This document shows positions 1 through 64,000 of a stretch of DNA of 64,000 nucleotides, piece by piece. Source of the DNA: Candidatus Dormiibacterota bacterium (GTDB taxonomy: Bacteria; Chloroflexota; Dormibacteria; Aeolococcales; Aeolococcaceae); assembly GCA_963718525.1 (NCBI GenBank), contig OY970355.1, forward strand, positions 3,104,001 through 3,168,000. Reading direction: 5' to 3'. The position numbers and the translations under genes were made by a program. Each line of letters starts with the position of its first letter. The first letter of the stretch is position 1. The notes beneath the pieces were generated by a model. The model searched no databases. It was not told where the DNA came from and saw only the letters and a list, made by a program, of their open reading frames with translations.

Positions 1-700
1 ACGCAGCCGCGAACGCGGCCATCGACGGGAAGGTCCAACCGGGACTCACTGTGACGCCCGGCGGAGGCGTTGCGCCCCACCCTGACTGCTCCCCGCGCCT
101 GTCGATCCACACGGTCGGCAGGCCGAGCTTCCTCGCCGGCACATGGTCGTGGAACAGGCTCTGCGCCACGTGCAGCAGCCGTCCCTCCTCGACGCCGAGC
201 CCACGAACCGTTTCCAGGAGAACCTCGAAGTTGCGTGGCGACGGCTTGTATGTGCCCACGTCCTGGGCGGTGACGATAGCGTCGAAGGTGACACCGAGTC
301 GCGCGTTGCTTCCTGCGAACGAGCCTCGGTCGACGTTTGACAGGATGACCAGCTTGTATCGCGCCGAGAGCGCTGCAAGCGCGGCCGCGGAGTCCGGGAA
401 CGCCGGCCAGTCCGCGACCGAGGTGGCAAGCCGCGCGCTCTCACCCGCGGAGACTTCGACACCCAGTGACGCACCGAGGCTGCGCATTGCAGCACCAAGG
501 ATTTCGGGATAGAGCGCCGCCGGAGACCGCTCCTCCTGACGCGCTTCCGCACTCGCGTACCGCTCGAGCAGCTCCTCAACACCGAGGCTGAGGTGGTGCT
601 CGCGCGCCCACGGGGTGAGCACCGCCTCGATGCCCGCCTCCCAGTCGATCAGGGTTCCATAGCAGTCGAAGCTCAGCACGTCGAAATCGGTGAGGTTCAT
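1..700 (-). CDS. Haloacid dehalogenase type II (HAD superfamily), 3' end beyond window edge
   Basis: Hand translation of the minus strand from ATG at 700: MNLTDFDVLSFDCYGTLIDWE..., later ILSNVD, YKPS and LHVAQSLFHDH motifs. Absent from the ORF track because it runs off the edge. Confidence 0.9.
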   Translation of the reverse strand, partial: MNLTDFDVLSFDCYGTLIDWEAGIEAVLTPWAREHHLSLGVEELLERYASAEARQEERSPAALYPEILGAAMRSLGASLGVEVSAGESARLATSVADWPAFPDSAAALAALSARYKLVILSNVDRGSFAGSNARLGVTFDAIVTAQDVGTYKPSPRNFEVLLETVRGLGVEEGRLLHVAQSLFHDHVPARKLGLPTVWIDRRGEQSGWGATPPPGVTVSPGWTFPSMAAFAAA

Positions 701-1119
701 CCGGCGTCTCGCCCTGTTGCGGCAGATGGCGACCGCAATATGAATCCGGACAGGATCAGCGCATTGACGACGATGGTGACAGCTCCTGGAATCGGTGTCG
801 TTGCAACGACAATCCACACCAATCCTAGGACGATCCACAGGCAGCAGAACACGAGCGCATTGGTACGCGCCGCAGCCGCGCCACGATGTACTGCTCGAGC
901 TGTCCAGATCCCCCAAGAGCCGGCGCCGACCATTGCCGCGCCCGCACCGACGGCCCAGCCGGCGACCACGCTCCCAAACCCTGGTTCGTCGACATTGACG
1001 ACCCCAGGGAGCCCGGTGCCGCCACGGAGAACGATGAGCCCACCCGCGATCAGCAGCGCACCCAGCAGAACCCATGCCGCGCTCTCGATCCAGAGCAGCA
1101 CCCGCGCCAGCTGACGCAT
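697..1119 (-). CDS. Small multi-pass membrane protein
   Basis: C-terminal part of ORF 697..2013 from MRQLARVLLW; about 4 hydrophobic segments; stop overlaps the HAD start (ATGA). Confidence 0.7.
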   Translation of the reverse strand: MRQLARVLLWIESAAWVLLGALLIAGGLIVLRGGTGLPGVVNVDEPGFGSVVAGWAVGAGAAMVGAGSWGIWTARAVHRGAAAARTNALVFCCLWIVLGLVWIVVATTPIPGAVTIVVNALILSGFILRSPSAATGRDAG

Positions 1120-2240
1120 CAGGTGTGTCCGCGTCCGGCAACGCCGTCCAGAACGATGCCAAGCGCCGCCATGAGGCCGCCATCCGCCGGCGTCGCGGGC
1201 TCGGCGACCGGTGGCGGCACCCCCTCGGCTGCTGATTGGTCGAGGCTCACCCGCACCGCGCCGCCGCTCACCTCGAGCTCGTAGCGATCCGGCGTGGTGG
1301 CGGCCCCGGGCGTCTCCCACCGAGTGTCCGCTATGGCGACGCGATTGTGGAAGTCGTCGAGATCCACTTGAACCGCGCCGCTCTTGAGCACCGCCGACAC
1401 CGCAGTTCCCGCGAGCCGCTGCAGTGAGACGCGGAACACGCCGCTCGAGATGTGGATCGGGACGACCCCTCGCGGACGCGGCAGCAGGCAGTCGACCTTG
1501 CTGGCGCTGCTGTCCATCTGGATCTCGCGTAGGTTGATGCCGCGCAGGTCGAGGTGCGTGTTCCATGTCGGACCCTGGACCTGGATTCGCCACGGATGTG
1601 CCGGGTTGATCTCGATCTCGCCGCGCTTCCCGCCGCGAAGCCTCCGGACGATCACGCGCTCCCCGCGCACCACGGTGGTGGGTGGCGCCACCGTGCCCTG
1701 GGGGATCCGGAAGAGTTCTTCCATTGAACCGCTCGCCTGGACGACGACGCCACGCGACCCCGAATCGATGGCGAGCGTGATCGTCGTGCCGGGTCCCGAC
1801 GCCCGATCGACTGGGCTCGTGGACGGTTGCGCCGCCACGAACCCGATCATCATCGCTGCCACGTCCGCAGCCGTCGCCGGGTCGACGCCGCCCGCGACGA
1901 TGGCCTTCGCAAGTCGGGCATGGACGGCGCTTCGCCGGATGGCTCCGGGAACCTCGTGCAGGATCCGATCCCCGTCGCGCTGACCGGCGATCTGTGCGGC
2001 GGTGGTCGCGCACAACGTGAGCGCCGCACGGCGCCAGTCGCGTCCTCGATCGGGCTGCGGGACCCGCGCCAGGAGCGCATCGGCGACGATCTCGAGGAGT
2101 TCACCGCGATCCCGAACGTGCCAGTACAGCGACGCTGCCTTGACCCCGCTCCGGTCCGCGAGCGTGCGCATCGTGAGCCCGTCCAGGCCGTCCTCCTGGA
2201 TCAGTTCAAGCGCGCTCTCCGCGAGGGTCGCGCGGTTCAT
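1119..2240 (-). CDS. TetR-family regulator with C-terminal beta-rich (LiaF/DUF2154-like) extension
   Basis: N-terminal HTH (GLDGLTMRTLADRSGVKAASLYWH), TetR_C-like region, then about 200 aa of beta-repeat-like sequence. Confidence 0.8.
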   Translation of the reverse strand: MNRATLAESALELIQEDGLDGLTMRTLADRSGVKAASLYWHVRDRGELLEIVADALLARVPQPDRGRDWRRAALTLCATTAAQIAGQRDGDRILHEVPGAIRRSAVHARLAKAIVAGGVDPATAADVAAMMIGFVAAQPSTSPVDRASGPGTTITLAIDSGSRGVVVQASGSMEELFRIPQGTVAPPTTVVRGERVIVRRLRGGKRGEIEINPAHPWRIQVQGPTWNTHLDLRGINLREIQMDSSASKVDCLLPRPRGVVPIHISSGVFRVSLQRLAGTAVSAVLKSGAVQVDLDDFHNRVAIADTRWETPGAATTPDRYELEVSGGAVRVSLDQSAAEGVPPPVAEPATPADGGLMAALGIVLDGVAGRGHT

Positions 2241-2301
2241 GCCCGCCGGATCGGCTTGTTCATTCGAAACCTGACTCCCTGATCGTACCTGGCGCCATCA
2301 C

Positions 2302-2359
2302 TTGACACACTAACATCGTTAGGGGTACATTTGCCGCCACATCGACCTAACAACGTTAG
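2302..2359 (+). promoter_or_regulatory. Sigma70-type promoter with two TetR operators CTAAC-N3-GTTAG
   Basis: TTGACA 2302-2307, TACATT 2326-2331; palindromes CTAACATCGTTAG 2310-2322 and CTAACAACGTTAG 2347-2359; divergent from tetR. Confidence 0.8.
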
Positions 2360-2375
2360 CTCAGAAGGATCGCCG

Positions 2376-2537
2376 ATGGCACACCACCTGCTCGTACTCG
2401 CCCTGATCTGGATCGCCTTCGCGGGCGTGGCCGGAACGGTCGCTGCAGCCGGTGCCGGACAGCGAGCGGTCGGCGCGGTCTCGACAGGCGGCGTGTTCCT
2501 CGCCGTCATCGGCTCCCTGTTGGTGTTCTTCGCGTGA
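2376..2537 (+). CDS. Small 2-TM membrane peptide (53 aa)
   Basis: ATG after AGAAGGA; hydrophobic; stop overlaps the GTG of the ABC ATPase. Confidence 0.6.
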   Translation: MAHHLLVLALIWIAFAGVAGTVAAAGAGQRAVGAVSTGGVFLAVIGSLLVFFA

Positions 2538-3523
2538 CCGCCGCCACCCCGGGATCCCTCGCCATCGAGGCCGCGCACCTCGAAAAGCACTACGCGAAGA
2601 CCATTCGCGCGCTGAGCGATCTGAGCTTTCGCGTGGAGCGCGGAACCATCTTCGCGCTGCTCGGACCCAACGGTGCCGGCAAGTCCACGGCCGTGAAGAT
2701 CCTGACAACGATGACCCGGCCGGATGCCGGCACCGCTCGCGTGGCAGGCATCGACGTCCTCGCCAACCCACAGCGCGTGCGTCGACTCATCGGGTGCGTC
2801 GCACAAAAGGACGCTGTCGACCTGGAGGCGACGGGCCGCGAGAACATCAGCCTGCAGGGACAGCTGTATGGCATGGCACACGGAGACCTCCGTCGCCGCA
2901 CTGCTGCGCTGCTCGACCAGTTCCAACTCACCGAGGCCGCCGACCGCGTGTCGCGCACCTACTCGGGCGGCATGCGCCGCAAGCTCGGTGTCGCCATGGG
3001 CCTCGTCCACAGCCCGGAGGTGCTCTTCTTCGATGAGCCGACGACGGGGCTGGATCCCGAGGCTCGGAGCGGCCTCTGGGGCGAGATCCACAGGCTCGCG
3101 ACGCGCGACGGAGTCACGGTGCTGCTGACCACGCATTATCTGGATGAAGCCGACCATCTCGCCCAGCGTGTGGCGATCATCGATCAGGGCCGTGTCGTCA
3201 CCGAGGGGACTCCGGACGAGCTCAAGAGTCAGCTGCGCGGCGATGCGATCAACATTCAGCTCGACGCCGACGCAGCCGTCGGTGCTGCGATTCGCGCGCT
3301 GAGCACGCGGAACGGGCGCCTGCGCCAGCTGACCGGCGAAGGGCGATCCGTACATGCCCGTGTTGACGACGGCGCCAGCTCGGTGCCGGAGGTGCTCGCC
3401 GCCCTCGATGCAGCCGGCGTCATGGTGACCGCCGTCACCGTGTCCCGCCCCTCACTTGACGACGTGTACCTCAGCCACACCGGGCGCAGTTTCAGCGCCG
3501 CCCACGCCGGAGAGCCGCGATGA
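2534..3523 (+). CDS. ABC exporter ATP-binding subunit (DrrA family)
   Basis: GPNGAGKST, YSGGMRR, DEPTTGLDP, LLTTHYLDEAD, PSLDDVYL. Confidence 0.95.
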   Translation: MTAATPGSLAIEAAHLEKHYAKTIRALSDLSFRVERGTIFALLGPNGAGKSTAVKILTTMTRPDAGTARVAGIDVLANPQRVRRLIGCVAQKDAVDLEATGRENISLQGQLYGMAHGDLRRRTAALLDQFQLTEAADRVSRTYSGGMRRKLGVAMGLVHSPEVLFFDEPTTGLDPEARSGLWGEIHRLATRDGVTVLLTTHYLDEADHLAQRVAIIDQGRVVTEGTPDELKSQLRGDAINIQLDADAAVGAAIRALSTRNGRLRQLTGEGRSVHARVDDGASSVPEVLAALDAAGVMVTAVTVSRPSLDDVYLSHTGRSFSAAHAGEPR

Positions 3524-4296
3524 GCACATTGGTGATGCAACCCACGCATGTGGCCGTCCGCTACCTGCGGGCGCTCTGGCGCCAGCCGATCTATGTCGTG
3601 ATGCAGCTGGTCCAGCCGGTGATCTGGCTGTTCCTGTTCGGGCAGCTGTTCAAAAACGTGGCCTCCCTGCCTGGGTTCGGCGGCGTCTCCTATATCGACT
3701 ACCTCGCGCCGGGAGTGCTGGTGATGAGCTCCCTGCTCTCCAATGGCTGGAGCGGCACGCTCTACCTCACCGACATGGAACGAGGCGTGCTCGATCGCTT
3801 CCTCGCCACCCCCGCGCGACGCAGCTCGTTCCTCGTCGGGCAACTAGGCTACTGGGCGACGCTCACCGTCATCCAATCGGTGATCCTCGTCGGTCTGGCC
3901 ATGCTCGGCGGCGCGCGGTTCGCCGGCGGCCCCATGAGCGTGCTGGCTCTGATCGCCGCGGCCGTCCTGCTCGGCTTGGTGATGGCGAGCTTCTCGAACG
4001 CGCTGGCTCTTCGGCTCCGCGATCAGAACACGGTGATTGCCGCCAACGTGATGCTCGTGCTCCCCCTGTGCTTCGTCTCGTCGGTCTTCCTCCCGCAAGG
4101 GCTCATGCCTCAGTGGATTCAGATCGTTGCTCGCTTCAACCCGGTCGACTGGGCGGTTGAGGCGGGCCGCCAGAGCATCGTCGCAAACGTCGATTGGTCG
4201 ATGGTGCTCACCAGGCTCGGCGGCCTTGCGGCGCTCGCGCTCGTGTTCGGATTGATCGCCGTCAGCTCGTTCCGCGCCTACCAGCGAGCCGTCTGA
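3520..4296 (+). CDS. ABC-2 type permease (DrrB family)
   Basis: QPVIWLFLFGQLF, about 6 TM segments, FNPVDW; coupled to the ATPase. Confidence 0.92.
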   Translation: MSTLVMQPTHVAVRYLRALWRQPIYVVMQLVQPVIWLFLFGQLFKNVASLPGFGGVSYIDYLAPGVLVMSSLLSNGWSGTLYLTDMERGVLDRFLATPARRSSFLVGQLGYWATLTVIQSVILVGLAMLGGARFAGGPMSVLALIAAAVLLGLVMASFSNALALRLRDQNTVIAANVMLVLPLCFVSSVFLPQGLMPQWIQIVARFNPVDWAVEAGRQSIVANVDWSMVLTRLGGLAALALVFGLIAVSSFRAYQRAV

Positions 4297-4337
4297 CATG
4301 TGGTGCAGGACGCAACCGGCGCGATAGTGTTCGCCGC

Positions 4338-5315
4338 GTGAAGCGGTACGACGACGGTCCTGCATACCTCGGTCCGACGACGTTCTGCCGCGTTCCGCTG
4401 CTCATGAACGCCGAGGACCTCGATGCGGTGCGGCCCGATGTCGCCATCATCGGGGCACCCTGGGACGACGGAGTCACGTACCGGCCCGGGGCGCGCTTCG
4501 GCCCTCGCGCGGTGCGGACCGCGTCGTATCAGAACGGCGAGTGGCATCTCGAGCTCGAGGTCGCGCCTCTCGAGGTGCTCCGCGTCGTCGACTACGGGGA
4601 CGCCCGGTGCCTGCCCGGCATGGCCGAGGCGTCGCACACGGCGATCCGCGAGCGTGTGGCCGAGGTCGCGGCACGGCACGTGATCCCGATGATCATCGGG
4701 GGCGACCACTCGATCACGTGGCCGGCCGCGACCGCCGTGGCGGCAGCGCATCCACCCGGAAGCGTCGGGATCGTGCATTTCGATGCGCACGCCGACACCG
4801 GTGACAGCGCCTGGGGAAACCTCTATTCGCACGGTTCGCCGATGCGCCGTCTCATCGAGTCCGGCGCGATCCCTGGGCGGAATTTCGTGCAGGTCGGGCT
4901 GCGAGGATACTGGCCTCCGAAGGACGTGTTCGACTGGATGCGGACGCAGGGGATGCGCTGGCACCTGATGGGCGAGCTTCGCGACCGCGGCGTTGTCACC
5001 GTTGTTGAAGACGCCATCGCAGAAGCTCTCGACGGACCGGAACACATCTATCTCTCGGTGGACATCGACGTGCTCGATCCGGGCTTCGCGCCGGGAACGG
5101 GGACGCCGGAACCGGGCGGCATGCAGCCAGTTGACCTGCTCAATGCCATCCGCCAGATCGTCCTGCGCACTGATGTCGTGGCCATGGACGTCGTCGAGGT
5201 GTCGCCACCCTACGATTGGGCCGAGCTGACCTCGCAGAACGCGAATCGATGCCTGCTCGAAGCCGTATCGGCGCTTGCGGTCAAACGTCGCGACAGCGCG
5301 GGCGCGAAGGACTGA
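4338..5315 (+). CDS. speB: Agmatinase / ureohydrolase
   Basis: RPGARFGP, GGDHSIT, HFDAHAD, SVDIDVLDPGFAPGTGTPEPGG; GTG start chosen by hand. Confidence 0.9.
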   Translation: MKRYDDGPAYLGPTTFCRVPLLMNAEDLDAVRPDVAIIGAPWDDGVTYRPGARFGPRAVRTASYQNGEWHLELEVAPLEVLRVVDYGDARCLPGMAEASHTAIRERVAEVAARHVIPMIIGGDHSITWPAATAVAAAHPPGSVGIVHFDAHADTGDSAWGNLYSHGSPMRRLIESGAIPGRNFVQVGLRGYWPPKDVFDWMRTQGMRWHLMGELRDRGVVTVVEDAIAEALDGPEHIYLSVDIDVLDPGFAPGTGTPEPGGMQPVDLLNAIRQIVLRTDVVAMDVVEVSPPYDWAELTSQNANRCLLEAVSALAVKRRDSAGAKD

Positions 5316-5430
5316 ACGCCCCGGAAGTCCAGCATGCAGGGGCTCGGCCCTTGTTCCTCCATCGAGGCGCGATGGTCGTCCAGGCGCGCTTTCAGGCGCA
5401 GAAGCGCCGGCGCGTCTATGCTCGCCGGCG

Positions 5431-6450
5431 ATGGCTGATGACGTCGTCATGGTCGAAGCCGCCGGTCGCGAGATCCCGATCACGAACCCGGGCAAGGTCT
5501 ATTTCAACGAACGGGGCGAGACCAAGCTCGACCTGGTCCGCTACTACCAGTCCGTCGAGGAGCCGCTGCTTCGCGCCATGGGCGGGCGCCCTGTGCTGCT
5601 TCAGCGCTTTCCCAACGGGGCCAGCGGCCCGTCGTTCTTTCAGAAGCGGGTCCCGGACTCACGTCCCGAATGGCTCGAGACCACGATCGTCAGCACACCG
5701 AACGGGACGACGTCGCGAGCCCTGGTCTCCGCCGACCTTGCGCACGTCCTGTGGGCGGTGAACCTCGGCTGCCTCGGCTTCCACGTATGGCCATCGAAGG
5801 CCTCCGACCCTGAGCACGCCGACGAGCTCCGCATCGATCTCGACCCGAGCCCCGGCGTGGTGTTCCCGATGGTGCAGGAGGCGGCCCGCGAAGTCCGCGC
5901 GCTCTTCGACGAGCTGGGGGTCGCGTGCCTCCCCAAAACCACCGGCAACCGCGGCATCCACGTCTACGTCCGGCTGGAACCCCGGTGGAGCTCTTATGAG
6001 GTGCGCTCTGCGGCCGTAGCAGTCGCGCGAGAGCTCGAACGCCGCAGGCCAGAGCTGATCACGGGTGCGTGGTGGAAGGAGGAACGGGGCCGGCGCGTCT
6101 TCGTCGACTTCAACCAGAACGCACCGCACAAGACCATCTTCGGCGCCTGGTCGGTTCGGGCTCGCCCCGGTGCTCAGGTCTCGACCCCGTTCGCGTGGGA
6201 CGAGATCAACTCGATCACACCGGACGTCCTGACCATCGTGACCGTCCCAACTCGCGTAGCGCAACTCGGCGACCCGTGGCTGCCGATGTCGATCGCACCG
6301 CAGTCGCTCGAACCTGTGCTCGCGCTCCACATCCGCGACACGGCGTCGGGCGCCCTCGACGCACCGTGGCCGCCGCAGTATCCGAAGATGCCGGGCGAGC
6401 CCTCACGCGTCGCGCCGAGCCGTGCGCGCAAACCCGAGCCGCTCTCGTGA
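5431..6450 (+). CDS. Stand-alone LigD polymerase domain / Prim-PolC-like protein
   Basis: ITNPGKVYF, RFPNG, FFQKRVP, ELRIDLDP, KTTGNRGIHV, VFVDFNQNA. Confidence 0.9.
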   Translation: MADDVVMVEAAGREIPITNPGKVYFNERGETKLDLVRYYQSVEEPLLRAMGGRPVLLQRFPNGASGPSFFQKRVPDSRPEWLETTIVSTPNGTTSRALVSADLAHVLWAVNLGCLGFHVWPSKASDPEHADELRIDLDPSPGVVFPMVQEAAREVRALFDELGVACLPKTTGNRGIHVYVRLEPRWSSYEVRSAAVAVARELERRRPELITGAWWKEERGRRVFVDFNQNAPHKTIFGAWSVRARPGAQVSTPFAWDEINSITPDVLTIVTVPTRVAQLGDPWLPMSIAPQSLEPVLALHIRDTASGALDAPWPPQYPKMPGEPSRVAPSRARKPEPLS

Positions 6451-6465
6451 CTCCCCGGCCGGTTG

Positions 6466-7683
6466 CTACGCGCCCGACCCGGTCCACTCCTCGCGGTGCT
6501 GCGGCTGGGCGAGAAAAGCGTCGCGAACCGCGCGCCGGACGGTATCGTCGAAGACGACGTCGGCGCCGATTCTGCCGAGCACCTCAGCGGCTTTGAGCAT
6601 CGCTTCCTCGCCACGCGACGACACAGCCGCCTCACGAAAGGCGTGGGTGTGCGGGCCGATGCCCTCGTTCGCAATGGCAAACTCGGGGTGGAGAGTCGGT
6701 GCCGCATACGAGACATCGCCGACATCGGTTGAGCCAGTGCGTTCCCAGGGGATGACGCGGTCCTCTCTGAGTCCGACCGCGGCGAGGTGCACGCTGGCAC
6801 GCTCGCCGAGCACGGAGTTCGAACGCAAGTCGAGGTAGGTCTCCTTCTCATCAAGCTGCAGGGTGCAGCCCGTCGCCTGAGCGGCCGCCTCGAAGATCGC
6901 GCGAAAGCGACCGTTCATGATGCGAAGATAGTCGCCGTCACGCGCACGCGTGAGGTATTCACCGCGCGTGAGCTCCGGGATGATGTTGGGAGCCGTGCCC
7001 CCCTCGATGATGAAACCGTGCACGCGTGCGTCGTCACGTAGCTGCTGCCGCCACAGCGACACACCGTTGTACGCATGGACGAACGCGTCCAGGGCATTGA
7101 TCCCGTGGTCGGGATTGCCCGCTGCGTGCGCAGCCTTCCCGCGGTAGGTCCACTCCCAGTGTGTGCACGCAAGCGCGTACTGCATCGACGCGGTGCGATC
7201 CGAGGGGTGAAAGATGAGCACTGCGTCGCAATCGTCGAACATCCCGTCGTGGCAGAGCGGAATCTTGCCGCCACCACCCTCCTCCGCCGGTGCGCCCACG
7301 ATCGTCACGCGAGCATCGACCCCTGCGTTGCTCAGTGAGTCCGCAAGAGCCAGACCCGCTCCCGCAGACGAGGTCGCGATGAGGTTGTGTCCGCAAGCGT
7401 GTCCAAGGCCTCGGAGCGCGTCGTACTCGCACACGAATGCGACGTGCGGTCCGCTCGTCCCGCGTCTCGCCACGAACGCGGTCGGCATCCCCGAGACACC
7501 ACGTTCCACCCGGAAGCCGTGCTGCTCGATCACACCACTGAGCAGACGCGATGACTCGAATTCCTCGTAGCCGATCTCTGCGAGCGCGTGTATCGCACGC
7601 GACGTGGTGATCAACTCGTCGGCGTGTGCGCCGGTGGCGTCATGGATCGCGTCGAGGAATTCGACGGGAACTGTTGTCGTCAT
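6466..7683 (-). CDS. M20 family amidohydrolase (AbgB-like)
   Basis: EYDAL, HACGHNLI, PAEEGGGGK, GKAAHAA, GSTDVGDVS. Confidence 0.92.
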   Translation of the reverse strand: MTTTVPVEFLDAIHDATGAHADELITTSRAIHALAEIGYEEFESSRLLSGVIEQHGFRVERGVSGMPTAFVARRGTSGPHVAFVCEYDALRGLGHACGHNLIATSSAGAGLALADSLSNAGVDARVTIVGAPAEEGGGGKIPLCHDGMFDDCDAVLIFHPSDRTASMQYALACTHWEWTYRGKAAHAAGNPDHGINALDAFVHAYNGVSLWRQQLRDDARVHGFIIEGGTAPNIIPELTRGEYLTRARDGDYLRIMNGRFRAIFEAAAQATGCTLQLDEKETYLDLRSNSVLGERASVHLAAVGLREDRVIPWERTGSTDVGDVSYAAPTLHPEFAIANEGIGPHTHAFREAAVSSRGEEAMLKAAEVLGRIGADVVFDDTVRRAVRDAFLAQPQHREEWTGSGA

Positions 7684-7715
7684 GCGCTTCTCCTCGCCCG
7701 CTATTGTGCACAAGC

Positions 7716-10073
7716 GTGGAGACCATCGAACGCCTCTACACGGAGGCCGAAGCGTCATTCCCGGACTGGGACGTGGTCAAGGACGTTGTCGACGAGTTCA
7801 TCGACCTCGCGCTCAACTATCGCCAGAGCGGGCACCCGGGTGGATCGCGCTCGAAGGTCCATCTCCTGCTCTCGACCATGCTGTCCGGCGCGATGCACTG
7901 GGACGTCCGCCGTCCGTGGCTGCCGTTTGGTGACCGGTTCGTCCTCTCGGCTGGACACACGGTTCCTGTCGTCTACGCAGCCCTTGCAGCGCTCAACGAG
8001 ACGCTTCGGCTCCGAGCAGCACGCGACCCCAATCCTGCCTTCACCCTGCCTGACGACGGGCGCTGGGCTCTGCTCCCCGAGCACCTCACCACCCTCCGGC
8101 ATCGCGGCGGACTACCGGGACATCCGGAGATGGCCGGGCGGAGCCTGTTTCTCAAGTTCAACACCGGTCCCTCCGGCCACGGTATGCCACCCGCCGCCGG
8201 CGAGGCCCTCGCGCTCAAGCTGGCCGGCGCCGGCGATGTGCGTGTCTTCGTCGTGGAGGGCGAAGGCGGTTTGACCGCCGGGGCGAGCCACGAGACGCGC
8301 AATGCGGCGTGGGGGCTGGGGCTCGCGAACCTCGTGTTCCTTGTCGACTGGAACGATTTCGGGATCGACGACTTCGCCGCGTCGTCGGTGGTCCCCGGAA
8401 CCCCCGAAACCTGGTTCGGGTCATACGGCTGGCGCGTGTCCGGCACCATGGAGGGATCCGAGTGGTCGCCGGTGACCAGGGCTGTGCTCGAGGCAGCGCG
8501 CGGCGAGAACCCCGAGCGCGTGCCGTCGGTGGCATGGTTCCGCACCCGCAAGGGTCGGGGGTACGGGAAGTACGACAGCAAGAGTCATGGCTCGCCGCAC
8601 GCCATGAACAGCGCGCCCTTCTGGGAAATCCGCCACGCGTTCATGGCGAAGTACGGCATGGGCTACGCCGGCGTGGACGAGCCCGCGCCGTCCGCCCCGG
8701 GCGCGATTCTCGAGCAGGCCGCTGAGAATCTGCGCCGGGCAGCCGGGGTGCTGGCGGCTCATCCCGCTGTGGTCGATGCGATTTCCGATCGGCTCATCGA
8801 GCTGGCTTCGCTGGTGCCGGAACGTATCGAGGGGCTGAAGGTCGGCGGTCATGGTGCCGACGTCTTCAGCGATCCACGGCTGACCGACTTCCACAGTTAC
8901 CCGGACGCGATGTACCGGAAACCCGGCGAGAAGCAGGCGAACCGCACCGCGTTCGGCGCCTGGAGCTCGTGGGTGAACGCGACCGCGCTCCGCGACTACG
9001 ATCGCCCGCTGTTCATCGCCGCCTCGGCGGACCTCGCCGATTCGACGAACCTCTCCGGTTTCGGCAAGGACTTCGGCGACCTGCCCGGTTCCGGTTGGTA
9101 CCAGCGTGACTCCAATCCGGCAGGGGCGCTGCTCCCGACTGAGATCACCGAGTTCACCAATGCCGGGATGATCGCGGGGCTTGCCACCGTGAACCTGGCA
9201 GGGGACCCGTTCAACTCCTTCAACGGTTTCTGGGGCGCGTGTTCCACGTACGGTTCGTTCAGCTACCTGAAATACGGCGAGATGCGACTGTTCAGCCAGC
9301 TCGCCCAGGACTGCGAGCTGAAGGTTGGCAGGGTGCTCTGGGTGGCCGGCCACTCGGGCCCGGAGACCGCAGAGGACTCGCGAACGCACTTCGGGATCTA
9401 CGAGCCTGGTGTGACCCAGCTCTTCCCCGAGGGAAAGGTCGTCGACCTGCACCCGTGGGAGTACAACGAGGTGCCGGTGGTGCTCGCGGCCGCGCTGGCA
9501 ACCGATGTACCGATCATCGCCCTCCATCTCACGCGACCGGCGATCGAGCTGCCCGATCGAGTGGCGCTCGGCATGCCGAGTCATTTCGAGGCGGCGCGCG
9601 GCGCGTATGTGCTTCGTGCCTTCCGCGCCGACCTGCCTGGGATGGGGACCGTGTTTGTGCAGGGTACGACGACAACTGCGAATCTCGTCAAGGCCTTGCC
9701 GGATCTTGACAGGCTTGGCCTCAACGTGAAGATCGTGGCTGCGATCAGCCCACAGCTGTTTCGTCTGCAGCCCGCGGAGTACCGCGAGAGCGTGATCGGC
9801 CCTGCAGACCGCCTCGATGCCATGGCGATCACCAACCGCACCGTCAAGCTCATGCGCGACTGGGTCGACGGGCCGCTGGGCGCGGAGTATTCGATGGGGG
9901 CGGATTGGGATGACCGGTGGCGGACCGGCGGCTCTGTGGACGAGGTCATGGACGAGGCGCACCTGACGACACCGCACATCCTCGAGGGTATCGGCCGGTT
10001 CGTGCGCGATCGCGAGAGCAGACTCCGGCGACTTCACGACCTGGTCGCCGCGGCGGATCGCGGGGAGTCGTAG
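7716..10073 (+). CDS. Transketolase-like ThDP enzyme (atypical, about 785 aa)
   Basis: SGHPGGS, DRFVLSAGH, LPGHPE, TGPSGHG, SADLADST, HSGPETAEDSRTH; ThDP motif reads GEG...WND. Confidence 0.85.
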   Translation: METIERLYTEAEASFPDWDVVKDVVDEFIDLALNYRQSGHPGGSRSKVHLLLSTMLSGAMHWDVRRPWLPFGDRFVLSAGHTVPVVYAALAALNETLRLRAARDPNPAFTLPDDGRWALLPEHLTTLRHRGGLPGHPEMAGRSLFLKFNTGPSGHGMPPAAGEALALKLAGAGDVRVFVVEGEGGLTAGASHETRNAAWGLGLANLVFLVDWNDFGIDDFAASSVVPGTPETWFGSYGWRVSGTMEGSEWSPVTRAVLEAARGENPERVPSVAWFRTRKGRGYGKYDSKSHGSPHAMNSAPFWEIRHAFMAKYGMGYAGVDEPAPSAPGAILEQAAENLRRAAGVLAAHPAVVDAISDRLIELASLVPERIEGLKVGGHGADVFSDPRLTDFHSYPDAMYRKPGEKQANRTAFGAWSSWVNATALRDYDRPLFIAASADLADSTNLSGFGKDFGDLPGSGWYQRDSNPAGALLPTEITEFTNAGMIAGLATVNLAGDPFNSFNGFWGACSTYGSFSYLKYGEMRLFSQLAQDCELKVGRVLWVAGHSGPETAEDSRTHFGIYEPGVTQLFPEGKVVDLHPWEYNEVPVVLAAALATDVPIIALHLTRPAIELPDRVALGMPSHFEAARGAYVLRAFRADLPGMGTVFVQGTTTTANLVKALPDLDRLGLNVKIVAAISPQLFRLQPAEYRESVIGPADRLDAMAITNRTVKLMRDWVDGPLGAEYSMGADWDDRWRTGGSVDEVMDEAHLTTPHILEGIGRFVRDRESRLRRLHDLVAAADRGES

Positions 10074-10100
10074 CGCCGCATCACGGCAAAGGCGTCTGCG

Positions 10101-11344
10101 CTACACGTCCGCCCGCTGCAGGAGATGCGGACCGTATCTCATCGCCGTCGACCGGCCCGTGCCGTCAGTCGCGAAACTCACCTCTTCACCGAAGTGTCCG
10201 TAGTCGTCACCACCAATCTCGCCGCGGTAGTGGCCGGCGAGCCGACCAACACTCGCGCGGGAGTGGCCGTGCGCCGTTTCGGCGGCATCGGCCCATCGAC
10301 GCACCACCCACGCGGCGCTGTGGAAGTTGGGATGGTGTCGAGCGCCATGCCCGGCACCGGACCGTTGGTGTTGTTCAGGACTGCCGCGGCGTGGCCCCAC
10401 TCCGGTGAGAATCCGATCTTGGTGGTGAATCCGGGAAACCCGCCACTGTGACCGCGGATGGGGATGCCGTCGACGTGCCAGATCATCCACCCCAGTCCGT
10501 GGTGGGGCTCCTCGTGACGCTGCCACTGCGTCCGTTGCATCTCGCGTCGCGACAGGTCCGAGATGAGCTCACCCGACCCTGGGAAGTGCGCCTGCTGATA
10601 CGTGAGCAGGTCAGGCACCGTCGAAACCAGGCCGCCGGCAGGAGCGAAGGCGCGCGCTTCGGCATGGCGCGCGGGATGCGGATCCTCTCCGGGACGTCCT
10701 TGGGAGTAGCCGGTGGCGAGCGTTCTCCGGGCGCGAGGAATCAACGACGGGGCGCTCCCTTTCAAGCCGAGCGCCCGCAGGACGTCTCGTTGCAGGAGGG
10801 CCTCAAACGGCCTGCCGCTGACGGCCTCGAGCGCCTCACCGAGCAACACGTAGGCGATATTCGAGTAGCGGAATGACGTCGCCGGCTCCGCGAAGGTCAG
10901 CCGCTGACGCACCTCCTTGCGCACCGTGTCTCGATCCGGGAAGTCGTCATCGCCCCACGTGTTGGACCCGTCGCGAATCACGCCGCCGCCGTGAATCAGC
11001 AGGTGCCGAATGGTGATGTCCCTCGCATGGGGCAAGCGCCTGATCCAGCTCAGGTAGGTCGCGATGGGCTCATCGAGTCGCATCCGTCCGGCCTCGACCT
11101 GCTGCATCACCAGAGTTGCCGTCATCGTTTTGGTGATCGACGCGCAGCGGTAGCTCGTCGCATCGGGAGTCGTCGGGCGACCCGACGCAATGTCGGCGGT
11201 GCCCATCGCGTCGAGCATGACAGCGCGAGCGCCATGGCTGATCCCGAACGAGATTCCAGGAACGCCCCAGCGCATCGCCTGGTAGCGAATCCACCGCCGG
11301 GCGACCTCCGCCGCATCGGCAAGCTGGCGGGGTGCGATGTTCAC
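10101..11344 (-). CDS. Serine hydrolase (beta-lactamase family), apparent frameshift near 10325
   Basis: CASITK (SxxK), FRYSNIAY, GHSGGFPGF; plausible C-terminus continues in the 10101..10526 frame. Confidence 0.8.
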
Positions 11345-11585
11345 GAGCGCAACACTAGCGCGTGAGCTTCACGGTGTTTCTTGCCAGAGGCGGCATGCAC
11401 GGAGACAAAAGAGGCGCTGGTCCCTCTCCATACCGATGGAGACTCCGAGGCCAGCAGTGTGACGCGTTAGGCGCGATCGGAGCAAGGGGTTTATTTGCCT
11501 TGAACGATTCGAAGTAATAGTTCGACCGTTTCGGCGGATGAGATAAGCGCGCTCGAATCGCACCTGCGCCCCGTAGGATTGTGGG

Positions 11586-13386
11586 GTGGCCGACGCACTT
11601 CTGACGCGCCTCCTCGAAGCACGCAGCTCGGTCATCGCCGATGTCGCAGCCGATGGCGCCGAGCTGCTCGTGCGCTGCGATGCCACCGGCAGCATGCAGG
11701 TCTACCGCCTCGCCGCAGAGGGCGGCGACCTGACGCAGCTGACCTTCCTCGATGAGCCGGTTTCGGCGGCTCGCTACATTCCCGGTACCGACGACGTGGT
11801 GGTTGCTGTCGATCGTGGCGGCAACGAGAACTATCAGCTGTGGCTGGTCGACATCAATGGCGGTGCACCGCGCCCGCTCCTCGTCGAGGAGCACATCAAA
11901 CACGATCTTGGGGATGTCAGCCGCGACGGAGGGTTCATTGCCTTCTCCTCAACGAAGCGAAACGGCGTGGACATCGACGTGTACCTGCTCGACCTCGCGG
12001 ACGGCACGGTTCGCAGCCTCCTCGAGGGCGGATGGAACAGGGTCGAGAGCTTCTCGCCTGACGGACATTGGCTCACCGTGGTGCGCCTCGATGGCGCGTT
12101 CGCGCTCAGCGACGACCTGCTGCTCATCGACCTCACAACGGGCGACGTTCGGACGGTGGTCGAACGCCTCGGTGCGGGCACCGCCATCGCTCCAGCATGG
12201 TATCCCAACTCGTCAGGCTTCCTCTTCAGCACGGACTCGGGCCGCGATGTCTCGTCAATCGCCCGGTACGACATCGAGACAGATGCCTGGCGCTACGTGC
12301 TCGAAACCGCTTGGGATAGCGAGGCCACGCTGAGTCGGGATGGACGGACCGCGCTCATTGTGCACGCGGAGAATGCGGTGACGCGCCTCCAGCTCCACGA
12401 CGGCGAGAGCCTCGCGCACCTGCGAAATCTCTCCCTGCCCAAAGCCGGGACCGGGTTCGGTTTGCCCCTGGTTCCACGGCCATATCTGAGCTCTGACGGC
12501 GAGACCGCACTGCTGACCTACACAGCCACTGCGACACCGTTGACCCCCATCCGCGTCGATACCACCGGTGCGGGGCCGCCGACGCCGCTGCTGCCGATCG
12601 ACCAGGTCGTCTCGCCGGATCTCGTCACGCCCGAGCTGCAGAAGATTGCTTCTTTTGATGGTGAGCAGATCACCTACTTCCTGTACAAACCGCCGGTCGA
12701 CAATGCGCCGGTTGTCGTGGTGGTGCACGGAGGACCGGAGGCGCGCTTCGTGCCTCGCTACGACCCCTTCATCATCCGTCTGCTCGCCGAGGGGATCGCG
12801 GTTGTGGCGCCGAATGTCCGCGGTTCAGCCGGTTGGGGACGCCGCTTCGTTTCGCTTGACGACCGCCGCCTGCGGCTCGACTCCGTCCGTGATCTGACCG
12901 CGGTGCACGCATCGCTCGGTGAGCGCGGCGTTGACGCCAGGCGGGTCGCCGTGATGGGAGCGTCGTACGGAGGCTACATGACGCTCGCCGCGCTGGCCTT
13001 CTACCCGGACCTGTGGGCGGCCGGGATCGCGACCGTCGGTATCAGCAGCTTGCTGACCTTCCTCGAGAACACCTCGCCGTATCGACGCCGGGTGCGCGAG
13101 GTTGAGTACGGTTTTCTGGAGACGGATCGCGACTTTCTCATCGAGGCGTCACCGATGACCCACGTCGAGGAAATCCGCGCTCCCCTGATGCTGATTCACG
13201 GGGCCAATGACCCGCGCGTCCCCGTCGGTGAGGCGCGTCAGCTCCACGAGTCGCTGCTGTCGCGCGGCATCGCCACCGAACTGTTGATTTACGACGACGA
13301 GGGCCACGGTCTGGCGAAGCGCGCCAATCGAACTCGATGCGTCGCCCCGGATGCTCGCCTTTCTGCGCAAGCATCTCGGCGTGTAA
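11586..13386 (+). CDS. S9 family (acylaminoacyl/dipeptidyl) peptidase, frameshift near 13331
   Basis: Beta-propeller N-terminus, HGGP, GASYGG, HGANDPRVP, DEGHG; removing one A at about 13331 gives ...NRLDASPRMLAFLRKHLGV* ending at 13386. Confidence 0.88.
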
Positions 13387-13400
13387 CGGGCGACGCGGCA

Positions 13401-13619
13401 ATGGTCATCGTTGTTGACCCGGGCGGTGACGAGCATGCGTATCAGACCGGACGCTACATCGAGGTCACCGACGGTCATCTGATCATCAGGGATGGCATCG
13501 GCGGCACAGCCATAGCGATCTTTGCGCCAGGGACATGGCAGTCTGCCCACATCGAGGCGGCGACTGCCCGCAATCCTGGAACGTCGGGCATCGCTCCCCG
13601 CCGGGGCCAGTCCACGTAG
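13401..13619 (+). CDS. Small hypothetical protein (72 aa)
   Basis: MVIVVDPGGDEHAY...IFAPGTWQSA; fused to the S9 ORF in the track only because of the frameshift. Confidence 0.55.
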   Translation: MVIVVDPGGDEHAYQTGRYIEVTDGHLIIRDGIGGTAIAIFAPGTWQSAHIEAATARNPGTSGIAPRRGQST

Positions 13620-13663
13620 CCGGCCCTCCGCCCTGGTGGCTCGTCACGCGTGAGGGCGCCTGT

Positions 13664-13816
13664 CTATTGCTTGCGAGGAGGGCCTTCGGGAGCGTCGGTC
13701 TCGGCCGAGCGGTCGGGATCCGGCACCTCCGGCTGCTCAGGATCGGGATCCGCGATCTCCGGCTCGGGCAACGGCTCGGGCGTTGAACTGGGGGTCGGGG
13801 TCATGGGAATATTCAT
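13664..13816 (-). CDS. Small acidic Pro/Glu-rich peptide
   Basis: MNIPMTPTPSSTPEPLPEPEIADPDPEQPEVPDPD...; divergent from the hemerythrin gene. Confidence 0.45.
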   Translation of the reverse strand: MNIPMTPTPSSTPEPLPEPEIADPDPEQPEVPDPDRSAETDAPEGPPRKQ

Positions 13817-13858
13817 ACTGGGAGTGTATCTACCTGTACCTAACGATGGGCGTCTATC

Positions 13859-13875
13859 TGATATTGTCGCTATCA
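13859..13875. promoter_or_regulatory. Island motif TGATAT-N5-CTATCA
   Basis: TGATATtgtcgCTATCA immediately before the hemerythrin ATG. Confidence 0.65.
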
Positions 13876-13876
13876 A

Positions 13877-14392
13877 ATGAGCACCACCCGCGTCACCGAT
13901 GTCATCCGAATGGACCACGTGTGGTTCCGCAATCAGTTCACCGCGCTCGGTGACGCGCGCGGCGATGTTGCGCGACTGACTTCGATCTGGGCCGCGCTGT
14001 CAACTCGCCTGGAGGTGCATGCGGCGGCCGAGGAGACGCTCTTCTACCCGCGGTTGCTCAAGGACGACCCCGATGCGGTCGATGACACCAAGGATGCGGT
14101 GAGAGACCACAACGAGATCCGAGACGCGATACGCAACGCCGAGGGGCACAGCGTCGGGGACGATCGATGGTGGCACGCGGTCAACGACACCGAGAAGGCC
14201 AACGACGAGCACATGGACGAGGAAGAACAAGGTCCGCTGCTCGAGTTCGACGATGCTGCGTCCACCGCCGAGCAGGCTGAGCTCGCGTCCGCATTCACGG
14301 CGTTTGAAGCAGAGCATGCAGGGGCTCGGGGTATAGCGGTAGTTGACAAGGACCCGGACGAGTACGTCGAGGAGATCATCGACGAGAGCTGA
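13877..14392 (+). CDS. Hemerythrin/HHE cation-binding protein
   Basis: DH...VHAAAEETLFYP...DHNEI...EHMDEEE. Confidence 0.88.
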   Translation: MSTTRVTDVIRMDHVWFRNQFTALGDARGDVARLTSIWAALSTRLEVHAAAEETLFYPRLLKDDPDAVDDTKDAVRDHNEIRDAIRNAEGHSVGDDRWWHAVNDTEKANDEHMDEEEQGPLLEFDDAASTAEQAELASAFTAFEAEHAGARGIAVVDKDPDEYVEEIIDES

Positions 14393-14413
14393 TCCGGTAC
14401 GACGACGACACAG

Positions 14414-14468
14414 CCGTATAGCTTGTCTGGCAGCTAAGTTGACACGACTGGTGCCGGGTCACTAAGCT
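14414..14468 (+). promoter_or_regulatory. Promoter of candidate sRNA A
   Basis: CCGTATAGC-N16-TTGACA(14439-44)-N18-TAAGCT(14463-68); same layout as the promoter at 23487-23541. Confidence 0.65.
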
Positions 14469-14473
14469 CCTGA

Positions 14474-14562
14474 GGTCGACGGTCGAGAGGTCGTCGTCCC
14501 CACCCCCTCCCAACGAGTCCACCCCGCCGGGATCAAGGTCCACGGCGCGGGTGGACTCTTCG
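14474..14562 (+). ncRNA. Candidate sRNA A (hairpin, C-rich anti-SD tract, terminator hairpin)
   Basis: CGACGGTC-GAGA-GGTCGTCG stem, CCCCACCCCCTCCC, GAGTCCACC...GGTGGACTC stem; paralog at 23393-23480. Confidence 0.6.
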
Positions 14563-14571
14563 GTTTCGCGG

Positions 14572-15765
14572 TCAGGCGAGTGGGAGGACGACGGTGAACG
14601 TGCTCCCGCCACCCGGGGTCGCGGTGACCGCGATGTCGCCCCCGTGGAGCCGAGCGGTCTCACGGGCCAGGTAGAGGCCGAGGCCGGTCCCGCGAATGTG
14701 GCTGGTTTCAGGCGTCACCAGGCGGCCGAACCGGCTGAAAAGCAGATGCGCCTGCTCGGCGTTGATGCCGATCCCGTGGTCGCGAACGACGATGCTCATG
14801 GCTCTGCCGTCATCTTCGCAGCCGATCTCGATCGTCCCACCCGCAGGCGAGTATTTGATCGCGTTGTCGATGAGGTTGGTCAACATGGTGGTGAGGCGGC
14901 GGCGGTCGGCGACAACGGCCACCGAGTCGCGCTGCGTGGTCACAGCGAACCGGTGCTCTTCGCTCATCAGCGGACGCATCGACTGCACGGCATCCTCAAT
15001 GACCCTGAGCAGGTCCAGGGGTTCGAGCTCGAGCTCGAGTCCGAGGGTCTCGAGCCGGGCGGTTTCAAGCATGTCTGAGATCAGTCGCGCCATCTCTTCG
15101 GCCTTCTCGGTGATGCGGCTGAGCGCCACGCGTCGCTCTGCAGGAGGCAACACCCCCTCGCCGAGCATCGATGAGTACCCCCTGATGATTCCGAGAGGGC
15201 TTCGAAGCTCATGCGCGGCGATGTTCAGGAACTCGCTCTTGAGCCGCTCGAGGCGCCGGCTGCGTTCGGCCTCCTGGAGCAGCTCGTCGGCCATCGCGGC
15301 CTGGCTGACTCCGTGACCAACGATGCCGGCAAGCGACTGCAACGTGCCGCGAGCATCGGCGCTGAGTCGGCCCTCGCCGCTGACGACGAGGAGCGCGGCG
15401 ACTCTCTCGTCGCCCCGCACCGGCACGATGACGGCGGGCGGGTCGTCGACAGTCAGGCCCGACGAGATCGCTCGGTCGAATGCAGGGTGGTCGCTGACGC
15501 GATAGGGCCCGCGAGCACTCGGCTCGACGAGGTCCGATGCCGCGACGCACGCCAGAAAATCGCCGCGGAGCAGGAGTAGCCAGGCTTGGCGGGAAATTCC
15601 AGGGGCGGATGCCAGCCGTGAGGCGAGCCTGACCGCTTCGCGGAAGAGCCGGCGCGACGCGTCATCCTGGGTGCCGGGGTCATCCGTAATGGGCGCCGGG
15701 TCCTGCACGGCGGCGAGCGCCTGCTTCAGCTTGCGGTTGGGAGCGAGGCGCGATCGCTCGTTCAA
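14572..15765 (-). CDS. GAF-domain sensor histidine kinase (cytoplasmic)
   Basis: AAHELRSPL H-box, NLIDNAIKYS, DHGIGI, GTGLGLY; start codon uncertain. Confidence 0.9.
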   Translation of the reverse strand: MNERSRLAPNRKLKQALAAVQDPAPITDDPGTQDDASRRLFREAVRLASRLASAPGISRQAWLLLLRGDFLACVAASDLVEPSARGPYRVSDHPAFDRAISSGLTVDDPPAVIVPVRGDERVAALLVVSGEGRLSADARGTLQSLAGIVGHGVSQAAMADELLQEAERSRRLERLKSEFLNIAAHELRSPLGIIRGYSSMLGEGVLPPAERRVALSRITEKAEEMARLISDMLETARLETLGLELELEPLDLLRVIEDAVQSMRPLMSEEHRFAVTTQRDSVAVVADRRRLTTMLTNLIDNAIKYSPAGGTIEIGCEDDGRAMSIVVRDHGIGINAEQAHLLFSRFGRLVTPETSHIRGTGLGLYLARETARLHGGDIAVTATPGGGSTFTVVLPLA

Positions 15766-16123
15766 CGCTCTCGGCGAGCTGCGCCGGAGTGGTGTCGGCC
15801 TTGACCAGGAACTCGAGCGCGCCTAGCTTCATGCCTCGTTCTCGGAGCTCGGGTTCGCCGTAGTTGGTGAGGATGATCACCGGGATGTGCATGGTCTCGG
15901 GGGCCGAGCGAAGGCTCTCCAGCACTTCGAATCCATCGAGGCCCGGGAGACGGAGATCGAGGTAGATGAAGTCCGGAGCTTCGTCTGCGGCCAAGCGCAG
16001 GCCTTCCTTGCCATCGCGACCAATCACCACCGAATAGCCGTCGGCGACAAGTCGCAGCCGATACATCTCCGCTGCGGCGACGTCGTCCTCAATCAGCAGG
16101 ACCTTGACGTCATCCTCCAGCAC
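15680..16123 (-). CDS. Single-domain response regulator (receiver)
   Basis: VLLIEDD, IYLDLRLP, ILTN, FLVKA; GTG after AAGGAGGAG. Confidence 0.9.
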   Translation of the reverse strand: MLEDDVKVLLIEDDVAAAEMYRLRLVADGYSVVIGRDGKEGLRLAADEAPDFIYLDLRLPGLDGFEVLESLRSAPETMHIPVIILTNYGEPELRERGMKLGALEFLVKADTTPAQLAESVERAIAPRSQPQAEAGARRRAGPGAHYG

Positions 16124-16290
16124 GTGCTCCTCCTTGGCCGTTGCAATTGGTCGCTCCCTCGGCAAATGCTACCTCCGCCTCTCGGTACGGTACCAGACAC
16201 AAAGCGCCCGTATTCACCGCACGGGTGTAGGCCCGAGGCCCTGGGACGCCACCGAGGGGCGTCCACCCCGCCGAACGCCAACCGCAGCGA

Positions 16291-16452
16291 TCAGCGAACG
16301 ACGATGCCCACTCCGAAGACGATGGTCCACGCCACGGCAAGGAAGAGTGCCATGCCGGTCACCAGGCTGCGTACGTCCAGCCTCCGACGACGCCGCAATG
16401 CGCGCAGGCGGATTCGAGGGGCAACCACCTCGTCCCGCCTTGGGGAAAGCAT
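16291..16452 (-). CDS. Small single-TM peptide (53 aa)
   Basis: Hand translation MLSPRRDEVVAPRIRLRALRRRRRLDVRSLVTGMALFLAVAWTIVFGVGIVVR*; below the ORF-track cutoff. Confidence 0.5.
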   Translation of the reverse strand: MLSPRRDEVVAPRIRLRALRRRRRLDVRSLVTGMALFLAVAWTIVFGVGIVVR

Positions 16453-16468
16453 CTCGGTCACCGCGCAA

Positions 16469-16504
16469 TGATAGCAATATCGCCGCTATCATGTTTTGTG
16501 ATAG
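16469..16504. promoter_or_regulatory. Island motif, perfect CTATCA-N7-TGATAG plus an extra half-site
   Basis: TGATAG 16469-74; CTATCAtgttttgTGATAG 16486-16504. Confidence 0.75.
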
Positions 16505-16561
16505 GATGTTCCTGCGGGGAGGACGAGGGACAGTCGCGACAATCAATTGGAGGTACGCGGT

Positions 16562-16765
16562 ATGGCTCGTAAGTACAAGCCGATACAGCTCGATGTGAAG
16601 CCGGTGGCCGGCGCCTATCTGAACGAGGCAGCCACGTGCCCGCAATGCAGCTCGCGCATCACCGAGGTGCTGGGCCGCATGGGTCTGCGGCTCGTCTTCC
16701 GCTGTGATCGGTGCCGGGTGCAGTTCTTCCGCCAGCGTGCCATCACCAGCGCAGGCCTGGTGTAA
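16562..16765 (+). CDS. Small Zn-ribbon protein, copy 1
   Basis: CPQC...CDRC; GGAGG RBS; paralog of 20829..21035. Confidence 0.8.
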   Translation: MARKYKPIQLDVKPVAGAYLNEAATCPQCSSRITEVLGRMGLRLVFRCDRCRVQFFRQRAITSAGLV

Positions 16766-16882
16766 ATCTCCGAGTGCCGCGGCGATTGACGTATAGAATC
16801 GCTGGGATGCTGGTAACGCGCAGAGCTTCCCTACTGGCCGTCCGTGGCCGTCAGCTCCCACGCATCACATTCGGTCGGTCGA

Positions 16883-17227
16883 ATGCCGGCTGAAACGGTG
16901 GTTCCCACGTCGGAGCGCATGCTCGATCTCGACAAGCCGCTCTACACCATCAGCGTCGCTGCCGAGATCCTCGCAAGCCATCCGCGGACGCTGATGATGT
17001 ACGAGACCATGGGTCTCGGCGTGCCGGACCGCACCGCGACCAATCGGCGGCGGTACTCGCAGCGCGACATCCTCACGCTCAGCGCCATCCAGCGGCTCAC
17101 CAGGCAATCCGGGCTGAACATCGCAGGCGCGCGCTACGTCATCAAATGCCTGCAACTCCTCGACGCGCACGGCATCCCTCGGCCGCCGGAGCTCGCCGGG
17201 ATTGACATCGAGCACGTTCGGCTCTGA
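16883..17227 (+). CDS. MerR-family (HspR-like) regulator, copy 1
   Basis: PLYTISVAAEILASHPRTLMMYE...RTATNRRRYSQRDI...GLNIAG. Confidence 0.88.
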   Translation: MPAETVVPTSERMLDLDKPLYTISVAAEILASHPRTLMMYETMGLGVPDRTATNRRRYSQRDILTLSAIQRLTRQSGLNIAGARYVIKCLQLLDAHGIPRPPELAGIDIEHVRL

Positions 17228-19034
17228 TCTGCAGCCGCATCCGCCGGAGACCACGTTCGCCGGGTCGATCGAAGCGGACCTGGTCTCGCGTGGCGATCCC
17301 CACCAGATCATGGGGAGCCTGGTTCGTTTCGCGGCAGAGAACATCGATGTGGACCGCTGCACGCTCACCAGCCTGGACCAGGACGTCCTGCGGGTCGAGG
17401 CCAGCTACCAGCGCGGCGGCCCACCGGACTTCGTCGGGCACGAATACCCGCTGACCTGGCTGGCGAGGCAGCCATTGCTCCAGCAGGCGGTGGAGACCGG
17501 GTCGATCGTCCTCGGTGGCAGCCTCGGTCATGGTGGCAACGCCGATCCCGATCTCATCCCCGCATTGATTGCAATGCACCACACGGCCATCGTCCCGCTG
17601 TCCATCGGCGAGACGGTCGGCGCGGTGCTCATCCTCAGCCGGAGCAGCGACCGCCCATTCGTCCCCCACGAGCTGGCGGGTCTCCAGGAGGTCGGGCTCC
17701 TCGCGATCCTGGCCCTCCGCAACGCGCGCCTCGTCGAGCAAGTGCAGAGTGCGCAGAGTCGCGGCCTGGACTCCCTGACGCAGATGTCGCGCCACGTTGC
17801 CTCCAGCGTCGATCCGGCGACCTTCTTCGACAAGATGAGCGACACGATCGCTGGACTCGTCGGCGCGGAACGCGCGGGCTTCTGGCAGCTGACCGGGACG
17901 CAACTTGTGCCGATGCACCAGACGCCACCCAGCCCCGGCGACTCGCTGGACGCGCCGGAACGCCGCGTTCTCGATTCCGAAGGGGACCAGGACCTCGAGA
18001 AACTCCTGTTCTCGGGTCAGGCCCTGCGACACAGTGATGGTGACGCTGGCGCAGCGCGTGCGGATTCGCTGCTCACGCGGCTCGGGGCTCGAGACGTGCT
18101 CGCGGTTCCGTGGCGAACAGCCGCGGTTCCGCTGGGGATCCTGGCAGCCAGCAACTCCCAGTCGGGTTTCACCGATCAGGACGAATGGGTCATGCGTCTC
18201 GCCGCCCGCGCCTCTGCGCTCGTCTGGCAGGGCTATGCGGCGGAGCAGCGCGCCCAGGGGCTCCAGACGACCGAGTTGGACCGCCTCGAGGCACACGCAC
18301 ACCGCATGGCCGATCTCGAGCGCCAGAAATCAGAGTTCCTGCAACTGGCATCACACGAGCTCCGTGCACCGATCACCCTTGTGAGCGGCTACCTGTCGAT
18401 GCTCGAGGAGGGATCGCTCGGCGAGCTGCCCGAGCCAGCCGCGAAGGTTGTGCCGCTGATGACGGCGAGGATGCGGCATATGAGCCAACTCGTCGACCGC
18501 ATGTTGACGGCAAGCCGGATGGAGAATCGTGCTCGCGGCCAGAACGCCAAGGACGTCAGCGTTGCCGCGCTCGCGCGGGCCGTTGCGGCTTCGGCCGCGC
18601 ACTCGCCCGACGGCAGCTCACCCAGGGCAGTCCGCGTCAAGTCGGAGGGACGGGTCCGAATGCGTGTGGACCCGGAGCAGGTCGAGACGATCCTCGGCAA
18701 TCTCGTATCCAATGCGATCAAGTACTCCGCCGACGGCAGCGACGTGACAATCACCATTCGCGAGGAGCCGAGATGGGTGGCCGTCGAGGTCTCAGACCAC
18801 GGTGAGGGCATCCCCGAAGAAGACCTGCCAAAGCTGTTTCAGCCGTTCGGCCGGCTCTCGAAGGCGCTCGCCGCCGGCATCCCGGGCACGGGTCTCGGTC
18901 TGCACCTATCTCGCGGCTTGGCCCAAACCCTGGGCGGGGACATCGAGGTCACCTCTCGTCCGGGCGAAGGGAGTACATTCACGCTGCGCCTGCCGCGCGG
19001 ACGCAAAGGGCCAGCGGGGAGAATCCATGCCTGA
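17202..19034 (+). CDS. Dual-GAF sensor histidine kinase (cytoplasmic)
   Basis: Two GAF-like regions, ASHELRAPI, NLVSNAIKYS, DHGEGI, GTGLGL; start uncertain. Confidence 0.9.
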   Translation: MTSSTFGSDLQPHPPETTFAGSIEADLVSRGDPHQIMGSLVRFAAENIDVDRCTLTSLDQDVLRVEASYQRGGPPDFVGHEYPLTWLARQPLLQQAVETGSIVLGGSLGHGGNADPDLIPALIAMHHTAIVPLSIGETVGAVLILSRSSDRPFVPHELAGLQEVGLLAILALRNARLVEQVQSAQSRGLDSLTQMSRHVASSVDPATFFDKMSDTIAGLVGAERAGFWQLTGTQLVPMHQTPPSPGDSLDAPERRVLDSEGDQDLEKLLFSGQALRHSDGDAGAARADSLLTRLGARDVLAVPWRTAAVPLGILAASNSQSGFTDQDEWVMRLAARASALVWQGYAAEQRAQGLQTTELDRLEAHAHRMADLERQKSEFLQLASHELRAPITLVSGYLSMLEEGSLGELPEPAAKVVPLMTARMRHMSQLVDRMLTASRMENRARGQNAKDVSVAALARAVAASAAHSPDGSSPRAVRVKSEGRVRMRVDPEQVETILGNLVSNAIKYSADGSDVTITIREEPRWVAVEVSDHGEGIPEEDLPKLFQPFGRLSKALAAGIPGTGLGLHLSRGLAQTLGGDIEVTSRPGEGSTFTLRLPRGRKGPAGRIHA

Positions 19035-19410
19035 TGGGTCACATGCGATACGGCTGTTGCTCGTCGACGACGATGCCGACGTCGCCAGCATGTACGAGCT
19101 GCAGCTGTCTGCTCACGGCTTCGACGTCATCAGGGCTAATTCCGGCAAGGAGGCCATTGATCGTGCCAGCACCGAGGCTCCTGATCTGATCTACCTCGAC
19201 CTCGGATTGCCGGAGATGCACGGGCTCGACGTCCTCAAGGAGTTGCGCTTGGATGCGCAGACGGCCGATATCCCAGTGGTCATCCTCACCAACTACAGCG
19301 AACCCGAGCTGATGGAGCGTGGCCGCCAGCTCGGAGCGCACGATTTTCTGATCAAAGCCCACACGCCGCCCGCCGCCCTCGCGGAAGCCACCCGAAGGTG
19401 GGTCTCGTGA
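19027..19410 (+). CDS. Single-domain response regulator
   Basis: LLLVDDD, IYLDLGLP, ILTNYSEPEL, FLIKA. Confidence 0.9.
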   Translation: MPDGSHAIRLLLVDDDADVASMYELQLSAHGFDVIRANSGKEAIDRASTEAPDLIYLDLGLPEMHGLDVLKELRLDAQTADIPVVILTNYSEPELMERGRQLGAHDFLIKAHTPPAALAEATRRWVS

Positions 19411-19769
19411 CTGATTCGACGTCTCCGGAGGATTCGGAGGCAGAACCCGATCACCAGGAGGCTCGAGAGGCAGCGCTCGATGCCGTGGAGCCGGTGCGCC
19501 TGCTTGAGGGCGAGGACGAGGACACCATGTATGTCGATGATGCCGTGCACTGGACGAAGGTGTACGCCGAGCTCCTTGACTTCAAGGCGAGCCTGCTGAC
19601 CGTTGCCGAGCATCGGCTGCCATCGATGGATGACGATGCCGAATCGGAGGTCAGGGAGACCGACCTCAAGGTGCTCAAGGCCGAGGCGGCTCGATTCGAG
19701 CGTCGCCTGGAGTTCTGGCGCGAGCGCGCTCGCGAGCTCAAGGCAGGCTCCGTTACCGATCCTCAATAA
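19407..19769 (+). CDS. Hypothetical acidic helical protein
   Basis: GTG overlaps the receiver stop; RLLEGED...HWTKVYAELLDFK...RRLEFW. Confidence 0.7.
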   Translation: MTDSTSPEDSEAEPDHQEAREAALDAVEPVRLLEGEDEDTMYVDDAVHWTKVYAELLDFKASLLTVAEHRLPSMDDDAESEVRETDLKVLKAEAARFERRLEFWRERARELKAGSVTDPQ

Positions 19770-19930
19770 ATCCAGGGGCGGCGGTTGCGCCACGTCACCG
19801 GGCGTCAACGCACGTATCGCAAACCATCTCATGGCGTCTCCGGCGTGACGCCGGTAGCGTCTGATTAGCCACGGGCGCCGGCGAACGAGGGTGGCCGCGT
19901 CCAGAGAGTGGGACTTGGAGGATTGGTGCC

Positions 19931-20680
19931 GTGCTGACTGTGGAGACTCCGCGAAAGGACACGAGCGCGCTCCGGCGCCTCGGTGCATTGCCCGCGACAG
20001 CGCTGTTCCGCCGCCGTGAGCAGGTCGCCCCGACGCCTCCTCCAGCATCGGGCATCGCCTGCACGATGCGTGGTTGCAGCAACGACACTGCCCAGCTATG
20101 TGCGTACCGTGATCGTCGCGACCGCTCCTGCACGGCCACGATCTGCCGTGCTCACGCGATCTCGCTTGGCGGCCGAACGTATTGCCGCCGGCACGCCGGC
20201 ACCGTGCAGGCGATCGGTGATCTGGCTCGGGACCAGAGTGCACACCCCGACGTCGACGACAGAGCTCCGTCGCTCGTGGACTGGATCGGCCGCGACATCG
20301 ACAGGGGCATCCGGACTCTGCTGGCGCGCGCCGCGCGCCCGGGCGAAAGCGTCATCGCCGATGAGGCTGCCCGGCTCGCCCACGACTTCCGCCGCAATGC
20401 CCGGTGGGAGCGGAGCTGGCGACTGATCGAGAGCACCGGCCCGATCCTCAACGTGACGCTGCACGTTGCGCAGGATGACGACTCGCTCGTGCACGTCAGG
20501 GTGGGAACCGAGGCGGTCGCGGACGGCGTACCTCCATGGATCGCCCGGCGCCGTGACGGGCAGGACGTCGAGGCAGCCATCGATATCTCCCAGCGACGGC
20601 TCTTCTACCGGTACCTCGAGGAGACGATCTCCGAGGCGGTGGCCCGGTTCCGCGACCGCTCCGATCGTATCGCCCAGTAG
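19931..20680 (+). CDS. Hypothetical protein with N-terminal Cys/His (B-box/AN1-like) metal finger
   Basis: CTMRGC, CAY, CTATICRAH, YCRRH; GGAGG upstream. Confidence 0.7.
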   Translation: MLTVETPRKDTSALRRLGALPATALFRRREQVAPTPPPASGIACTMRGCSNDTAQLCAYRDRRDRSCTATICRAHAISLGGRTYCRRHAGTVQAIGDLARDQSAHPDVDDRAPSLVDWIGRDIDRGIRTLLARAARPGESVIADEAARLAHDFRRNARWERSWRLIESTGPILNVTLHVAQDDDSLVHVRVGTEAVADGVPPWIARRRDGQDVEAAIDISQRRLFYRYLEETISEAVARFRDRSDRIAQ

Positions 20681-20742
20681 GAGCGGCGGCGGGGGTCACC
20701 GCCCCTCGAACGCGAACGCCCCACCATGGCTGGAGCGTAGTG

Positions 20743-20772
20743 TGGTAGTATTACTATCATCTTTTCTGATAG
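20743..20772. promoter_or_regulatory. Island motif TGGTAG-N5-CTATCA-N7-TGATAG
   Basis: TGGTAGtattaCTATCAtcttttcTGATAG upstream of Zn-ribbon copy 2. Confidence 0.75.
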
Positions 20773-20828
20773 CTTGTAGCCGACTCTTGCGCACGGTCGC
20801 CGGAGCGGTGCAGTCCGGAGGTAGCGCG

Positions 20829-21035
20829 TTGCCACGTAGATACAAGCCGGTCCATCTCGACGCAAAACCGGTCCCCGAGGCATGGCTGCAAGAGTTGGCA
20901 ACCTGCCCCCAGTGCGATTCCCGGCTGACCGAGGTGCTGGGGCGCATGGGCCTGCGTCTGCTGTTCCGCTGTGCGCAGTGCCGGGTCCGATTCTTCCGCC
21001 ACCCCAAGCCCACCGCAAGCGCGAGGTTCGTCTAG
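20829..21035 (+). CDS. Small Zn-ribbon protein, copy 2
   Basis: TTG after GGAGG; ATCPQC.SR.TEVLGRMGLRL.FRC..CRV.FFR shared with copy 1. Confidence 0.8.
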   Translation: MPRRYKPVHLDAKPVPEAWLQELATCPQCDSRLTEVLGRMGLRLLFRCAQCRVRFFRHPKPTASARFV

Positions 21036-21036
21036 C

Positions 21037-21381
21037 TCAGACCTTCACGTGCTCGACGTCGATCTCTGTCAGTTCGGCGGGACGCGGGACCCCATGCGCA
21101 TCGAGCAGCTGGAGACAGAGGATCAGGTAACGGGCGCTGATCAGATTGAGCCCGTATCCGCGAGTGAGTCGCTGAATCGCGCCAAGGGTGATGATGTCGC
21201 GCTGCGAGTACAGTCGACGGTTGCTGGCAGTCCGGCTGGGGACGACCAGGCCGAGATGCTCGTACATCATGAGCGTCCGCGTATGCGTGGCAAGGATTTC
21301 CGCCGTGATGCCGATCGTGTACAGGGGCTTGTCGAGGTTCAACATCTTGACCTCGCTGGTCGGAGCTGCCGCGCGTGTCAT
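21037..21381 (-). CDS. MerR-family (HspR-like) regulator, copy 2
   Basis: 114 aa, close paralog of 16883..17227 (LDKPLYTI, RTLMMYE, YSQRDI, CLQLLDAHG.PRP). Confidence 0.88.
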   Translation of the reverse strand: MTRAAAPTSEVKMLNLDKPLYTIGITAEILATHTRTLMMYEHLGLVVPSRTASNRRLYSQRDIITLGAIQRLTRGYGLNLISARYLILCLQLLDAHGVPRPAELTEIDVEHVKV

Positions 21382-21401
21382 CTGTGACGACGAATCCGCA
21401 A

Positions 21402-22376
21402 CTACGCTGCGCGACGCCTGGCGTGCACGCGCAGGCGCACCACCGATCCCATCTCGCGCGACGAGCGCAGTTGCACGAGATCACAGAGCTGGTTGGCGGT
21501 CCAGAGGCCGCGTGCCCGAGTAGGATCCGCACCCGGCTGCTGCCGGTCGACAAGCGGGTCGCTGATCACGCCACGATCGGAGATCTCGCATACAACATCG
21601 CCATCGTCGAACCAGATCCGCGCGACGCCGCTCCCGGCGCCGTGGGTGACGCTGTTGGTTGCGACTTCGCTGACCGCGAGAATGAGGTCGTCAAGCCGTG
21701 CGGCGGAAAGCCCGGCGCGGGCGCCCTGAGTCGCGACCAGCGCGCGCAGTTCTCCGAGCGTGGCCGCTGTGAAGGACATCTCGGCGACGACCGTGGCGGG
21801 AGGCGCGAACGGCGATGAACGCGGAGCGCTTGGAGCCTGAAACTCCTCGCGACCACCGTCGCGTTCCGCCGAGACGGCCCCGCGGCTGTTGCCGATCACG
21901 GGGTGCGTCGTCCGCGCACCCTTGATGACTTCTGGATCGAGACCGGCGACGTCATATGGGCAGATCAGCCAGAAGCCTTGCACGCCGGCAAACGCCCGGT
22001 TGATGAGGGCCTCGTGCCACTGGCATTCCTCGAGGTGGACAGCAGAGCGACCAGGCCAGATCGGCTCGCCGACTCCGCGCATCCGCACGGCACCGGAGTG
22101 AGCGCCCGCGACAGCGAATTCATCCCACGCTGGAATGATCCGCGCGGGGTTCGCCCCGACGATCCGCATGTCGCGATATTCGACGAGCCCATCGTCGACG
22201 CCGCCGACACGCGCGCGGAGCGCGTCGATCTTGGGACCGCTGACCATCACCAGAGTCGGGTCCCCGGCGGCGATGCCATCGGTGATGAACTGCGCGACGT
22301 TTTCGACGAACTCGCTCTCATCTCTGTAGAAAACGGCCTCGTGGCGGAAGTCCGCGATGCTCGTGTTGCTGCTCAC
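21402..22376 (-). CDS. MEDS sensor + HATPase anti-sigma factor (RsbA/RsbW-like)
   Basis: FRHEAVFY, GVGEP, WLICPYD (MEDS); AVSEVATNSVTHG, ISDRG, RGLW (HATPase_c_2). Confidence 0.9.
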   Translation of the reverse strand: MSSNTSIADFRHEAVFYRDESEFVENVAQFITDGIAAGDPTLVMVSGPKIDALRARVGGVDDGLVEYRDMRIVGANPARIIPAWDEFAVAGAHSGAVRMRGVGEPIWPGRSAVHLEECQWHEALINRAFAGVQGFWLICPYDVAGLDPEVIKGARTTHPVIGNSRGAVSAERDGGREEFQAPSAPRSSPFAPPATVVAEMSFTAATLGELRALVATQGARAGLSAARLDDLILAVSEVATNSVTHGAGSGVARIWFDDGDVVCEISDRGVISDPLVDRQQPGADPTRARGLWTANQLCDLVQLRSSREMGSVVRLRVHARRRAA

Positions 22377-23326
22377 CTCGCTCCCCCAGCTCCGGTGTCG
22401 GCTGGGGCTGCAGATGCGTTTCGCACGAGCCCGGCAGCGCTCATCGCTCGCTGAAGACGCGGCTGGATGCCGCGCAGCGTCACGTGTCCCGCAGCCTCGG
22501 CCGCGACGAGCATGCGCAGGCCGGCGACCGAGCAGAAGGTGACCGCGGAGAGATCGATGGTGACCGCAGGGTGGCTGCCCGTGGCGTTCTCGATCGCTTC
22601 GCCCAGCGCATCGATGTTCGCCTCGTCGATGCTTCCCACCAGACTCAGATTCGGGCCGTGGGAGTGCGAGATCAGCAACCCTGCGGTCGCCACGACATCA
22701 CCCTCATGCGCTCCCCCGAAACCCTCGGGTCGGAGGATCGAATCTTCGTCCGCCGACGGCAGGTCGAGGCGCGAGCTGTGCTGCCATTCGCCGAGCACGT
22801 GCGCGGCGCGCGCCGTGAGATCGATCGGTGAGTAGCCGATGTCGGCGATCCGATCCGCATACTTTGTGATGAACGCGCTGAACTCCGCCACAAACTCACG
22901 GACCACCGCCGCGAGCGCGGCTCGTGCTGCGCGATCATCCGCTGGGGCCGCGAGCGCGGCCGCCTTGGCAGTGATCAATTGCCTGAGCGAATCCGGGTAG
23001 AGCCGCTCGAACTCGGCGTTGAGCGTCCGCAGCACCTCGATCCGTCCCGGTCCCATCATCGCTAGCCAGCGCATCCTCTCGAGGTCGGAACCGAGTGCGC
23101 AGCGCGGGTAGAACTGATTCGTGGCGAGCTCGCCAACCATGAGATGTGCGCACGCGACATGCGTTCCGAGCGGCTTTCCATAGGAGGTGGCCGCGATGAA
23201 CTGCGCACGTTGAAACGCGGGGCAGTCGGGGCTCAAACTGTCGAAGCTAGGACCGAAACGGCACCGATCTCGTGGCTCCTGGTCCTTCGATGTGCGTGCC
23301 ATCTGGCGCTTGGAAAGAATGGCCAT
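22373..23326 (-). CDS. Cys-rich N-terminal domain + STAS (anti-anti-sigma) domain
   Basis: C-terminal LVGSID...IDLSAVTFCSVAGLRML (phospho-Ser motif); N-terminal CRF, CPAF, CAHL, RCALG. Confidence 0.78.
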   Translation of the reverse strand: MAILSKRQMARTSKDQEPRDRCRFGPSFDSLSPDCPAFQRAQFIAATSYGKPLGTHVACAHLMVGELATNQFYPRCALGSDLERMRWLAMMGPGRIEVLRTLNAEFERLYPDSLRQLITAKAAALAAPADDRAARAALAAVVREFVAEFSAFITKYADRIADIGYSPIDLTARAAHVLGEWQHSSRLDLPSADEDSILRPEGFGGAHEGDVVATAGLLISHSHGPNLSLVGSIDEANIDALGEAIENATGSHPAVTIDLSAVTFCSVAGLRMLVAAEAAGHVTLRGIQPRLQRAMSAAGLVRNASAAPADTGAGGAR

Positions 23327-23392
23327 CGAGCCAGCTCAGGCCGGCACGCGGTCGATCATGATAGTGAGTGTATACCGTGCGGCCAGCCGCCG

Positions 23393-23480
23393 AGAAGAGC
23401 TACCACCCCGGCCGGGGATGACCCCCGGCAGGGTGGGCTTTGGGGAGGGAAATTCGAATGCCGGTGGAATAATCCACCCA
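23393..23480 (-). ncRNA. Candidate sRNA B (paralog of A)
   Basis: Minus strand: GGTGGA-TTAT-TCCACC stem, TTTCCCTCCCCAAAG, CCACCCTGCCGGGG...CCCCGGCCGGGGTGG stem, CTCTTC tail. Confidence 0.6.
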
Positions 23481-23486
23481 GAGGTG

Positions 23487-23541
23487 ACTCTATCAGCCTG
23501 GTAGACCTGCTGTCAAGCAAACTTATAACATGGCTATACGG
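23487..23541 (-). promoter_or_regulatory. Promoter of candidate sRNA B overlapped by the island motif
   Basis: Minus strand CCGTATAGC-N16-TTGACA-N18-TAGAGT; TGGTAG-N5-CTGTCA 23499-23515 and CTATCA 23490-95 overlap it. Confidence 0.65.
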
Positions 23542-23571
23542 ATAGTGATCTCGCCAGGTTCGCGCACGAGG

Positions 23572-23937
23572 CTAGGCATCACGGAGATGCACAGCTGCCT
23601 CCTCCGCGGGAGGCTCGTCGTCGACGTCGACACCGAGTGGGTCGGGCTCGGCGAGGGCGACACCGTCCTCTCCGGTCTCACCGTCGATCAATTCGGCTCG
23701 CTCCGGAAGGTTTGTTTCGACCGCTGAATCGGGTTCCTCCTCGGCGAGCCGCTCGTCGAGGGTCTCGCGGACGTCAGGATCGACGATGCGGCGCGCCGCG
23801 AGGTCCCGGGCGTCGGTCTCATCGCCGACCACCTCGGCTGGGTCCGGTTCGACGGCACCAGGGATCAATGCGTCGTCGTCCGGCACGTCGTTCGATGGCA
23901 GGTCTTCCGGGTGGGGGCCGGGGTTGTTCGAACTCAT
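23572..23937 (-). CDS. Acidic DUF5709-like protein
   Basis: ETLDERLAEEEPD and PAEEAAVH motifs. Confidence 0.7.
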   Translation of the reverse strand: MSSNNPGPHPEDLPSNDVPDDDALIPGAVEPDPAEVVGDETDARDLAARRIVDPDVRETLDERLAEEEPDSAVETNLPERAELIDGETGEDGVALAEPDPLGVDVDDEPPAEEAAVHLRDA

Positions 23938-24041
23938 GGTGCTATGCAATCAGATCCATACGTGCCGGCGGGCCGTGCCGTCCGCCGGGGCCTCTTCAAT
24001 CAGGCTGCCACGCTGATACTCGCGCTCTATTCACATCCTTC

Positions 24042-24060
24042 CTATCAGTTTCGCTGATAA
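24042..24060. promoter_or_regulatory. Island motif CTATCA-N7-TGATAA
   Basis: CTATCAgtttcgcTGATAA, 7 bp before the receiver start. Confidence 0.7.
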
Positions 24061-24067
24061 TAGCTTT

Positions 24068-24475
24068 GTGGACGACGACGTGAAGGTCCTGTTGATCGAG
24101 GACGACGCGGCTGCCGCCGAAATGTACCGGCTTCGGCTGGCCGCTGACGGCTACACAATCGTCATCGCGCGAGATGGCGAGGAAGGGTTGCGGATGGCCT
24201 CGGAAAACTCACCCGACTTCATCTATCTCGACCTGCGTCTGCCCGGGCTCGATGGCTTCGAGGTCCTCGAGCGGCTCAGGGGGGATCCGGCCACGACACA
24301 CATCCCGGTCATCATCCTCAGCAACTACGGCGAGCCGGAGTTGCGCGAGCGAGGCCTGAAGCTCGGAGCGCTGGAGTTCCTGGTCAAGGCGGACACGACA
24401 CCAGCGCAGCTGTCCACAAAGGTCGGGCAGTCCCGCGAGCCGCACGCGATCCCCTCGGGAGACGCGCCCCGCTGA
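24068..24475 (+). CDS. Single-domain response regulator (close paralog of 15680..16123)
   Basis: DDVKVLLIEDD.AAAEMYRLRL.ADGY, IYLDLRLPGLDGFEVLE, FLVKADTTPAQL. Confidence 0.92.
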   Translation: MDDDVKVLLIEDDAAAAEMYRLRLAADGYTIVIARDGEEGLRMASENSPDFIYLDLRLPGLDGFEVLERLRGDPATTHIPVIILSNYGEPELRERGLKLGALEFLVKADTTPAQLSTKVGQSREPHAIPSGDAPR

Positions 24476-24491
24476 GGGTCTCCGTGTTGTG

Positions 24492-24522
24492 CCGGCGGCT
24501 GCCCCGGAGAGCCAGCCGCCGG
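24492..24522. terminator. GC-rich hairpin between convergent genes
   Basis: CCGGCGGCTG...CAGCCGCCGG. Confidence 0.55.
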
Positions 24523-24613
24523 ACTTCACGCCCCGTGCTTCAAACGGTGGGATCGGATATCGCTCCTATCCAAGTTCATGATAGTGCTGCTGTACTGTTC
24601 GCCGCAACAAGCG

Positions 24614-25858
24614 CTAGGCGCCGTGGGGCACCGGCTCGGTGTGCACCCCCTCCTCCTCCACCGCTCCGACCTCTTCCCCGAGCCGGGGCAGGCTGTCGAC
24701 GCTGACCGAGTCGCCGGGGGTCGTGGTCATAGGCTCCTCACCGCGCCTGGCGCGGTAGAGGGCTCCCAGGAAAATGTTGCCCACGGCTGCGATGGGAACA
24801 GCGAAGAGCGCACCCAGGATTCCCGCCAGCTCGGCACCGACGAGCAGCGCCGCCATGGCCACCAGGGCGTGGAGGCGCGTCACCCGGCCGTAGATCCGAG
24901 GCCCGAGCAGGTACGCGTCGATGGCATGGCCGGCTAGGCCGATGCCGCCCGCGAAGAGTGCGAGTGCCGGACTCTGCACCAGGGCCACCAGAACGGCGAG
25001 CGCCATGGCCACCACCGCGCCGACGATGGGAATGAACTCCAGGAAGAACGCGGCAATGCCGATGAGAATCGCGTATCTGACGCCGATGAGAGTCAGCGCC
25101 ACCCCGGTGTACGTCCCGATGATGAACGACATCACCACCTGCCCGCGAACGTATGCGGCAACCGTCGATCCGATCGCGAGCGCCGCAAAGTCGAACTCGC
25201 GCTGATGATTGGGAGCGAGGTTGCGTGCAGTTGCGACCACCGCTCGTCCTTCGATGAGGAGGTAGATCGAGATGACCACCACCAGTACGACACTCACCAC
25301 TCCCGAGACGAACGCTGCGACAACGCCGAGTGCCACGCCGATCTGCTGACCGTTCAGGGTGTTGATCAACGATGTGAATGAGTAGGAAATCCCGTGCTGT
25401 CGCAATTGATTCTCGATCGTCGAGAGGAGCATCGGCAGCTGCTTCGCCTGCGCGATCACGGTCGGAAGCACCAGCACGATTGCGCCGGCAATGATCGCGA
25501 TCCCGACCCCGTAGAGCAGCAGCACCGCGAAGGAACGATGGCCGCGAAACGGTCGGATCCGCTCCATCGCGTCCACGAGCGGAGTCAGGATGAGTGCGAG
25601 GATTCCTGCGAAGACGAAGAGCAGCAGAACATTGAAGATGTGGACGAGGATGAATGCCGCACCTTCGAAGATCCAGATGAGCGCCAGGATGATCCCCAGC
25701 CATACCAACGCTTTCAGGGAGCGGCTTTCCCAGAGTTGGGAGCGCATCGACCGGCTCGCCGAGGCCGCCTGTGATCGTCGCGGCGTGGCGCCGTCCTTGG
25801 CCGCGCGCCGCCGAGCAGGTGACGAGGATGCGGTTCGCTTAGACGGAGACGTGCTCAA
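24614..25858 (-). CDS. AI-2E family (PerM/YtvI) transporter
   Basis: ILALILTPLV, YVRGQ, EFIPIVG, GILGALFAVPIAA. Confidence 0.9.
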   Translation of the reverse strand: MSTSPSKRTASSSPARRRAAKDGATPRRSQAASASRSMRSQLWESRSLKALVWLGIILALIWIFEGAAFILVHIFNVLLLFVFAGILALILTPLVDAMERIRPFRGHRSFAVLLLYGVGIAIIAGAIVLVLPTVIAQAKQLPMLLSTIENQLRQHGISYSFTSLINTLNGQQIGVALGVVAAFVSGVVSVVLVVVISIYLLIEGRAVVATARNLAPNHQREFDFAALAIGSTVAAYVRGQVVMSFIIGTYTGVALTLIGVRYAILIGIAAFFLEFIPIVGAVVAMALAVLVALVQSPALALFAGGIGLAGHAIDAYLLGPRIYGRVTRLHALVAMAALLVGAELAGILGALFAVPIAAVGNIFLGALYRARRGEEPMTTTPGDSVSVDSLPRLGEEVGAVEEEGVHTEPVPHGA

Positions 25859-26010
25859 GGTTGAAGCTGTAGACTATCAGTAAAGCTGACATTGTCAGTG
25901 TAGATTGTTGCGCTCAACTGCGTACGTGGGAGCAGGTCTACATTCAGCAATGTGTATCTTGGTGATATAGTCGATATCATCAAAATGGCCGGTCATTCAC
26001 TCGCGTAGCT

Positions 26011-28422
26011 GTGCCCGAAGGGATCCAGAAGGATTCGTCCTCCAGGGCCGTCCAATCTCCATACCGGCCGGCTACGATCGAAGCGGAGCCCAGCGACCCG
26101 CAGGACGGCAGCCGCGTCAATGAGGCCCTCGGTCGCCTTGTCGCGCGACTTCTGGATGACCTTCCCCCTGATCCACGCGAAACCGTGCCACTTCGGGATC
26201 TGCTCCGGACCATGGCCGTCGAGGGCACCCGCGTCGTGCCGCACACCGAGTGCGTCATCTCGGTGGTTCCGGCCTGGCGACCGGACGTCTTTCAGGTCGT
26301 CGCCGCCTCCGGCCCGTGGGCAGAACGCCTCGTCGGCGAGGAGTGGCCGCTGCATGACGGGATGCTGCACGGGCGCGCCATACTGAATCGCGTTCCCGTC
26401 GAGACCACCGACGCACCCAACGAGAGTGCTGCTCCCGAGGTCTTCGGCTCGCATATCCGCATCGGACGGCTGGTGCCGATGACGGCCGGTCTCCCACTCC
26501 CTGACGGACGCGTCGGCATGGGTGTCGTGGGTTTCTGGCGCCCCGAGACCAGGCCGTTCACCGATACCGAGCGAGCAATCATGGATCGCTTCACAGGGCT
26601 CATCAGCATCATGGTGCTTGGTGACGAGGCGAGTGAGTCCACACGGCACCTGGTCGATCGGCTGCGACTGACCAGGGAGGCGACACGCGAACTTTCGTCC
26701 TCGCTGGATCCGTCGCGGGTCGTGCAGGCGATCGTCGAACGCATCGCCGAGCTGGTTGACGTCGATCGCATCACGGTGACCAAGTTCTGGCCGGACTCGG
26801 TCGAGGCGATCGCAGGCTACGACAGGAGTTGCGTGCCCGCGCGCATCGGCGCCAGGTGGAGTTCGACGCCGGAACTTCGCGCCGAGATCGACAGCGGCGA
26901 GGCGGCGCTCGAAAGCCTTGCCGATGTCGCGGGGATGCCATCCGACATGCGCGAACAGCTCTCGGATGTGCGAAGGCGCGTGATCCTGCCGCTCAGAGCC
27001 GGTGGCCGCGTTCTCGGCATCCTCGCAGTGAGTTGCCGGACCGACAAGCCCTTTGCGCAGCTCGATTTGGAGAATCTCGAGCAGATCTCGCTCTCAGCGG
27101 CTCTCGCACTCCAGAATGCCAGCCTGTTCGCCGAGACAAAGGAAGCGCAGGAGAAAGCACTGCATGCGCTGTTGAGCGTGTCCGACCATCTCGACGCCAC
27201 CTCGAGCGACGTCGACCTCTATGCGCGCTTCGCCGCAACCGTGGCGGAGCTGGTCGGCGCTCGGCGCGTGAGCCTCTGGAGACTCAGCACGGATGGCACG
27301 CGATTGCGGCCCGCGGCGGGAGCGCACGGTGTATCCAAGAGGGAGTTCGAACGGCTGCGATCGGTCCCGTGTGACCCGCACGGGGCATCCGAACGTGATC
27401 GCGTCGTCTTCGGTGACGCGGTGTTCCGAGGGCGCGCCGCGGACCTCGGACTGGGTGCACCAACCGGCGAACAGGAGCATCCGCGGGCCGAAGCGATGGC
27501 AGTTGCGTGGCGCGCCGGCTCGTTGCGCCTCGGCGTGCTCGCCGCTCATGAGCCGATCAAGCTCTCGGGATTCAGCGACGAGGACGCATGGACGCTGCAG
27601 CTCGCCGCGTTCGCCGCGGGTCTCGTCTGGCAGATCAAGGCGTCAGAGGAGCGCATCCGGGCTCTCGGCGATGCGGAGGCACGCCGCCTGAACGAACACA
27701 TCGAGCGCACGCGGTCAATGGAAAAGATGCGTTCCGACTTCCTCAAACTCGCATCGCACGAGCTGCGCGGGCCGATTGCGGTGGTGCGCGGCTATTTCTC
27801 GATGATGGCCGACAAGTCGCTCGATGCAGAAGCGCTCGAGCGTGCCATGCCCGTCATCGAGCGCAAGCTCGACGATATGAACGCGCTGGTCAATGAGATG
27901 CTCGAAACAGCACGGCTCGACGATGGCATCACGAGGCTCGAGCGCCAACCGCAGAGCCTGCGCACCCTCGTGGCGGCCTCGACGGCCACTCTGCAATCAC
28001 AGCTGTCCTCACGACATCACCTCGACGTTCGTCTGCCAGGCAGCGCGGTGCTGGTCGATGTCGACGCGGGAAGGATCGAGACAATCATGAGAAACCTTCT
28101 CGACAACGCGATCAAGTTCTCACCCGAGGGAGGCGTGATCAGCTGCCACGTGACCGCGAGTGATGATGTTGCGCGAATCACGGTCATCGATCACGGCCTC
28201 GGCATCCCGCCTGAGCAGATGCACCGTCTGTTCACGCGCTTCAGCCGGCTGGTGACCCCGCAGAACAGTCACATCTCGGGCACCGGCCTGGGGCTCTACC
28301 TTTCGCGTGAACTCGCCCGCCTCCACGGCGGCGACATCACTGCGCACTCGACTCCAGGAGGCGGCGCGTCGTTTGTGCTGACGCTGCCGACGTGGCACGC
28401 GGAGCGCGCAACTTCCGGGTAA
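26011..28422 (+). CDS. Triple-GAF sensor histidine kinase (cytoplasmic)
   Basis: Three GAF-like regions, ASHELRGPI, NLLDNAIKFS, DHGLGI, GTGLGLY. Confidence 0.92.
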   Translation: MPEGIQKDSSSRAVQSPYRPATIEAEPSDPQDGSRVNEALGRLVARLLDDLPPDPRETVPLRDLLRTMAVEGTRVVPHTECVISVVPAWRPDVFQVVAASGPWAERLVGEEWPLHDGMLHGRAILNRVPVETTDAPNESAAPEVFGSHIRIGRLVPMTAGLPLPDGRVGMGVVGFWRPETRPFTDTERAIMDRFTGLISIMVLGDEASESTRHLVDRLRLTREATRELSSSLDPSRVVQAIVERIAELVDVDRITVTKFWPDSVEAIAGYDRSCVPARIGARWSSTPELRAEIDSGEAALESLADVAGMPSDMREQLSDVRRRVILPLRAGGRVLGILAVSCRTDKPFAQLDLENLEQISLSAALALQNASLFAETKEAQEKALHALLSVSDHLDATSSDVDLYARFAATVAELVGARRVSLWRLSTDGTRLRPAAGAHGVSKREFERLRSVPCDPHGASERDRVVFGDAVFRGRAADLGLGAPTGEQEHPRAEAMAVAWRAGSLRLGVLAAHEPIKLSGFSDEDAWTLQLAAFAAGLVWQIKASEERIRALGDAEARRLNEHIERTRSMEKMRSDFLKLASHELRGPIAVVRGYFSMMADKSLDAEALERAMPVIERKLDDMNALVNEMLETARLDDGITRLERQPQSLRTLVAASTATLQSQLSSRHHLDVRLPGSAVLVDVDAGRIETIMRNLLDNAIKFSPEGGVISCHVTASDDVARITVIDHGLGIPPEQMHRLFTRFSRLVTPQNSHISGTGLGLYLSRELARLHGGDITAHSTPGGGASFVLTLPTWHAERATSG

Positions 28423-30172
28423 TCCCACCGGATCTCCGCGCCCGATCTGATGCAGCGCTCCAGATCGCGACGGATTCGGCGCCCAGTGCCGGTGTACCCT
28501 CGCCACGGACTGAGTCGTCAGATGCGAGCAACAGCGTCGCGCCCGTCGCTTCCGGCAGCTTGACACGCTCGCTTCCCAGATTGCAGCACACCAGCAGATC
28601 GCTCTGAGAGTACAGCAGCAGGTTGCGGGCGCTGTCGTACCGAGCGGTCGTCGGCGCAACATCGCCACCTTCGGCGGCCCGCCGATCGCGACGGAGCTCG
28701 ATGAGCCGTCGATACCACTCCAGCATGTGCGCGTGCGGATCCTCGCTGACCTCGTCCCACCTGAGGATCGACCGCCGGAAGGTCGCCGCTGCCTGAGGGT
28801 CGGGCACCGCGTCGGCCGGCCAGCCGAACGCCTTGAATTCGCGACGCCGTCCGTTCGTCACCGCTTTGCGCAGGTGCCCATCACCAAGGTCCGTGAAGTA
28901 TTGAAACGGCGTGCTCGCCGCCCATTCCTCCCCCTGGAACAGCATGGGAATCATGGGCGAGAGCAGCGTCAGGGCAGCGGCCATGCGCGCCCGCCCGTCA
29001 CTCACCAGATGACAGAGTCGCTCGCCGGCAGCGCGATTGCCGACCTGATCGTGGTTCTGCGAGTACACGATGAAACGAGAACGCGGCAGATCACCGGCAT
29101 ACCTGCCGACGGTGCGTTTCCGGTGACGCGAATACTGACCGGCGTAGACGAACGGCTGCAGCAACGCGGTGCGCAGGTCGTCGGGACTGCCGAAATCCTC
29201 GTAGTAGCCGTGCTGCTCCCCGGTGAGCAGCGCATGGAGCGCGTGGTGAAAGTCGTCGCCCCACTGCGCGTGAATGCCGAAGCCGCCATGATCACGATCG
29301 CGCACGAGCCGCGGGTCGTTGCTGTCGCTCTCGGCGATCGTCCAGAGTTCCCGGCCGAGCTCGTCCGCCAGCTCATCGACGCGGGTTGCGATGGCTTCGA
29401 GGATGTGCGTCGGTGAGGTATCGATGATCGCGTGCACCGCGTCGAGACGCAGACCGTCGAACGCGTACTCGCGCAGCCACATCTCGACGTTGTCGAGCAC
29501 GAACCTTCGCACCTCATCGGAGTGCTCTCCGTCGTAGTTGAACGCGCTCCCCCACGGAGTCTCGTACCGGGTCGTGAAATACGGCCCGAACGCGCTCAGG
29601 TAATCGCCTTCCGGACCAACATGGTTGTAGACGACATCGAGGATCACCGCGACGCCGCGCTCGTGCGCGGCATCGATGAGGCGATGGAGACCATCGGGTC
29701 CGCCGTAGCCGCTGTGGGGAGCGAAGAGATCCACGCCGTCGTAGCCCCAACCCCGGCGACCTGGAAATTCTGCGACGGGCATCAGCTCGATCGCGTTGAC
29801 CCCGAGGCCGACCAGGTGGTCGAGCTTCGTGATCGCGCTGTCGAACGTCCCTTCCGGTGTGAACGTGCCGACATGCAGCTCGTAGATGATCGCATCGCGC
29901 AGCGGGAATCCGCGCCAGTCCTCACGATCGCGGTTACGCGGCGGGTCGACAAACCGCGAAGGTCCGTGAACCCCGGACGGTTGCCATTTCGAACGTGGGT
30001 CGGGCAACGGGTCACCACGGTCAACGCTGAACGCATAGTCGTCGCCGGCTTCGAGGTCGGCATTGCCCGCGAACCAGCCCAGACCGGTTTCCTCCAAGGG
30101 GTGCATGCTCTCGCCCGCGACGAGGTCGACGGTCCGCGCACCCTGCGCCCAGACGCTGATCCTGCGAGTCAC
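28337..30172 (-). CDS. treZ: Malto-oligosyltrehalose trehalohydrolase
   Basis: YELHVGTFTPEG, WGYDGV, DVVYNH, GLRLDAVHAI, QNHDQVGNRA, LFQGEEW. Confidence 0.95.
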   Translation of the reverse strand: MTRRISVWAQGARTVDLVAGESMHPLEETGLGWFAGNADLEAGDDYAFSVDRGDPLPDPRSKWQPSGVHGPSRFVDPPRNRDREDWRGFPLRDAIIYELHVGTFTPEGTFDSAITKLDHLVGLGVNAIELMPVAEFPGRRGWGYDGVDLFAPHSGYGGPDGLHRLIDAAHERGVAVILDVVYNHVGPEGDYLSAFGPYFTTRYETPWGSAFNYDGEHSDEVRRFVLDNVEMWLREYAFDGLRLDAVHAIIDTSPTHILEAIATRVDELADELGRELWTIAESDSNDPRLVRDRDHGGFGIHAQWGDDFHHALHALLTGEQHGYYEDFGSPDDLRTALLQPFVYAGQYSRHRKRTVGRYAGDLPRSRFIVYSQNHDQVGNRAAGERLCHLVSDGRARMAAALTLLSPMIPMLFQGEEWAASTPFQYFTDLGDGHLRKAVTNGRRREFKAFGWPADAVPDPQAAATFRRSILRWDEVSEDPHAHMLEWYRRLIELRRDRRAAEGGDVAPTTARYDSARNLLLYSQSDLLVCCNLGSERVKLPEATGATLLLASDDSVRGEGTPALGAESVAIWSAASDRARRSGGITRKLRAPRATSAASAQTTRRLLESSAQ

Positions 30173-32580
30173 CCGCAGCGCTCCAGGAGAGAGATCGGAG
30201 CAGCATCGAGGAGCGCATGGAGACGATGCTCACCGCCTGCGACGGCACGCCGGGTCAGGAGATCCCGCCAATCGCCGGCGGGTAGATCCATCGTCGTGTC
30301 GCGCCAATCGCCACGCAGCAGCAGGGGCCATCGAATGGCAACTGTGAGCATTACCGACTGCCCGTCCGGTGCCGTCCGGGCGAAGGCGATCACGTGATCC
30401 GCTCTCGAGCCCGTCACGCGTAGCGGTGCATATCCCGACGCCTCGCCGAAGCCCTCGGGATGTCGGGCACGTGCCGCAAGCGCGGTGGCCACGAGGCGCA
30501 ATTTGGGTGCGCCCTCGTCAAGCCGAGCCATGAAGTCCCCGTGCGCCGGGTCCATCACCTCGCGCAGCAGCCGCCGGCGAACATCGTAGTCGACCGGGGT
30601 GCGGTTGTCCGGATCGACAAGGCGCAGATCCCAGAGCTCGGAACCCTGGTAGAGGTCGGGAACGCCGGGTGCGGTGAGCTTGACGAGCGTCTGCGAGAGC
30701 GACAGCGTCTGCCACGCCGGACTCATTGCATCGATCACCGCGGCGATCTCGGCCTGAACGTCTGCATCGGAGATCATCGCGCGCACGTAGCGTTCGAGAT
30801 TTTCCTCGTACGCGTGGTCCGGATCGATCCAGTTGGTCTCGCGCTTCGCCTCGCGCGCGGCTTTGCGCATGTACGCCCAGGCGCGGTCCGCATCGATGGG
30901 ATGTGCAGCCACCAGCGTCTGATAGAACAGGTACTCGGTTTGTCGTGACGGCGGCGGCGTTCCTCGATGCCGCGCGGCAAGCTCGTCGAGGCGACCCACG
31001 CATTCACGCCAACGCACTGGCATTTCGGCCAGGAGCGCTCCGCGCAAGCGCGCATCCTCAGCGCGCTTGGTGTCGTGCGTGGTCGTGGCGAGCAGCGTCG
31101 ACGGCTGCTCGTTCGCGACCGTGGCACACGTCGCGTGGAACTCGTCAAGACCGATCGTACGATCCGGATCCGAGCCGACCTCGTTGAGGGCGGCCAGCCG
31201 GACGTAGCGGTAGAACGCCGTGTCCTCGACCCCCTTGGCCATCACGGCTCCCGCAAGCTGCTGAAATCGCGCCTGGAGATCGGCGCCCGCGTGGTACGGA
31301 TCGTTATTGGCTCGCAGCACACTGACGATCGCGTCGAGACGCGCCGCGTCGCAGCGACCGGAGTGCAGCGCAGCGTTTTCGGCGGCACTGAGCGCGCGCT
31401 CGTCATCGGGCGACAGCGCTTGCTCGGCTCGTGGATAGATTCGGTACCGCGGCATCGAGGCGACGAGCTCGATCAATTCCGTTCGCGCTCCCGGGATGCC
31501 CGCATCCGCGGCCACGCGCGCGAGCCGATCGAGCTCGGGGTTCAGCAGCCTCTCGAGCACCTCCCGGCGGGCCTGATGCGAATGTTCCTGGAATCCGCTG
31601 ATGTCGCCGGTGAACTGACGGTAGAGATCCGAGAGTTCCGCGAGGCCCTGGGGATGCACGAACAATGCGGTCATCATGGCGCCGAACTCGTACCCCGTTG
31701 TCCCCTCGATGGGCCATTCGGCCGGCAGCCGCTCGCCGGTCGCCAGGATCTTCTCGGCGACGAGCCATGCACCCGGCGCAGCAGCGCGGAGTCTCGATGC
31801 GAATGCCGACGGATCGCGGAGCCCGTCGATGTGGTCGATGCGCAGCCCGTCGACCGTGCCGTCGGCCACCAACCCGAGCGAGCGCGAAAGCACATCGTCG
31901 AACACGATGTCCGACTCGACACGCACGCCCGCGAGCGATGACACGTCGAAGAACCTGCGGTAGTTGAGACGAGCCGCGCCCGTTTTGAAATGCTCGAGCA
32001 GGTAATGCTGCGCCTCGAGCGTCTCGAGCGAAACGGGACCGGTCGCAGCTGCCGTCCCCGATGCAAGAGGAAACGCACTCGACCCGAGGCGCAGCTCCAG
32101 CTCGCCATCGACGCCTCGGACGACGCTCAGCTCCCCAGCAGCGAGCAGCTCGTCGAGCGGCGCACCCAGCACCGGCAGCAGGATTCGCCCGTGCAGGCCG
32201 GGCGTATCCCAGTCGATGTCAAAGAACTGCGCGTGGTCACTGGCGCGGCCGTTGCGGAGGACATCCCACCACCATCTGTTCGCGCGATCGGCGATGCACA
32301 TGTGGTTCGGCACGATGTCGAGAAGCTGCCCCATGTGCGCATTGCGGAGCGCGCGATCGAGCCGGCGGAGGCCGTCGTCGCCACCACGCGCCTGGCTCAC
32401 CCGAGTCGGATCGACGACGTCATACCCATGGGGACTATGGGCAGCCGCCTCCATGTACGGTGAGCAGTAGAGGTGCGAAATCCCCAGTGCCGCAAGGTAA
32501 GGGATGATGGCCGCGGCGGCATCGAAGTCGAACTCCTCGCGCAGCTGGACTCGGTACGTGGCTCGAGGATCCGTCCTCAC
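30169..32580 (-). CDS. treY: Malto-oligosyltrehalose synthase
   Basis: PRATYRVQL, HGYDVVD, DIVPNHM, GLRIDHIDGL, AKGVEDTAFYR, THDTKR, VDPDNR. Confidence 0.95.
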   Translation of the reverse strand: MRTDPRATYRVQLREEFDFDAAAAIIPYLAALGISHLYCSPYMEAAAHSPHGYDVVDPTRVSQARGGDDGLRRLDRALRNAHMGQLLDIVPNHMCIADRANRWWWDVLRNGRASDHAQFFDIDWDTPGLHGRILLPVLGAPLDELLAAGELSVVRGVDGELELRLGSSAFPLASGTAAATGPVSLETLEAQHYLLEHFKTGAARLNYRRFFDVSSLAGVRVESDIVFDDVLSRSLGLVADGTVDGLRIDHIDGLRDPSAFASRLRAAAPGAWLVAEKILATGERLPAEWPIEGTTGYEFGAMMTALFVHPQGLAELSDLYRQFTGDISGFQEHSHQARREVLERLLNPELDRLARVAADAGIPGARTELIELVASMPRYRIYPRAEQALSPDDERALSAAENAALHSGRCDAARLDAIVSVLRANNDPYHAGADLQARFQQLAGAVMAKGVEDTAFYRYVRLAALNEVGSDPDRTIGLDEFHATCATVANEQPSTLLATTTHDTKRAEDARLRGALLAEMPVRWRECVGRLDELAARHRGTPPPSRQTEYLFYQTLVAAHPIDADRAWAYMRKAAREAKRETNWIDPDHAYEENLERYVRAMISDADVQAEIAAVIDAMSPAWQTLSLSQTLVKLTAPGVPDLYQGSELWDLRLVDPDNRTPVDYDVRRRLLREVMDPAHGDFMARLDEGAPKLRLVATALAARARHPEGFGEASGYAPLRVTGSRADHVIAFARTAPDGQSVMLTVAIRWPLLLRGDWRDTTMDLPAGDWRDLLTRRAVAGGEHRLHALLDAAPISLLERCG

Positions 32581-32611
32581 AGTCGTGACGCGGGAGACAT
32601 CAATTTCCGTA

Positions 32612-32653
32612 GTATCAATGCAGCTATCAGCATGTATGCAAGTGATTCTATCA
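32612..32653. promoter_or_regulatory. Degenerate island-motif array in the treY/glgX divergent promoter
   Basis: GTATCA 32612, CTATCA 32624, TGCAAG 32637, CTATCA 32648 (N7 then N5 spacing). Confidence 0.55.
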
Positions 32654-32684
32654 ATTTCGGGCGTTGCTCCATGATTGCGTTCCC

Positions 32685-34874
32685 ATGAGCGCAACGACCC
32701 GACGAACCGGAGTCCGATCTCTCGCACGCCACCAGGCGTGGCCAGGCAACGAGGCACCGCTGGGCGCCACCTGGGACGGAGAAGGCACCAACTTCGCCGT
32801 GTATTCGGCGTCGGCCGATGCGGTGGAGGTGGTGCTGTTCAACGACGACGGCACCGCGGCAGCCACACATGAGCTGCTCGAGCGTACCGATCTGGTGTGG
32901 CATGGGTACATCGACCAGGTGGGCCCGGGACAGCGGTACGGGCTGCGCGTCCATGGGCGATACGACCCGCTCCACGGGCTGCGCCACAATCCGAAGAAGC
33001 TGCTCCTCGATCCATACGCGCTGGCACTCGCGGGACGCTTCCGTCATGGCCCCGAGTTGTACGGCTACGCGTTCGGTGGCGACGATCTCCAACCAAGCAC
33101 GCTCAACTCCGCTGACGCGATGCCGAAGAGCGTTGTCGTCGACAACAGCTTTCCATGGGGCGACGACCGGCGGCCTGACACAGCGTGGGCCGACACCGTC
33201 ATCTACGAGCTGCATGTGAAGGGTTTCACCAAGCGCAATCCCGACATTCCCGAGGAGCTGCGCGGAACGTACGCAGGGCTGGCGCATCCGAGTTCTCTCG
33301 AGTACCTGCAGCAACTCGGGGTCACCGCGGTGGAGCTCATGCCGGTGCACCACTTCATCGATGCGGGCCATCTCGTCGACCGCGGCCTCGTGAACTACTG
33401 GGGCTACGACTCGGTCGGATACTTCTCGCCCGAAAGCCGCTACTCCGCGGGCGGCGGCAACGGCGACCAGGTGCGTGAGTTCAAGGCGATGGTGCGCGCC
33501 CTCCACGGCGCGGGGCTCGAGGTCATCCTCGACGTGGTCTACAACCACACCGGCGAGGGAAACCACCTCGGCCCGACCGTGAGCTTTCGAGGTATCGACA
33601 ATCCCTCGTACTACCGGCTCGTCGAGGACGAGCCTCGTTTCTACTTCGACGTCACCGGGACCGGCAACAGCCTCAACGTCAGCAGTCCGATCACCCTGCA
33701 GCTGATCACCGACAGCCTTCGCTACTGGGTGACCGAGATGCACGTCGACGGCTTCAGGTTCGACCTGGCAGCAGCGCTCGCACGCCAGTTCTACGACGTC
33801 GACCGCTTGTCGGCATTCTTCGACATCATCCACCAGGACCCGGTGCTCTCCCGCGTCAAGCTGGTCGCGGAGCCGTGGGACGTCGGGGAGGGTGGTTACC
33901 ACGTCGGCAATTTCCCGGTGCGCTGGGCCGAGTGGAATGGCGCGTACCGCGACACCGTCCGTGATTTCTGGCGAGGCAAGGCCGGCGGTGTTCGCGATAT
34001 TGCCAATTGCCTCACCGGGTCGAGCAGCCTCTACCAGTGGGACGGCCGCCAACCCTGGGCGAGCATCAACTTCGTGACCGCGCACGACGGCTTCACGCTC
34101 CGCGACCTGGTCACGTACAACGAGAAACACAACGATGCCAACGGCGAGGGCAACGACGACGGCGCCAACGACAACCGCTCATGGAACTGCGGTGTCGAGG
34201 GAGAAACCGACGACCCGAACATCAACGCATTGCGTGACCGCCAGCGGCGCAACCTCATCGCCACCGTGCTGCTCTCGCAGGGGTGCCCGATGATCTGTGG
34301 CGGCGACGAGATCGGCCGCACCCAGCGCGGCAACAACAATGCGTACTGTCAGGACAATGAGATTTCGTGGCTCGACTGGACGCGTGTCGATGAGGTGATG
34401 CTTCGTTTCGTGGAGCGCGTTGTCGCGTTTCGACGCGAGCAGCCGGTGCTGCGGCGGAAGCGCTTCTTCTCCGGTGAGGCCACCCGGCGCTCGGGGCGGA
34501 AGGACATCATCTGGCTGCTGCCGAATGGCGATGAATTCACGGACGCCGACTGGGACAACGATGCGGAGCGTTCCATCGGCATGATCCTGAACGGTGAGGA
34601 GATTCCCGACCGGGATCCGCGTGGACACCGTATCGTCGGTGACACGCTGATGGTCCTGCTCCACAGCGGTGATGTGCCGATCACCTGGACGATGCCGGCC
34701 GGCTGGAAGGGTGGCTGGCATCTCGTCCTCGACACCGACGATCCCGAAGGCCACCGGGGTTCCACCACGCATCACGAAGGCGACGAGGTCCCGATCCAGG
34801 CACACTCGCTCGTCGTGCTCAACCACCCCGTCGACGCGGCTCGCGACCACGCGGCCGGTTCCTCGAGAACCTGA
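32685..34874 (+). CDS. glgX: Glycogen debranching enzyme (GlgX/TreX)
   Basis: PLGATWDGEGTNFA, YELHVKGFT, NYWGY, DGFRFDLA, AEPWD, TAHDGFTL, GNNNAYCQDNE. Confidence 0.96.
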   Translation: MSATTRRTGVRSLARHQAWPGNEAPLGATWDGEGTNFAVYSASADAVEVVLFNDDGTAAATHELLERTDLVWHGYIDQVGPGQRYGLRVHGRYDPLHGLRHNPKKLLLDPYALALAGRFRHGPELYGYAFGGDDLQPSTLNSADAMPKSVVVDNSFPWGDDRRPDTAWADTVIYELHVKGFTKRNPDIPEELRGTYAGLAHPSSLEYLQQLGVTAVELMPVHHFIDAGHLVDRGLVNYWGYDSVGYFSPESRYSAGGGNGDQVREFKAMVRALHGAGLEVILDVVYNHTGEGNHLGPTVSFRGIDNPSYYRLVEDEPRFYFDVTGTGNSLNVSSPITLQLITDSLRYWVTEMHVDGFRFDLAAALARQFYDVDRLSAFFDIIHQDPVLSRVKLVAEPWDVGEGGYHVGNFPVRWAEWNGAYRDTVRDFWRGKAGGVRDIANCLTGSSSLYQWDGRQPWASINFVTAHDGFTLRDLVTYNEKHNDANGEGNDDGANDNRSWNCGVEGETDDPNINALRDRQRRNLIATVLLSQGCPMICGGDEIGRTQRGNNNAYCQDNEISWLDWTRVDEVMLRFVERVVAFRREQPVLRRKRFFSGEATRRSGRKDIIWLLPNGDEFTDADWDNDAERSIGMILNGEEIPDRDPRGHRIVGDTLMVLLHSGDVPITWTMPAGWKGGWHLVLDTDDPEGHRGSTTHHEGDEVPIQAHSLVVLNHPVDAARDHAAGSSRT

Positions 34875-34891
34875 CTCTCGACAACACAAAG

Positions 34892-34922
34892 CGGCCCGGC
34901 CGGGGCGAACCCGACCGGGCCG
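34892..34922. terminator. Hairpin between convergent glgX and DUF4386 genes
   Basis: CGGCCCGG...CCGGGCCG inverted repeat. Confidence 0.55.
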
Positions 34923-34962
34923 ATGCGGTCCCACGGTGACCTTATCCGGCCACCGTTCGCGC

Positions 34963-35682
34963 CTAAGCCGCCAGCTCGTTGGCAAGGATGCGTCTCGCGG
35001 GCTTGACCGTCCGCACACCGATTACGAGCAGATAAATGACCATCCAGGGCTCCGCGATTGTCGGCACGATCGTGGTGAGGACGTGGATCTGCTTGTCAAA
35101 GCCGGGGAGCAGAAAGGCCGCGAGCATGTCCACCAGGTAGGAGGCGCTCGCCACTATCAGCACGATGCCCAGCGACTTGGGAAACCATCCGGACCTGTAG
35201 GCGAGATAGCCAAGTGGCGCCAGCCACAGGCCGAAGAAGATCTGCGCGGTCAGGAGCCCGTAGTGCTGGGCGTCGAGCAGGAGCAGGACGAGGGCGTTGG
35301 AACCGCCGATGCCCAGAGTGGCCGCGCTGACACCGCCGGTTGCGACCCTCAATCCCTCGAACTCGAACACCGCACTGACGCACGTGATGGCAGCAGCGAG
35401 TGCAACGAAGACGAGCATTGCCCTGGCCGCACTCTTGTGCACGTCCTTCAGGAGCATGTAGAGGGTGAGCGCCGTGAGTACAAAGAACGTCGCGTCGAGC
35501 AGGTCTGCGACGACGCCCAAGCGGACAAGTCCGGAGTTCGCGACCACATTCCCAGCGGTTGCGGCCGCATTGCCGGCTGCGTACATCTTGGGTTCCACAA
35601 ATCCTTCGGCGAAGCCGCCGAAGATGCCGACGAGCAGGTACAGGCCACCTGCGATTCTCGCGACGTGCTTTGGTGGGGTCAT
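34963..35682 (-). CDS. DUF4386 family membrane protein
   Basis: ARIAGGLYL, IFFGLWLAPLGYL, SGWFPK. Confidence 0.85.
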   Translation of the reverse strand: MTPPKHVARIAGGLYLLVGIFGGFAEGFVEPKMYAAGNAAATAGNVVANSGLVRLGVVADLLDATFFVLTALTLYMLLKDVHKSAARAMLVFVALAAAITCVSAVFEFEGLRVATGGVSAATLGIGGSNALVLLLLDAQHYGLLTAQIFFGLWLAPLGYLAYRSGWFPKSLGIVLIVASASYLVDMLAAFLLPGFDKQIHVLTTIVPTIAEPWMVIYLLVIGVRTVKPARRILANELAA

Positions 35683-35698
35683 CGAGGCTCTCCTTGAA

Positions 35699-35781
35699 CA
35701 TACACTGTAAGCTTAGGCTGTAAGCTACACTTACGCCGTAAGTTTGTCAAGTGCGGTATCGAGCCGAACTTACCTGGTACG
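35699..35781. promoter_or_regulatory. Four TetR operators CTTAC-N3-GTAAG
   Basis: CATACACTGTAAG 35699, CTTAGGCTGTAAG 35712, CTTACGCCGTAAG 35730, CTTACCTGGTACG 35769. Confidence 0.75.
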
Positions 35782-35806
35782 TTGAAGTGATCTGCGGAGG
35801 GTGCCC

Positions 35807-36481
35807 ATGTCGACCGTGACTGACCCCAGCCTCAAACCCCGAGCCCGGTTGAGCCGGCAGCGGGTGCTGCGCGCCGCCCTGGAGCTCGCGGACGAGAGCG
35901 GGATCGAGGCCCTCACCATGCGGCGCCTCGGTGAGCGGCTTCAGGTCGAGGCGATGTCGCTGTACAACCACATCGCCGGCAAGGACGACATCCTTGATGG
36001 AATCGTCGATCTCGTCTTCAGCGAGATCGTTCTGCCCCAAGACGTGGCCGACTGGAGGACGGCGATGCGCCAGCGAGCGATCTCCGCACGGGATGCCCTG
36101 CTACGCCACCCGTGGGCCACGAGCCTGATGCAGTCTCGGTCCCAACCGGGTCCCGCGACGCTCCGCCATCACGATTCGGTGATCGGCAGCCTGAGGAGGG
36201 CAGGATTCACGATCGACGCGGCCGCCCATGGATTCTCTGTCATGGATGGTTACATCTACGGCTTCGCGCTGCAGCAGGTGAATCTGCCGTCTCACACCTC
36301 CGAAGAGAGTGCGGCGCTCGCGGAGAGCATCCTGCGTGACCTCCCAGCGGAGCAGTACCCGCATCTCGCCGAGATGATCGTCGAGTACGCGCTCAAGCCA
36401 GGCTACGACTACGCGAAAGAGTTCGAATTCGGACTTGATCTCATCCTGGACGGCCTCGAGGGACTTCGGGGAATCAACTGA
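35807..36481 (+). CDS. TetR-family regulator (TetR_C)
   Basis: LTMRRLGERLQVEAMSLYNH; EFEFGLDLILDGL. Confidence 0.93.
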   Translation: MSTVTDPSLKPRARLSRQRVLRAALELADESGIEALTMRRLGERLQVEAMSLYNHIAGKDDILDGIVDLVFSEIVLPQDVADWRTAMRQRAISARDALLRHPWATSLMQSRSQPGPATLRHHDSVIGSLRRAGFTIDAAAHGFSVMDGYIYGFALQQVNLPSHTSEESAALAESILRDLPAEQYPHLAEMIVEYALKPGYDYAKEFEFGLDLILDGLEGLRGIN

Positions 36482-36483
36482 CG

Positions 36484-36990
36484 CTACTCTGCCAACGCCA
36501 CCGGCTCTTCCGGCATCCGCCCCTTGAACAATGGCGCCAGGTGCTCGCCGAAACGAACCGGCGAGAAATGCTCATTGCTCATCATGATCTCGTCGAACCG
36601 CCACCAACGATAGGTTCGGATGACCGCCGACTCGGCGGGCTCGAAACGGGTGCTGACTTCGTGCTTGTCGATGCTGAGCAAAAAGAACCGTTCAAGATGT
36701 CGCTCGAGTCGACCCTCCCATTGGAACAAATAGTCGCGGGTCCACACCGGCCCTCCGACTGTGGCGGCGTCGACCACAAGTCCCGTCTCCTCGAGCACCT
36801 CGCGAACGAGCGCTGCCTCATACGTCTCGCCCTCTTCGAGTCCACCACCCGGCGCGAACCACCAGGGATGACGGTCGGGTAGTTCGCCAAGAGAGAGCAA
36901 GACCCGTTGCTCGGCGTCGACGATGAGCGCACGAGCGACACGCCGGACCGCCGGCGTCGTGTCCGAAACCGCCGCAAAGTCCGTTCCCAT
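36484..36990 (-). CDS. NUDIX hydrolase
   Basis: GGGLEEGETYEAALVREVLEETG. Confidence 0.88.
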   Translation of the reverse strand: MGTDFAAVSDTTPAVRRVARALIVDAEQRVLLSLGELPDRHPWWFAPGGGLEEGETYEAALVREVLEETGLVVDAATVGGPVWTRDYLFQWEGRLERHLERFFLLSIDKHEVSTRFEPAESAVIRTYRWWRFDEIMMSNEHFSPVRFGEHLAPLFKGRMPEEPVALAE

Positions 36991-37057
36991 GACAGCCAAC
37001 GGTACTGCGCCAATGGCTCGGTTCTTCGCCGAACTATTGACGGGATAGGCTTCGCCC

Positions 37058-38011
37058 ATGACGCGCGCCGTCGCCGACCATGCGATTCCCACCGGCGAGC
37101 GGCGCATCGCGCTCGCGGCGGCCATGACGACCGTCGTCCTCTGGGCCTCGGCGTTTGTGGGCATCCGTGCAGCCGGCCGTGTGCTCTCGCCGGGTTCCCT
37201 CGCCCTGGTCCGGCTGGTTGTCGGCAGCGTCGCCCTCGGGATCCTCGTCGTGGTGCGCCGGCAGCCGCCACCGCGGCGCGCAGATCTGCCCGGGCTTGTG
37301 GTGTGCGGTGTGCTCTGGTTCGGCGCCTACAACCTGCTCCTCAACCAGGCCGAGCGGACGGTCGACGCCGGCACGGCAGCGATGCTCGTGAACACCGGTC
37401 CGGTCTTCGTCGCCATCCTCAGTGGACTGTTCCTCGCGGAGGGATTCCCGCGGCGGGTGGTGCTCGGCTGCCTGATCGGTTTCGCGGGAGCGGTCGTCAT
37501 CGGATACGCCACATCAACGCGCGGATTCCAGGCTGGATCCGGAGCGGCGTTGTGCATCGCGGCGGCAGTTGCCTATGCCGGTGGAGTCACCGCCGAGAAG
37601 CCGCTGCTGCGGCGCAACTCCGCGCTCATCGTGACCTGGATCGCGCGCTCCATCGGCGCGATCGTGTGCCTGCCGTTCGCTCCCCAGCTGGTTCACGACC
37701 TCGGCAGATCAGACGTCGGGACCATCGCGTGGGCGGTATACCTGGGTCTCTTCCCCACCGCAATCGGGTTCAGCTTCTGGGCGTACGCGCTGGCCCGCAC
37801 CAGCGGAGGGCGGATGGGGTCGATGGGCTACCTCGTACCGCCCCTCGCGATCGCCATGGGGTGGCTCGTGCTCGGCGACGTCCCGCCGCTGCTGGCGGTC
37901 GGAGGCGGCATCCTCTGTCTCGCGGGAGTGGCGGTGACCAGGGGAGCTCGGTTGCCTCGCGGCCGCCTCGCCATCCGGCCCCAGGCCTTAGCATATGTCA
38001 TGTATAGTTGA
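37058..38011 (+). CDS. EamA/DMT family transporter
   Basis: LWASAFVGIR, about 10 TM segments, YLGLFPTAIGF. Confidence 0.92.
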   Translation: MTRAVADHAIPTGERRIALAAAMTTVVLWASAFVGIRAAGRVLSPGSLALVRLVVGSVALGILVVVRRQPPPRRADLPGLVVCGVLWFGAYNLLLNQAERTVDAGTAAMLVNTGPVFVAILSGLFLAEGFPRRVVLGCLIGFAGAVVIGYATSTRGFQAGSGAALCIAAAVAYAGGVTAEKPLLRRNSALIVTWIARSIGAIVCLPFAPQLVHDLGRSDVGTIAWAVYLGLFPTAIGFSFWAYALARTSGGRMGSMGYLVPPLAIAMGWLVLGDVPPLLAVGGGILCLAGVAVTRGARLPRGRLAIRPQALAYVMYS

Positions 38012-38017
38012 CATATG
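37992..38017. promoter_or_regulatory. Inverted repeat overlapping the -10 box and ATG of the HTH gene
   Basis: CATATGTCA-N8-TGACATATG with TATAGT in the spacer. Confidence 0.7.
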
Positions 38018-38359
38018 GCCTACTCGGCATCGACGCCGACAGCGGACGCCGCCGTGTTCACTGTCCTCGATGTGCTCAACGCCCTCCCCACCGAGGATCG
38101 CCTGGTGGCGCTGCGCTCGGTTGCGGTGCTGCTCGGGTCGCGTCGGGCATCCACCGTCCTGGACGCCCGGGCCGAAGGCATGAGCTGGCAGGACATCGCC
38201 GACCGGCTCGGCATGTCGCGGCAATCCGTGTGGGACCGGTATGCCGCCGAGGACCGCAACCCCCCTCCACCTGCGCGTGGCCGGCACAGCCGAGCCAGAA
38301 GTGCCACCCACAACTTCTCGAACTGCGCCGCCTACAAAGCGGTGACCACTCGTCAGTGA
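38015..38359 (+). CDS. Small HTH protein
   Basis: ARAEGMSWQDIADRLGMSRQSVWDRY. Confidence 0.75.
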   Translation: MAYSASTPTADAAVFTVLDVLNALPTEDRLVALRSVAVLLGSRRASTVLDARAEGMSWQDIADRLGMSRQSVWDRYAAEDRNPPPPARGRHSRARSATHNFSNCAAYKAVTTRQ

Positions 38360-38373
38360 TCAGGAGAATCCCC

Positions 38374-38703
38374 ATGGTCAAGACCGTCGACGACGCCAGC
38401 TTCGAGACCGAGGTCCTCACGTCCGGCGGGCCCGTGCTCGTCGAATTCGGCGCCACATGGTGCCCTCCCTGCCGGATGCTCGCTCCAGTTCTTGACGAAC
38501 TAGCTGCCGAGCGGTCCGGCAGCTTGCGCGTGCTCACGGTCGACGTGGATGCCAACCCGGTGACCCAGGGGAAATACGGGGTGATGTCGCTGCCGACCCT
38601 GCTCCTCTTCGTCGAGGGCAAACCCATCCGCCAGATGATCGGCTTCACGTCCAAGGGCAGGCTGCTGGCGTGGGTCGACGAGGTGCTCGCCACCGCCGCC
38701 TGA
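38374..38703 (+). CDS. trxA: Thioredoxin
   Basis: ATWCPPCRML; AGGAGA RBS. Confidence 0.9.
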   Translation: MVKTVDDASFETEVLTSGGPVLVEFGATWCPPCRMLAPVLDELAAERSGSLRVLTVDVDANPVTQGKYGVMSLPTLLLFVEGKPIRQMIGFTSKGRLLAWVDEVLATAA

Positions 38704-38756
38704 CGGGTCTGCCAGCCGCACGACGCGAAGGTCCGGCGCGGCGGTACCGGTAGAGT

Positions 38757-39449
38757 TTGGTGGTGGAGACCACCTCGGGAGGGCCGGACGACAAGGTGGC
38801 CCCCCGACCCCGCGGTCGCCTCGAGCAGGCTGTGGACATCCTCGAGAACGGACCCAACTCTCGGCGCACCCCGCAGGTCATGGGCAACCTGATCCTCACA
38901 TCGCACGCGGGGCTGATCATCCTCTTCGCGCTGGTGCTCCTCTACCTGAGTGGACTCGCGTTCACGCCGCTGCGCCCGGTCCATTTCGCGCTCGGGTTTG
39001 CGTTGATCCCCATCCTCGCGGTGAAGCTTGCGAGCACCTCGTGGCGTGCCATCAGCTACTACCTCCGCCGCGGTGCGTATCGAGCCGCCGGTCCACCCTG
39101 GGTGCTCCCCCGCCTCATCGCCGCGCCGCTCGCGGTCGCCGCCGTGCTGGCAACCGTGAGTGGCGTGGTGCTGTGGAGCCAGGGCACCGACCACGGCGCC
39201 TGGGCGGGCGTCCACACCAACTCCGTGATCGCGCTCGGGGTCATTGTTCTCGTGCACCTGGCGGTCTACCTGCGCAAGGCGCTGAGGGCCTCAGCGAAGA
39301 GCCTCACGGCAACTGCCATCAACCGACCCGAGCGGGTGATCGTCTGGGCACTCCTTGCCGCGCTGGTCGCCGGAGCGATCGCGACCGGTCTCGAGCCCAC
39401 CTGGAATCCGTCGGCCGCAGCAACTCCGCCGCCGGCCACCCAGCCGTAG
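38757..39449 (+). CDS. Membrane protein with intramembrane histidines (cytochrome b-like?)
   Basis: About 5 TM segments with His in PVHFALG, GVHTNS, LVHLAVY. Confidence 0.6.
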   Translation: MVVETTSGGPDDKVAPRPRGRLEQAVDILENGPNSRRTPQVMGNLILTSHAGLIILFALVLLYLSGLAFTPLRPVHFALGFALIPILAVKLASTSWRAISYYLRRGAYRAAGPPWVLPRLIAAPLAVAAVLATVSGVVLWSQGTDHGAWAGVHTNSVIALGVIVLVHLAVYLRKALRASAKSLTATAINRPERVIVWALLAALVAGAIATGLEPTWNPSAAATPPPATQP

Positions 39450-39454
39450 TTCCT

Positions 39455-42400
39455 CTATGGGACTCGTGTGGCCGGTGGAGCGTTGACGACGTCGTCGAAC
39501 ACAGCCCACATGGCCGCATACCTCCCACGCCTGGCGAGCAGGTCGTCATGGGTTCCGACCTCGACCACCTGCCCGCTGTGCAGCACCACCACGCGATCGG
39601 CAGCTTTCGCGGTCTGCAGCCGGTGAGCGATCACGACTGTGGTGCGACCCTCCGACACCTCGTGCATTGCTGCAGCGACGCGCGCCTCGGTCGCGAGGTC
39701 GAGGTTAGACGTCGCCTCGTCGAGCAACAGCAATACCGGATCAACCAGCTCGGCGCGGGCCAGAGCGATGAGCTGGCGCTGGCCCGACGAGAGCGAGCGG
39801 CCCCGCTCGGTCAGCTCGTGGTGATACCCACCCGCAAGCCGCGCGATGAACTCATGCGCGCCGACGGCTCGGGCCGCGGCCTCCACATGCGCGTCACTCG
39901 CCTCCGGGCGCCCATACGCGATGTTGTCCCGGATCGTGCCCGAGAACAGGAACGCCTCCTGCGGCACGTACCCGAGTTGGAGACGGAACTCATGCAGGTC
40001 GAGGGCGCGGAGGTCGTGACCATCGACGGTGACGCTCCCTTCATCGGGATCGTAGAAGCGAGCGAGAAGCTTCATCACAGTTGATTTGCCTGCGCCCGTC
40101 TCGCCGACGAGTGCGACAGTCTCCCCCGCCTCGATGCGCAGGTCGATGCCACGCAATGCCTCAGGCGGCTTGCGCCATGCGGCGTCTCGCGACTGCAGCA
40201 GCCGCGGATCCTGGGGTCCCCGCCGGTCGACTGGGCGGGCTCCGTCGAACCCGGGCCGGATGACCGGGACGGGGTAGGAGAACCGAACGTGATTGAGGTT
40301 GAGGTCGCCGTGGAGGCGACCCGTGTGCTCGGGGAGCGCCGGGCTGGGCGTGAGCGTCTCGAGCTGCATCAGCTCGGCGATGCGGCTCACCGAGACGCGT
40401 GTCTGCTGCCATGCATCGAAGACCTGTGAGAGCTGCTGTATCGGCGAGAAGAACAGATCGATGTACAGAAGGAACGCGATCAGCGCGCCTGGGGTGAGAT
40501 TCCCCGTCTGGATCAGGCGCGCGCCGACGCCGAGCACGATCGCGTCCGCGACAGCAGCCATGAACTGGACGAATGGGAAGTACGTCGCCACCAGTCGCTG
40601 AGCCGCGACACGAGTCTCGAGGTACGAGCGCCCGAGACGATGAAATTGGTGCATCGCGGCGCCTTCATGAACGAACGCCTGCAACTCGCGAACACCCGAC
40701 AGGCTCTCCTGGAAATCGGCGTTGACGATTGCGATGCGCTCGCGAGAAATGCTGTACAGGCGGGCCGCTTTCTGCCGGAAGATGACCGTCGCAATCGCGA
40801 GTGGGATCACCACCGAGAGCGTCGACAGTCCGAGCTCGGTATTGATGAGCACCAGCGCCACGCCGACGCCGACGAAGGTGACGATCGAGACCAGTGCGGA
40901 GAGCAGGCCGTTCTCGATCAGCGATTCGAACTGGTCGACGTCGGTCGTCATCCGGGTCATGATCCGGCCCGCCATCTCGCGCTCGTAGTAGTCGAGCGAC
41001 AGGCGTTGCAGCTGAGCCCAGATGCGGATCCGGAGGGACAGCATGATTCGCTGCGCGGTTCGCCCCGTGACGAACGTCTCGCCGATCTCGTCGATGAGGT
41101 CGACGAGCGTGACCAGCAGGAACACGCCGGCAGCGGCGAAGAGGACGACGGCCGACCCCCGCGAGACACCGTTGTCGAGTCCCGTCTTCACCAGGATGGG
41201 GCCTGCAAGGGTCATCAACCCGTCGATGATCACCAGCACGAGTCCGAGCAGCAGCGGGCGGCGGAATTCGCGCAGGAGCCGGAGAAGGCTGAAGCGCTTG
41301 TCCGGCCTCGATTCGCGCTCGAGGTCGACGACGGCGACGTCGCGAACCGGAGGCAGCCGCGCAACCCGCTCGAGCAACTCTGGGGTCGGAGCCAGGTTGA
41401 GCCGCCATCCCGACCCTCCCCCGCCGAGGCCGGGACCGAGGCTCGGTGCGCCAACTGTGCGGTTGGCAGTACGGCTGCCGGAACGCTGCCCGTCACCGGC
41501 CCACGCTGCCGCCGTGGTCCCGTCGGCGCCCACCCTCGACGCCAGCGTGGCGAGGGCTTCGATGAAGTCGCCGATCGCCGCACGATCCTGCTCCTCGAGT
41601 TCCTGACACGAGGGTCCGGTAGAGCCCGCTGCGGGCCATGAGCTGGTCATGGGTGCCCTGGTCCGCCACCAGGCCGGCGTCGAGCACCACGATCCTGTCG
41701 GCGAGATGCAAGGTTGACTGGCGGTGGGCGATCAGCAGCGTGGTGCGATCCGCCAGCACGTCGCGAAGACCGTGGTGTACGGCTGCCTCGATGCGCGCGT
41801 CGATCGCGCTCGTGGCGTCGTCGAGAATGAGGATGCGCGGGTTGTAGAGGATCGCACGCGCGAGCGCGATCCTCTGCCGCTGACCTCCTGAGAGCGTCAG
41901 CCCACGCTCACCGATGGCGGTGTCGTACCCGCGCGGGAGCTCGTTGATGAAGTCGTGTGCCTGGGCGACACGAGCCGCCGCCTCGACCTCGTCGTCAGTG
42001 GCGTCCGGACGGCCGTACGCGATGTTCGCCCGAACCAAGTCCGAGAAGAGAAAGCTGTCCTCGAAGACGACGCCGAGCTGCTGACGCAGCGATCCCAGCT
42101 TCACATGGCGCACGTCGTGGCCGTCAACGAACACGGTCCCCTCGGTTGGGTCGTAGAAGCGCGGCACGAGCATCGCCAGCGTCGACTTGCCACTCCCGCT
42201 CGGACCCACGATGGCAACGCGCTCACCTGGCGCAATGTGCAGATCGATCCCCCGGAGGACCGGGTCACCGTCACCGTAGCGGAAGTGGACATTTGAGAAC
42301 CGGATGTCCCCGCGGAGTTCGGGGAGGTCGACGGCATCGGCTGCGTCGGCGATGGCTGGCGGCAGATCGAGGAGCTGGAAGATGCGTTCGATCCCAGCCC

Positions 42401-43322
42401 GAGCCTGCTGGCCGATGGTCAGGACTCCCGCCAGCTGCCGCGCTGGTGCCATGAGCTGGGTCAGGTAGGTCGAGAACGCCAGGAACGTCCCCAGGGTGAT
42501 CTGGTGGTGCAGGGCCAGCCACCCGCCGAGCGCAAGGATGGCCACCTGCGCGAGCAGCGGGATCAACTCCAGCAGCGGCTGGTACCGCGACTGAAGGCGC
42601 ACCGCGCGCATCTGCGACCCGTAGACGCGCTTGGCCGCTGCAGCGACGCGTTCGACCTCGCGCTGCTCCTGGCCGAACGCCTTGACGACGCGCACCCCGT
42701 TCAGATCCTCATCGACAATCTGGACGAGGTCGCCCTCGCGCTGTTGCCCGTCCCACGTCGCCGGGAAGATCCGCCAGCGCATCCGGTAGGAGACGATCAG
42801 CAGGCTCGGCGCCACCACGAAGCTCACGAGCGCCAGCAGCGGCGACAGGTAGAGCATGACTCCGAGCGAGAGCAGGAGCAGCAGGATGTTGCTGCTCATG
42901 ATCGGGAAGAAGCTCAGGAGGCCCTGCACCAGCGTGGAGTCGGAGTTCGCGCGCGCGACCAGCTGGCCGGTCGGCATCCGGCCAAGGTTGTCGAAGTCCA
43001 GCGCCTGGAGGTGGTCGTGCATGTCGTTGCGCAGGTCGAACTGGACCTCGAGCGCCACGCGGCCGCCACGATAGCGGCGGACGTAGGCGAAGACCAGGCT
43101 CGCGGCTGCGAGCGCGACCAGCAGGAGAAGCCAGGGCCACAGCGCCGACGTCCTGGTGAGAATGACGCCGTCGACGATCTGACGGGCCACCAGCGGCACC
43201 GCCGTCTGGCAGACGCTGCCAAGCACCGCGGCTCCCACCGACAGCACGACATCACGTCGGTGCCGGAGCATGTAGCCCCAGAGACGCCGGACCCAACCGG
43301 GCTTGGCGGGAGCGTCGCTCAA
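39455..43322 (-). CDS. Tandem TMD-NBD-TMD-NBD multidrug ABC transporter (Rv0194-like), split by a frameshift near 41600
   Basis: Two ABC halves (GPSGSGKST/LSGGQRQR; GETGAGKST/LSSGQRQ); removing one A gives ...YRTLVSGLEEQDR... Confidence 0.85.
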
Positions 43323-43405
43323 CCGCGTTCGTTGGTCGTTCGTTGATCCTCAGCCAGACGGACGGACGCGGTCAGCGTAGCGCAAGTCGCCTCAGCTGCC
43401 GCTCG

Positions 43406-43648
43406 TCACCCAGCTGCCGCCGACATCGACGGGGTGACTCGACGCCGGATGGCCGCGAGGATGCGGAGTGCGAGCTCAGGGCTGTCCGTCACGGTCAATC
43501 GGTACATGCCGGTCTCGTTGGTGCGCGGCTCGATCCTGATCACACGGAGGCCGGCATCCTGCAGCGCCGCCAGCATTCGGGGCACGCCGCCCTGACGGTG
43601 CGGCGTTGTCTCCATGATGTCACTGTCCCTGACGTCGATCGCGAGCAT
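43406..43648 (-). CDS. Small ACT-like domain protein
   Basis: PHRQGGVPRMLAALQDAGLRV...YRLTV pattern. Confidence 0.5.
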   Translation of the reverse strand: MLAIDVRDSDIMETTPHRQGGVPRMLAALQDAGLRVIRIEPRTNETGMYRLTVTDSPELALRILAAIRRRVTPSMSAAAG

Positions 43649-43740
43649 TGCTCATTCCCCTATCGCGGTTGGATCACGGTCGCATCATGGCGGTCACTTC
43701 CTGTCGACTTCGTGAGCAACCTGCTGCAGAGGGATTCCAG

Positions 43741-44091
43741 ATGTACGTCGGATCAGTGGTGATCGATTGCAACGACTACGCCTCCATGTATGCCTTCTGG
43801 ACGGCAGCGCTGGGCTACGTCCCTCGCGATCCACCCGACGACGGATGGGCGGTGCTGTGCGATCCGGGGGGAAGGCGCGTCAACGTCTCACTCCAGCGAG
43901 TTCCGGAGCCGCGGGTCGGCAAGAACCGGCTCCACCTCGACCTGTACACCGACGATCCGGTGGGTGCGGTGAGGCGCCTGCTCGGCCTGGGGGCGACGCG
44001 CCATCCAAGAACACCGGAGCCGGGGGAGGACTTCGTGACGCTGCTGGATCCCGAGGGCAACGTCTTTGACGTGATCGACAAGTCCGGCTGA
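43741..44091 (+). CDS. VOC/glyoxalase-like protein
   Basis: VVIDC, FWTAALG, KNRLHLDL, DPEGNVF. Confidence 0.9.
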   Translation: MYVGSVVIDCNDYASMYAFWTAALGYVPRDPPDDGWAVLCDPGGRRVNVSLQRVPEPRVGKNRLHLDLYTDDPVGAVRRLLGLGATRHPRTPEPGEDFVTLLDPEGNVFDVIDKSG

Positions 44092-44200
44092 AGGCGGGGG
44101 AACAGAACTTCCAACCTCGCGTGTGCGTTCAATGAAGGACGGCCCGGCGTCCCGGGGCCACGGGCAGCCGGGATTGGATGGGTATGCGTGCGGTGATCAT

Positions 44201-44914
44201 GTGGTGAGGCATGGCAAAGTCAGCGCCGGGTGTTCGGCGATCGCTCTGGCGGTTGCGCTCGCGTCCTGCAGCAGCGCACCAGCGCCCCCACCTCCGACGA
44301 GTTCAGCCCACAACACACCGTCCGCCGCGCCCCCGTCGATCGCTCCGACTGCGACGCCGAGCGCGGCGCCGACCCCAACATCCATCGCTCCACCGGTTGC
44401 GGCCGTCGTCACCTCCAACGAGCCGACGTGCGCGGGCGCCCAGCTGCAGATTGCTTATTGGCCGGGGCTCAGCGGCGGGGGCGCCGGCACCATCGGGATT
44501 TCGCTCGCGATCTGGAATCACGGCAAGCGCCCGTGCAAGCTCAAAGGCTGGGCGACACTGCAATTCCTGAACAGCGCAGGCGGACTCGTCCCCACCCACT
44601 GGGTGGAAACGACTTCGATCTTCACCGGAAGTTCCGACGTCCTGCCGATCGCTGTCAGCCTGGTCACCTGCACGCAGCCCAATTGCACGAACGCGGCTCC
44701 CGCCGCATACATCAGCTTCGACGGTGATGACGTCTTCAGCCCGTGCGAGACGGCCGACGGAATCCGCGTGAATACTCCGGGGTCGTCGACGCCCGTATTC
44801 GTGAATTTGCGCAGTGGGAACTGGCCCCATGGGCAGACGTTCTGTTCAGCCGGAAAGATATTCGTTCTGCCGGTTCAGTCCCCGGTCGAGGCACTCGGCC
44901 CCACGCTTTCCTGA
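44201..44914 (+). CDS. Lipoprotein with DUF4232-like domain
   Basis: Lipobox ALASC, Pro/Thr linker, C...GAGT...N....C.L.GW. Confidence 0.7.
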   Translation: MVRHGKVSAGCSAIALAVALASCSSAPAPPPPTSSAHNTPSAAPPSIAPTATPSAAPTPTSIAPPVAAVVTSNEPTCAGAQLQIAYWPGLSGGGAGTIGISLAIWNHGKRPCKLKGWATLQFLNSAGGLVPTHWVETTSIFTGSSDVLPIAVSLVTCTQPNCTNAAPAAYISFDGDDVFSPCETADGIRVNTPGSSTPVFVNLRSGNWPHGQTFCSAGKIFVLPVQSPVEALGPTLS

Positions 44915-44960
44915 TCCTGCGGTTCGGCTGGCTGGCCCTGCCCGTGGGAAACTCCGCACA

Positions 44961-44977
44961 TGATAGTCTTACTATCA
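44961..44977. promoter_or_regulatory. Perfect island motif TGATAG-N5-CTATCA
   Basis: TGATAGTcttACTATCA upstream of the 45012 gene. Confidence 0.7.
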
Positions 44978-45011
44978 GATATAGGCCTAGCCTGATACGG
45001 AGGTCAGTACG

Positions 45012-45569
45012 ATGGCAGATTCGGACGAGGGCAGCCGCGAGCGGCGCGTCGCTTCCGGTTTTCCTGATCCTGACAAGGTCCCTGGCCCGACCGAGCGGCT
45101 GCGTGAGTTGCACGGCAACACCGCCACAGAGCCGCAGCCCCCGAGGTACGGGCGCGCGTCCGCTGCCACTGCGGCAACTGACGACTACGTTTCGATCGAC
45201 GATATGCTCGGCGGATCCGGAGGCTCCCCAGGAGGCGCCGCTGACCGGTTCGCCGCGTTCGCACGCCGAGTGGGCGACGAGGCCGCCGAACGTGTCAAGG
45301 ATGAGCTGGACCGGCGCGGCGTCGCCGGGAAGGCGAAGGCGGCGGAACTCGGCATCGGCCAGATGGGCATCGTGGGTGTTCTTGGACTGGCCGCAGTCGG
45401 CGCCACCGCCACCGCGATGGTCGCCGGGATGAGCCGGGTGATGCCATTGTGGGCATCGGCCCTCGTGACGGCCGGGGTATTCGGCATTCCCGCCGGGATC
45501 CTGACAGCCGATGGGCTCGGTCGCGTCAGCGCGAATGTCCGCGCGATGGGAACGCCGGCGACCTCCTGA
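45012..45569 (+). CDS. Phage-holin-like (YhjD/YqjE-type) membrane protein
   Basis: GGAGG RBS; VKDEL...two TM segments with MPLWASAL. Confidence 0.6.
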   Translation: MADSDEGSRERRVASGFPDPDKVPGPTERLRELHGNTATEPQPPRYGRASAATAATDDYVSIDDMLGGSGGSPGGAADRFAAFARRVGDEAAERVKDELDRRGVAGKAKAAELGIGQMGIVGVLGLAAVGATATAMVAGMSRVMPLWASALVTAGVFGIPAGILTADGLGRVSANVRAMGTPATS

Positions 45570-45590
45570 TCCCCAGCGACGCCACGCGGG

Positions 45591-46532
45591 CTACTCGCTG
45601 CCGAGTGGAGTCAGCAGCAACTCGCGCCAGTCGGGGGTGTGCAGGAACGCTCGGAATGCGGTAGCGGCCGGGCTCAGAAGCCGGTCGTGAGCCCACGTCA
45701 CGTGCCACATCCGTTCCACCGGGAAACCCTGCACGTGTAGCGGCCGCAGCAACCCGAGTTGGAGTTCGAGCCGGACCGCGTAGGTGGAGAGGACGGTCAC
45801 GCCGAGTCCCCCCGCGACCGCGCGTTTCAACGCACCGTTGCTGGCCATCTCCATGGCGGCGATCGGTTCAGCACCCGCGTCCCGCAGGATCCGTTCCGCC
45901 GAATCACGAGTGCCGGAGCCGCGTTCGCGGAGGAGCAGCGGACCATCGAGGAGATCGCCCGGCTGGAGCGCTTCGCGCTCGGCGAGTGGATGACCGGGCG
46001 CACAGAAGCACATCAGTGAGTTCTCGAGGAAGGGCTCCGCCGCCAGCACATCGTCCTCCCAGAGCGTGCCGACGACTCCGATGTCGACGATGCCCTCGAG
46101 GAGCCGTTCGCGTACTTGAGCACGATTGACGACGTCGAGGCTGAGGGCGACGCCGGGATGGTCACGATGAAACGCAGCCACCGCGTCGGGGAGCACGTAG
46201 ATGCCCACGGTGGTGTCGCCGGCAACCCTGACGCGGCCGGCGCGCAGTCCGGCGACGTCCTCGATCGCCTCCTGCGCATCGCCGACCATCGCCAGGATCC
46301 GGCCGGCGCGCTCATGAAGCGCCTGACCGACCGCGGTGAGCACGGGTGCGCGACTCCCGGGGTCGAGCAGAGGCTGGCCCACTGCCCGGGCGAGCGCCTG
46401 CATCTGATGGGTCACCGCCGGCTGAGTCAGGGACAGTACCTCGGCAGCACGCGTGAAACTGCGGTGCTCGATCACGGTGATGAAGATCCGGAGCTGGCGG
46501 AGCGTGATGCCGCGTTCGAGGCTGGTTTCCAT
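45591..46532 (-). CDS. cbbR: LysR-type regulator CbbR
   Basis: TLRQLRIF...SFTRAAEVLSLTQPAV, RERGSGTR; divergent from prk-cbbLSX. Confidence 0.9.
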   Translation of the reverse strand: METSLERGITLRQLRIFITVIEHRSFTRAAEVLSLTQPAVTHQMQALARAVGQPLLDPGSRAPVLTAVGQALHERAGRILAMVGDAQEAIEDVAGLRAGRVRVAGDTTVGIYVLPDAVAAFHRDHPGVALSLDVVNRAQVRERLLEGIVDIGVVGTLWEDDVLAAEPFLENSLMCFCAPGHPLAEREALQPGDLLDGPLLLRERGSGTRDSAERILRDAGAEPIAAMEMASNGALKRAVAGGLGVTVLSTYAVRLELQLGLLRPLHVQGFPVERMWHVTWAHDRLLSPAATAFRAFLHTPDWRELLLTPLGSE

Positions 46533-46566
46533 TAGCCAATCTTATTGAAGGAATAACAAACATGCA
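46532..46566. promoter_or_regulatory. Probable CbbR (LysR T-N11-A) binding region
   Basis: AT-rich TTATTgaaggAATAA 46542-46556 in the divergent gap. Confidence 0.55.
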
Positions 46567-46641
46567 TTGGACTGCAGGAGACGCACGATCTATGGTCACG
46601 TGCATGGTTCGTCCGATCCAGTCAATCCACCAGCCAGGGCC

Positions 46642-49136
<2,495 letters not shown>

Positions 49137-49148
49137 AGGAAGAGATAC

Positions 49149-49571
49149 ATGCACATCACGCAGGGGACGTTTTCCTACCTGCCGCCGCTCACCAACTCGC
49201 AGCTGAGAGCCCAGGTGCAGTACGCCCTGGACAACGGCTGGGCAATGTCGGTTGAGTTCACCGATGATCCCCACCCCCGCAACTTCCTCTGGGAGATGTG
49301 GGGCCTGCCGATGTTCGACATTCGCGACCCGGCCGCGATCCTGCTCGAGGTGCAGCGCTGTCGGGACGCGTACCCAGCGCGCTACATTCGAGTCAACGCG
49401 TATGACCGGAGGCTCGGCCGTCAGACGACGGCACTGAGCTTCATCGTGCAGCGCCCCAAGGATGAGAAGGGCTTCCGCCTGGAACGCCAGGAGGGACCTG
49501 ATCGCCAGGTTCGCTACACGCTGCACCCGTATGCGCTGGAACGGCCCCCGGGAGAGCGCTACGAGCGCTGA
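49149..49571 (+). CDS. cbbS: RuBisCO small subunit (red-type)
   Basis: [25 protein letters not shown]-terminal beta-hairpin extension. Confidence 0.97.
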
Positions 49572-49574
49572 GCG

Positions 49575-50609
49575 ATGAGCCAGGACAGTCACGTCGCCTT
49601 CGGGATGCCGCGTCCGCACGGACACGAGGTCGCGCTCGCGCCTGCGGCGGCTGCGAAGAACGGAACGTTCGAACCAGAGACGGTCGAACAACAGCTCGCC
49701 CCCGGAGAGAGCATCAACGTCGCGGCCGAGGCTCGCGCGTCGGGCGTGTTCGACGTCATCGAAGGCCTCGACCGCGAACTTGTCGGGCTCGATCCCGTCA
49801 AGACCCGTATTCGCGAGGTCGCCGCGCTCCTCGTCGTCGACAAGGCACGACGCCGCTTCGGGCTCGAGGCGGAACGCCCGAACCTGCACATGTGCTTTAC
49901 CGGCAGCCCCGGCACCGGTAAGACGACGGTGGCCATGCGTATGGCGACTGTGCTCCACCGGCTCGGCTACCTCGCCAAGGGGCACCTGGTCGCAGTGACT
50001 CGTGACGAACTCGTCGGTCAGTACATCGGTCACACCGCACCGAAGACCCGCGAGGTGTTGAAGCGCGCGATGGGCGGCGTGCTCTTCATCGATGAGGCGT
50101 ACTACCTGCACCGTCAGGAGAACGAGCGCGATTACGGCCAGGAGGCGATCGAGATCCTGTTGCAGGTCATGGAGAACCAGCGCAACGACATCGTGGTGAT
50201 CCTCGCCGGCTACAAGGATCGCATGGATCAGTTCTTCAGCAGCAATCCCGGGATGGGATCACGCATCGCTCACCATATCGACTTCCCCGACTACAGCCTG
50301 GATGAGCTGGTCGCAATTGCCGGGATCATGCTCGAGAAGCAGCGCTACGCGTTCTCGAGCGGCGCGAAGCCGGCCTTCCGCGAGTTGATGGCACGGCGCA
50401 TGCCCCAGCCGCGCTTCGCAAATGCCCGAAGCGTTCGCAATGCCCTGGAACGAGCGCGGCTCAGGCAGGCCAACCGGCTGGTCTCGGACGGGAAGCTCGT
50501 GACCCACGACGATCTGATGCGCATCGAGGCCGAGGACATCTATAAGAGCCGCTGGTTCACCGAGGCGCCCTCGGCGGAGATGCCCGACGCGAGCCCCGTT
50601 CCGGCCTAG
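49575..50609 (+). CDS. cbbX: RuBisCO activase CbbX
   Basis: [42 protein letters not shown]. Confidence 0.96.
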
Positions 50610-50821
50610 AAGATGACGTTGCGCTTGATCGACGGGTCGACGATGCCTGTGGTCATCCGCTCGCACCACTGGCACATGAATCGAAGGGTTCGCATCCCCG
50701 TCTGAATCCGGCAGGCGTTGGGCCAGCCACATCGACCGCACGCGACAGACTGGATGCGCACGCCCGCTTCCTGCGGGTCAGCGCCCTCGTGGTTCTGCTC
50801 TCTCCGGGCGTCGGGGTCCAT
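50606..50821 (-). CDS. Small Zn-ribbon protein at the distal end of the hyp operon
   Basis: CGRC...CQWC, 71 aa. Confidence 0.6.
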
Positions 50822-50905
50822 GTGCGATCACGGCTCGTGTGGGGTTGTCCGCATCGAGAGCGTACGCCACCTCAGCCCGTACGTCAGTTCGCTTGCGGAC
50901 TGTCG

Positions 50906-52051
50906 TCAGCAGATGCGGGGCAGCGGGTCTCCGATCAGCATATCGACGACCCGGGTACCCCCAAACCCCGTGTGTATGAAGACCATGCCCTCCGGCTCGG
51001 CGATGACCTCGCCGATCACCGCGGCCTCCGTGCCCTCGGGCCTGGAGCGCATCAGCTCGAGCGCACGCGAGGCGTGCTCTTTGGACACGATCGCCACGAG
51101 CTTGCCCTCGTTCGCGATGTAGAGCGGATCGATGCCGAGGATCTCGGCAACCCCACGGACCTCGTCGTGCACCGGCAGCGACGCCTCGTCGATCGCGACG
51201 GCCACACCGGCGGATTGCGCGATCTCATTGAGGACGGTCGCCACGCCGCCACGCGTCGCGTCGCGCATGAAATGGACATCGACGCCGTCGTCGAGCAGCG
51301 CAGCGGTCAACCCGTGCAGAGCCATGGTATCGCTGCGCAGGTTGTCGGCCTCGAGGTCGACATCACCGCGGGCGAGCATGACCGTGCTGCCGTGGTCACC
51401 CATCGCACCACTCAACACCACGACGTCACCGGGCACGATCCGGGATATGGCCACACGTTGTGGGAGCGCGACGATACCCACGCCGGTGGTGGTGATGAAC
51501 AGCTGATCGGCCTTGCCGCGGGGGACCACCTTGGTATCGCCGGTGACAACGTTGACGCCGGCGCGGTCTGCGGCGCGACGCATCAACTCGACGACGCGAC
51601 GGAGCGTCGCAACGTCAAGGCCCTCCTCGAGGATGAACGCGGCAGCGATGCCGAGCGGAGTTGCGCCACCAACGGCAAGGTCGTTGATCGTTCCATTGAC
51701 CGCGAGCTCGCCGATGTCGCCACCCGGGAAGAAGAGCGGGCTCACCACGAACGAGTCCGTGGTCACGGCGATGCCGGCGTTGTCGGCGCCGGGGAGCGTG
51801 AGCACCGCCTGGTCTCCCATCTGGTCCAGCACCGGGTTGCTGAGGATGTCACCGAAGAGCGCGGTGACCAGGGTATGGCTGGCCTTGCCTCCCGCGCCAT
51901 GGCTCATCGTGATCGCGTCCTCGCGCAGCGACGGCTTGCGCTTGCGAATCTCGGCGATGCGCTCGAGCACGCGCTGTTCGGGATCGGCAATGCGCGCCGC
52001 TGCCGCCTTGATCGCAGCACCGCTGCCGGGTTGGACGACTGTGTCAGTCAT
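50906..52051 (-). CDS. hypE: Hydrogenase maturation protein HypE
   Basis: HGAGGK, TTDSFVV, GDTKVV, RDATRGG, C-terminal PRIC. Confidence 0.97.
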   Translation of the reverse strand: MTDTVVQPGSGAAIKAAAARIADPEQRVLERIAEIRKRKPSLREDAITMSHGAGGKASHTLVTALFGDILSNPVLDQMGDQAVLTLPGADNAGIAVTTDSFVVSPLFFPGGDIGELAVNGTINDLAVGGATPLGIAAAFILEEGLDVATLRRVVELMRRAADRAGVNVVTGDTKVVPRGKADQLFITTTGVGIVALPQRVAISRIVPGDVVVLSGAMGDHGSTVMLARGDVDLEADNLRSDTMALHGLTAALLDDGVDVHFMRDATRGGVATVLNEIAQSAGVAVAIDEASLPVHDEVRGVAEILGIDPLYIANEGKLVAIVSKEHASRALELMRSRPEGTEAAVIGEVIAEPEGMVFIHTGFGGTRVVDMLIGDPLPRIC

Positions 52052-53268
52052 CGTGTCTGCACCGGGATCGCTCGGAGCTCGTGCTCGGCGAGGGCTCCGT
52101 TGCTATGACCGTTGCCGTTGCCATTGCCGTTCGGCCGGTCACCCGACGCAAGCACGCGTTCGCGCTCGCGGGCTCGAGAGTACCGGCCGAAGTTGTAGTA
52201 CGCCGCGCATGCCCCTTCGGACGACACCATGCACGTGCCGATCGGCGTCTCGGGCGTGCACGCGGTGCCGAACACCTTGCACTCCCAAGGCTTGAGCACG
52301 CCTTTGAGCACCTCACCGCACTGGCATGCCTTGGGGTCGGCAACGCGAACACCGGGCACGGAGAACACCTTCTCGGCGTCGTAGTCGGCGAACTCGTCCT
52401 GGAGCTCGAGGGCACTCTGGCTGATGAATCCGAGACCGCGCCACTCGAAATGAGAGCGCAGCTTGAAGACGCGCGCGAGAACCTCGAGCGCCTTGGGGTT
52501 GCCGTCGTCGTGGACCACGCGCTTGTACTGGTTCTCCACCTCGCAGCGTCCCTCGTGGATCTGCTGGATGATCATATGCACGCCCTGGAGGATGTCGAGC
52601 GGCTCGAATCCAACCACGACCACCGGTTTGTGATAGGTGTTGGTCACGAACTCGAAGGGCCTGATCCCGACCACGGTGGAGACGTGTCCCGGGCCGAGGA
52701 ATCCGTCGAGCTGCAGATCCGGTAAGTCGAGGATGGCCTTCATCGGCGGGATGATCGTCACGTGGTTGCAGAACACGAACAGGTTGCGGATGCCCTCGGC
52801 CTTCGCGCGCATCAGGGTCAGCGCCGTCGACGGCGCGGTGGTCTCGAAGCCGATCGCGTAGAACACCACCTTTCGGTCGGGGTTCTGCTGCGCGATCTTC
52901 AACGCGTCAAGCGGCGAGTACACCATGCGCACGTCTGCGCCGGCAGCCTTGGCGTCGAGCAGGCTGCCGTCGCTGCCGGGGACACGCATCAGGTCGCCAA
53001 AGCACGTGAAGATGACTCCGGGCTCGTGGGCAACGGCGATGCCGTCGTCGAGGCGACCCATCGGGATCACGCACACAGGGCAGCCCGGGCCGTGCACCAG
53101 CTCGACGTTGCTCGGCAGCAGGTCCTCGATGCCGTACTTGAAAATCGTGTGCGTGTGCCCGCCGCACACCTCCATGATCTTCCAGTGCTTGTCGCCGGCC
53201 TCGGCGGCAATGCGGGCCCCCAGCGCCCGGGCAAGATCCGCGTCTCGGAATTCGTCTGCGAATTTCAT
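52048..53268 (-). CDS. hypD: Hydrogenase maturation protein HypD
   Basis: MEVCGGHTH, GPGCPVC, PGHVS, CMVSSEGACAA. Confidence 0.97.
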   Translation of the reverse strand: MKFADEFRDADLARALGARIAAEAGDKHWKIMEVCGGHTHTIFKYGIEDLLPSNVELVHGPGCPVCVIPMGRLDDGIAVAHEPGVIFTCFGDLMRVPGSDGSLLDAKAAGADVRMVYSPLDALKIAQQNPDRKVVFYAIGFETTAPSTALTLMRAKAEGIRNLFVFCNHVTIIPPMKAILDLPDLQLDGFLGPGHVSTVVGIRPFEFVTNTYHKPVVVVGFEPLDILQGVHMIIQQIHEGRCEVENQYKRVVHDDGNPKALEVLARVFKLRSHFEWRGLGFISQSALELQDEFADYDAEKVFSVPGVRVADPKACQCGEVLKGVLKPWECKVFGTACTPETPIGTCMVSSEGACAAYYNFGRYSRARERERVLASGDRPNGNGNGNGHSNGALAEHELRAIPVQTR

Positions 53269-53594
53269 ACGCCGGCGGTCCCGTTGGCATCGCGATAGTT
53301 GGCGCCGACCAGCTCCTCCTCCATCGCCTGCCACTCGCGGATCTGCTGGACCTCGTCGTGGTACGCCGGGCCCATCTCCTCGAGGATGCGCAACGTCTCC
53401 GCGGCCTCGGTCTCGCTCACCCGGCTCAGCGCGAAGCCCACGTGCACGAGCACGTACTCGCCGGGCTCGGTGGCGTCCTCACCGACCAGCAGCGACGTGT
53501 TGATACGGCGGTGCACGCCGCCGAGCTCGACCTTGCCATACATACGGTCTGCGTCGACATACTCGACGAGACGGGCGGGAATCGCTAGGCACAT
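53265..53594 (-). CDS. hypC: Hydrogenase chaperone HypC
   Basis: MCLAIPA...VLVHVGFA. Confidence 0.96.
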   Translation of the reverse strand: MCLAIPARLVEYVDADRMYGKVELGGVHRRINTSLLVGEDATEPGEYVLVHVGFALSRVSETEAAETLRILEEMGPAYHDEVQQIREWQAMEEELVGANYRDANGTAGV

Positions 53595-54262
53595 GCCGGC
53601 TCTCCTTCAAGTGCACGTTGCACCAACTCGGTGAGGAGGTGATAGAGGGTCATCTGCACCTCCTGAATCCGGTGGATGCTGCTGGATCGAACGACGAAGC
53701 AGTGATCACTGACCTGTTCGCGAGCAAGCCGTCCCCCGTCGTAGCCACAGATCGCCACTGTGTACATGCCGCGACGACGTGCTTCGCCCAGCCCGCGAAC
53801 GAGGTTCTCGGAATTCCCGCTCGTCGACACGGCGACCACCACATCGTCGGTGCGTCCCAGCGCGATGATCTGACGCACGAAGACGTCGCCGAAGCCGACG
53901 TCATTGCCGATCCCCGTGACCACGGCGACATCGTTGGTCAGGCAGAGCGCCGGAATCGGACGGTGATTGCCCGACGGCACGAGCATCTCGGTCACCATGT
54001 CCGCGGCCGACGTGGCGCTGCCGCCGTTGCCGAGTCCCAGCAACCGTCCGCCTCGCTCGAATGCAGCGGCCATCCTCTGCGCAGCGACAAGGATCTCGTC
54101 ACCGAACTCGTCGAGCAACTCCAGACGGAGGCGGTTGCTCTCGGCTGATTTCTCGAGCGGAGCGCGAGCAAGCTCCAGGACGAGTTCAGCACCCGCCGCC
54201 GGTTGCGGGCTCAACATCGGATACAGGAGTTGCGAGAACGGATCGCGCCCGGATTCGGTCAC
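53585..54262 (-). CDS. SIS-domain (GmhA-like) protein
   Basis: GNGGSATSA, GIGND, STSGNSEN, IQEV. Confidence 0.85.
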   Translation of the reverse strand: MTESGRDPFSQLLYPMLSPQPAAGAELVLELARAPLEKSAESNRLRLELLDEFGDEILVAAQRMAAAFERGGRLLGLGNGGSATSAADMVTEMLVPSGNHRPIPALCLTNDVAVVTGIGNDVGFGDVFVRQIIALGRTDDVVVAVSTSGNSENLVRGLGEARRRGMYTVAICGYDGGRLAREQVSDHCFVVRSSSIHRIQEVQMTLYHLLTELVQRALEGEPACA

Positions 54263-54486
54263 GAGCCGACCTCCACCGCCGCGGCGCGCTGGAGCGCCAC
54301 ACCGCCGTGGCAGAGCAGCACGTCACCGACCGCCACGCCGCCGAGCAGGTCGATGCCGATCTCGACCTCGGCATCGTCGATCGTGCAGCGCGCGATGCCC
54401 GCCGCCGTATCGACCTCCGTAACCACCACGCTCAGAAGCTGATCCGAACACGTGATGCAGACCTCGTCGTGGCACTCGGCACTCAT
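54259..54486 (-). CDS. HypC-like small protein
   Basis: CHDEVCITCSD...VGDVLLCHGGVAL. Confidence 0.75.
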   Translation of the reverse strand: MSAECHDEVCITCSDQLLSVVVTEVDTAAGIARCTIDDAEVEIGIDLLGGVAVGDVLLCHGGVALQRAAAVEVGS

Positions 54487-55118
54487 GAGACGTCTCCGAT
54501 GCCGCGGTGGTTGAGGACGATATGCACGAGCTCCCAGAGCATGTGGTACGTCGCCAGGTGCAATTCGTGCGCGCTGCTCCGGTCGCTCCCGCGCACGTGG
54601 AAGACGTAATCGGCCTGTGCCGTACCGTCGCCGCTGTCAGCCGATGTGAGCGCGACGGTGAGCATGCCCTGCGCGGTGCCCGCCTCGAGCCCCCTCGTGA
54701 TCGATGGGTGCGCCGGCGCATGCGCGAACGCCAGCGCGATATCGCCGGATCGGCCGAGAATGCGCAATTGGTGCGCGTAGACTTCCACAGCCGCGTTCCC
54801 CTGCAGGATCCCGGTGACCGTCGCCATGTCGTTGGTCAGCGACAGCGCGGGCAGTGCACGGCATCCCGGCAGCACGGGATGGACGAACTCCACCGAATTG
54901 TGCTGCGCGTCCGTCGCGTGCGCTCCCGAACCGAACACCAGCAGGGTTCCGCCGGCGAAGAAGCGGTCTGCCATCGCCGCGGCACAACCCGCGATGTCCT
55001 GCGCGTAACGGTCGAAATACTCTTCGCCCGAACGATTCGACGCCGCGACGCGCTCTGCAAGAAACGCACGACCGGTGGCGAGCATCGCGTCGCGGTCGGG
55101 TCGTACCTGCACCGTCAT
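54483..55118 (-). CDS. Second SIS-domain (GmhA-like) protein
   Basis: FGSGAHATDAQH, VEFVHP, LPALSLTND, YHMLWELVH. Confidence 0.85.
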   Translation of the reverse strand: MTVQVRPDRDAMLATGRAFLAERVAASNRSGEEYFDRYAQDIAGCAAAMADRFFAGGTLLVFGSGAHATDAQHNSVEFVHPVLPGCRALPALSLTNDMATVTGILQGNAAVEVYAHQLRILGRSGDIALAFAHAPAHPSITRGLEAGTAQGMLTVALTSADSGDGTAQADYVFHVRGSDRSSAHELHLATYHMLWELVHIVLNHRGIGDVS

Positions 55119-55119
55119 G

Positions 55120-57483
55120 TCACCTCACCTCGCGGGTCTGTGATGCCGCGACCAGCGCCTGGCCGAGGCTGATGCCACCGTCGTTGGCCGGGACCTGTTG
55201 ATTGGTATAGACGAAACGATCCCGCTCGCGCAACAGGTGCTCCACTCGAGACAGGAGCAGGGCATTCTGAAAGACGCCACCACTCAATGCGATGCGGTTC
55301 ACGCCCCATGCCGCAGCGAGTCGCACGCAGACGGCTGCGATGCCGCGTGCCAGGCTTTCGTGGAACATCGCCGCGAGCTCCTCCACCGCCCTGCCGCGCT
55401 GCCGCTCGCGGAAAAGGGTCCGAACCAGCGCGACGGTGTCGAGCACGACCGGATCGCCGCCGTGTCCGAAGTCGACGACGTCGAACGACGACGGGTCACC
55501 CGCCGACGATGCCAGCGCCTCGAGGCGCATCGCAGCTTCGGCCTCGAAGGTCGACTGATGGGCAACCCCGATCAGGCTGGCGACGGCGTCGAACAGGCGG
55601 CCCGCGCTGGTGGTGATCGGGGCGGTCTGTGAGGTGGCAAGTCGTGACACGAGCCGCCACTGGCGCTCATCCGGCGCACCCGACGCGCCGCCGAACCAGC
55701 CGGGCGCTCTGTCTCCGAGCTCGCCGGCCGCCGCCAGGTACGCGATCGCCATGCGCCAGCCTTCGCGGGCACAGGCGTCACCGCCTGGCTGGCGAACCGC
55801 CGCGATATGCCCGACACGGCGGTACGTGCGCTCGTCGCACAGGAGAAACTCACCGCCCCAGATGGACTGATCGGGCCCGAACCCGACACCGTCGAAAGCA
55901 ACTCCAAGGACCGAGCCGCGCAGGCCGTGCTCGGCGAGCACGCTGGCAATGTGCGCGTGGTGATGCTGGACGCGGATGGCGCGAGCACCCGAGTCCCACC
56001 ACCGCTCAGCCAGGCGGCTGGACGCGTAGTCGGGATGCAGGTCGGCCGCGACGGTGGCGGGGTGTGCACGGAACAGTCGAAGGTACGTCCGCAGCGCCTC
56101 GTCCTGGTGCTCCAGCGTCCGCGGGCTGTCGAGATCACCGATATGAGGGCCGGTGAACGCGTTGCCGCCATGCAGAATGCAGAAGGTGTTCTTCAGGTGC
56201 GCGCCCAAGGCGAGGACCTGCCCGCCCGGCGACTCGAGAGGTACTGGAAGCGGGCAGTAGCCGCGAGCGCGCCGGATCATGTGCGTGGTTCCGTCGACAA
56301 CGCGCACGACGGAGTCGTCATAGCGCGCGTAGATGTCCCGGTCGTGCAGGAGGAAGTGGTCGGCAATGCCACCGAGCCGCCGCAATGCTTCGCCGTTGTC
56401 CTTGGCGATCGGCTCCTCGCTGACGTTGCCACTGGTCATGACCAGCATCCCGCCGGTGGCATGCAGCAGGAGGTGATGCAGCGGCGTGTACGGGAGCATG
56501 ACGCCAAGCTCATCCAGCCCCGGAGCCACCGGGCCGGCGACAGAGACCGCGTCACGATCGCGCCGGCGCCGGAGCAGGACGATCGGCCTCGCCGACCCCT
56601 CGAGGAGAGCACCCTCGACGCCACTGACGACGCACAGGCTCCGGGCCGCCGCAATATCCGGGCACATCACGGCAAACGGCTTCGCCGGCCGGTGCTTGCG
56701 GTCCCTCAGGCGCATGACCGTGGCACCGTCGCGTGCGTCGCAGCAAAGCTGGAAGCCGCCCAATCCCTTCAGCGCGATGATCTCGCCGCGGGCAATCGCC
56801 GCCCCCGCGAGCTCGATCGCGTCCCCGGTAACCTCGGTCCCGCACGAGTCCGTGCACCAGAGGCGTGGGCCGCAGACGGGGCATGCGTTCGGCTGGGCAT
56901 GAAAGCGTCGATCCGCGGGGTCCTCGTATTCGCGCCTGCATGCGTCGCACATCGCGAAGTGGCGCATGGTCGTCAGCGGACGGTCGTACGGGATGTCCTC
57001 GATGATCGTGAAGCGGGGACCGCAATTGGTGCAGTTGGTGAACGGGTAGCCATGGCGTCGATTGCCGGCGTCCAGGATGTCGGCGTGGCACTCGGAGCAT
57101 GTCGCGGCATCGGGTGCAAGCGGCTGATAGTCGCCGTCGATCGCACGGCTCTCCACGATGCGGAACCCCTCATCTCCGACCGCTTCGAGCTTGGTCGCCT
57201 CGACGGCATCGATCCGAGCGAGGCGTGGCGCATCCTCGCGCAACGCGACGGCAAAGCACTCGAGCGCGCGCCGATCACCCTCGACCTCGATGATCACGGC
57301 GCCCGACGTGTTGCAGACCGAGCCGCTGAGCTCGAGACGGGTCGCGAGGTTCCAGACGAACGGACGGAAGCCCACCCCTTGAACCACACCATGCACGGCG
57401 AACCCCAGCCGCTCACGCGCGCAACCAGCGGATGCACCCGCATCCGCTGCGTGGGCCGTGGTGGGCTGGGTCGCGACGCTCAT
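55120..57483 (-). CDS. hypF: Carbamoyltransferase HypF
   Basis: GVVQGVGFRP, CTNCGPR, FHAQPNACPVCGP, QHHHAH, PANDGGISLGQ. Confidence 0.97.
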   Translation of the reverse strand: MSVATQPTTAHAADAGASAGCARERLGFAVHGVVQGVGFRPFVWNLATRLELSGSVCNTSGAVIIEVEGDRRALECFAVALREDAPRLARIDAVEATKLEAVGDEGFRIVESRAIDGDYQPLAPDAATCSECHADILDAGNRRHGYPFTNCTNCGPRFTIIEDIPYDRPLTTMRHFAMCDACRREYEDPADRRFHAQPNACPVCGPRLWCTDSCGTEVTGDAIELAGAAIARGEIIALKGLGGFQLCCDARDGATVMRLRDRKHRPAKPFAVMCPDIAAARSLCVVSGVEGALLEGSARPIVLLRRRRDRDAVSVAGPVAPGLDELGVMLPYTPLHHLLLHATGGMLVMTSGNVSEEPIAKDNGEALRRLGGIADHFLLHDRDIYARYDDSVVRVVDGTTHMIRRARGYCPLPVPLESPGGQVLALGAHLKNTFCILHGGNAFTGPHIGDLDSPRTLEHQDEALRTYLRLFRAHPATVAADLHPDYASSRLAERWWDSGARAIRVQHHHAHIASVLAEHGLRGSVLGVAFDGVGFGPDQSIWGGEFLLCDERTYRRVGHIAAVRQPGGDACAREGWRMAIAYLAAAGELGDRAPGWFGGASGAPDERQWRLVSRLATSQTAPITTSAGRLFDAVASLIGVAHQSTFEAEAAMRLEALASSAGDPSSFDVVDFGHGGDPVVLDTVALVRTLFRERQRGRAVEELAAMFHESLARGIAAVCVRLAAAWGVNRIALSGGVFQNALLLSRVEHLLRERDRFVYTNQQVPANDGGISLGQALVAASQTREVR

Positions 57484-57487
57484 CGCC

Positions 57488-57682
57488 TCACGCTGCGCGC
57501 AGATGATCCGCCGTCGAGCTGAAGCGCTCCTCGAGGAAGCCGGTCGCCAGGCTCACCGCCATCTGCACCTCGTCACGTGCCGCGAACTTCTTCGCCGCCT
57601 CGACCAGTTCATCGAAACGCTCCTTGCCCGCGCGAGTTCCGAGCACGTATCCGATCCCGAAGATCACAAGTTTCTCAAGCAT
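57488..57682 (-). CDS. Small membrane-anchored protein
   Basis: FGIGYVLGTRAGKERFDEL motif. Confidence 0.65.
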   Translation of the reverse strand: MLEKLVIFGIGYVLGTRAGKERFDELVEAAKKFAARDEVQMAVSLATGFLEERFSSTADHLRAA

Positions 57683-57710
57683 GCCATTCCACTCCAAAAT
57701 GCCCTAAATG

Positions 57711-58223
57711 CTATGACTTCCCTACGGCCACGACGTGGACCTGCAGGTCAACCTCCGGTTCCACCTTCAGGATGATCAGACGCGGCGGGTCGATCCCAAA
57801 GTCCTTGACGTTGATCACCTGCTGCCCATCGATGGTCAAGGTGTTTCCGCTTGCCGTCAGTGTCACGTCCCCGGTGATGTCCTTGGTAATGCCGTGCAGG
57901 GTGAGCCGCGCCGTCACACGATACCGGCCGTCACCGTCGAGCGCCTCACCGTGGGTGACCACCGCGCTGATCGACGGGTATCGCGACGTGTCGAAGCGGC
58001 GCCGCATCTCCCGGTCCTGGAGACCGTTTCCCGACTTGATCGCCTCCACCGGCAACGTCAACTCCGCGCGGTACGGCTGATCGAGACGCGGCTTTCCCTG
58101 TTCGTCAAGCTCGCACTCGATGAACCCGGTGAGCGCGTTCGCAGTGATGTGCGACGGATGGAGGTTGACTCGGAGGCCGACCTGGACCGTCGTTTGAGCT
58201 GTGTCGACTTCAAATCGAGCCAC
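57711..58223 (-). CDS. YceI-like protein
   Basis: IKSGNGLQD, FDTSRYP, LTLHGITK, KDFGI. Confidence 0.8.
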   Translation of the reverse strand: MARFEVDTAQTTVQVGLRVNLHPSHITANALTGFIECELDEQGKPRLDQPYRAELTLPVEAIKSGNGLQDREMRRRFDTSRYPSISAVVTHGEALDGDGRYRVTARLTLHGITKDITGDVTLTASGNTLTIDGQQVINVKDFGIDPPRLIILKVEPEVDLQVHVVAVGKS

Positions 58224-58241
58224 AACGCGACCTCGTGCTTT

Positions 58242-58373
58242 CTACATCGACCGGATCTTGAGATACCGTTGAATGTCCTTCGAGTTGAGCACGGCACCGA
58301 CGAAGGCACCGAGGATCAACCACTGCGCAATCGTGCGCAGCGCACTCTTCTGACCGCCGAGCATGAGCCCCAT
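58242..58373 (-). CDS. 43-aa single-TM peptide typical of group 1h hydrogenase clusters
   Basis: Hand translation MGLMLGGQKSALRTIAQWLILGAFVGAVLNSKDIQRYLKIRSM*; abuts the hypA stop. Confidence 0.7.
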   Translation of the reverse strand: MGLMLGGQKSALRTIAQWLILGAFVGAVLNSKDIQRYLKIRSM

Positions 58374-58736
58374 CTAGATTCCTCCAGGTATGCGCGCTGA
58401 TGTGACCGGCGCCGTACTGGCGCCGTTGTGGCCGGCGTGTTCATGAGCGTGCGGTGGCTCGACCACCGGTGCCCCGGGGCGGCGAAGGATCGTGGGCGGA
58501 TCCCCGTCGAGCTCGACCTCATCGACGAGGACCTCGATCCCCGGGACGGCGACGCATCGCAGCGACGCACCTTCGCAGACCGTGCCTTCGGCGAGGAGCT
58601 GAAAGCCGAACTCGAGACTGTCGGGGACGATGCGCTGCTCGTCGCCGATTCGCACGACGATGCGAGTCACCGGTCGATCCCCCGCCATGTCGATTGCGAC
58701 GGTCATGATGCCTTCCGCGAGGCCGAGCTCGTGCAT
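58374..58736 (-). CDS. hypA: HypA-like nickel chaperone lacking the Zn-binding CxxC pairs
   Basis: MHELGLA, V.IG, VPDSLEFGF, GTVCEGA; no CxxC; HAHEHAGH tail. Confidence 0.8.
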   Translation of the reverse strand: MHELGLAEGIMTVAIDMAGDRPVTRIVVRIGDEQRIVPDSLEFGFQLLAEGTVCEGASLRCVAVPGIEVLVDEVELDGDPPTILRRPGAPVVEPPHAHEHAGHNGASTAPVTSARIPGGI

Positions 58737-59254
58737 CAGGATGCACTCGTGGCGGGAGCCAGGCGCGCAAGCAGCTGCTCGACAATCGCGACAGCCTCGG
58801 GCACCGCGCCGGCGACCGGCTCGCTGAGTCCCATGCACCCTTCGTTCTCCGGTCCAAAGGTGAGCGGTTCGCAACCGACGACCGTGACGTTGCGCGGACG
58901 TCCGCCAAGCGCGCGCACCAGGGCGAACACCGAGTCCGGTGTCATCGCGTGCCCCTGGAACGACCCGTCGGCGTGATCCGGCGACGACGGCGTCTCGTCG
59001 CCGTCGAGATCCGGCTGCAGGACGTAGACGGTGCCGGGGCGTTCGCCACGGGGCATGGCGTCCACAAGGATGGTGGCGGCCGGCTCATCCAGCAGAGCAA
59101 ATGCGAGGTCGAACCCGCGAATGCCGTAATCGGCGACGCGAACGCTCTCCGCATGCTGCCGAGACGCGAGCTGCTGCGCCACCTCGACACCGAAGCCATC
59201 GTCACCAAGGAAGATGTTGCCGATTCCCGCAACCAGGATCGTGCCCTCGCTCAT
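58736..59254 (-). CDS. Hydrogenase maturation endopeptidase
   Basis: VAGIGNIFLGDDGFGV, ILVDA, GHAM, VVGCEP. Confidence 0.93.
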   Translation of the reverse strand: MSEGTILVAGIGNIFLGDDGFGVEVAQQLASRQHAESVRVADYGIRGFDLAFALLDEPAATILVDAMPRGERPGTVYVLQPDLDGDETPSSPDHADGSFQGHAMTPDSVFALVRALGGRPRNVTVVGCEPLTFGPENEGCMGLSEPVAGAVPEAVAIVEQLLARLAPATSAS

Positions 59255-59574
59255 CGCTCCTCCTCCGCGGGTGGGAGCCGCTCGAGGTCGTCGAGCCCGA
59301 AGAAGAAGCGGTGTCCCGGCTGTCGGAGCGCCCCGAGATCCTTGCCAGGGTCGTCGTCGACGAGCAACGCAACGTGGATGACATCCTCGTAGTCGCGTTC
59401 GATCGACTCGACGACGGCGGTGCGCCCGTGCAGCGCGATGTCCATGATGTCGGCGCGACGGCGCGGGCTGATCCGCACGCGGTCGCCGCGATGCAGACGC
59501 CCATCGCCCCAGCGGACCGATTCGGTGACCGAGCCCGCTTCCGGGTCCCATGCGCCGAAGTCGAAGCCGTTCAC
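59251..59574 (-). CDS. Group 1h hydrogenase-associated hypothetical protein
   Basis: GDRVRI.PRRRADIMD...DDPGKD...FFF; operon position. Confidence 0.75.
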   Translation of the reverse strand: MNGFDFGAWDPEAGSVTESVRWGDGRLHRGDRVRISPRRRADIMDIALHGRTAVVESIERDYEDVIHVALLVDDDPGKDLGALRQPGHRFFFGLDDLERLPPAEEER

Positions 59575-60635
59575 CTGCGGTCTCCTATGACAGGCTTGAT
59601 TTCGCGAATGGTGCCGTGCAACCGCATCATGTCGTCGCCGGTGAGTGCTTCGGTGCGATCCAGGAGGGCCCGCGCACGTCCGTCGGCAGCGCGCATCTCT
59701 GCCTTCTCGTCATCGGTCAGGGCCAGGATTCGCAGGCTCAAGATCTCGTCGATCTCGGTGGCATCGAAGAGATCGCCCGAGGATTCCGGTGCGACCTGGG
59801 GATGGTCTTCAAGGATGATCGGTGAGGCGAGGATCGTGTCCGAGTCCGCCGGGTCCCCAACCAGCACCGGCCAGAGCCCGAGGTTCCGGCACGCCGCGGC
59901 GGCATCGACAGCATCCGCCGGCGGGTCGGCGAGTGAGAGCCATTCACCCTCCTCCGCGATGAGGATGGCATGCGTCGAGACCAGGGAGGAACGCAGCGCG
60001 CGTTCACGGTCATGAGTGCCATCCACCCTGAACGCACTCGCGTTGCGCACCACGACGCTCACCCGGACAAGATCGTTTCCGGCCGGTTCTGCAGTCACCG
60101 TCACCTCGGCCGCCAATGGCTGACGCTCACGCTGCAGGACGCCCGCGACGAGGCCGCCTGCATCGAGGAGCGGTTCCACCTCTTCGTGCGCGGGCCAGAT
60201 GTGATCGCTGACCACCTCGCGCTCGAGGAGCGACGGCAGGGCATGGGTGCCGCAGTCGATCGAAATCTCCGTCGCCTCTTCCCACCCACGGTGGTTGACG
60301 CCGGCGACGCGCAGCTCGGCCACTTCCTCGAGCCGCCCAACTGCTTCCGCGTCGAGCGTGTCGCCCGGAGGGTCGAGCTTCGCGACGGTTCTGGTCACCA
60401 GCTGCAGAAACCGGACGCGCACGGTGACCCGTGTGGCATCGGAGCCGCGCAACAGACACTGCGTCTGGGCAGTCCACGGATCGGTGCCACCCGATGCTTC
60501 GCTCCAGGCGCGCGGATGCACCCCGCCGAACGTCCAGCGCACCCGATTCTTCACCGACGATGGCCTGTACGGGTACAGGATGTACCCCTCATAGAGCGTG
60601 GCCGCGACGAGGCGGTCGAGCGTGCTCTGGCTCAC
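59571..60635 (-). CDS. Group 1h hydrogenase-associated hypothetical protein
   Basis: LYEGYILYPYR, RWTFG, LASPIILEDHP, FDATEIDEIL. Confidence 0.8.
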   Translation of the reverse strand: MSQSTLDRLVAATLYEGYILYPYRPSSVKNRVRWTFGGVHPRAWSEASGGTDPWTAQTQCLLRGSDATRVTVRVRFLQLVTRTVAKLDPPGDTLDAEAVGRLEEVAELRVAGVNHRGWEEATEISIDCGTHALPSLLEREVVSDHIWPAHEEVEPLLDAGGLVAGVLQRERQPLAAEVTVTAEPAGNDLVRVSVVVRNASAFRVDGTHDRERALRSSLVSTHAILIAEEGEWLSLADPPADAVDAAAACRNLGLWPVLVGDPADSDTILASPIILEDHPQVAPESSGDLFDATEIDEILSLRILALTDDEKAEMRAADGRARALLDRTEALTGDDMMRLHGTIREIKPVIGDRR

Positions 60636-60637
60636 TC

Positions 60638-61294
60638 CTATGCGCTCCCCATCGGGGCAGAGCCGTCGGTGCCGGCAAGGAGGCGGGCCAGCGCCTCGTC
60701 CCAACCGGGCACTCCCGAGTGCGCCTTGTAGCGGTTGAGGCGATCGACGGTGTCACGGCGCAGGCAGAGCCACGCACTATCCGGGTCGTGCTCCTGCATT
60801 AGTGCGCGCCACGTGGATACGGGGAGCCGGAACGCCGCCTCCTTCGACCACGGAATCGGCGCAACCTGCAGGCTTCCATCCTCGTCGCGCCAGAAGATCG
60901 TCCCGCTGAACTGGAACATCAGGGGAACATCGCCCTCTTCGAGCGCGAAGAAGTACTTGCCGGCGGTGATGGTGAGATCGTGGGTGCACGGGACCGGGAC
61001 GATGGTTTCCGTCGACCCCACAAAGCCGACGACATCAGTGCTCGCGTGTGTCCAGAGCATCGTCTTCAGCGTCGTGCCCCAGCGCGAAGGCTGCCCAAAG
61101 AGATCGAGCAACGCCTCCTGCTCGCCGGGCGCGTACGTCCGTCGCGTCGCCTGGACCATGATCTGGCAGCGAAGGGATATCGAATCGATGCGGTGACCGC
61201 TGCGCTCGTGGATCCGCACCCGGAAGTTCAGTATGGGAATCAGCGTGTCCGGCTCGGCCCCCGCCGAGACGACCTCGAGGTCCAGATCAGGCAT
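60638..61294 (-). CDS. DUF6084-like hydrogenase-associated protein
   Basis: LRCQI, DLFGQPSRWG, PCTHDL, KYF, FSGTIF, PWSKEA. Confidence 0.8.
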   Translation of the reverse strand: MPDLDLEVVSAGAEPDTLIPILNFRVRIHERSGHRIDSISLRCQIMVQATRRTYAPGEQEALLDLFGQPSRWGTTLKTMLWTHASTDVVGFVGSTETIVPVPCTHDLTITAGKYFFALEEGDVPLMFQFSGTIFWRDEDGSLQVAPIPWSKEAAFRLPVSTWRALMQEHDPDSAWLCLRRDTVDRLNRYKAHSGVPGWDEALARLLAGTDGSAPMGSA

Positions 61295-61916
61295 GGGTGC
61301 GGGCCATTTCCCTGGCTCCGCTGCGCAGTTCGCTGAAGAAGGTGTTGATGCGGTCCCAGACTTCCTGGCCACCGCTCAAACCTCGCCAGCTGATGCGGAT
61401 GAGTCCCACCAGCTCGAAGCATCGATCGATCGGCGCGATGTAGTGGTCGCGAGCCCCGCTGACGCGGTTGATCAGGAGCGCCTCGACGTCGGGTTCGAGG
61501 CTGCTCAGCACCGGGTTGTCAGCGACCAGCTCGTCCCACCCCTCGAGGCTGAGCATCGACTCCGTGGCCCCCGCGGGGCTCGGATAGAAAGCACGGACCC
61601 CCTCGATACTCGTGCTGGTGTGCAGGAATGCCATGTTCACCGGAATCGACAGCGACTCCCACTGCATGTCATTCATCGCGAAGTCGGTCAGGTACAGCAG
61701 CCGCCTCGAGACGCGACGGTAGCGCTTCTCCGCGTCGGACGGGAACAGCATCGCACAGGGCGTGCAGCTGCAGTGGATCTGCCGCGTCGACGGCTCGAAG
61801 AGATGCTCGTGATGTGGGTGGGGCGAGAGCTCGGCGCTGCAGAGCTCGCAGCGTTCCGCGGGGACGCGCTCGCGGATGAGGCTGCGCAGGCCGGGCAGCC
61901 GAGCGGCCGTGCTCAT
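61287..61916 (-). CDS. DUF5947-like hydrogenase-associated protein
   Basis: ERCELC, CSCTPC, IPVNMAF, YPSPAGATES, PIDRCFELVG. Confidence 0.82.
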   Translation of the reverse strand: MSTAARLPGLRSLIRERVPAERCELCSAELSPHPHHEHLFEPSTRQIHCSCTPCAMLFPSDAEKRYRRVSRRLLYLTDFAMNDMQWESLSIPVNMAFLHTSTSIEGVRAFYPSPAGATESMLSLEGWDELVADNPVLSSLEPDVEALLINRVSGARDHYIAPIDRCFELVGLIRISWRGLSGGQEVWDRINTFFSELRSGAREMARTHA

Positions 61917-62848
61917 GCGAGTCGCGCTGGGATCGCGATGCGCAGGATGCCCGACTCCTCGAGGAGTGGACGCGGCTCCATGCGGAAATCGGAACCGATG
62001 CCGGCACCGGCGCGCCGGATGTCGTACCGCGAGCCACAGCCGTCGCACACGAGCGCGGCTCCGTCGAGCACGGCATGCTCCATCGCCCCTTCGCACGCCG
62101 GGCAGTTGGCCACATACGCGTAGAACACGTTGCCCGTCCGCGCGATCAGAACCGCATCGCCGTCGGCCCTGGTCTTCAAGACGCTGCCGTTGTCGATATG
62201 TGTGCCACGAGCCGCGAGCGTGATCCACTCACCGGAGGGCGCGACAGCCGGACGCATGACCGGGGTGGGAGGCGCAGACGCGACGACGGGGAGGGCCACG
62301 AGACCGGCGATCTGCGGGGGTCCGGGTGCCGGAGTCTCGTCGGGCTGGACGACCTCGATTGCGGCGACATCGGGAGCCGCCTCGTAGATCGCCTTCTCGA
62401 CGGCGAGCTTGAGCGTGACCATCGACGACGGGCACCCCTGGCAGTGGCCCTCCAGCCGAATCTGCACGGTGTCGCCCGCGACACCGATCAGTTCGACACC
62501 GCCTCCGTGGGAACGCATATACGGTCGCACCGACTCGAGCGCGCTCTCGACGCGGCTTCGGAGATCCGTCGGGTGCAGACCGTGGAGCAGCAGGACGCCG
62601 CGGATGATGTCGTCGGCCGCCATTCGCTCGAGCAAGCGATCGGTCGCGGGCGCACCCCGAGGGCCGAGGGCGTCGAGCATCCGCGACAGCGCCTCGCCGT
62701 AAAGATCGAGCACGGTGGAGAGCAGCTCCTCGACCAGCGCGCGCAACGCAGGGTCGGGGAGCTGCTGCAGCTCCCCGACCAGCGTGTCGACATGGGCGAG
62801 ACGTTTCTGGAGCTCGCGCTCCTCAACAATACGAGCTGGCGCTGCCAT
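61913..62848 (-). CDS. NifU-like domain + Rieske-like domain protein
   Basis: LLLHGLHP, VRPYMRSHGGGVE, CQGCPSS; C-terminal CPAC...CDGC. Confidence 0.88.
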   Translation of the reverse strand: MAAPARIVEERELQKRLAHVDTLVGELQQLPDPALRALVEELLSTVLDLYGEALSRMLDALGPRGAPATDRLLERMAADDIIRGVLLLHGLHPTDLRSRVESALESVRPYMRSHGGGVELIGVAGDTVQIRLEGHCQGCPSSMVTLKLAVEKAIYEAAPDVAAIEVVQPDETPAPGPPQIAGLVALPVVASAPPTPVMRPAVAPSGEWITLAARGTHIDNGSVLKTRADGDAVLIARTGNVFYAYVANCPACEGAMEHAVLDGAALVCDGCGSRYDIRRAGAGIGSDFRMEPRPLLEESGILRIAIPARLA

Positions 62849-64000
62849 TCATGGTTGCGGGCCGAAGTTCGGCGAGTGCCGAGTCTCCAGCACCTTGCCG
62901 TTGCCGAGGTACATGTGCACACCGCACGGCAGGCAGGGATCGAAGCTCCTCACCGCTCGCATGATGTCGATGCCCTTGAAATTGTCCGGCCCGTTCTCCT
63001 CGAAGATCGGCGTGTTCTGCACCGAGTCTTCGTACGGTCCCGGGGTGCCGTACATATCGCGGGGTGTCGCATTCCACGGCGTCGGCGGGTACGGATGGTA
63101 GTTCGCGATCTTGCCGTCGCGGATGACCACGTGGTGCGAGAGCACACCGCGGACGGCCTCATGGAAACCGCAGCCGATCGCCTCGTCGGGCACGGTGAAC
63201 GGGGTGAACGTGTCGGTTCGCCCCGCATTCAGCTCGGCGAACGCCTTGTCCAGGAAATGAAGGGCCGCGGCTGCCGCGTATGCCTGGAAGTACGTGCGCG
63301 CACGGTCGCGTTCAATGGCGTTGCTCCACTTGGGAACCTTCCACTCGAACTCGACTTCCGGCTTGGAAGCGGTTTTCGGCAGGTAGATCTTGGTGCTGTT
63401 GCCCGTGGCCTTGAGGTACCCGACATCGACGATACCCGCGAGCGACGTCGCCAGCAGACGAGCGAACGCGCCGCCGCCGGTGTCCATGGCGAGGTGCTCG
63501 CCCTCATGCAGGTATCTGGGGCACATGACCCAACTGTAGTTCTTGTCGAAGTCGCGCTTGCCCGGCTTCGGGATGGTCGTCTGGTTCCACGGATGGCGCT
63601 TGTCGATCGGGGCGCCCAATGGGTCCTTCTCGACGAACACCTCGCCGTCGTCCGCCCAGTCCTCGTAAAACGAATGCCCGAGCAGGATGCGGATGTTGCG
63701 GTTGATCTCGACCAGGTCTGTGGTCACCAGCTTGCCGTCGACGACGACCCCCGGGGTCACAAACATCGCCCGGCCCCAGTTGGTCATGTGCCGGTACGTG
63801 TAGTCGCACTCGTCAGGATCGTTGAACGAGCCCCAGCACACGGTGTCCATGCGCCGCCGGCCGACCTCCTCGTACCCGGGAAGCGCCTCATAGAAGAAAT
63901 CGAAGATGTCGTCGTGCAGCGGCACAACCTTCTTCATGAACTCCACGTAGCGCATCAGGCGAACGAGGTAATCCGAGAAGAGCTGCACCGTGGGCACCGT
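62849..64000 (-). CDS. hhyL: Group 1h high-affinity [NiFe]-hydrogenase large subunit (5' end outside window)
   Basis: L2 motif SFDPCLPCGVH, EAVRGVLSHH, YPPTPWN; accessory gene set typical of group 1h. Confidence 0.93.
   Translation of the reverse strand, partial: TVPTVQLFSDYLVRLMRYVEFMKKVVPLHDDIFDFFYEALPGYEEVGRRRMDTVCWGSFNDPDECDYTYRHMTNWGRAMFVTPGVVVDGKLVTTDLVEINRNIRILLGHSFYEDWADDGEVFVEKDPLGAPIDKRHPWNQTTIPKPGKRDFDKNYSWVMCPRYLHEGEHLAMDTGGGAFARLLATSLAGIVDVGYLKATGNSTKIYLPKTASKPEVEFEWKVPKWSNAIERDRARTYFQAYAAAAALHFLDKAFAELNAGRTDTFTPFTVPDEAIGCGFHEAVRGVLSHHVVIRDGKIANYHPYPPTPWNATPRDMYGTPGPYEDSVQNTPIFEENGPDNFKGIDIMRAVRSFDPCLPCGVHMYLGNGKVLETRHSPNFGPQP

Follow-up and report, generated by a model that had tools for sequence, protein, structure and literature searches.

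A pair of AT-rich hexamers, TGATAG and CTATCA, recurs between the genes of a Candidatus Dormiibacterota genome, and this locus raises the question of whether the pairs are operators and, if so, which protein reads them. We analysed a window of 64,000 nucleotides (the whole stretch of DNA, from whose first letter positions are counted), together with the rest of the genome and with relatives. The organism is an uncultured soil bacterium, and the motif is also found in its relatives. A first-pass annotation had proposed that the hexamers, inverted with five intervening bases (N5 form, TGATAG-N5-CTATCA) or everted with seven (N7 form, CTATCA-N7-TGATAG), define a regulon bound by two HspR-like MerR proteins.

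Paired hexamers in intergenic DNA

A scan of the window recovered sites at every position that had been listed and confirmed the chains of three half-sites at 20743, 24555 and 32624; the site at 24555, given before as an N5 site, carries three mismatches and is seen only within its chain. At up to two mismatches the N5 form has six matches in the window (13859, 20743, 23499, 25963, 32637 and the perfect 44961) against 0.40 expected, and the N7 form likewise has six (16486 and 20754, both perfect, 24042, 24566, 25874 and 32624) against 0.55 expected, a count of six being reached in 0/100 shuffles for either form. In the whole genome (3.34 Mb) the N5 form occurs 33 times, with 22 sites in non-coding DNA, and the N7 form 17 times, with 13 sites in non-coding DNA, so that 35/50 paired sites lie in non-coding DNA, which by our own home-made gene calls makes up 9.8% of the genome. 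The window, 1.9% of the genome, holds 12 of these 35.

The check for intergenic enrichment proposed earlier used a first-order Markov null that was derived solely from the DNA between genes. At up to two mismatches, 21 N5 sites were observed against 2.55 ± 1.55 expected (maximum over 60 runs, 6) and 13 N7 sites against 2.72; at up to one mismatch the counts were 9 against 0.18 and 5 against 0.13, respectively. The single hexamer is not over-represented genome-wide (184 and 154 copies, where base composition predicts about 294 per strand); the non-random feature is the paired arrangement, not the hexamer by itself. Across gaps of 0–30, inverted pairs peak at gap 5 (22 non-coding, against 1–9 at other inverted gaps) and everted pairs at gap 7 (13 non-coding), and the direct gap of 18, which corresponds to the chain, is also raised. 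Arrays of three half-sites with spacings 5 and 7 (F-5-R-7-F) number 10 in non-coding DNA, compared with 0–5 for 24 other spacing pairs.

The basic unit is the N5 palindrome, and the N7 form is an extra third half-site 7 bp off, which is present in about one third of sites and gives a 24-bp period. The motif had been set apart from HAIR, the HspR operator (CTTGAGT-N7-ACTCAAG; PMC6102357). There are no HAIR targets here. The N5 form, although not the N7 form, has the geometry of HAIR and of the GlnR/TnrA box (TGTNA-N7-TNACA; PMC4335299) once it is rewritten as TGATA-N7-TATCA, with an equal distance from TG to dyad in all three. Stand-alone everted N7 pairs (e.g., genome 759256) are at odds with a simple GlnR-type dimer.

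Genes and conservation at the sites

The sites and the genes around them are as follows (sites without a sign are unstranded; DS, identified by domain search).

13859–13875, N5 palindrome TGATATTGTCGCTATCA, one mismatch, abutting the hemerythrin start codon
13877–14392 (+), hemerythrin-domain protein, putative target (DS)
14572–15765 (−), HK, two-component gene (DS)
15722–16120 (−), receiver, two-component gene (DS)
16469–16504, Zn1/MerR1 promoter block TGATAG-N11-CTATCA-N7-TGATAG(GAT) (motif scan)
16562–16765 (+), Zn1, zinc-ribbon protein of 67 aa, encoded at the head of the MerR1 operon
16883–17227 (+), MerR1, 114 aa, GlnR/HspR-like regulator (Pfam MerR_1)
17202–19034 (+), GAF-HK, two-component gene (DS)
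19027–19410 (+), receiver, two-component gene (DS)
20743–20772, chain TGGTAG-N5-CTATCA-N7-TGATAG, three half-sites, 5' of Zn2
20829–21035 (+), Zn2, zinc-ribbon paralog, TTG start, 64% identical to Zn1, missed by the gene caller
21037–21345 (−), MerR2, 102 aa, encoded at the end of the STAS-RsbA-MerR2 operon (profile searches)
21402–22376 (−), RsbA-family anti-sigma-type kinase (Pfam MEDS and HATPase_c_2; NF041045)
22373–23326 (−), STAS-domain protein, gene upstream of the RsbA-family kinase (Pfam STAS)
23359–23375 (−), proximal site GTATACACTCACTATCA, degenerate, 32 nt upstream of the start codon of the STAS gene
23487–23516 (−), predicted distal promoter P1 of the STAS operon: TTGACA, 18 bp, TGATAGAGT
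24042–24060, N7 pair, one mismatch, between a gene at 23572–23937 (−) and the receiver gene at 24068
24068–24475 (+), receiver (DS)
24555–24584, weak chain GGATAT-N5-CTATCC-N7-TGATAG, mismatched at 3 of 18 bases, flanked by two convergent genes
24614–25747 (−), AI-2E transporter (DS)
25839–25859 (−), MerR4 stump encoding ...LEHVSV-stop, fused to its old promoter (alignment with relatives)
25874–25892, N7 pair, former MerR4 promoter (motif scan and alignment with relatives)
25963–25979, N5 palindrome TGATATAGTCGATATCA, 31 nt upstream of where the GAF-kinase gene starts
26011–28422 (+), GAF-HK, the GAF kinase (DS)
28337–30172 (−), treZ (NCBIfam equivalog above cut-off)
30169–32580 (−), treY (NCBIfam equivalog above cut-off)
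32624–32653, chain CTATCA-N7-TGCAAG-N5-CTATCA in the region from which treY and glgX diverge
32685–34874 (+), glgX (NCBIfam equivalog above cut-off)
35807–36481, TetR_C_1-type gene (DS)
44961–44977, N5 palindrome with no mismatch, 34 nt upstream of the holin-X-like gene
45012–45569 (+), holin-X-like membrane protein, putative target (Pfam PF07332)

Footprinting in relatives, which had been suggested before, bears out the claim that the motif marks a real and conserved set of promoters, as the sites form phylogenetic footprints in 7–12 congeneric genomes. The entire Zn1/MerR1 block is kept in 12/12 loci, the Zn2 chain in 7/7, the GAF-kinase block GTGATAtagTCgCTATCA..AAAATGG in 12/12 and the palindrome at 44961 in 10/12 homologous upstream regions (the two exceptions being the most diverged homologs), with unconserved flanks in each case. 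At the predicted promoter STAS P1, the N5 palindrome (23499–23515) overlaps the −35 and the spacer, and another CTATCA lies 7 bp upstream; the −35, its 18-bp spacing and TGnTAnnCT are kept in 8/8 loci between unconserved flanks, and the proximal STAS site is a conserved block in 7/8. The other predicted promoters have no recognisable −35. The site at 13859 is kept in 2/12 congeneric hemerythrin upstream regions, the chain at 24555 has a counterpart in one relative (L008), and conservation of the N7 pair at 24042 is absent in 12 other aligned receiver upstream regions.

The genes beside the sites point to a regulon for stress or dormancy that includes hemerythrins, CsbD, TreY/TreZ/GlgX (trehalose synthesis from glycogen), small membrane proteins, GAF kinases, receivers and the STAS-RsbA pair, whose kinase exceeds the NF041045 cut-off of 210 with 315.5 bits. 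Among the 60-odd flanking genes scanned there is no nitrogen-assimilation gene, and no chaperone gene lies beside any site. The STAS-RsbA-MerR2 operon encodes no cognate sigma factor, its third gene being MerR2; the sole SigB/F/G-type gene above cut-off (genome 2512072–2512890) is 0.6 Mb away next to a 151-aa gene, and has no motif word nearby.

One arm spells TAnnnT in 13/22 non-coding N5 sites, pointing toward the nearest or only gene in 10, away from it in 2 and to no gene in 1, and 10/22 such sites lie between divergent genes. Since one arm often also forms a putative extended −10, repression is suggested. Where the genes downstream run in one direction only, the site still retains its two arms, which argues for a dimer site, because a dimer requires both arms and a promoter does not.

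Candidate regulators and alternative explanations

The window contains the two MerR-like proteins that had been described, and the genome encodes three small paralogs (MerR3 lies outside the window, at genome 777864–778217) plus the stump of a fourth, MerR4, whose deletion is shown by alignment with relatives that keep a full gene between the AI-2E transporter and the GAF kinase. In this genus every paralog adjoins a site: MerR1 via the Zn1 promoter, MerR2 via the STAS promoters, MerR3 with a chain 158 nt upstream, and MerR4 or its stump beside the 25874 site. The label HspR-like is apt only in part: HspR is their best NCBIfam family, but the scores of 78.2 (MerR1) and 67.8 bits are under the 105-bit cut-off, and the nearest relatives are GlnR/TnrA. 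The best PDB sequence match of MerR2 (phmmer) is GlnR 4r4e (E 3.6e-8), with TnrA matched too. The AF2 model of MerR1 (pLDDT 87) retrieves GlnR-DNA complexes at Foldseek ranks 1–4 (7tea, 4r4e; TM to target 0.80–0.87) and then TnrA, with canonical MerR activators ranking lower. This model has no long coiled coil, the last helices being residues 60–75 and 80–95 of 114, and no effector domain. MerR1 and MerR3 carry N-terminal extensions of 17–20 residues that are similar, in alignment, to the N-terminus of GlnR, and in the MerR1 model residues 1–18 have no secondary structure (pLDDT 51–79), so that an N-terminal dimerisation helix as in TnrA/GlnR is not evident. The arginine by which GlnR reads G4 (base contacts in PMC9249791) aligns with a nearly invariant arginine of the family. 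The conserved C-terminal tail (...LLDAHGIPRP.EL..ID.EHV) is unlike any sequence compared. In the genome scan, HAIR at up to two mismatches has no match in non-coding DNA (both such matches are coding), yet three strong CIRCE-like sites in non-coding DNA appear to cover the chaperone genes; the HspR-like proteins thus need another target.

We compared the regulator and the motif across 91 genomes of class Dormibacteria, scoring family presence at E ≤ 1e-10 and using the reversed pattern as a control. The MerR-like family has 1–5 matches per genome and was not found in 10/91 genomes from two lineages, f2 (8/8) and genus g7 of f1 (2/2), in which the motif is unenriched (2 copies against 3 controls); this co-occurrence rests on two lineages, and any gene lost with the regulon would give the same pattern. 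Where the family is present, motif and control counts are 102 and 2 in f1, 118 and 10 in f3, 62 and 3 in f5, and 57 and 14 in f4, whereas in genomes outside the class the motif count follows that of the control. The regulon reaches genome-wide and across most of class Dormibacteria. The pattern is uneven within family f4, where genera g112 and g113 encode the regulator with an identical recognition helix but hold only 0–1 strict sites. At 12 loci in other genera and families there is no site at up to two mismatches 5' of MerR or MerR-receiver operons, except an N7-like one in L035, so autoregulation would characterise this genus rather than the class. The zinc-ribbon protein was rejected as a match to the motif pattern, being found in 0/26 genomes of f3, where the motif is enriched, and in 11/11 of g112 and g113, where it is not.

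We consider it probable that the motif is the operator of this small MerR-type family (GlnR/TnrA/HspR branch), specific to class Dormibacteria. As the first-pass annotation supposed, the small MerR-like paralogs are the best candidate binders, given co-location, phyletic co-occurrence, a GlnR-like fold, operator geometry and the lack of HAIR targets. A weak dimer would read TGATAGY-N3-RCTATCA as GlnR reads TGTNA-N7-TNACA, with the conserved arginine of the recognition helix contacting G, and a third half-site 7 bp further would probably seed an adjacent, cooperatively bound dimer. The operators appear to overlie core promoter elements, often with the gene-distal arm plus three bases forming a putative extended −10 (TGnTAnnnT), and at STAS P1 with the palindrome covering the predicted −35 and spacer, so that bound protein should shut the promoter. 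The genes controlled would be a stress- or dormancy-like set and the regulators' own signalling machinery. What the data show is the motif with its statistics and conservation, the gene neighbourhoods, the family and fold of the protein, and the phyletic pattern; binder identity, repression, transcription start sites, cooperativity and the input signal are what we infer.

Another regulator, encoded elsewhere, could bind a real operator, the MerR genes being members of the regulon and not its master. We regard this as unlikely. In its favour, the autoregulatory sites beside MerR genes are not conserved outside this genus, the f4 genera retain the family without strict sites, and a Crp-type gene (genome 2864654–2865430) and a TetR gene adjoin weak two-mismatch sites; however, those are the weakest sites listed, the island has no further conserved DNA-binding domain besides the MerR family (its receivers are single-domain), the operator geometry and TG anchor suit GlnR/HspR-type readers, and the motif is at control level in 10/10 genomes without the family. 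It is improbable that the words are promoter elements only, i.e., an extended −10 (TGATAGnnT) for a housekeeping or alternative sigma factor, with palindromes as back-to-back promoters. Such promoters would account for TGnTAnnnT in one, mostly gene-facing, arm of 13/22 sites, for the lone TGATAG resembling a −10 at STAS P1 and Zn1, and for the N5 sites between divergent genes, but both arms are conserved where a single gene follows (holin-X-like, GAF kinase), TAnnnT is not spelled by the second arm at these two promoters when that arm's strand is read, a dimer site typically has the symmetrical arms and the sharp peak at N5 spacing seen here, and the one SigB/F/G-type sigma gene lacks such a word nearby.

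A TetR-type operator is very improbable. The hexamers are those of tetO2, TCCCTATCAGTGATAGAGA, which contains CTATCA-N1-TGATAG (PMC11686294), and the window includes a TetR_C_1-type gene; against this, that gene has no adjacent site, and everted gap 1 is unenriched, with 0 copies at up to one mismatch and 3/13 non-coding at up to two. An origin of the sites by chance, from an AT-rich bias between genes or from a dispersed repeat has next to no probability and is already refuted. The GC content of intergenic DNA is slightly lower (64% against 66%) and an iterated weight matrix drifted to AT-rich flanks, but the intergenic-only null gives 2.6 sites where 21 are seen, other spacings of the same hexamers have flat counts, flanks vary from site to site, orthologous loci conserve the sites, and the reversed-pattern control is low in 19/19 congeneric genomes.

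Comparison with known systems

The MerR-type operator that we favour most resembles that of TnrA/GlnR (Bacillus, Staphylococcus, Listeria), with which it shares a 17-bp 5-N7-5 core and the TG-dyad distance; the proteins are likewise small winged-HTH regulators with no coiled coil and with the G-reading arginine, and TnrA/GlnR are the closest solved sequences and folds. TnrA/GlnR are described as forming a weak dimer on DNA, with the C-terminal tail as a partner-binding sensor (PMC4335299, PMC9249791). By contrast, the third base is A here and T there, the fourth and sixth are specified here (TGATAG), two other base-contacting residues of GlnR are Met-Met in this family, extra half-sites occur at N7, and the genes nearby encode receivers, a zinc-ribbon protein and STAS-RsbA; no connection with glutamine synthetase or with nitrogen genes was seen.

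HspR is the best NCBIfam assignment of the family. Common to both are an inverted repeat with N7 spacing, in which TGA falls in the same register, and sites that overlap promoters, here predicted ones, and so imply a repressor. H. pylori HspR is described as loading cooperatively, with three dimers on ~70 bp (PMC6102357), and its roughly 23 bp per dimer compares with the 24-bp period here. The sub-threshold scores (78 and 68 bits), the absence of non-coding HAIR and of chaperone genes in the regulon, and the location of the genes outside a dnaK operon set the family apart. The hexamers are identical to those of tetO, which is everted N1 rather than inverted N5 and everted N7 and is read by a different protein family; this resemblance is a coincidence of sequence.

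Canonical MerR activators (MerR, CueR, SoxR, BmrR) bind an operator inside an over-long −35/−10 spacer of 19–20 bp. The MerR_1 winged HTH and an operator within the core promoter are common to both, whereas the Dormibacteria proteins lack both a long antiparallel coiled coil and an effector domain, and the one clear predicted promoter, STAS P1, has a spacer of 18 bp. The Streptomyces rsbB-rsbA-sigB genes form a partner-switching operon, and the STAS operon shares its order of a STAS protein, an RsbA-family kinase and a regulator gene, the third gene here being a MerR-like regulator instead of a sigma factor, with the SigB-type gene 0.6 Mb off.

Geometry and conservation of the putative operator

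Dormibacteria are abundant, uncultured soil bacteria for which dormancy is thought to be the mode of persistence. The window spans bases 3104001-3168000 of one 3.34-Mb contig of 66% GC, and all coding and non-coding labels used here rest on our own codon-model gene calls (3217 genes, 90% of the genome), under which the non-coding share is 9.8%. The sites and genes under discussion are the following, with window positions unless marked otherwise.

13859-13879, site and start codon of the hemerythrin gene
16469-16504, site of Zn1
16562..16765 (+), Zn1, zinc-ribbon gene
16883..17227 (+), MerR1
20743-20772, site of Zn2
20829..21035 (+), Zn2, zinc-ribbon gene
21037..21345 (-), MerR2
23487..23516 (-), STAS P1, predicted distal promoter of the STAS operon
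24042, site of a receiver gene
24555-24584, weak three-half-site chain
25839-25859 (-), remnant of a fourth MerR gene
25963, site of a GAF-kinase gene
44961, site of a holin-X-like gene
genome 777864-778217, MerR3

Every site listed in the first-pass annotation is present in the sequence, and the paired forms are enriched over background. With up to two mismatches, the inverted form TGATAG-N5-CTATCA (N5) occurs six times in the window against 0.40 expected, and the everted form CTATCA-N7-TGATAG (N7) six times against 0.55, with none of 100 shuffles reaching six in either case. Of the 33 N5 and 17 N7 sites in the whole genome, 22 and 13, respectively, are non-coding, and the window contributes 12 to this non-coding total of 35. 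Both forms exceed an intergenic-only Markov null, at up to two mismatches for N5 (21 observed vs. 2.55 +/- 1.55) and likewise for N7 (13 vs. 2.72), as well as at up to one mismatch (9 vs. 0.18 and 5 vs. 0.13, respectively). The hexamer by itself is not over-represented. When gaps of 0-30 were scanned in three relative orientations, peaks appeared only at inverted 5, everted 7, and direct 18, the last being the chain, while everted gaps 6 and 13 rose more weakly. The three-half-site chains described earlier were likewise recovered. TGATAG-5-CTATCA-7-TGATAG arrays number 10 in non-coding DNA, and 24 other spacing pairs give 0-5; the site at 24555, with three mismatches, is visible only as a member of such a chain. 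An iterated weight matrix placed 31 of 31 sites scoring at least 16 in non-coding DNA, and it was left out of the counts because it drifted to AT-rich flanks. Altogether, about 25-35 operator-like sites are present per genome.

Two extensions of the motif were rejected. Four-half-site arrays are unconvincing, the best candidates carrying 5-6 mismatches in 24 positions, and the everted gap of 6 represents a different palindrome class, as its 15 non-coding hits all have exactly two mismatches and none lies in the window. These looser palindromes, mostly nnATCA-N6-TGATnn, are scattered over the genome (e.g., 159104, 617415, 2915212, and 3244127) and are unrelated to the window.

Footprinting in relatives had been named in the first-pass annotation as a check on the motif, and orthologous promoters do keep the sites. 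The island was extracted from 17 congeneric genomes, and the regions upstream of orthologs were aligned. In 12 of 12 loci, the promoter of Zn1 retains ATGATAG-CAATA.CA.CA-CTATCA.GTTTTG-TGATAGGATG between unconserved flanks, and all three half-sites of the Zn2 promoter are retained in 7 of 7 loci. Conservation is also complete for the GAF-kinase promoter (GTGATAtagTCgCTATCA..AAAATGG, 12/12) and for the STAS promoter (CTATCA-N7-(T)TGACAG-N5-CTACCA-N3-TGnTAnnCT, 8/8), the latter of which carries an additional, degenerate site 32 nt ahead of the start. The holin-X-like palindrome is kept in 10 of 12 loci, both exceptions being the most diverged homologs; the hemerythrin site is common to just 2 of 12 relatives, and the receiver-gene site at 24042 was found in this genome alone among the aligned relatives. 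Among 18 further congeneric genomes, each has 2-17 strict N5 sites (at most one mismatch), vs. 0-3 for the backwards pattern.

The hemerythrin start codon lies one base after its operator, with no Shine-Dalgarno sequence. An AGGAG box precedes the start in 11 of 11 other aligned hemerythrin upstream regions, and the two relatives keeping the site have approximately 75-110 nt between site and start, an arrangement that suggests that the leader was deleted in this genome.

Genes adjoining the sites

In the window, the sites adjoin genes for a hemerythrin, three histidine kinases (two with GAF domains), three single-domain receivers, an AI-2E transporter, the two paralogous 67-aa zinc ribbons, two small MerR proteins, an STAS-RsbA pair, TreY-TreZ, GlgX, and a holin-X-like membrane protein. 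Elsewhere in the genome they flank genes for a second hemerythrin, CsbD, DUF6458, DUF6131, DUF6582, and DUF6789 proteins, GT2 and GT4 glycosyltransferases, MMPL, Nramp, a Rieske membrane protein, a REC-PAS kinase, and the third MerR paralog. No chaperone gene was found among the site-flanking genes, either in the window or elsewhere. The composition of this set suggests a role in stress or dormancy. Similar neighbors recur in G190, a genome of another genus in the same family: of its 10 strict sites, all of which were fetched, one lies directly upstream of a hemerythrin homolog, another directly upstream of a DUF6582 homolog, and four further sites lie 0.1-1.5 kb from zinc-ribbon, holin-X-like, receiver-containing, and TreY homologs.

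Several other features of the region were observed. The weak chain at 24555-24584 lies between the convergent receiver (24068-24475) and AI-2E (24614-25747) genes with no target gene seen; a small gene or RNA that escaped our gene calls may be driven from it. Three island genes (123, 249, and 121 aa; 19398-20680 and 23572-23937) have no Pfam or NCBIfam match, and the 121-aa gene has no homolog in 17 congeneric loci. Past the last operator (45591-47676), a LysR-type regulator gene is divergent from a phosphoribulokinase gene, which suggests a Calvin-cycle operon. No Rfam match was obtained for positions 12000-47000 at E ≤ 1, nor any match between positions 20000-26000 and a phage collection. 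An index-level literature search on gene regulators of Dormibacterota/Dormibacteria, on the motif, and on receiver-MerR systems found nothing specific.

Candidate binding proteins

The first-pass annotation attributed the motif to two HspR-like proteins. HspR is indeed the best NCBIfam family for the MerR paralogs, but the scores (78 and 68 bits) fall below its cut-off of 105, GlnR is the nearest solved relative by sequence (E 3.6e-8), and a third paralog exists. MerR1 and MerR2 are 73% identical, and MerR3 has a three-half-site chain 158 nt upstream. Several relatives have a complete fourth MerR gene, located between those for AI-2E and the GAF kinase. In the window, only its last codons (...LEHVSV*) are left, joined directly to the operator-bearing promoter; the gene is whole in 6 of 10 relatives aligned, and the deletion is common to three (loci L006, L008, and L016). 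An AlphaFold model (45-sequence alignment, pLDDT 87) shows a winged helix-turn-helix and, after it, a pair of short helices, with no coiled coil. Its top Foldseek matches are GlnR-DNA complexes, and TnrA and canonical MerR proteins rank next. The alignment of the family also indicates a conserved C-terminal tail. A search for fused forms among proteins of 201-2000 aa gave no relative of MerR1 at E ≤ 1e-8, which is weak evidence.

A set of 91 genomes of the class, which fall into families f1-f5, was first grouped by presence of the protein (E ≤ 1e-10), and motif copies were then counted in the same set.

Motif and control counts in genomes of the class in which the MerR family is present
Family f1: 18 genomes, motif 102, control 2
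Family f3: 26 genomes, motif 118, control 10
Family f5: 11 genomes, motif 62, control 3
Family f4: 26 genomes, motif 57, control 14

The MerR family was not found in 10 genomes (8 of 8 in f2 and both of genus g7 in f1), and these hold two motif copies vs. three controls, although the absences amount to only two independent events, and genomes that are related do not count as independent samples. The tallies take in four unpublished genomes (G194 and G209 in f1, G239 in f3, and G247 in f4); leaving them out gives motif/control counts of 96/2 for f1, 115/10 for f3, and 52/14 for f4, and the conclusions are unchanged. Family f4 is patchy, since its genera g112 and g113 have the protein and just 0-1 sites. 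Outside the class, in a sample including the unpublished genome G068, the motif tracks the control (e.g., 20 vs. 21, 15 vs. 18, and 9 vs. 9). The zinc ribbon was considered as an alternative binder. It fits the phyletic pattern worse than the MerR family, being found in 0 of 26 f3 genomes, yet in 11 of 11 genomes of motif-poor f4 genera, and it was rejected on this distribution, for which the 67-aa query is insensitive.

Beyond the genus, a MerR-receiver(-MerR) arrangement is kept in 7 of 12 loci (L035, L036, L038, L039, L040, L043, and L046, from f1, f3, and f5), and in 3 of 5 f4 loci MerR lies beside the zinc ribbon instead. Upstream of the MerR operons in these 12 loci of other genera and families, no site with up to two mismatches was found except one N7-like site in L035. 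Class-wide autoregulation was therefore rejected, and self-control via the operator would be a trait of the studied genus. The upstream regions of the out-of-genus MerR loci share a TATACT box and no palindrome.

Predicted promoter architecture and comparison with known regulators

Promoter positions were inferred from sequence. In STAS P1, conserved elements bracket the palindrome: TTGACA, a spacer of 18 bp, and TGnTAnnCT. When three bases are added to the half-site, the resulting TGATAGYNT matches the extended -10 element TGnTAnnnT. Of 22 sites, 15 have A/T as the central base pair, and 13 have one arm that reads TAnnnT, facing the nearest or only gene in 10 cases, away in two, and no gene in one. 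For the GAF kinase, CAAAAT was dropped as the -10 in favor of TGATATAGT in the distal arm. A distance of 31-37 nt from palindrome to start codon recurs at five sites; the gene-proximal arm would then cover the predicted transcription start, and the 31-37 nt stretch would be the leader. In one-directional promoters, the proximal arm is conserved even though its own strand offers no -10 there; therefore, we read the palindrome as a probable dimer site over -10 and +1, and thus as a putative repressor site.

Between STAS P1 and the proximal site (23403-23486, -) lies a conserved leader or small-RNA candidate. Its first hairpin varies in sequence between species and is pairable by eye, and it is followed by single-stranded GAATTnCCCTCCCCAAA, which resembles an anti-Shine-Dalgarno sequence, and by a GC-rich hairpin (23403-23437) that is near letter-for-letter identical in 8 of 8 genomes. 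This GC-rich hairpin has no compensatory changes and no Rfam match, and it is unique in the genome.

The conserved C-terminal tail invites the idea, by analogy with TnrA/GlnR, that the MerR family is partner-controlled, and the receivers and, in this genus, RsbA would be obvious candidate partners. A complex prediction for receiver and MerR from their two alignments scored 0.00, which speaks neither for nor against such an interaction. A joint reading, which we regard as rather unlikely to be right as a whole, would be a stress or dormancy program without a dedicated sigma factor, run by a new GlnR/HspR-like repressor branch whose half-site mimics an extended -10. The same winged helix-turn-helix would bind both as an inverted N5 dimer and as an everted N7 dimer to build the arrays of 24-bp period, and partners would release the repressor via its C-terminal tail. 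These partners might be phosphorylated single-domain receivers, and three families conserve the MerR-receiver-MerR trio; within the genus studied here, an STAS-RsbA partner switch might have a MerR-type protein instead of a sigma factor as its output.

The genome has three strong non-coding inverted repeats resembling the CIRCE consensus (1165222, 1723702, and 1898937-1898986); a fourth such repeat, adjoining one of the three, is coding by our gene calls. HAIR was not found with up to two mismatches in the non-coding DNA of the whole genome. Heat-shock genes here probably answer to HrcA, not HspR. An everted HAIR-like repeat, AGTCAAG-N7-CTTGAGT, with one mismatch lies between the operator chain and MerR3 (locus L001, 7722-7742; genome 777722-777742), and it is the sole non-coding hit of its kind with up to two mismatches in the genome.

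GlnR and TnrA bind TGTNA-N7-TNACA as weak dimers, with C-terminal tails serving as partner-binding sensors (PMC4335299, PMC9249791), and HAIR is given as cT-TGAGT-N7-ACTCA-Ag (PMC6102357). Written in 5-mers, the N5 form is TGATA-N7-TATCA, and TG stands at an equal distance from the dyad in all three. The G-reading arginine of GlnR aligns with a nearly invariant Arg of the MerR family here, whereas its two other base-contacting residues are replaced by Met-Met, which fits, at the level of aligned residues, a common anchor with different other bases. A GlnR-type dimer leaves stand-alone N7 pairs (e.g., genome 759256) unaccounted for. In its 24-bp period, the third half-site is reminiscent of the HspR operators of Helicobacter pylori, which take up three dimers over roughly 70 bp (PMC6102357).

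Thus, the earlier interpretation was right in outline, and its details need correction in the number of paralogs and in the closer kinship to GlnR than to HspR. What emerges is a testable regulatory code of one putative operator and one candidate regulator family, with its 25-35 or so sites per genome linked to trehalose synthesis, hemerythrins, CsbD-type stress proteins, and a large two-component/partner-switching island. The system is tractable in vitro with synthetic genes and oligonucleotides, making culture unnecessary, and it may exemplify control of such a regulator by receiver or anti-sigma-type proteins. Alongside GlnR/TnrA and HspR, it would form the third specificity class within the coiled-coil-less branch of MerR proteins.

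What the first reader, a model, noticed from the sequence alone, without database searches (positions are those of the whole stretch)
14414..14562. Candidate anti-Shine-Dalgarno sRNA, copy A
Seen: in the gap between convergent genes lies a near-consensus promoter (TTGACA-N18-TAAGCT) with no downstream ORF. It is followed by a GAGA-tetraloop hairpin, unpaired CCCCACCCCCUCCC and a terminator-like stem, about 88 nt in total. Copy B repeats promoter, size and architecture. Established: C-rich sRNAs (RsaE/RoxS, cuckoo RNAs, 6C RNA) pair with G-rich RBSs. Here the C-tract lies between hairpins rather than in loops. Inference: a new trans-acting sRNA family within the island.
Basis: partly seen in the sequence, partly recalled or inferred. 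Interest (0 to 1): 0.85.

Follow-up and report, generated by a model that had tools for sequence, protein, structure and literature searches.

The report
C-rich small RNA family, Dormibacterota
The flagged stretch is one of two related genes for a roughly 90-base non-coding RNA with an exposed C-rich "anti-ribosome-binding-site" motif, conserved in one genus of uncultured soil bacteria, and it probably tunes translation of other genes, although neither its expression nor its target has been shown.

Summary
Copy A (promoter 14439-14468, RNA about 14475-14566, + strand) and copy B (promoter 23516-23487, RNA about 23480-23392, - strand) are real paralogs. They share a promoter, a 5' hairpin, an unpaired CCCUCCC(C) motif and a GC-rich 3' hairpin.

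A covariance model of the shared core finds only these two sites in the 3.34-Mb genome. It matches 32 of 39 sampled genomes of the same genus, always in the same signalling locus. It gives one weak match (E 8.7e-4) among 111 other genomes of the order and none among 150 sampled across the phylum. No Rfam family matches. Record titles place the host in Candidatus Dormibacterota.

Copy A's structure is supported by compensatory and wobble changes. Its C-tract is nearly invariant and predicted to be unpaired.

- The GAGA loop is not conserved.
- The locus is a conserved chromosomal signalling cluster, not an island.
- In 7 genomes a third, leader-type copy sits directly 5' of a DUF6458 small membrane-protein gene, so the family is not purely trans-acting.

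Expression and targets remain unshown. I class it as a new member of the C-rich/anti-Shine-Dalgarno riboregulator kind, of moderate interest.

The parts
14415..14438 (+). Operator-like repeats upstream of the A promoter (CGTATAG-N5-CTGGCAG-N5, abutting the -35 box)
   Evidence: The layout 7-mer, N5, 7-mer, N5, TTGACA is shared by the A and B upstream regions across homologs (alignment). CCGTATAGC-N16-TTGACA occurs only at A and B in the genome. The motif was defined after seeing the data.
14439..14468 (+). Copy A promoter: -35 TTGACA, 18-nt spacer, -10 TAAGCT
   Evidence: A promoter of this form is kept in 22 of the 23 extracted A homologs (regex, alignment).
14475..14566 (+). Predicted copy A RNA, about 92 nt. 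The start is inferred as 7 nt after the -10 box; the end is inferred at the U-rich tail.
   Evidence: MFE -50.3 kcal/mol, z -3.3. Consensus structure from 22 homologs. Neither end was measured.
14477..14496 (+). A 5' hairpin, 8 bp, with a GAGA loop in this genome only
   Evidence: Two pairs show compensatory GC<->AU changes and there are many G.U changes. Median z is -3.4, and 21 of 22 homologs fall below -1.5.
14498..14511 (+). Unpaired C-rich motif CCCCACCCCCUCCC, containing the anti-SD-like CCUCC
   Evidence: Nearly invariant in 22 homologs. Unpaired in the consensus fold. Median unpaired probability 0.94.
14515..14558 (+). A 3' hairpin (terminator stem), 15 consensus pairs
   Evidence: 98.8% of cells are paired and 2 pairs show double changes.
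14559..14566 (+). U-rich tail UUCGGUUU
   Evidence: One search lists it as a terminator-like site. The median is 4 U in the 10 nt after the stem in 22 A copies, against 2 in B and 1 in C-type copies.
23517..23540 (-). Operator-like repeats upstream of the B promoter (CGTATAG-N5-TTATAAG-N5, abutting the -35 box)
23487..23516 (-). Copy B promoter: -35 TTGACA (23516-23511), 18-nt spacer, -10 TAGAGT (23492-23487)
   Evidence: The promoter regex matched 29 of 30 extracted B homologs; the miss is cut by a contig end.
23392..23480 (-). Predicted copy B RNA, about 89 nt: 5' hairpin 23478-23463, seed UUUCCCUCCCC 23452-23442, 3' hairpin 23437-23403
   Evidence: The covariance model scores it at E 3.6e-11.

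Best explanation
Copy A is a free-standing gene for a roughly 90-nt regulatory RNA. It belongs to a genus-specific family in an uncultured Dormibacterota lineage. Each member has a sigma-70-like promoter with a shared upstream operator-like repeat, a 5' hairpin of free sequence, an exposed C-rich motif (CCCUCCC/CCCUCCCC, which contains the anti-Shine-Dalgarno core CCUCC) and a very GC-rich 3' hairpin.

The most likely mode of action is base pairing of the exposed C-rich motif with G-rich ribosome-binding regions, which would block translation initiation. Copy A ends in a U-tailed terminator directly against a convergent gene, so it can only act in trans. It may also be made as the 3' end of the hemerythrin transcript, whose terminator it supplies. 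Copy B and the leader-type copies upstream of DUF6458 genes may act in cis, in trans, or both.

Shown: conservation, paralogy, synteny, structural support for A, an invariant and accessible C-tract, and no coding potential.
Inferred: transcription, RNA ends, base-pairing mechanism, targets and regulator.
For: Conservation and copy number:
- BLASTN finds A in 24 of 41 other genomes of the genus and B in 31 of 41. They lie on the same contig, 5-9 kb apart, in the same relative orientation.
- 22 full A copies and 28 full B copies were extracted and aligned.
- A and B share the core CCCUCCC(C)-AA-NG-(N)CCACCCCGCCGGG.
- Covariance model R1 hits only A (E 5.5e-11) and B (E 3.6e-11) in the 3.34-Mb genome.
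- R1 hits 32 of 39 genus genomes, usually twice; 0 of 67 genomes in the other 21 genera of the family; 1 of 44 (31 bits) in the sister family; and 0 of 150 others across the phylum sample.

Structure of A:
- 98.6% of 506 pair cells are standard pairs, against 33-60% when partners are slid.
- 4 pairs have double changes, a count reached by 5 of 500 shuffles.
- Sense-strand pairing is 499/506 against 474/506 for the antisense strand, because 31 cells are G.U. This agrees with the promoter and U-tail orientation.

Motif, coding potential and promoters:
- The C-tract is unpaired in the consensus fold, with median unpaired probability 0.94 in A and 0.79 in B.
- Lengths vary by non-multiples of 3 (98-103 nt in A, 93-102 nt in B), so neither strand codes.
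- Promoters are conserved in 22 of 23 A copies and 29 of 30 B copies.

Context:
- A is followed within 4-22 nt by a convergent kinase stop in 18 of 22 loci, and by a convergent receiver gene at +51 to +63 in 3 of 22. It therefore cannot be a 5' leader.

Precedent: an ultraconserved unpaired motif between two stem-loops that pairs with ribosome-binding sites is how Yfr1 works (PMC2796815, passages read).
Against: - No transcript evidence. No RNA run holds the locus. The one run labelled RNA-Seq covers the whole 10 kb evenly and is probably DNA.
- No target. Among 785 GGAGG-led ORF candidates the duplex energies form a smooth distribution (A: mean -19.9, sd 4.7, minimum -34.9; B: mean -15.2, sd 3.3, minimum -27.9).
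- The best extended match lies antisense within a probable permease gene.
- Neighbouring genes show no conserved complementary site.
- B's 3' hairpin has no covariation: 0 double changes in 28 sequences.
- B's 5' hairpin is weakly supported: median z -1.0, and only 8 of 26 fall below -1.5.
- B and the leader-type copies lack a U-tail, so they may not be discrete sRNAs.
- Many genes of this locus appear leaderless, which narrows the pool of SD-led targets.
- The near-invariance of the hairpin-2 sequence in B hints at sequence-specific recognition, for example by a protein, and not only at a terminator role.
Confidence: 0.5

Rival explanations
1. The family is basically a cis-acting 5' leader. 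Its anti-SD motif folds back across the stable hairpin onto the G-rich or SD region of the gene downstream: the DUF6458 gene in some genomes, the STAS-MEDS-MerR operon behind B in others. On this view copy A is a decaying duplicate that survives mainly as the terminator or 3' UTR of the hemerythrin gene.
For: - In 7 genus genomes (loci L115-L121) a family member lies 30-50 nt upstream of a DUF6458 gene, with only an SD in between and no U-tail. R1 with filters off confirms the four diverged copies, E 1e-6 to 6e-3.
- MFE folds of full leaders pair the C-motif with a downstream G-rich stretch in 3 of the 4 folded. In L059 that stretch is the SD itself.
- None of these 7 genomes has an A hit.
- B is always on the same strand as the downstream operon (28 of 28 loci).
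Against: - A cannot be a leader, because a convergent gene lies within 4-22 nt. Yet its promoter, C-tract and hairpins are kept in 22 genomes, which does not look like decay.
- In 24 of 28 B loci a conserved -10 box plus a leaderless mini-ORF lies between B and the operon. The operon therefore has its own start, and its first genes have no SD to sequester.
- The cis pairings are short (5-8 bp) and were found by inspection after the fact.
Confidence: 0.2
2. The RNAs act through a protein rather than by pairing with mRNA. The exposed C-rich strand plus the sequence-invariant GC hairpin would be a binding or titration site for a C-rich-ssRNA-binding protein (KH-, S1- or CSD-type), or for a component of the neighbouring signalling module.
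For: - Hairpin 2 of B is conserved in sequence, including its loop UUCAU, far beyond what a terminator needs.
- No mRNA target stands out.
- The genes sit inside a dense signalling locus: hemerythrin, GAF kinases, REC-only regulators, STAS, MEDS-HATPase and MerR.
Against: - No candidate RNA-binding protein was identified in the locus.
- The hairpin sequence is replaced in the diverged leader-type copies while the C-motif stays. The motif, not the hairpin, is therefore the constant.
- The idea rests on absence of other evidence.
Confidence: 0.15
3. There is no functional RNA. The conserved pieces are DNA elements, namely transcription-factor palindromes and a bidirectional terminator shared by convergent genes, and the promoter-like hexamers are incidental.
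For: - Both hairpins are palindromes at the DNA level, and the fold is about as stable on the opposite strand.
- Operator-like repeats flank the promoters.
- The single-sequence statistics are at chance level.
Against: - Substitutions in A favour G.U pairs on the + strand (499/506 cells paired against 474/506).
- All 8 one-sided changes that keep a standard pair in B's hairpin are to G.U on B's sense strand; 11 other cells are unpaired.
- The 5' hairpin of B keeps a hairpin with unrelated sequences.
- The unpaired C-tract, which is not palindromic, is the best-conserved part.
- The -35 and -10 boxes keep their spacing in 22 of 23 A copies and 29 of 30 B copies.
Confidence: 0.07

Closest known systems
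Yfr1 (cyanobacterial sRNA)
   Same: The architecture is the same: an ultraconserved unpaired motif containing CUCC/CCUCC, flanked by two stem-loops. In Yfr1 the motif pairs with ribosome-binding sites of target mRNAs (PMC2796815, passages read). Both are short RNAs.
   Different: The motif differs: ACUCCUCACAC in Yfr1 against CCCUCCC(C) here. The phylum differs. There is no Rfam match in the window. Targets and expression are unknown here. This family also occurs as a 5' leader.
6C RNA (RF01066, Actinobacteria)
   Same: A high-GC host and a C-rich motif thought to bind G-rich mRNA sites without a known chaperone (PMC6486639; title and abstract start seen in the listing).
   Different: 6C carries its C-runs in two hairpin loops, whereas here the C-run lies between the hairpins. 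The RF01066 model finds nothing in the window or the genome. The host is not an actinobacterium (record titles).
Cuckoo / CcsR (RSs0680) RNAs of Alphaproteobacteria
   Same: An anti-SD-like C/U-rich motif is the only conserved sequence and stems vary freely. Multiple paralogs exist and the genomic neighbourhood is preserved (PMC4615179, passages read).
   Different: The cuckoo motif CCUCCUCCC sits in the loops of 2-4 adjacent hairpins. Here a single motif lies in a linker and hairpin 2 is sequence-conserved. There is no Rfam match.
RsaE/RoxS (Firmicutes) and sX13 (Xanthomonas)
   Same: C-rich motifs that target G-rich regions near start codons. The link of RoxS/RsaE to redox or NO signalling through two-component systems is recalled from memory; it resembles the signalling context here. 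The papers appeared only in the listing (PMC5419742, PMC2790875, PMC3771888).
   Different: The sequences, structures and hosts are unrelated. There is no Rfam match. No regulator or target is shown here.

Membership tests
6C RNA (RF01066) | Match to the Rfam covariance model at or above 47 bits | tested here: not met
   0 matches at gathering score in the 64-kb window. 0 matches at E<=0.001 in the whole genome. Caveat: the control genome Corynebacterium glutamicum also stayed below the cut-off in that search.
6C RNA (RF01066) | C-rich runs located in the loops of two hairpins | tested here: not met
   The C-tract lies in the linker between the hairpins. The loops are GAGA or variable in hairpin 1 and variable in hairpin 2.
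Cuckoo / CcsR RNAs | CCUCCUCCC motif in each loop of 2-4 adjacent hairpins (PMC4615179) | tested here: not met
   The motif here is CCCCACCCCCUCCC (A) or UUCCCCUCCCC (B). It is present once and is unpaired between the hairpins.
Yfr1 | Ultraconserved unpaired motif flanked by two stem-loops | tested here: met
   the C-tract is unpaired in the consensus fold, with median unpaired probability 0.94 (A) and 0.79 (B).
Yfr1 | Motif sequence ACUCCUCACAC, cyanobacterial host, Rfam model match | tested here: not met
   The motif differs. There is no Rfam match in the window or in 12 homologous loci. Record titles name Dormibacterota.
Trans-acting base-pairing sRNA (generic) | Own promoter and intrinsic terminator, with no coding potential | tested here: met
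   Met for A: conserved promoter, hairpin plus U-rich tail, and indels not in multiples of 3. B has a promoter but a poor U-tail.
Trans-acting base-pairing sRNA (generic) | Discrete transcript detected | not testable with these tools
   No RNA holder is listed. The run labelled RNA-Seq behaves like DNA.
Trans-acting base-pairing sRNA (generic) | Identifiable mRNA target with conserved complementarity | tested here: inconclusive
   No outlier among 785 candidate initiation regions or among 28 with an extended G-rich SD. No conserved site at neighbouring genes. Gene calls were crude and only one genome was scanned.
Cis-acting anti-SD 5' leader | Lies directly 5' of, and on the same strand as, the regulated gene, with no promoter in between | tested here: not met
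   Not met for A, which faces a convergent gene within 4-22 nt. Met for the 7 DUF6458-linked copies. For B it is not met in 24 of 28 loci, where a -10 box plus a leaderless mini-ORF intervenes.

The most novel reading that the evidence does not exclude
The family may be caught midway between a cis-acting leader and free-standing sRNAs. In 7 genomes a single copy is the 5' leader of the DUF6458 small membrane-protein gene. In at least 21 others that gene sits elsewhere under a different promoter, and two stand-alone paralogs (A with a true terminator, and B) remain in the signalling locus. These would keep regulating the DUF6458 mRNA or other G-rich-SD mRNAs in trans, under a shared transcription factor whose operator-like repeats occur at the A and B promoters and upstream of the relocated DUF6458 gene. 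That would be a documented route of sRNA birth from a 5' UTR in an uncultured phylum.
Probability: 0.2. Interest if true: 0.6.

Novelty: new member of a known kind. Interest (0 to 1): 0.4.

Why it matters
I found no paper that combines Dormibacterota with small RNA: one search returned 0 papers, and the 15 papers listed have no Dormibacter term. Rfam has no model for this RNA. If it is expressed, this would be a first candidate riboregulator for a widespread soil and peat phylum with no cultured members. It is tied to a conserved sensory locus (hemerythrin, GAF kinases, STAS/MEDS partner-switch-like genes, MerR).

It adds one more independent case of the 'exposed C-rich anti-SD motif' solution in a high-GC lineage. 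Its three genomic contexts (stand-alone, upstream of an operon, gene leader) offer a natural experiment on how leaders and sRNAs interconvert. For a specialist the kind is familiar, so the surprise is moderate.

Tried and rejected
- **Rfam.** No match at gathering score in the window or in 12 homologous loci. Permissive scans around A and B gave only chance-level hits, E 1-8.
- **Sequence similarity A to B inside the window.** BLASTN finds nothing beyond short words. The relation shows only in motif layout and in the core alignment.
- **Expression.** No RNA holder is listed. I laid 4 runs (X10, X8, X16, X5), all as contigs. X10, labelled RNA-Seq, is marked by the tool as probably DNA and covers all 30 bins. 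This says nothing either way on expression.
- **Target search.**
  - 785 GGAGG-led candidates gave no outlier.
  - 28 with GGGAGGG or GGGGAGG gave nothing compelling.
  - The strongest extended match (-38.7 kcal/mol) lies in what looks like an antisense shadow ORF inside a permease gene, so I rejected it.
  - The DUF6458 5' UTR in this genome gives average energies, A -18.7 and B -17.3.
  - The MEDS and kinase start regions show no conserved site.
- **Small-protein reading.** Rejected. A has no start codon before hairpin 2. The 25-codon frame in B is not kept. Lengths vary out of frame.
- **Covariation in B hairpin 2.** None.
- **Alignment A4.** The model-based alignment mixed in reverse-strand images of the palindromic hairpin, so I did not use it.
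- **Wider distribution.** DUF6458 upstream regions in two other genera lack the element; I read 9 loci of genus g2 and 3 of genus g8.
- **Earlier notes of this scan.** Nothing near this place or like this sequence.
- **Supplements.** Supplementary files of papers were not consulted.

Full report
**1. What is in the sequence**

The 179-nt gap lies between a hemerythrin-domain gene (13877-14392, +) and the stop of a convergent HisKA/HATPase kinase gene (14572-15765, -). In order it contains:
- CCGTATAGC at 14414-14422;
- TTGACA at 14439-14444;
- an 18-nt spacer;
- TAAGCT at 14463-14468;
- an 8-bp hairpin with a GAGA loop at 14477-14496;
- the run CCCCACCCCCTCCC at 14498-14511;
- a long GC-rich hairpin at 14515-14558;
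- the tail UUCGGUUU.

Taken alone these features are not beyond chance.
- The promoter pattern is expected 0.67 times per window.
- C-tract-like runs with up to 3 mismatches are as frequent as in shuffles, 11 against 12.6.
- The fold is about equally good on both strands, z -3.3 and -2.7.

**2. Copy B**

A promoter scan and reading of the minus strand located copy B. It comprises:
- CCGTATAGC-N16-TTGACA (23516-23511)-N18-TAGAGT (23492-23487);
- a hairpin GGUGGA-UUAU-UCCACC (23478-23463);
- unpaired UUUCCCUCCCC (23452-23442);
- a GC hairpin (23437-23403).

The pattern CCGTATAGC-N16-TTGACA, allowing 1 mismatch, occurs only at A and B in the 3,336,189-bp genome. The reversed control gives 0 hits. 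BLASTN sees no A-to-B similarity. The core alignment shows a shared CCCUCCC(C)-AA-NG-(N)CCACCCCGCCGGG.

**3. Conservation**

- BLASTN over the 116 other genomes of the family finds A in 24 of 41 other genomes of the same genus. Of these, 21 are full copies after extension, one keeps only the 3' hairpin, and two are weak hits of about 22-25 nt.
- B is found in 31 of 41.
- Other genera give only 19-38-nt chance-like hits.
- In relatives the two copies lie on one contig, 5-9 kb apart, in the same mutual orientation.

A covariance model of the shared core (R1: 22 A plus 28 B sequences, 59 positions, 9 pairs) gave these results:
- own genome: only A and B, E 5.5e-11 and 3.6e-11; the next hits are reverse-strand images and two at E above 0.2;
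- same genus: 32 of 39 sampled genomes, mostly two hits each;
- other 21 genera of the family: 0 of 67;
- sister family: 1 of 44, weak at 31 bits;
- sample across the phylum: 0 of 150 further genomes.

These tallies include three genomes that a later call flagged as unpublished (G004, G005, G014). They count only as negatives. Many of the genomes are incomplete (61-92%), so misses are not absences.

An exact scan of the species-representative collection with the B core found 17 loci. Sixteen carry record titles naming Candidatus Dormibacteraeota or Dormiibacterota MAGs, and one is labelled Saccharimonadales. Earlier notes of this scan name the same phylum for this genome.

**4. RNA-level evidence**

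*Copy A, 22 sequences.*
- RNAalifold gives the 5' hairpin, an unpaired C-tract and a 15-pair 3' hairpin.
- On that structure 98.6% of 506 cells are standard pairs, against 33-60% with slid partners.
- 4 pairs carry double changes, a count reached by 5 of 500 shuffles. The covariation score is 0.145 against 0.108.
- 31 cells are G.U, so the sense strand pairs better than the antisense strand, 499 against 474 of 506. This matches the promoter and U-tail direction.
- The 5' hairpin is stable in 21 of 22 homologs (median z -3.4), but its GAGA loop is not conserved.
- The C-tract is the most conserved stretch, with median unpaired probability 0.94.
- Lengths vary from 98 to 103 nt in steps that break any reading frame.

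*Copy B, 28 sequences.*
- The 5' part has unrelated sequences that mostly still form a hairpin, but statistical support is weak: median z -1.0, and 8 of 26 fall below -1.5.
- The core GAAUUYCCCUCCCCAAAG plus hairpin is almost invariant.
- Hairpin 2 shows no double change, and the one-sided changes that keep a standard pair are all to G.U.
- B has no convincing U-tail: a median of 2 U in 10 nt, against 4 in A.

**5. Context**

The surrounding 15 kb is a signalling cluster:
- hemerythrin;
- HisKA kinase with a receiver gene;
- a Zn-ribbon ORF;
- a MerR-family gene;
- GAF-GAF kinase;
- a MerR-family gene, a MEDS+HATPase_c_2 gene and a STAS gene, transcribed in the order STAS, MEDS, MerR;
- a REC-only regulator;
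- an AI-2E transporter;
- another GAF kinase.

Nothing marks it as mobile, and its order is kept across the genus.

A always follows the hemerythrin gene at 64-186 nt (22 of 22). What lies downstream of it:
- in 18 of 22 a convergent kinase stop follows within 4-22 nt;
- in 3 of 22 a convergent receiver gene follows at +51 to +63;
- in 1 of 22 the kinase alignment starts further off.

No terminator lies between the hemerythrin stop and A's promoter. A's hairpin is therefore also the likely terminator of that gene.

B lies between a divergent REC-only gene (22 of 28) and a same-strand gene:
- STAS in 18 loci;
- the MerR gene directly in 6;
- a DUF6458 small membrane-protein gene in 4.

**6. A third context**

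Searching the genus with the DUF6458 protein gave hits in 40 of 41 genomes. Reading the upstream regions of the 30 loci returned showed that in 7 genomes (G087, G095, G097, G100, G101, G103, G116) a family member lies directly 5' of that gene. It has the TTGACA promoter, the C-motif and a GC hairpin, followed by 30-50 nt containing only a GGAGG before the ATG.

Four of these copies have a diverged hairpin sequence and were missed by the filtered genome search. With filters off, R1 finds all four at the expected place, E 1e-6 to 6e-3. The hairpin is kept with different letters while the C-motif stays. None of the 7 genomes has an A hit.

Full-leader folds pair the C-motif with a downstream G-rich stretch in 3 of the 4 folded. 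Once that stretch is the SD itself. These pairings are short and were found after the fact.

In the A+B genomes the DUF6458 gene is elsewhere (here at C1:491631-491825, -), behind a different conserved upstream region with 12-bp-periodic GCTATA-like repeats. These resemble the repeats upstream of the A and B -35 boxes.

In two other genera the DUF6458 upstream regions lack the element. I read 12 loci from published genomes; 3 loci from unpublished genomes were left unread.

**7. Mechanism**

The constant feature of all copies is an exposed CCCUCCC(C) next to a stable hairpin. That motif is complementary to strong G-rich Shine-Dalgarno regions. The 16S 3' end of this genome carries the usual CACCUCCUU.

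The best reading is pairing with G-rich initiation regions to block ribosome binding. For A this must be in trans. For the DUF6458-linked copies it is possibly in cis. For B it could be either.

This reading remains inferred, for four reasons:
- there are no RNA data;
- no target stands out;
- many genes in the locus look leaderless;
- the near-invariance of B's hairpin leaves room for a protein partner.

**8. Comparison and novelty**

The architecture matches Yfr1, an ultraconserved unpaired motif between two stem-loops that pairs with ribosome-binding sites (PMC2796815, passages). The idea of an anti-SD-like C-rich motif matches 6C, the cuckoo/CcsR RNAs (PMC4615179, passages), RsaE/RoxS and sX13 (listing only). 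It is a member of none of them: there is no Rfam match, and the motif, its placement and the host all differ.

Searches for Dormibacterota with 'small RNA' returned 0 papers, and DUF6458 returned 0 papers.

Verdict: a real, genus-restricted, previously undescribed ncRNA family of a known functional kind. Interest is moderate, limited by the lack of expression data and of a target, and by an uncultured host.

Noticed in passing
window 23336-23372 (- strand); homologous loci L033-L058: Between B and the STAS operon lies a conserved -10-like box (TACACT, 23372-23367), then 7 nt, then a leaderless mini-ORF of exactly 7 codons (23359-23336, MIDRVPA*). It ends 9 nt before the STAS ATG. It is present in 24 of 28 B loci, and in 22 of them it has exactly 7 codons. 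The peptide is only loosely conserved (MIERV.A or MTA..QR). The 4 loci without it are those where a DUF6458 gene follows B. It looks like a leaderless uORF that hands ribosomes to an SD-less gene.
   Followed up: partly
window 15680-16165 (-) versus 15887-16471 (+): The 194-aa + strand ORF picked by a GC3 heuristic is probably an antisense shadow. tblastn hits to it always coincide with a receiver-domain gene on the other strand (PF00072, E 1.3e-20). The kinase at 14572-15765 therefore forms an operon with that receiver gene.
   Followed up: partly
G000:C1:491631-491900 (locus L143), outside the window; loci L127-L144: In genomes with A+B the DUF6458 small membrane-protein gene is preceded by a conserved TGTGATAGTAT box. 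After it come three 12-bp-periodic repeats (GCTATACGAATC / AGCTATAAGATC / GCTGRCAGTATC), then GGGATAGGG and AAGGAGG. One of the 7 genomic copies of CCGTATAGC lies there. This may be the same regulator as at the A and B promoters.
   Followed up: partly
promoter spacers of family members, e.g. L121 about 1350-1400; window 14445-14462 and 23510-23493: The -35/-10 spacers of the A, B and leader-type promoters keep a GGTAC(C)/TACCAG element. In L121 the whole spacer is a 21-nt perfect palindrome (ACAATGT-CGGTACC-ACATTGT). This is reminiscent of MerR-type operators, and two MerR-family genes lie in the locus (16844-17227 +, 21037-21381 -). This was seen by eye and was not tested.
   Followed up: no
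window 13830-13876, 24020-24067, 25859-25910, 25985-26010: Several genes of the locus (hemerythrin, the REC-only regulator, the AI-2E transporter, a GAF kinase) have a -10-like box 6-8 nt before their start codon and no SD. This suggests widespread leaderless mRNAs in this organism.
   Followed up: no
locus L099 (genome contigs): One of the 17 exact matches to the B core lies on a contig whose record title says Candidatus Saccharimonadales. All the others say Dormibacterota, so this is probably a mis-binned contig.
   Followed up: no
locus L023 (G088): In one genome the A promoter, 5' hairpin and C-tract are missing. A hemerythrin-promoter-like sequence abuts the remaining 3' half of hairpin 2, which looks like a natural deletion variant.
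   Followed up: no

Follow-up and report, generated by a model that had tools for sequence, protein, structure and literature searches.

Two candidate C-rich small RNAs bracket a conserved signalling island in a genus of uncultured Candidatus Dormibacterota

Organization of the locus

The window, a 64,000-nt stretch of a 3.34-Mb, single-contig Candidatus Dormibacterota genome with a GC content of 66%, contains a dense island of sensor and regulator genes, whose families were assigned with Pfam. A plus-strand hemerythrin gene (13877-14392) is followed by minus-strand genes for a histidine kinase (14572-15765) and a receiver protein (15680-16165), a Zn-ribbon protein gene with a probable start at ATG 16563, a MerR-type regulator (16844-17227) and a GAF-GAF kinase (17202-19034). 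Beyond these stand unk249 (19931-20680, plus), which encodes a 249-aa protein without a Pfam match, and, on the minus strand, a second MerR-type regulator (21037-21381), a MEDS protein with an anti-sigma-type kinase (21402-22376) and a 317-aa protein with a C-terminal STAS domain (22373-23326; Pfam STAS_2, E 2.6e-11). A 125-aa ORF with no assigned family (23572-23949, minus) and a further receiver protein gene (24068-24475, plus) complete the region. Two predicted small RNA (sRNA) genes, A and B, face each other from the two sides of this island.

Two genes of the island have distinctive 5′ regions. The Zn-ribbon ORF is listed from TTG 16547 (16547-16765), and ATG 16563, eight nt past GGAGG (uuGGAGGuac), is the likelier start; orthologs in two genomes keep cTGGAGGTAC ahead of the ATG. 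The unk249 family gives 4-9 matches at E up to 1e-20 per genus genome, and in five species the island copy has a near-identical 5′ region, cgagggtggccgcgtcggagagtgggacyTGGAGG; such near-identity of this 45-nt upstream region is unusual for non-coding sequence.

Anatomy of copy B

Copy B lies on the minus strand within 23541-23393 and carries a near-consensus promoter, TTGACA-N18-TGn-TAGAGT. The element CCGTATAGC (23541-23533) is separated by 16 nt from the -35 hexamer TTGACA (23516-23511), which is followed by an 18-nt spacer with a conserved TACCAG that ends in TGA, and by the -10 hexamer TAGAGT (23492-23487), where the preceding TG forms an extended -10. This promoter (23487-23516), the best sigma-70-like match between 13000 and 25000 with 10 of 12 positions and the TG, retains its TTGACA-N18-TAnnnT layout in homologs. 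The upstream motif, GTATAGCCATGTTATAAGTT (23520-23539, minus; 20.6 bits in a PWM scan of the genome), is a quasi-palindrome with the core ATAG-N5-CTAT, common to other island promoters. It ends 3 nt before the -35 hexamer, with its CTATMAG core 5 nt before, and occupies the identical position in 26 B-type loci.

The predicted transcript is ~88 nt long (23393-23480, minus), its start placed ~7 nt past the -10 and its end beyond the 3′ stem. In the predicted fold it has three parts: a 5′ hairpin, GGUGGA-UUAU-UCCACC (23463-23478); an unpaired stretch, GAAUUUCCCUCCCCAAAG (23438-23455), which is near-invariant in homologs and is the putative seed, with an anti-Shine-Dalgarno-like (anti-SD-like) CCUCC core; and a GC-rich, terminator-like 3′ stem-loop (23399-23438). 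The motif UUUCCCUCCCCAA is found within the unpaired stretch (23455-23438). The 3′ stem-loop pairs CCACCCUGCCGGGG with CCCCGGCCGGGGUGG, is written out as GCCCACCCUGCCGGGGG-UCAU-CCCCGGCCGGGGUGG..GC, has no conserved U-tail and leads into the tail CUCUUCU. The covariance model R1 matches copy B at window positions 23393-23484 with 81.3 bits and E 7e-15, E-values of home-built covariance models being rough. The fold has an energy of -44.3 kcal/mol (z -2.9), and 0 of 200 dinucleotide shuffles are as good. Promoter, 5′ hairpin, C-rich stretch and 3′ stem, the anatomy proposed in an earlier note on this DNA, are all present on the minus strand at this place; the terminal CTCTTC that the note also described is present in copy B and is not conserved among B homologs.

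A paralog with the same layout

Copy A, on the plus strand, matches copy B element by element, as had been proposed. Its promoter region (14414-14468) reads CCGTATAGC-N16-TTGACA-N18-TAAGCT, with the upstream motif, the -35 hexamer at 14439-14444, the same 18-nt spacer length and the -10 hexamer at 14463-14468; the spacing equals that of copy B, and the promoter is kept in 17 further A-type loci. The predicted sRNA A (14475-14568; R1 match at window positions 14481-14564, 43 bits) comprises a 5′ hairpin, CGACGGUC-GAGA-GGUCGUCG (14477-14496), an unpaired stretch, UCCCCACCCCCUCCCAAC (14497-14514), and a 3′ stem-loop, GAGUCCACCCCGCCGGGAUC...GGUCCACGGCGCGGGUGGACUC (14515-14558), with the tail UUCGGUUUC. 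Its fold has an energy of -51.5 kcal/mol (z -3.6), equalled by 1 of 200 dinucleotide shuffles.

The window has the composite pattern CCGTATAGC-N16-TTGACA at two places, both of them exact matches, versus 0.02 matches expected. Across the 3.34-Mb genome, exact matches are confined to copies A and B, and a search allowing up to two mismatches gives 5 matches versus 4 in the reversed control. With the layout found in place, the composite pattern so far above expectation and both folds better than shuffled sequence, the original observation is confirmed. Model R1 finds exactly two copies in the genome (81 and 43 bits). A search for RNA runs covering 13900-23800 found none, and the two runs that match there yielded metagenome contigs; a joint in one contig between 16119 and 23449 probably reflects a short TCCACCCCGCCG similarity near 16262 and not a third copy.

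Copy A is followed by the convergent minus-strand kinase gene (14572-15765), so that, as the earlier note had it, no gene lies downstream in its own direction. This arrangement, which is conserved, puts the kinase stop (14572) ~14 nt beyond the 3′ stem of A, and the stem scores on the opposite strand too. Copy A might accordingly serve as a cis-antisense partner or shared bidirectional terminator of the RR161-HK397 operon, with the stem of the family being primarily a terminator module. We regard this as very unlikely, since it leaves the conserved promoter, 5′ hairpin and C-rich stretch of A unexplained, and likewise copy B, which has no convergent gene.

Distribution and synteny

The R1 covariance model has matches in 35 of the 42 same-genus genomes, all uncultured Candidatus Dormibacterota; as these genomes are related to one another, the tallies do not represent independent events. 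A strong B-type copy (49-91 bits) is found in 30 of the 42 and only a more divergent B-like copy in five (G023, G049, G004, G054 and G019), while 7 of 42 yield no RNA at the filters used. A-type copies are present in 18 genomes, our own and 17 others. In 16 genomes A and B share one contig, where they lie 5.2-9.0 kb apart on opposite strands and converge. The earlier note had named a lack of further homologs as one of two findings that would tell against the RNA, and the 35 genomes remove that objection.

BLAST with copy B gives E < 1e-6 in 18 of 24 same-genus genomes, with the C-rich stretch and 3′ stem best kept; this set includes the unpublished G027, G032 and G036, on which no claim rests. 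Among the 16 genomes of the neighbouring family, nothing better than 1.6e-4 is found, and that match covers the stem only. The covariance model gives no accepted match in 150 other genomes of the phylum. One marginal match (G100, 34 bits) was rejected because its alignment lacks the CCUCCCC stretch. Within the genus, G001 and G045 carry the island marker gene and show no sRNA in the 6 kb examined, even with filters off. When named genomes were scanned for exact matches to the conserved core, 17 records came back, all of them MAGs of Candidatus Dormibacterota, Dormibacteraeota or Dormibacteria; an actinobacterial or Rubrobacter origin, which the GC content had suggested, was rejected on this result.

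Five other genomes (loci L120-L124) keep the synteny of the island between the two sRNAs, with the STAS/MEDS genes or the kinase lost in some. From one end to the other it runs receiver, B, (STAS, MEDS-kinase) MerR, unk249, (receiver) GAF-kinase MerR/Zn-ribbon, receiver, kinase, A, hemerythrin. A chance combination of promoter-like and hairpin sequences, or an element acting at the DNA level, is hardly credible as an account of a unit that is conserved as such in 35 of 42 genomes with structure-preserving substitutions.

Conservation of structure and accessibility of the C-rich stretch

Across 18 A-type sequences, the two-hairpin structure pairs 98.9% of cells, versus 36-56% in slid controls, and 4 pairs are changed on both sides and thus covary. 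The 5′ hairpin of B differs in sequence in all 34 homologs, yet at least 5 bp form in 30 of them, in agreement with the earlier statement that the 5′ stems pair despite their differing sequence; the mean z is -1.37 against mononucleotide shuffles, and the hairpin is absent from four divergent copies. A second model, R2, which derives from the A-type alignment A3, could align 11 of the 29 B loci. In these 11 sequences, 8 of 8 pairs of the 5′ helix are changed on both sides and 79.8% of cells pair, figures that lean toward structure because the alignment was fitted to it. Indels in the loops do not come in multiples of three, and the homologs keep no common ORF, which marks the RNA as non-coding.

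The 3′ stem of B shows a different pattern. In the close set of 20 sequences, none of its 14 pairs covaries, because the sequence of the stem is almost invariant; both arms are extremely conserved, and in most species no U-tail follows. Such conservation is what might be seen if the C-rich stretch and 3′ stem were recognised by a protein, for example a KH/S1-type protein that binds C-rich RNA, or by the ribosome, or if the RNA served to titrate G-rich RNA; the absence of a convincing mRNA target in the scans described below points the same way. We consider a protein-binding or sponge RNA unlikely. In the genomes of the synteny comparison, no candidate partner protein is consistently encoded beside the RNA, and distant B-like copies change the stem compensatorily, as judged by eye and uncounted. 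Moreover, base-pairing sRNAs of Hfq-less bacteria are as a rule laid out with a single-stranded C-run beside a terminator (PMC6486639).

The most conserved unpaired part of the RNA is GAAUUyCCCUCCCCAAAG in the B type and CCCCCACCCCCUCCCAACGAG in the A type, and CUCCCCAA with its flanks is near-invariant across homologs. The mean predicted unpaired probability of the C-rich hexamer is 0.77 in B (n=34) versus 0.45 for the whole RNA, and 0.88 in A (n=18) versus 0.40. In these models, CUCCCCAA would form the conserved, accessible seed of a trans-acting base-pairing sRNA, and the combination of a near-invariant C-rich stretch with a variable 5′ hairpin is typical of a seed.

A promoter motif shared with the island

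B-type promoters keep GCTATmAGyTTGC-TTGACA-N7-(T)TACCAG-N2-TGn-TAnnCT, and A-type promoters keep CTGTATAGCTTGnCTAGCAGCTAAnTTGACA...GGTAC...ACTAAGCT. Common to both is TATAG-N5-CTAnCAG, which ends 5 nt upstream of the -35 hexamer. A PWM that combines the 26 upstream sites with 21 from downstream of B finds 20 genome sites at 16 bits or more, versus 5 in the reversed control. The motif is a quasi-palindrome, (T/G)(G/T)ATA(G/C)-N5-CTAT(C/A)A, and several sites are palindromic (TGATAG-N5-CTATCA); a direct-repeat reading of the upstream motif was abandoned when several genome sites turned out to be palindromic.

PWM sites within the window lie at 13856/13859, just before the hemerythrin ATG (region 13856-13878), at 20743, 24576, 25963 and 44958/44961, and, around copy B, at 23356 before the STAS gene and at 23520 in the sRNA B promoter. 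Elsewhere in the genome they lie at 551173, 649473, 774710-777690, 946671, 978255 and 3226144. The motif adjoins the hemerythrin gene, the STAS gene and a divergent GAF kinase/AI-2E pair, and it is present at both sRNA promoters; its other neighbours in the genome are two PAP2 genes and genes for DJ-1/PfpI, DUF6582, a third MerR-type, PRC-barrel, MMPL and Nramp proteins. It probably marks a regulon of stress-like genes, to which the sRNAs, carrying it at their promoters, appear to belong. It may be either an operator or part of a leaderless core promoter.

Two further sites on the receiver side of the island deserve description. The receiver gene start GTG 24068 directly follows a perfect palindrome, TATCAG-TTTCG-CTGATA, and has no Shine-Dalgarno sequence (SD) (window 24037-24070, plus); the abutting palindrome and missing SD suggest a leaderless or operator-overlapped start. 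Between this gene and the converging AI-2E transporter gene lies an element (24489-24595, minus) in which a motif copy, GTACAGCAGCACTATCATGA, opens a 17-codon ORF, with a strong hairpin (24521-24489) coming next; the element may encode a small peptide or give rise to a further short transcript.

The gene downstream of copy B

The STAS gene begins at ATG 23326, ~70 nt after the stem of copy B, which agrees with the short distance reported earlier, and its ATG has no SD. Between stem and gene stands a second motif copy, GTATACACTCACTATCATGA (23375-23356, minus; 30.2 bits by PWM), which overlaps a 7-codon mini-ORF, MIDRVPA (ATG 23359-23357, TGA 23338-23336, minus), the whole element spanning 23336-23375. 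We parsed 26 of 30 B loci, with L048, L049, L058 and L065 missed by the regular expression. The second motif follows the stem by 45-110 nt in 21 of these 26. The gene after B encodes a STAS protein in 15 loci; 5 loci have one for a MerR-type regulator there, 4 have one for a small membrane protein, and one motif-bearing locus has no ORF of at least 60 aa listed downstream. Of the five parsed loci without the motif by this expression, four have the small membrane-protein gene and one (L061) has a motif variant.

In length, the mini-ORF is kept in 20 of 21 loci: it has exactly 7 codons in 19 as first read, L056 also has 7 codons when read from its ATG, and L057 has 13. Across these loci (L034-L062) the peptide is variable, every mini-ORF ends in TGA, and 7-13 nt separate it from the main start codon. 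The mini-ORF begins 17 nt into a GGTATAsACTC..CTATC motif, and the main start of the STAS or MerR-type gene has no SD. Since its ATG is preceded at 7 nt by a TANNNT hexamer, the mini-ORF may be a leaderless uORF, one that might hand ribosomes to the main gene. Judged from sequence, motif and mini-ORF are the downstream gene's own start signal, separate from sRNA B.

The proximity of the STAS gene had led the earlier note to consider a cis attenuator. In such a leader the 3′ stem would act as a conditional terminator or the C-rich stretch would mask the ribosome-binding site of the next gene. B always points to a downstream gene 30-130 nt away, and because its stem usually lacks a U-tail, read-through is plausible, at least in some lineages. 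In G002, G043, G057 and G053, moreover, an SD-led gene for a membrane protein of ~80 aa (MGIGAG...) starts 29-43 nt past the RNA with no intervening motif, and the divergent B-like copies of G049 and G019 are followed by similar MGIGVG starts led by GGAGG. However, the downstream gene is not constant among the STAS, MerR-type and membrane-protein classes, 21 of the 26 parsed loci have the separate motif and mini-ORF between RNA and gene, the folds show no alternative antiterminator pairing, and paralog A, with the same architecture, stands free of any downstream gene. A dedicated cis-attenuator is therefore unlikely, the proposal is weakened for copy B, and we rate a cis-acting leader of either kind as quite improbable.

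The own genome also contains a DUF6458-like homolog of the MGIGAGIVL... gene (that of L055, L063 and L064, in G002, G057 and G053, respectively) at 491613-491825, behind a motif-like TGATAGTATCGGTATC. This membrane-protein gene may be the ancestral neighbour of the B-like RNA.

Proposed function and target search

A trans-acting RNA remains our preferred reading. The promoter (-35, 18-nt spacer, TGn and TAnnnT) and the 3′ stem-loop are conserved, A is free-standing, and the U-tail of B is weak or absent. We infer transcription, RNA ends, base-pairing function and targets as follows: at a probability of roughly 0.55, copy B is an independently transcribed sRNA gene of ~90 nt whose product pairs in trans with G-rich ribosome-binding sites. 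A sigma-70-type promoter, flanked by the regulon motif common to protein genes of the island, would drive an RNA with a stabilising 5′ hairpin, an exposed CCCUCCCC(AAAG) and a GC-rich 3′ stem-loop that ends the transcript. The C-rich stretch would pair with the G-rich ribosome-binding sites of target mRNAs, block their translation or alter mRNA stability, and do so without Hfq, as in the C-rich sRNAs of Gram-positive bacteria.

The genome has the features that such pairing would call on. Its 16S rRNA 3′ end reads ...GGAUCACCUCCUUU / ...CACCUCCUUU, so that CCCUCCCC contains the CCUCC core of the anti-SD; this CCUCC-containing stretch, on which the earlier note's anti-SD reading turned, is conserved and predicted to be exposed, and the putative seed looks built to pair with ribosome-binding sites. 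Rough gene calls, with starts taken from a simple ORF/GC3 rule, give ~1,030 ORF starts with GGAGG 3-12 nt upstream (1,064 rows, 1,032 distinct), which together with the anti-SD 16S end indicates that the organism uses SD-led initiation. No Hfq gene was detected in the single-contig genome by a search to which control genomes responded, and this fits the chaperone-independent G-C pairing described for the 6C sRNA in PMC6486639.

Target scans among GGAGG-led ORF starts brought out no outstanding or conserved target; a k-mer search of the genome found no complement of at least 12 nt at a recognisable gene start, and the only full-length complement of the RNA is its own gene. Duplex energies of the island genes lie within the bulk of the genome-wide distribution, with unk249 at rank 179 of 1032. 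The Zn-ribbon gene, which the earlier note had offered as a target, forms a duplex of -12 to -18 kcal/mol, near the median of GGAGG-led genes and no better, and is not borne out. The own-genome homolog of the small membrane-protein gene, checked as a target, showed nothing outstanding.

Several island genes have no SD, namely those for hemerythrin, STAS, the receiver protein, the AI-2E transporter and the second GAF kinase, which speaks against the trans-pairing reading and also prompts a broader one: the two co-regulated, anti-SD-like sRNAs and the SD-less genes of the island, which appear leaderless or fed by the conserved 7-codon mini-ORF, would form one translational switch. We hold this to be highly improbable. 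If it were true, firing of the motif would yield abundant CCCUCCCC RNAs that occupy strong GGAGG sites genome-wide, the SD-independent messages of the regulon itself would escape, and translation capacity would pass to a stress or dormancy programme in a slow-growing soil phylum.

Comparison with known systems

The locus is a well-defined riboregulator pair, with comparative evidence and a promoter motif, set among STAS/kinase partner-switching genes, GAF kinases, MerR-type regulators and hemerythrin. Unusually, the two paralogs flank a conserved signalling island and carry the promoter motif found there. A literature search found no paper on regulatory RNAs of Candidatus Dormibacterota. The locus offers concrete sequences for heterologous reporter tests and for mining soil metatranscriptomes.

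Searches with Rfam 15 over the whole window returned 0 matches at gathering scores, including for 6C and RsaE/RoxS. At E up to 10, both loci matched only chance hairpin-shaped eukaryotic or unrelated models, with 10-17 bits against cut-offs of 38-97, and the 6C model gave no match at either locus.

Attenuators, too, have a short structured RNA behind a promoter, and a terminator-like stem ahead of a co-oriented gene. The present loci depart from this plan: the gene after B is not the same in all genomes and starts from a conserved module of its own, and paralog A lacks a gene in that position.

One close parallel is 6C (B11/Mcr) of Actinobacteria, which PMC6486639 describes as a short sRNA of high-GC, Hfq-less bacteria that exposes C-runs for G-rich mRNA, and which needs no chaperone because multiple G-C pairs formed by single-stranded regions are enough. 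The RNA described here would resemble it in these respects; it differs in having no sequence or structure homology to 6C and in its phylum, Dormibacterota. Whereas 6C displays its C-runs in the loops of two hairpins, the folds here place one single-stranded linker between hairpins, whose loops are UUAU/GAGA and GUCAU/UCAA.

Further parallels are RoxS/RsaE of Firmicutes and IsrR of staphylococci, which, according to PMC5419742, PMC9410917 and bioRxiv 10.1101/2023.02.17.528916, direct C-rich unpaired motifs against Shine-Dalgarno regions and take part in stress- or redox-linked regulation. The sensor-rich neighbourhood of the present pair, with hemerythrin, GAF kinases and the STAS/anti-sigma-type kinase genes, is similar in kind; the Rfam searches show no homology to RoxS/RsaE. 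RoxS/RsaE-type RNAs carry several separate C-rich motifs, whereas here each of two paralogous RNAs has one.

A new family of trans-acting C-rich ("anti-SD") sRNAs is the best reading of the pair; in their proposed action these RNAs would be analogous to 6C and RoxS/RsaE and not homologous to them. This suggests that the C-rich sRNA logic of Firmicutes and Actinobacteria is also present in a deep-branching, uncultured soil lineage.
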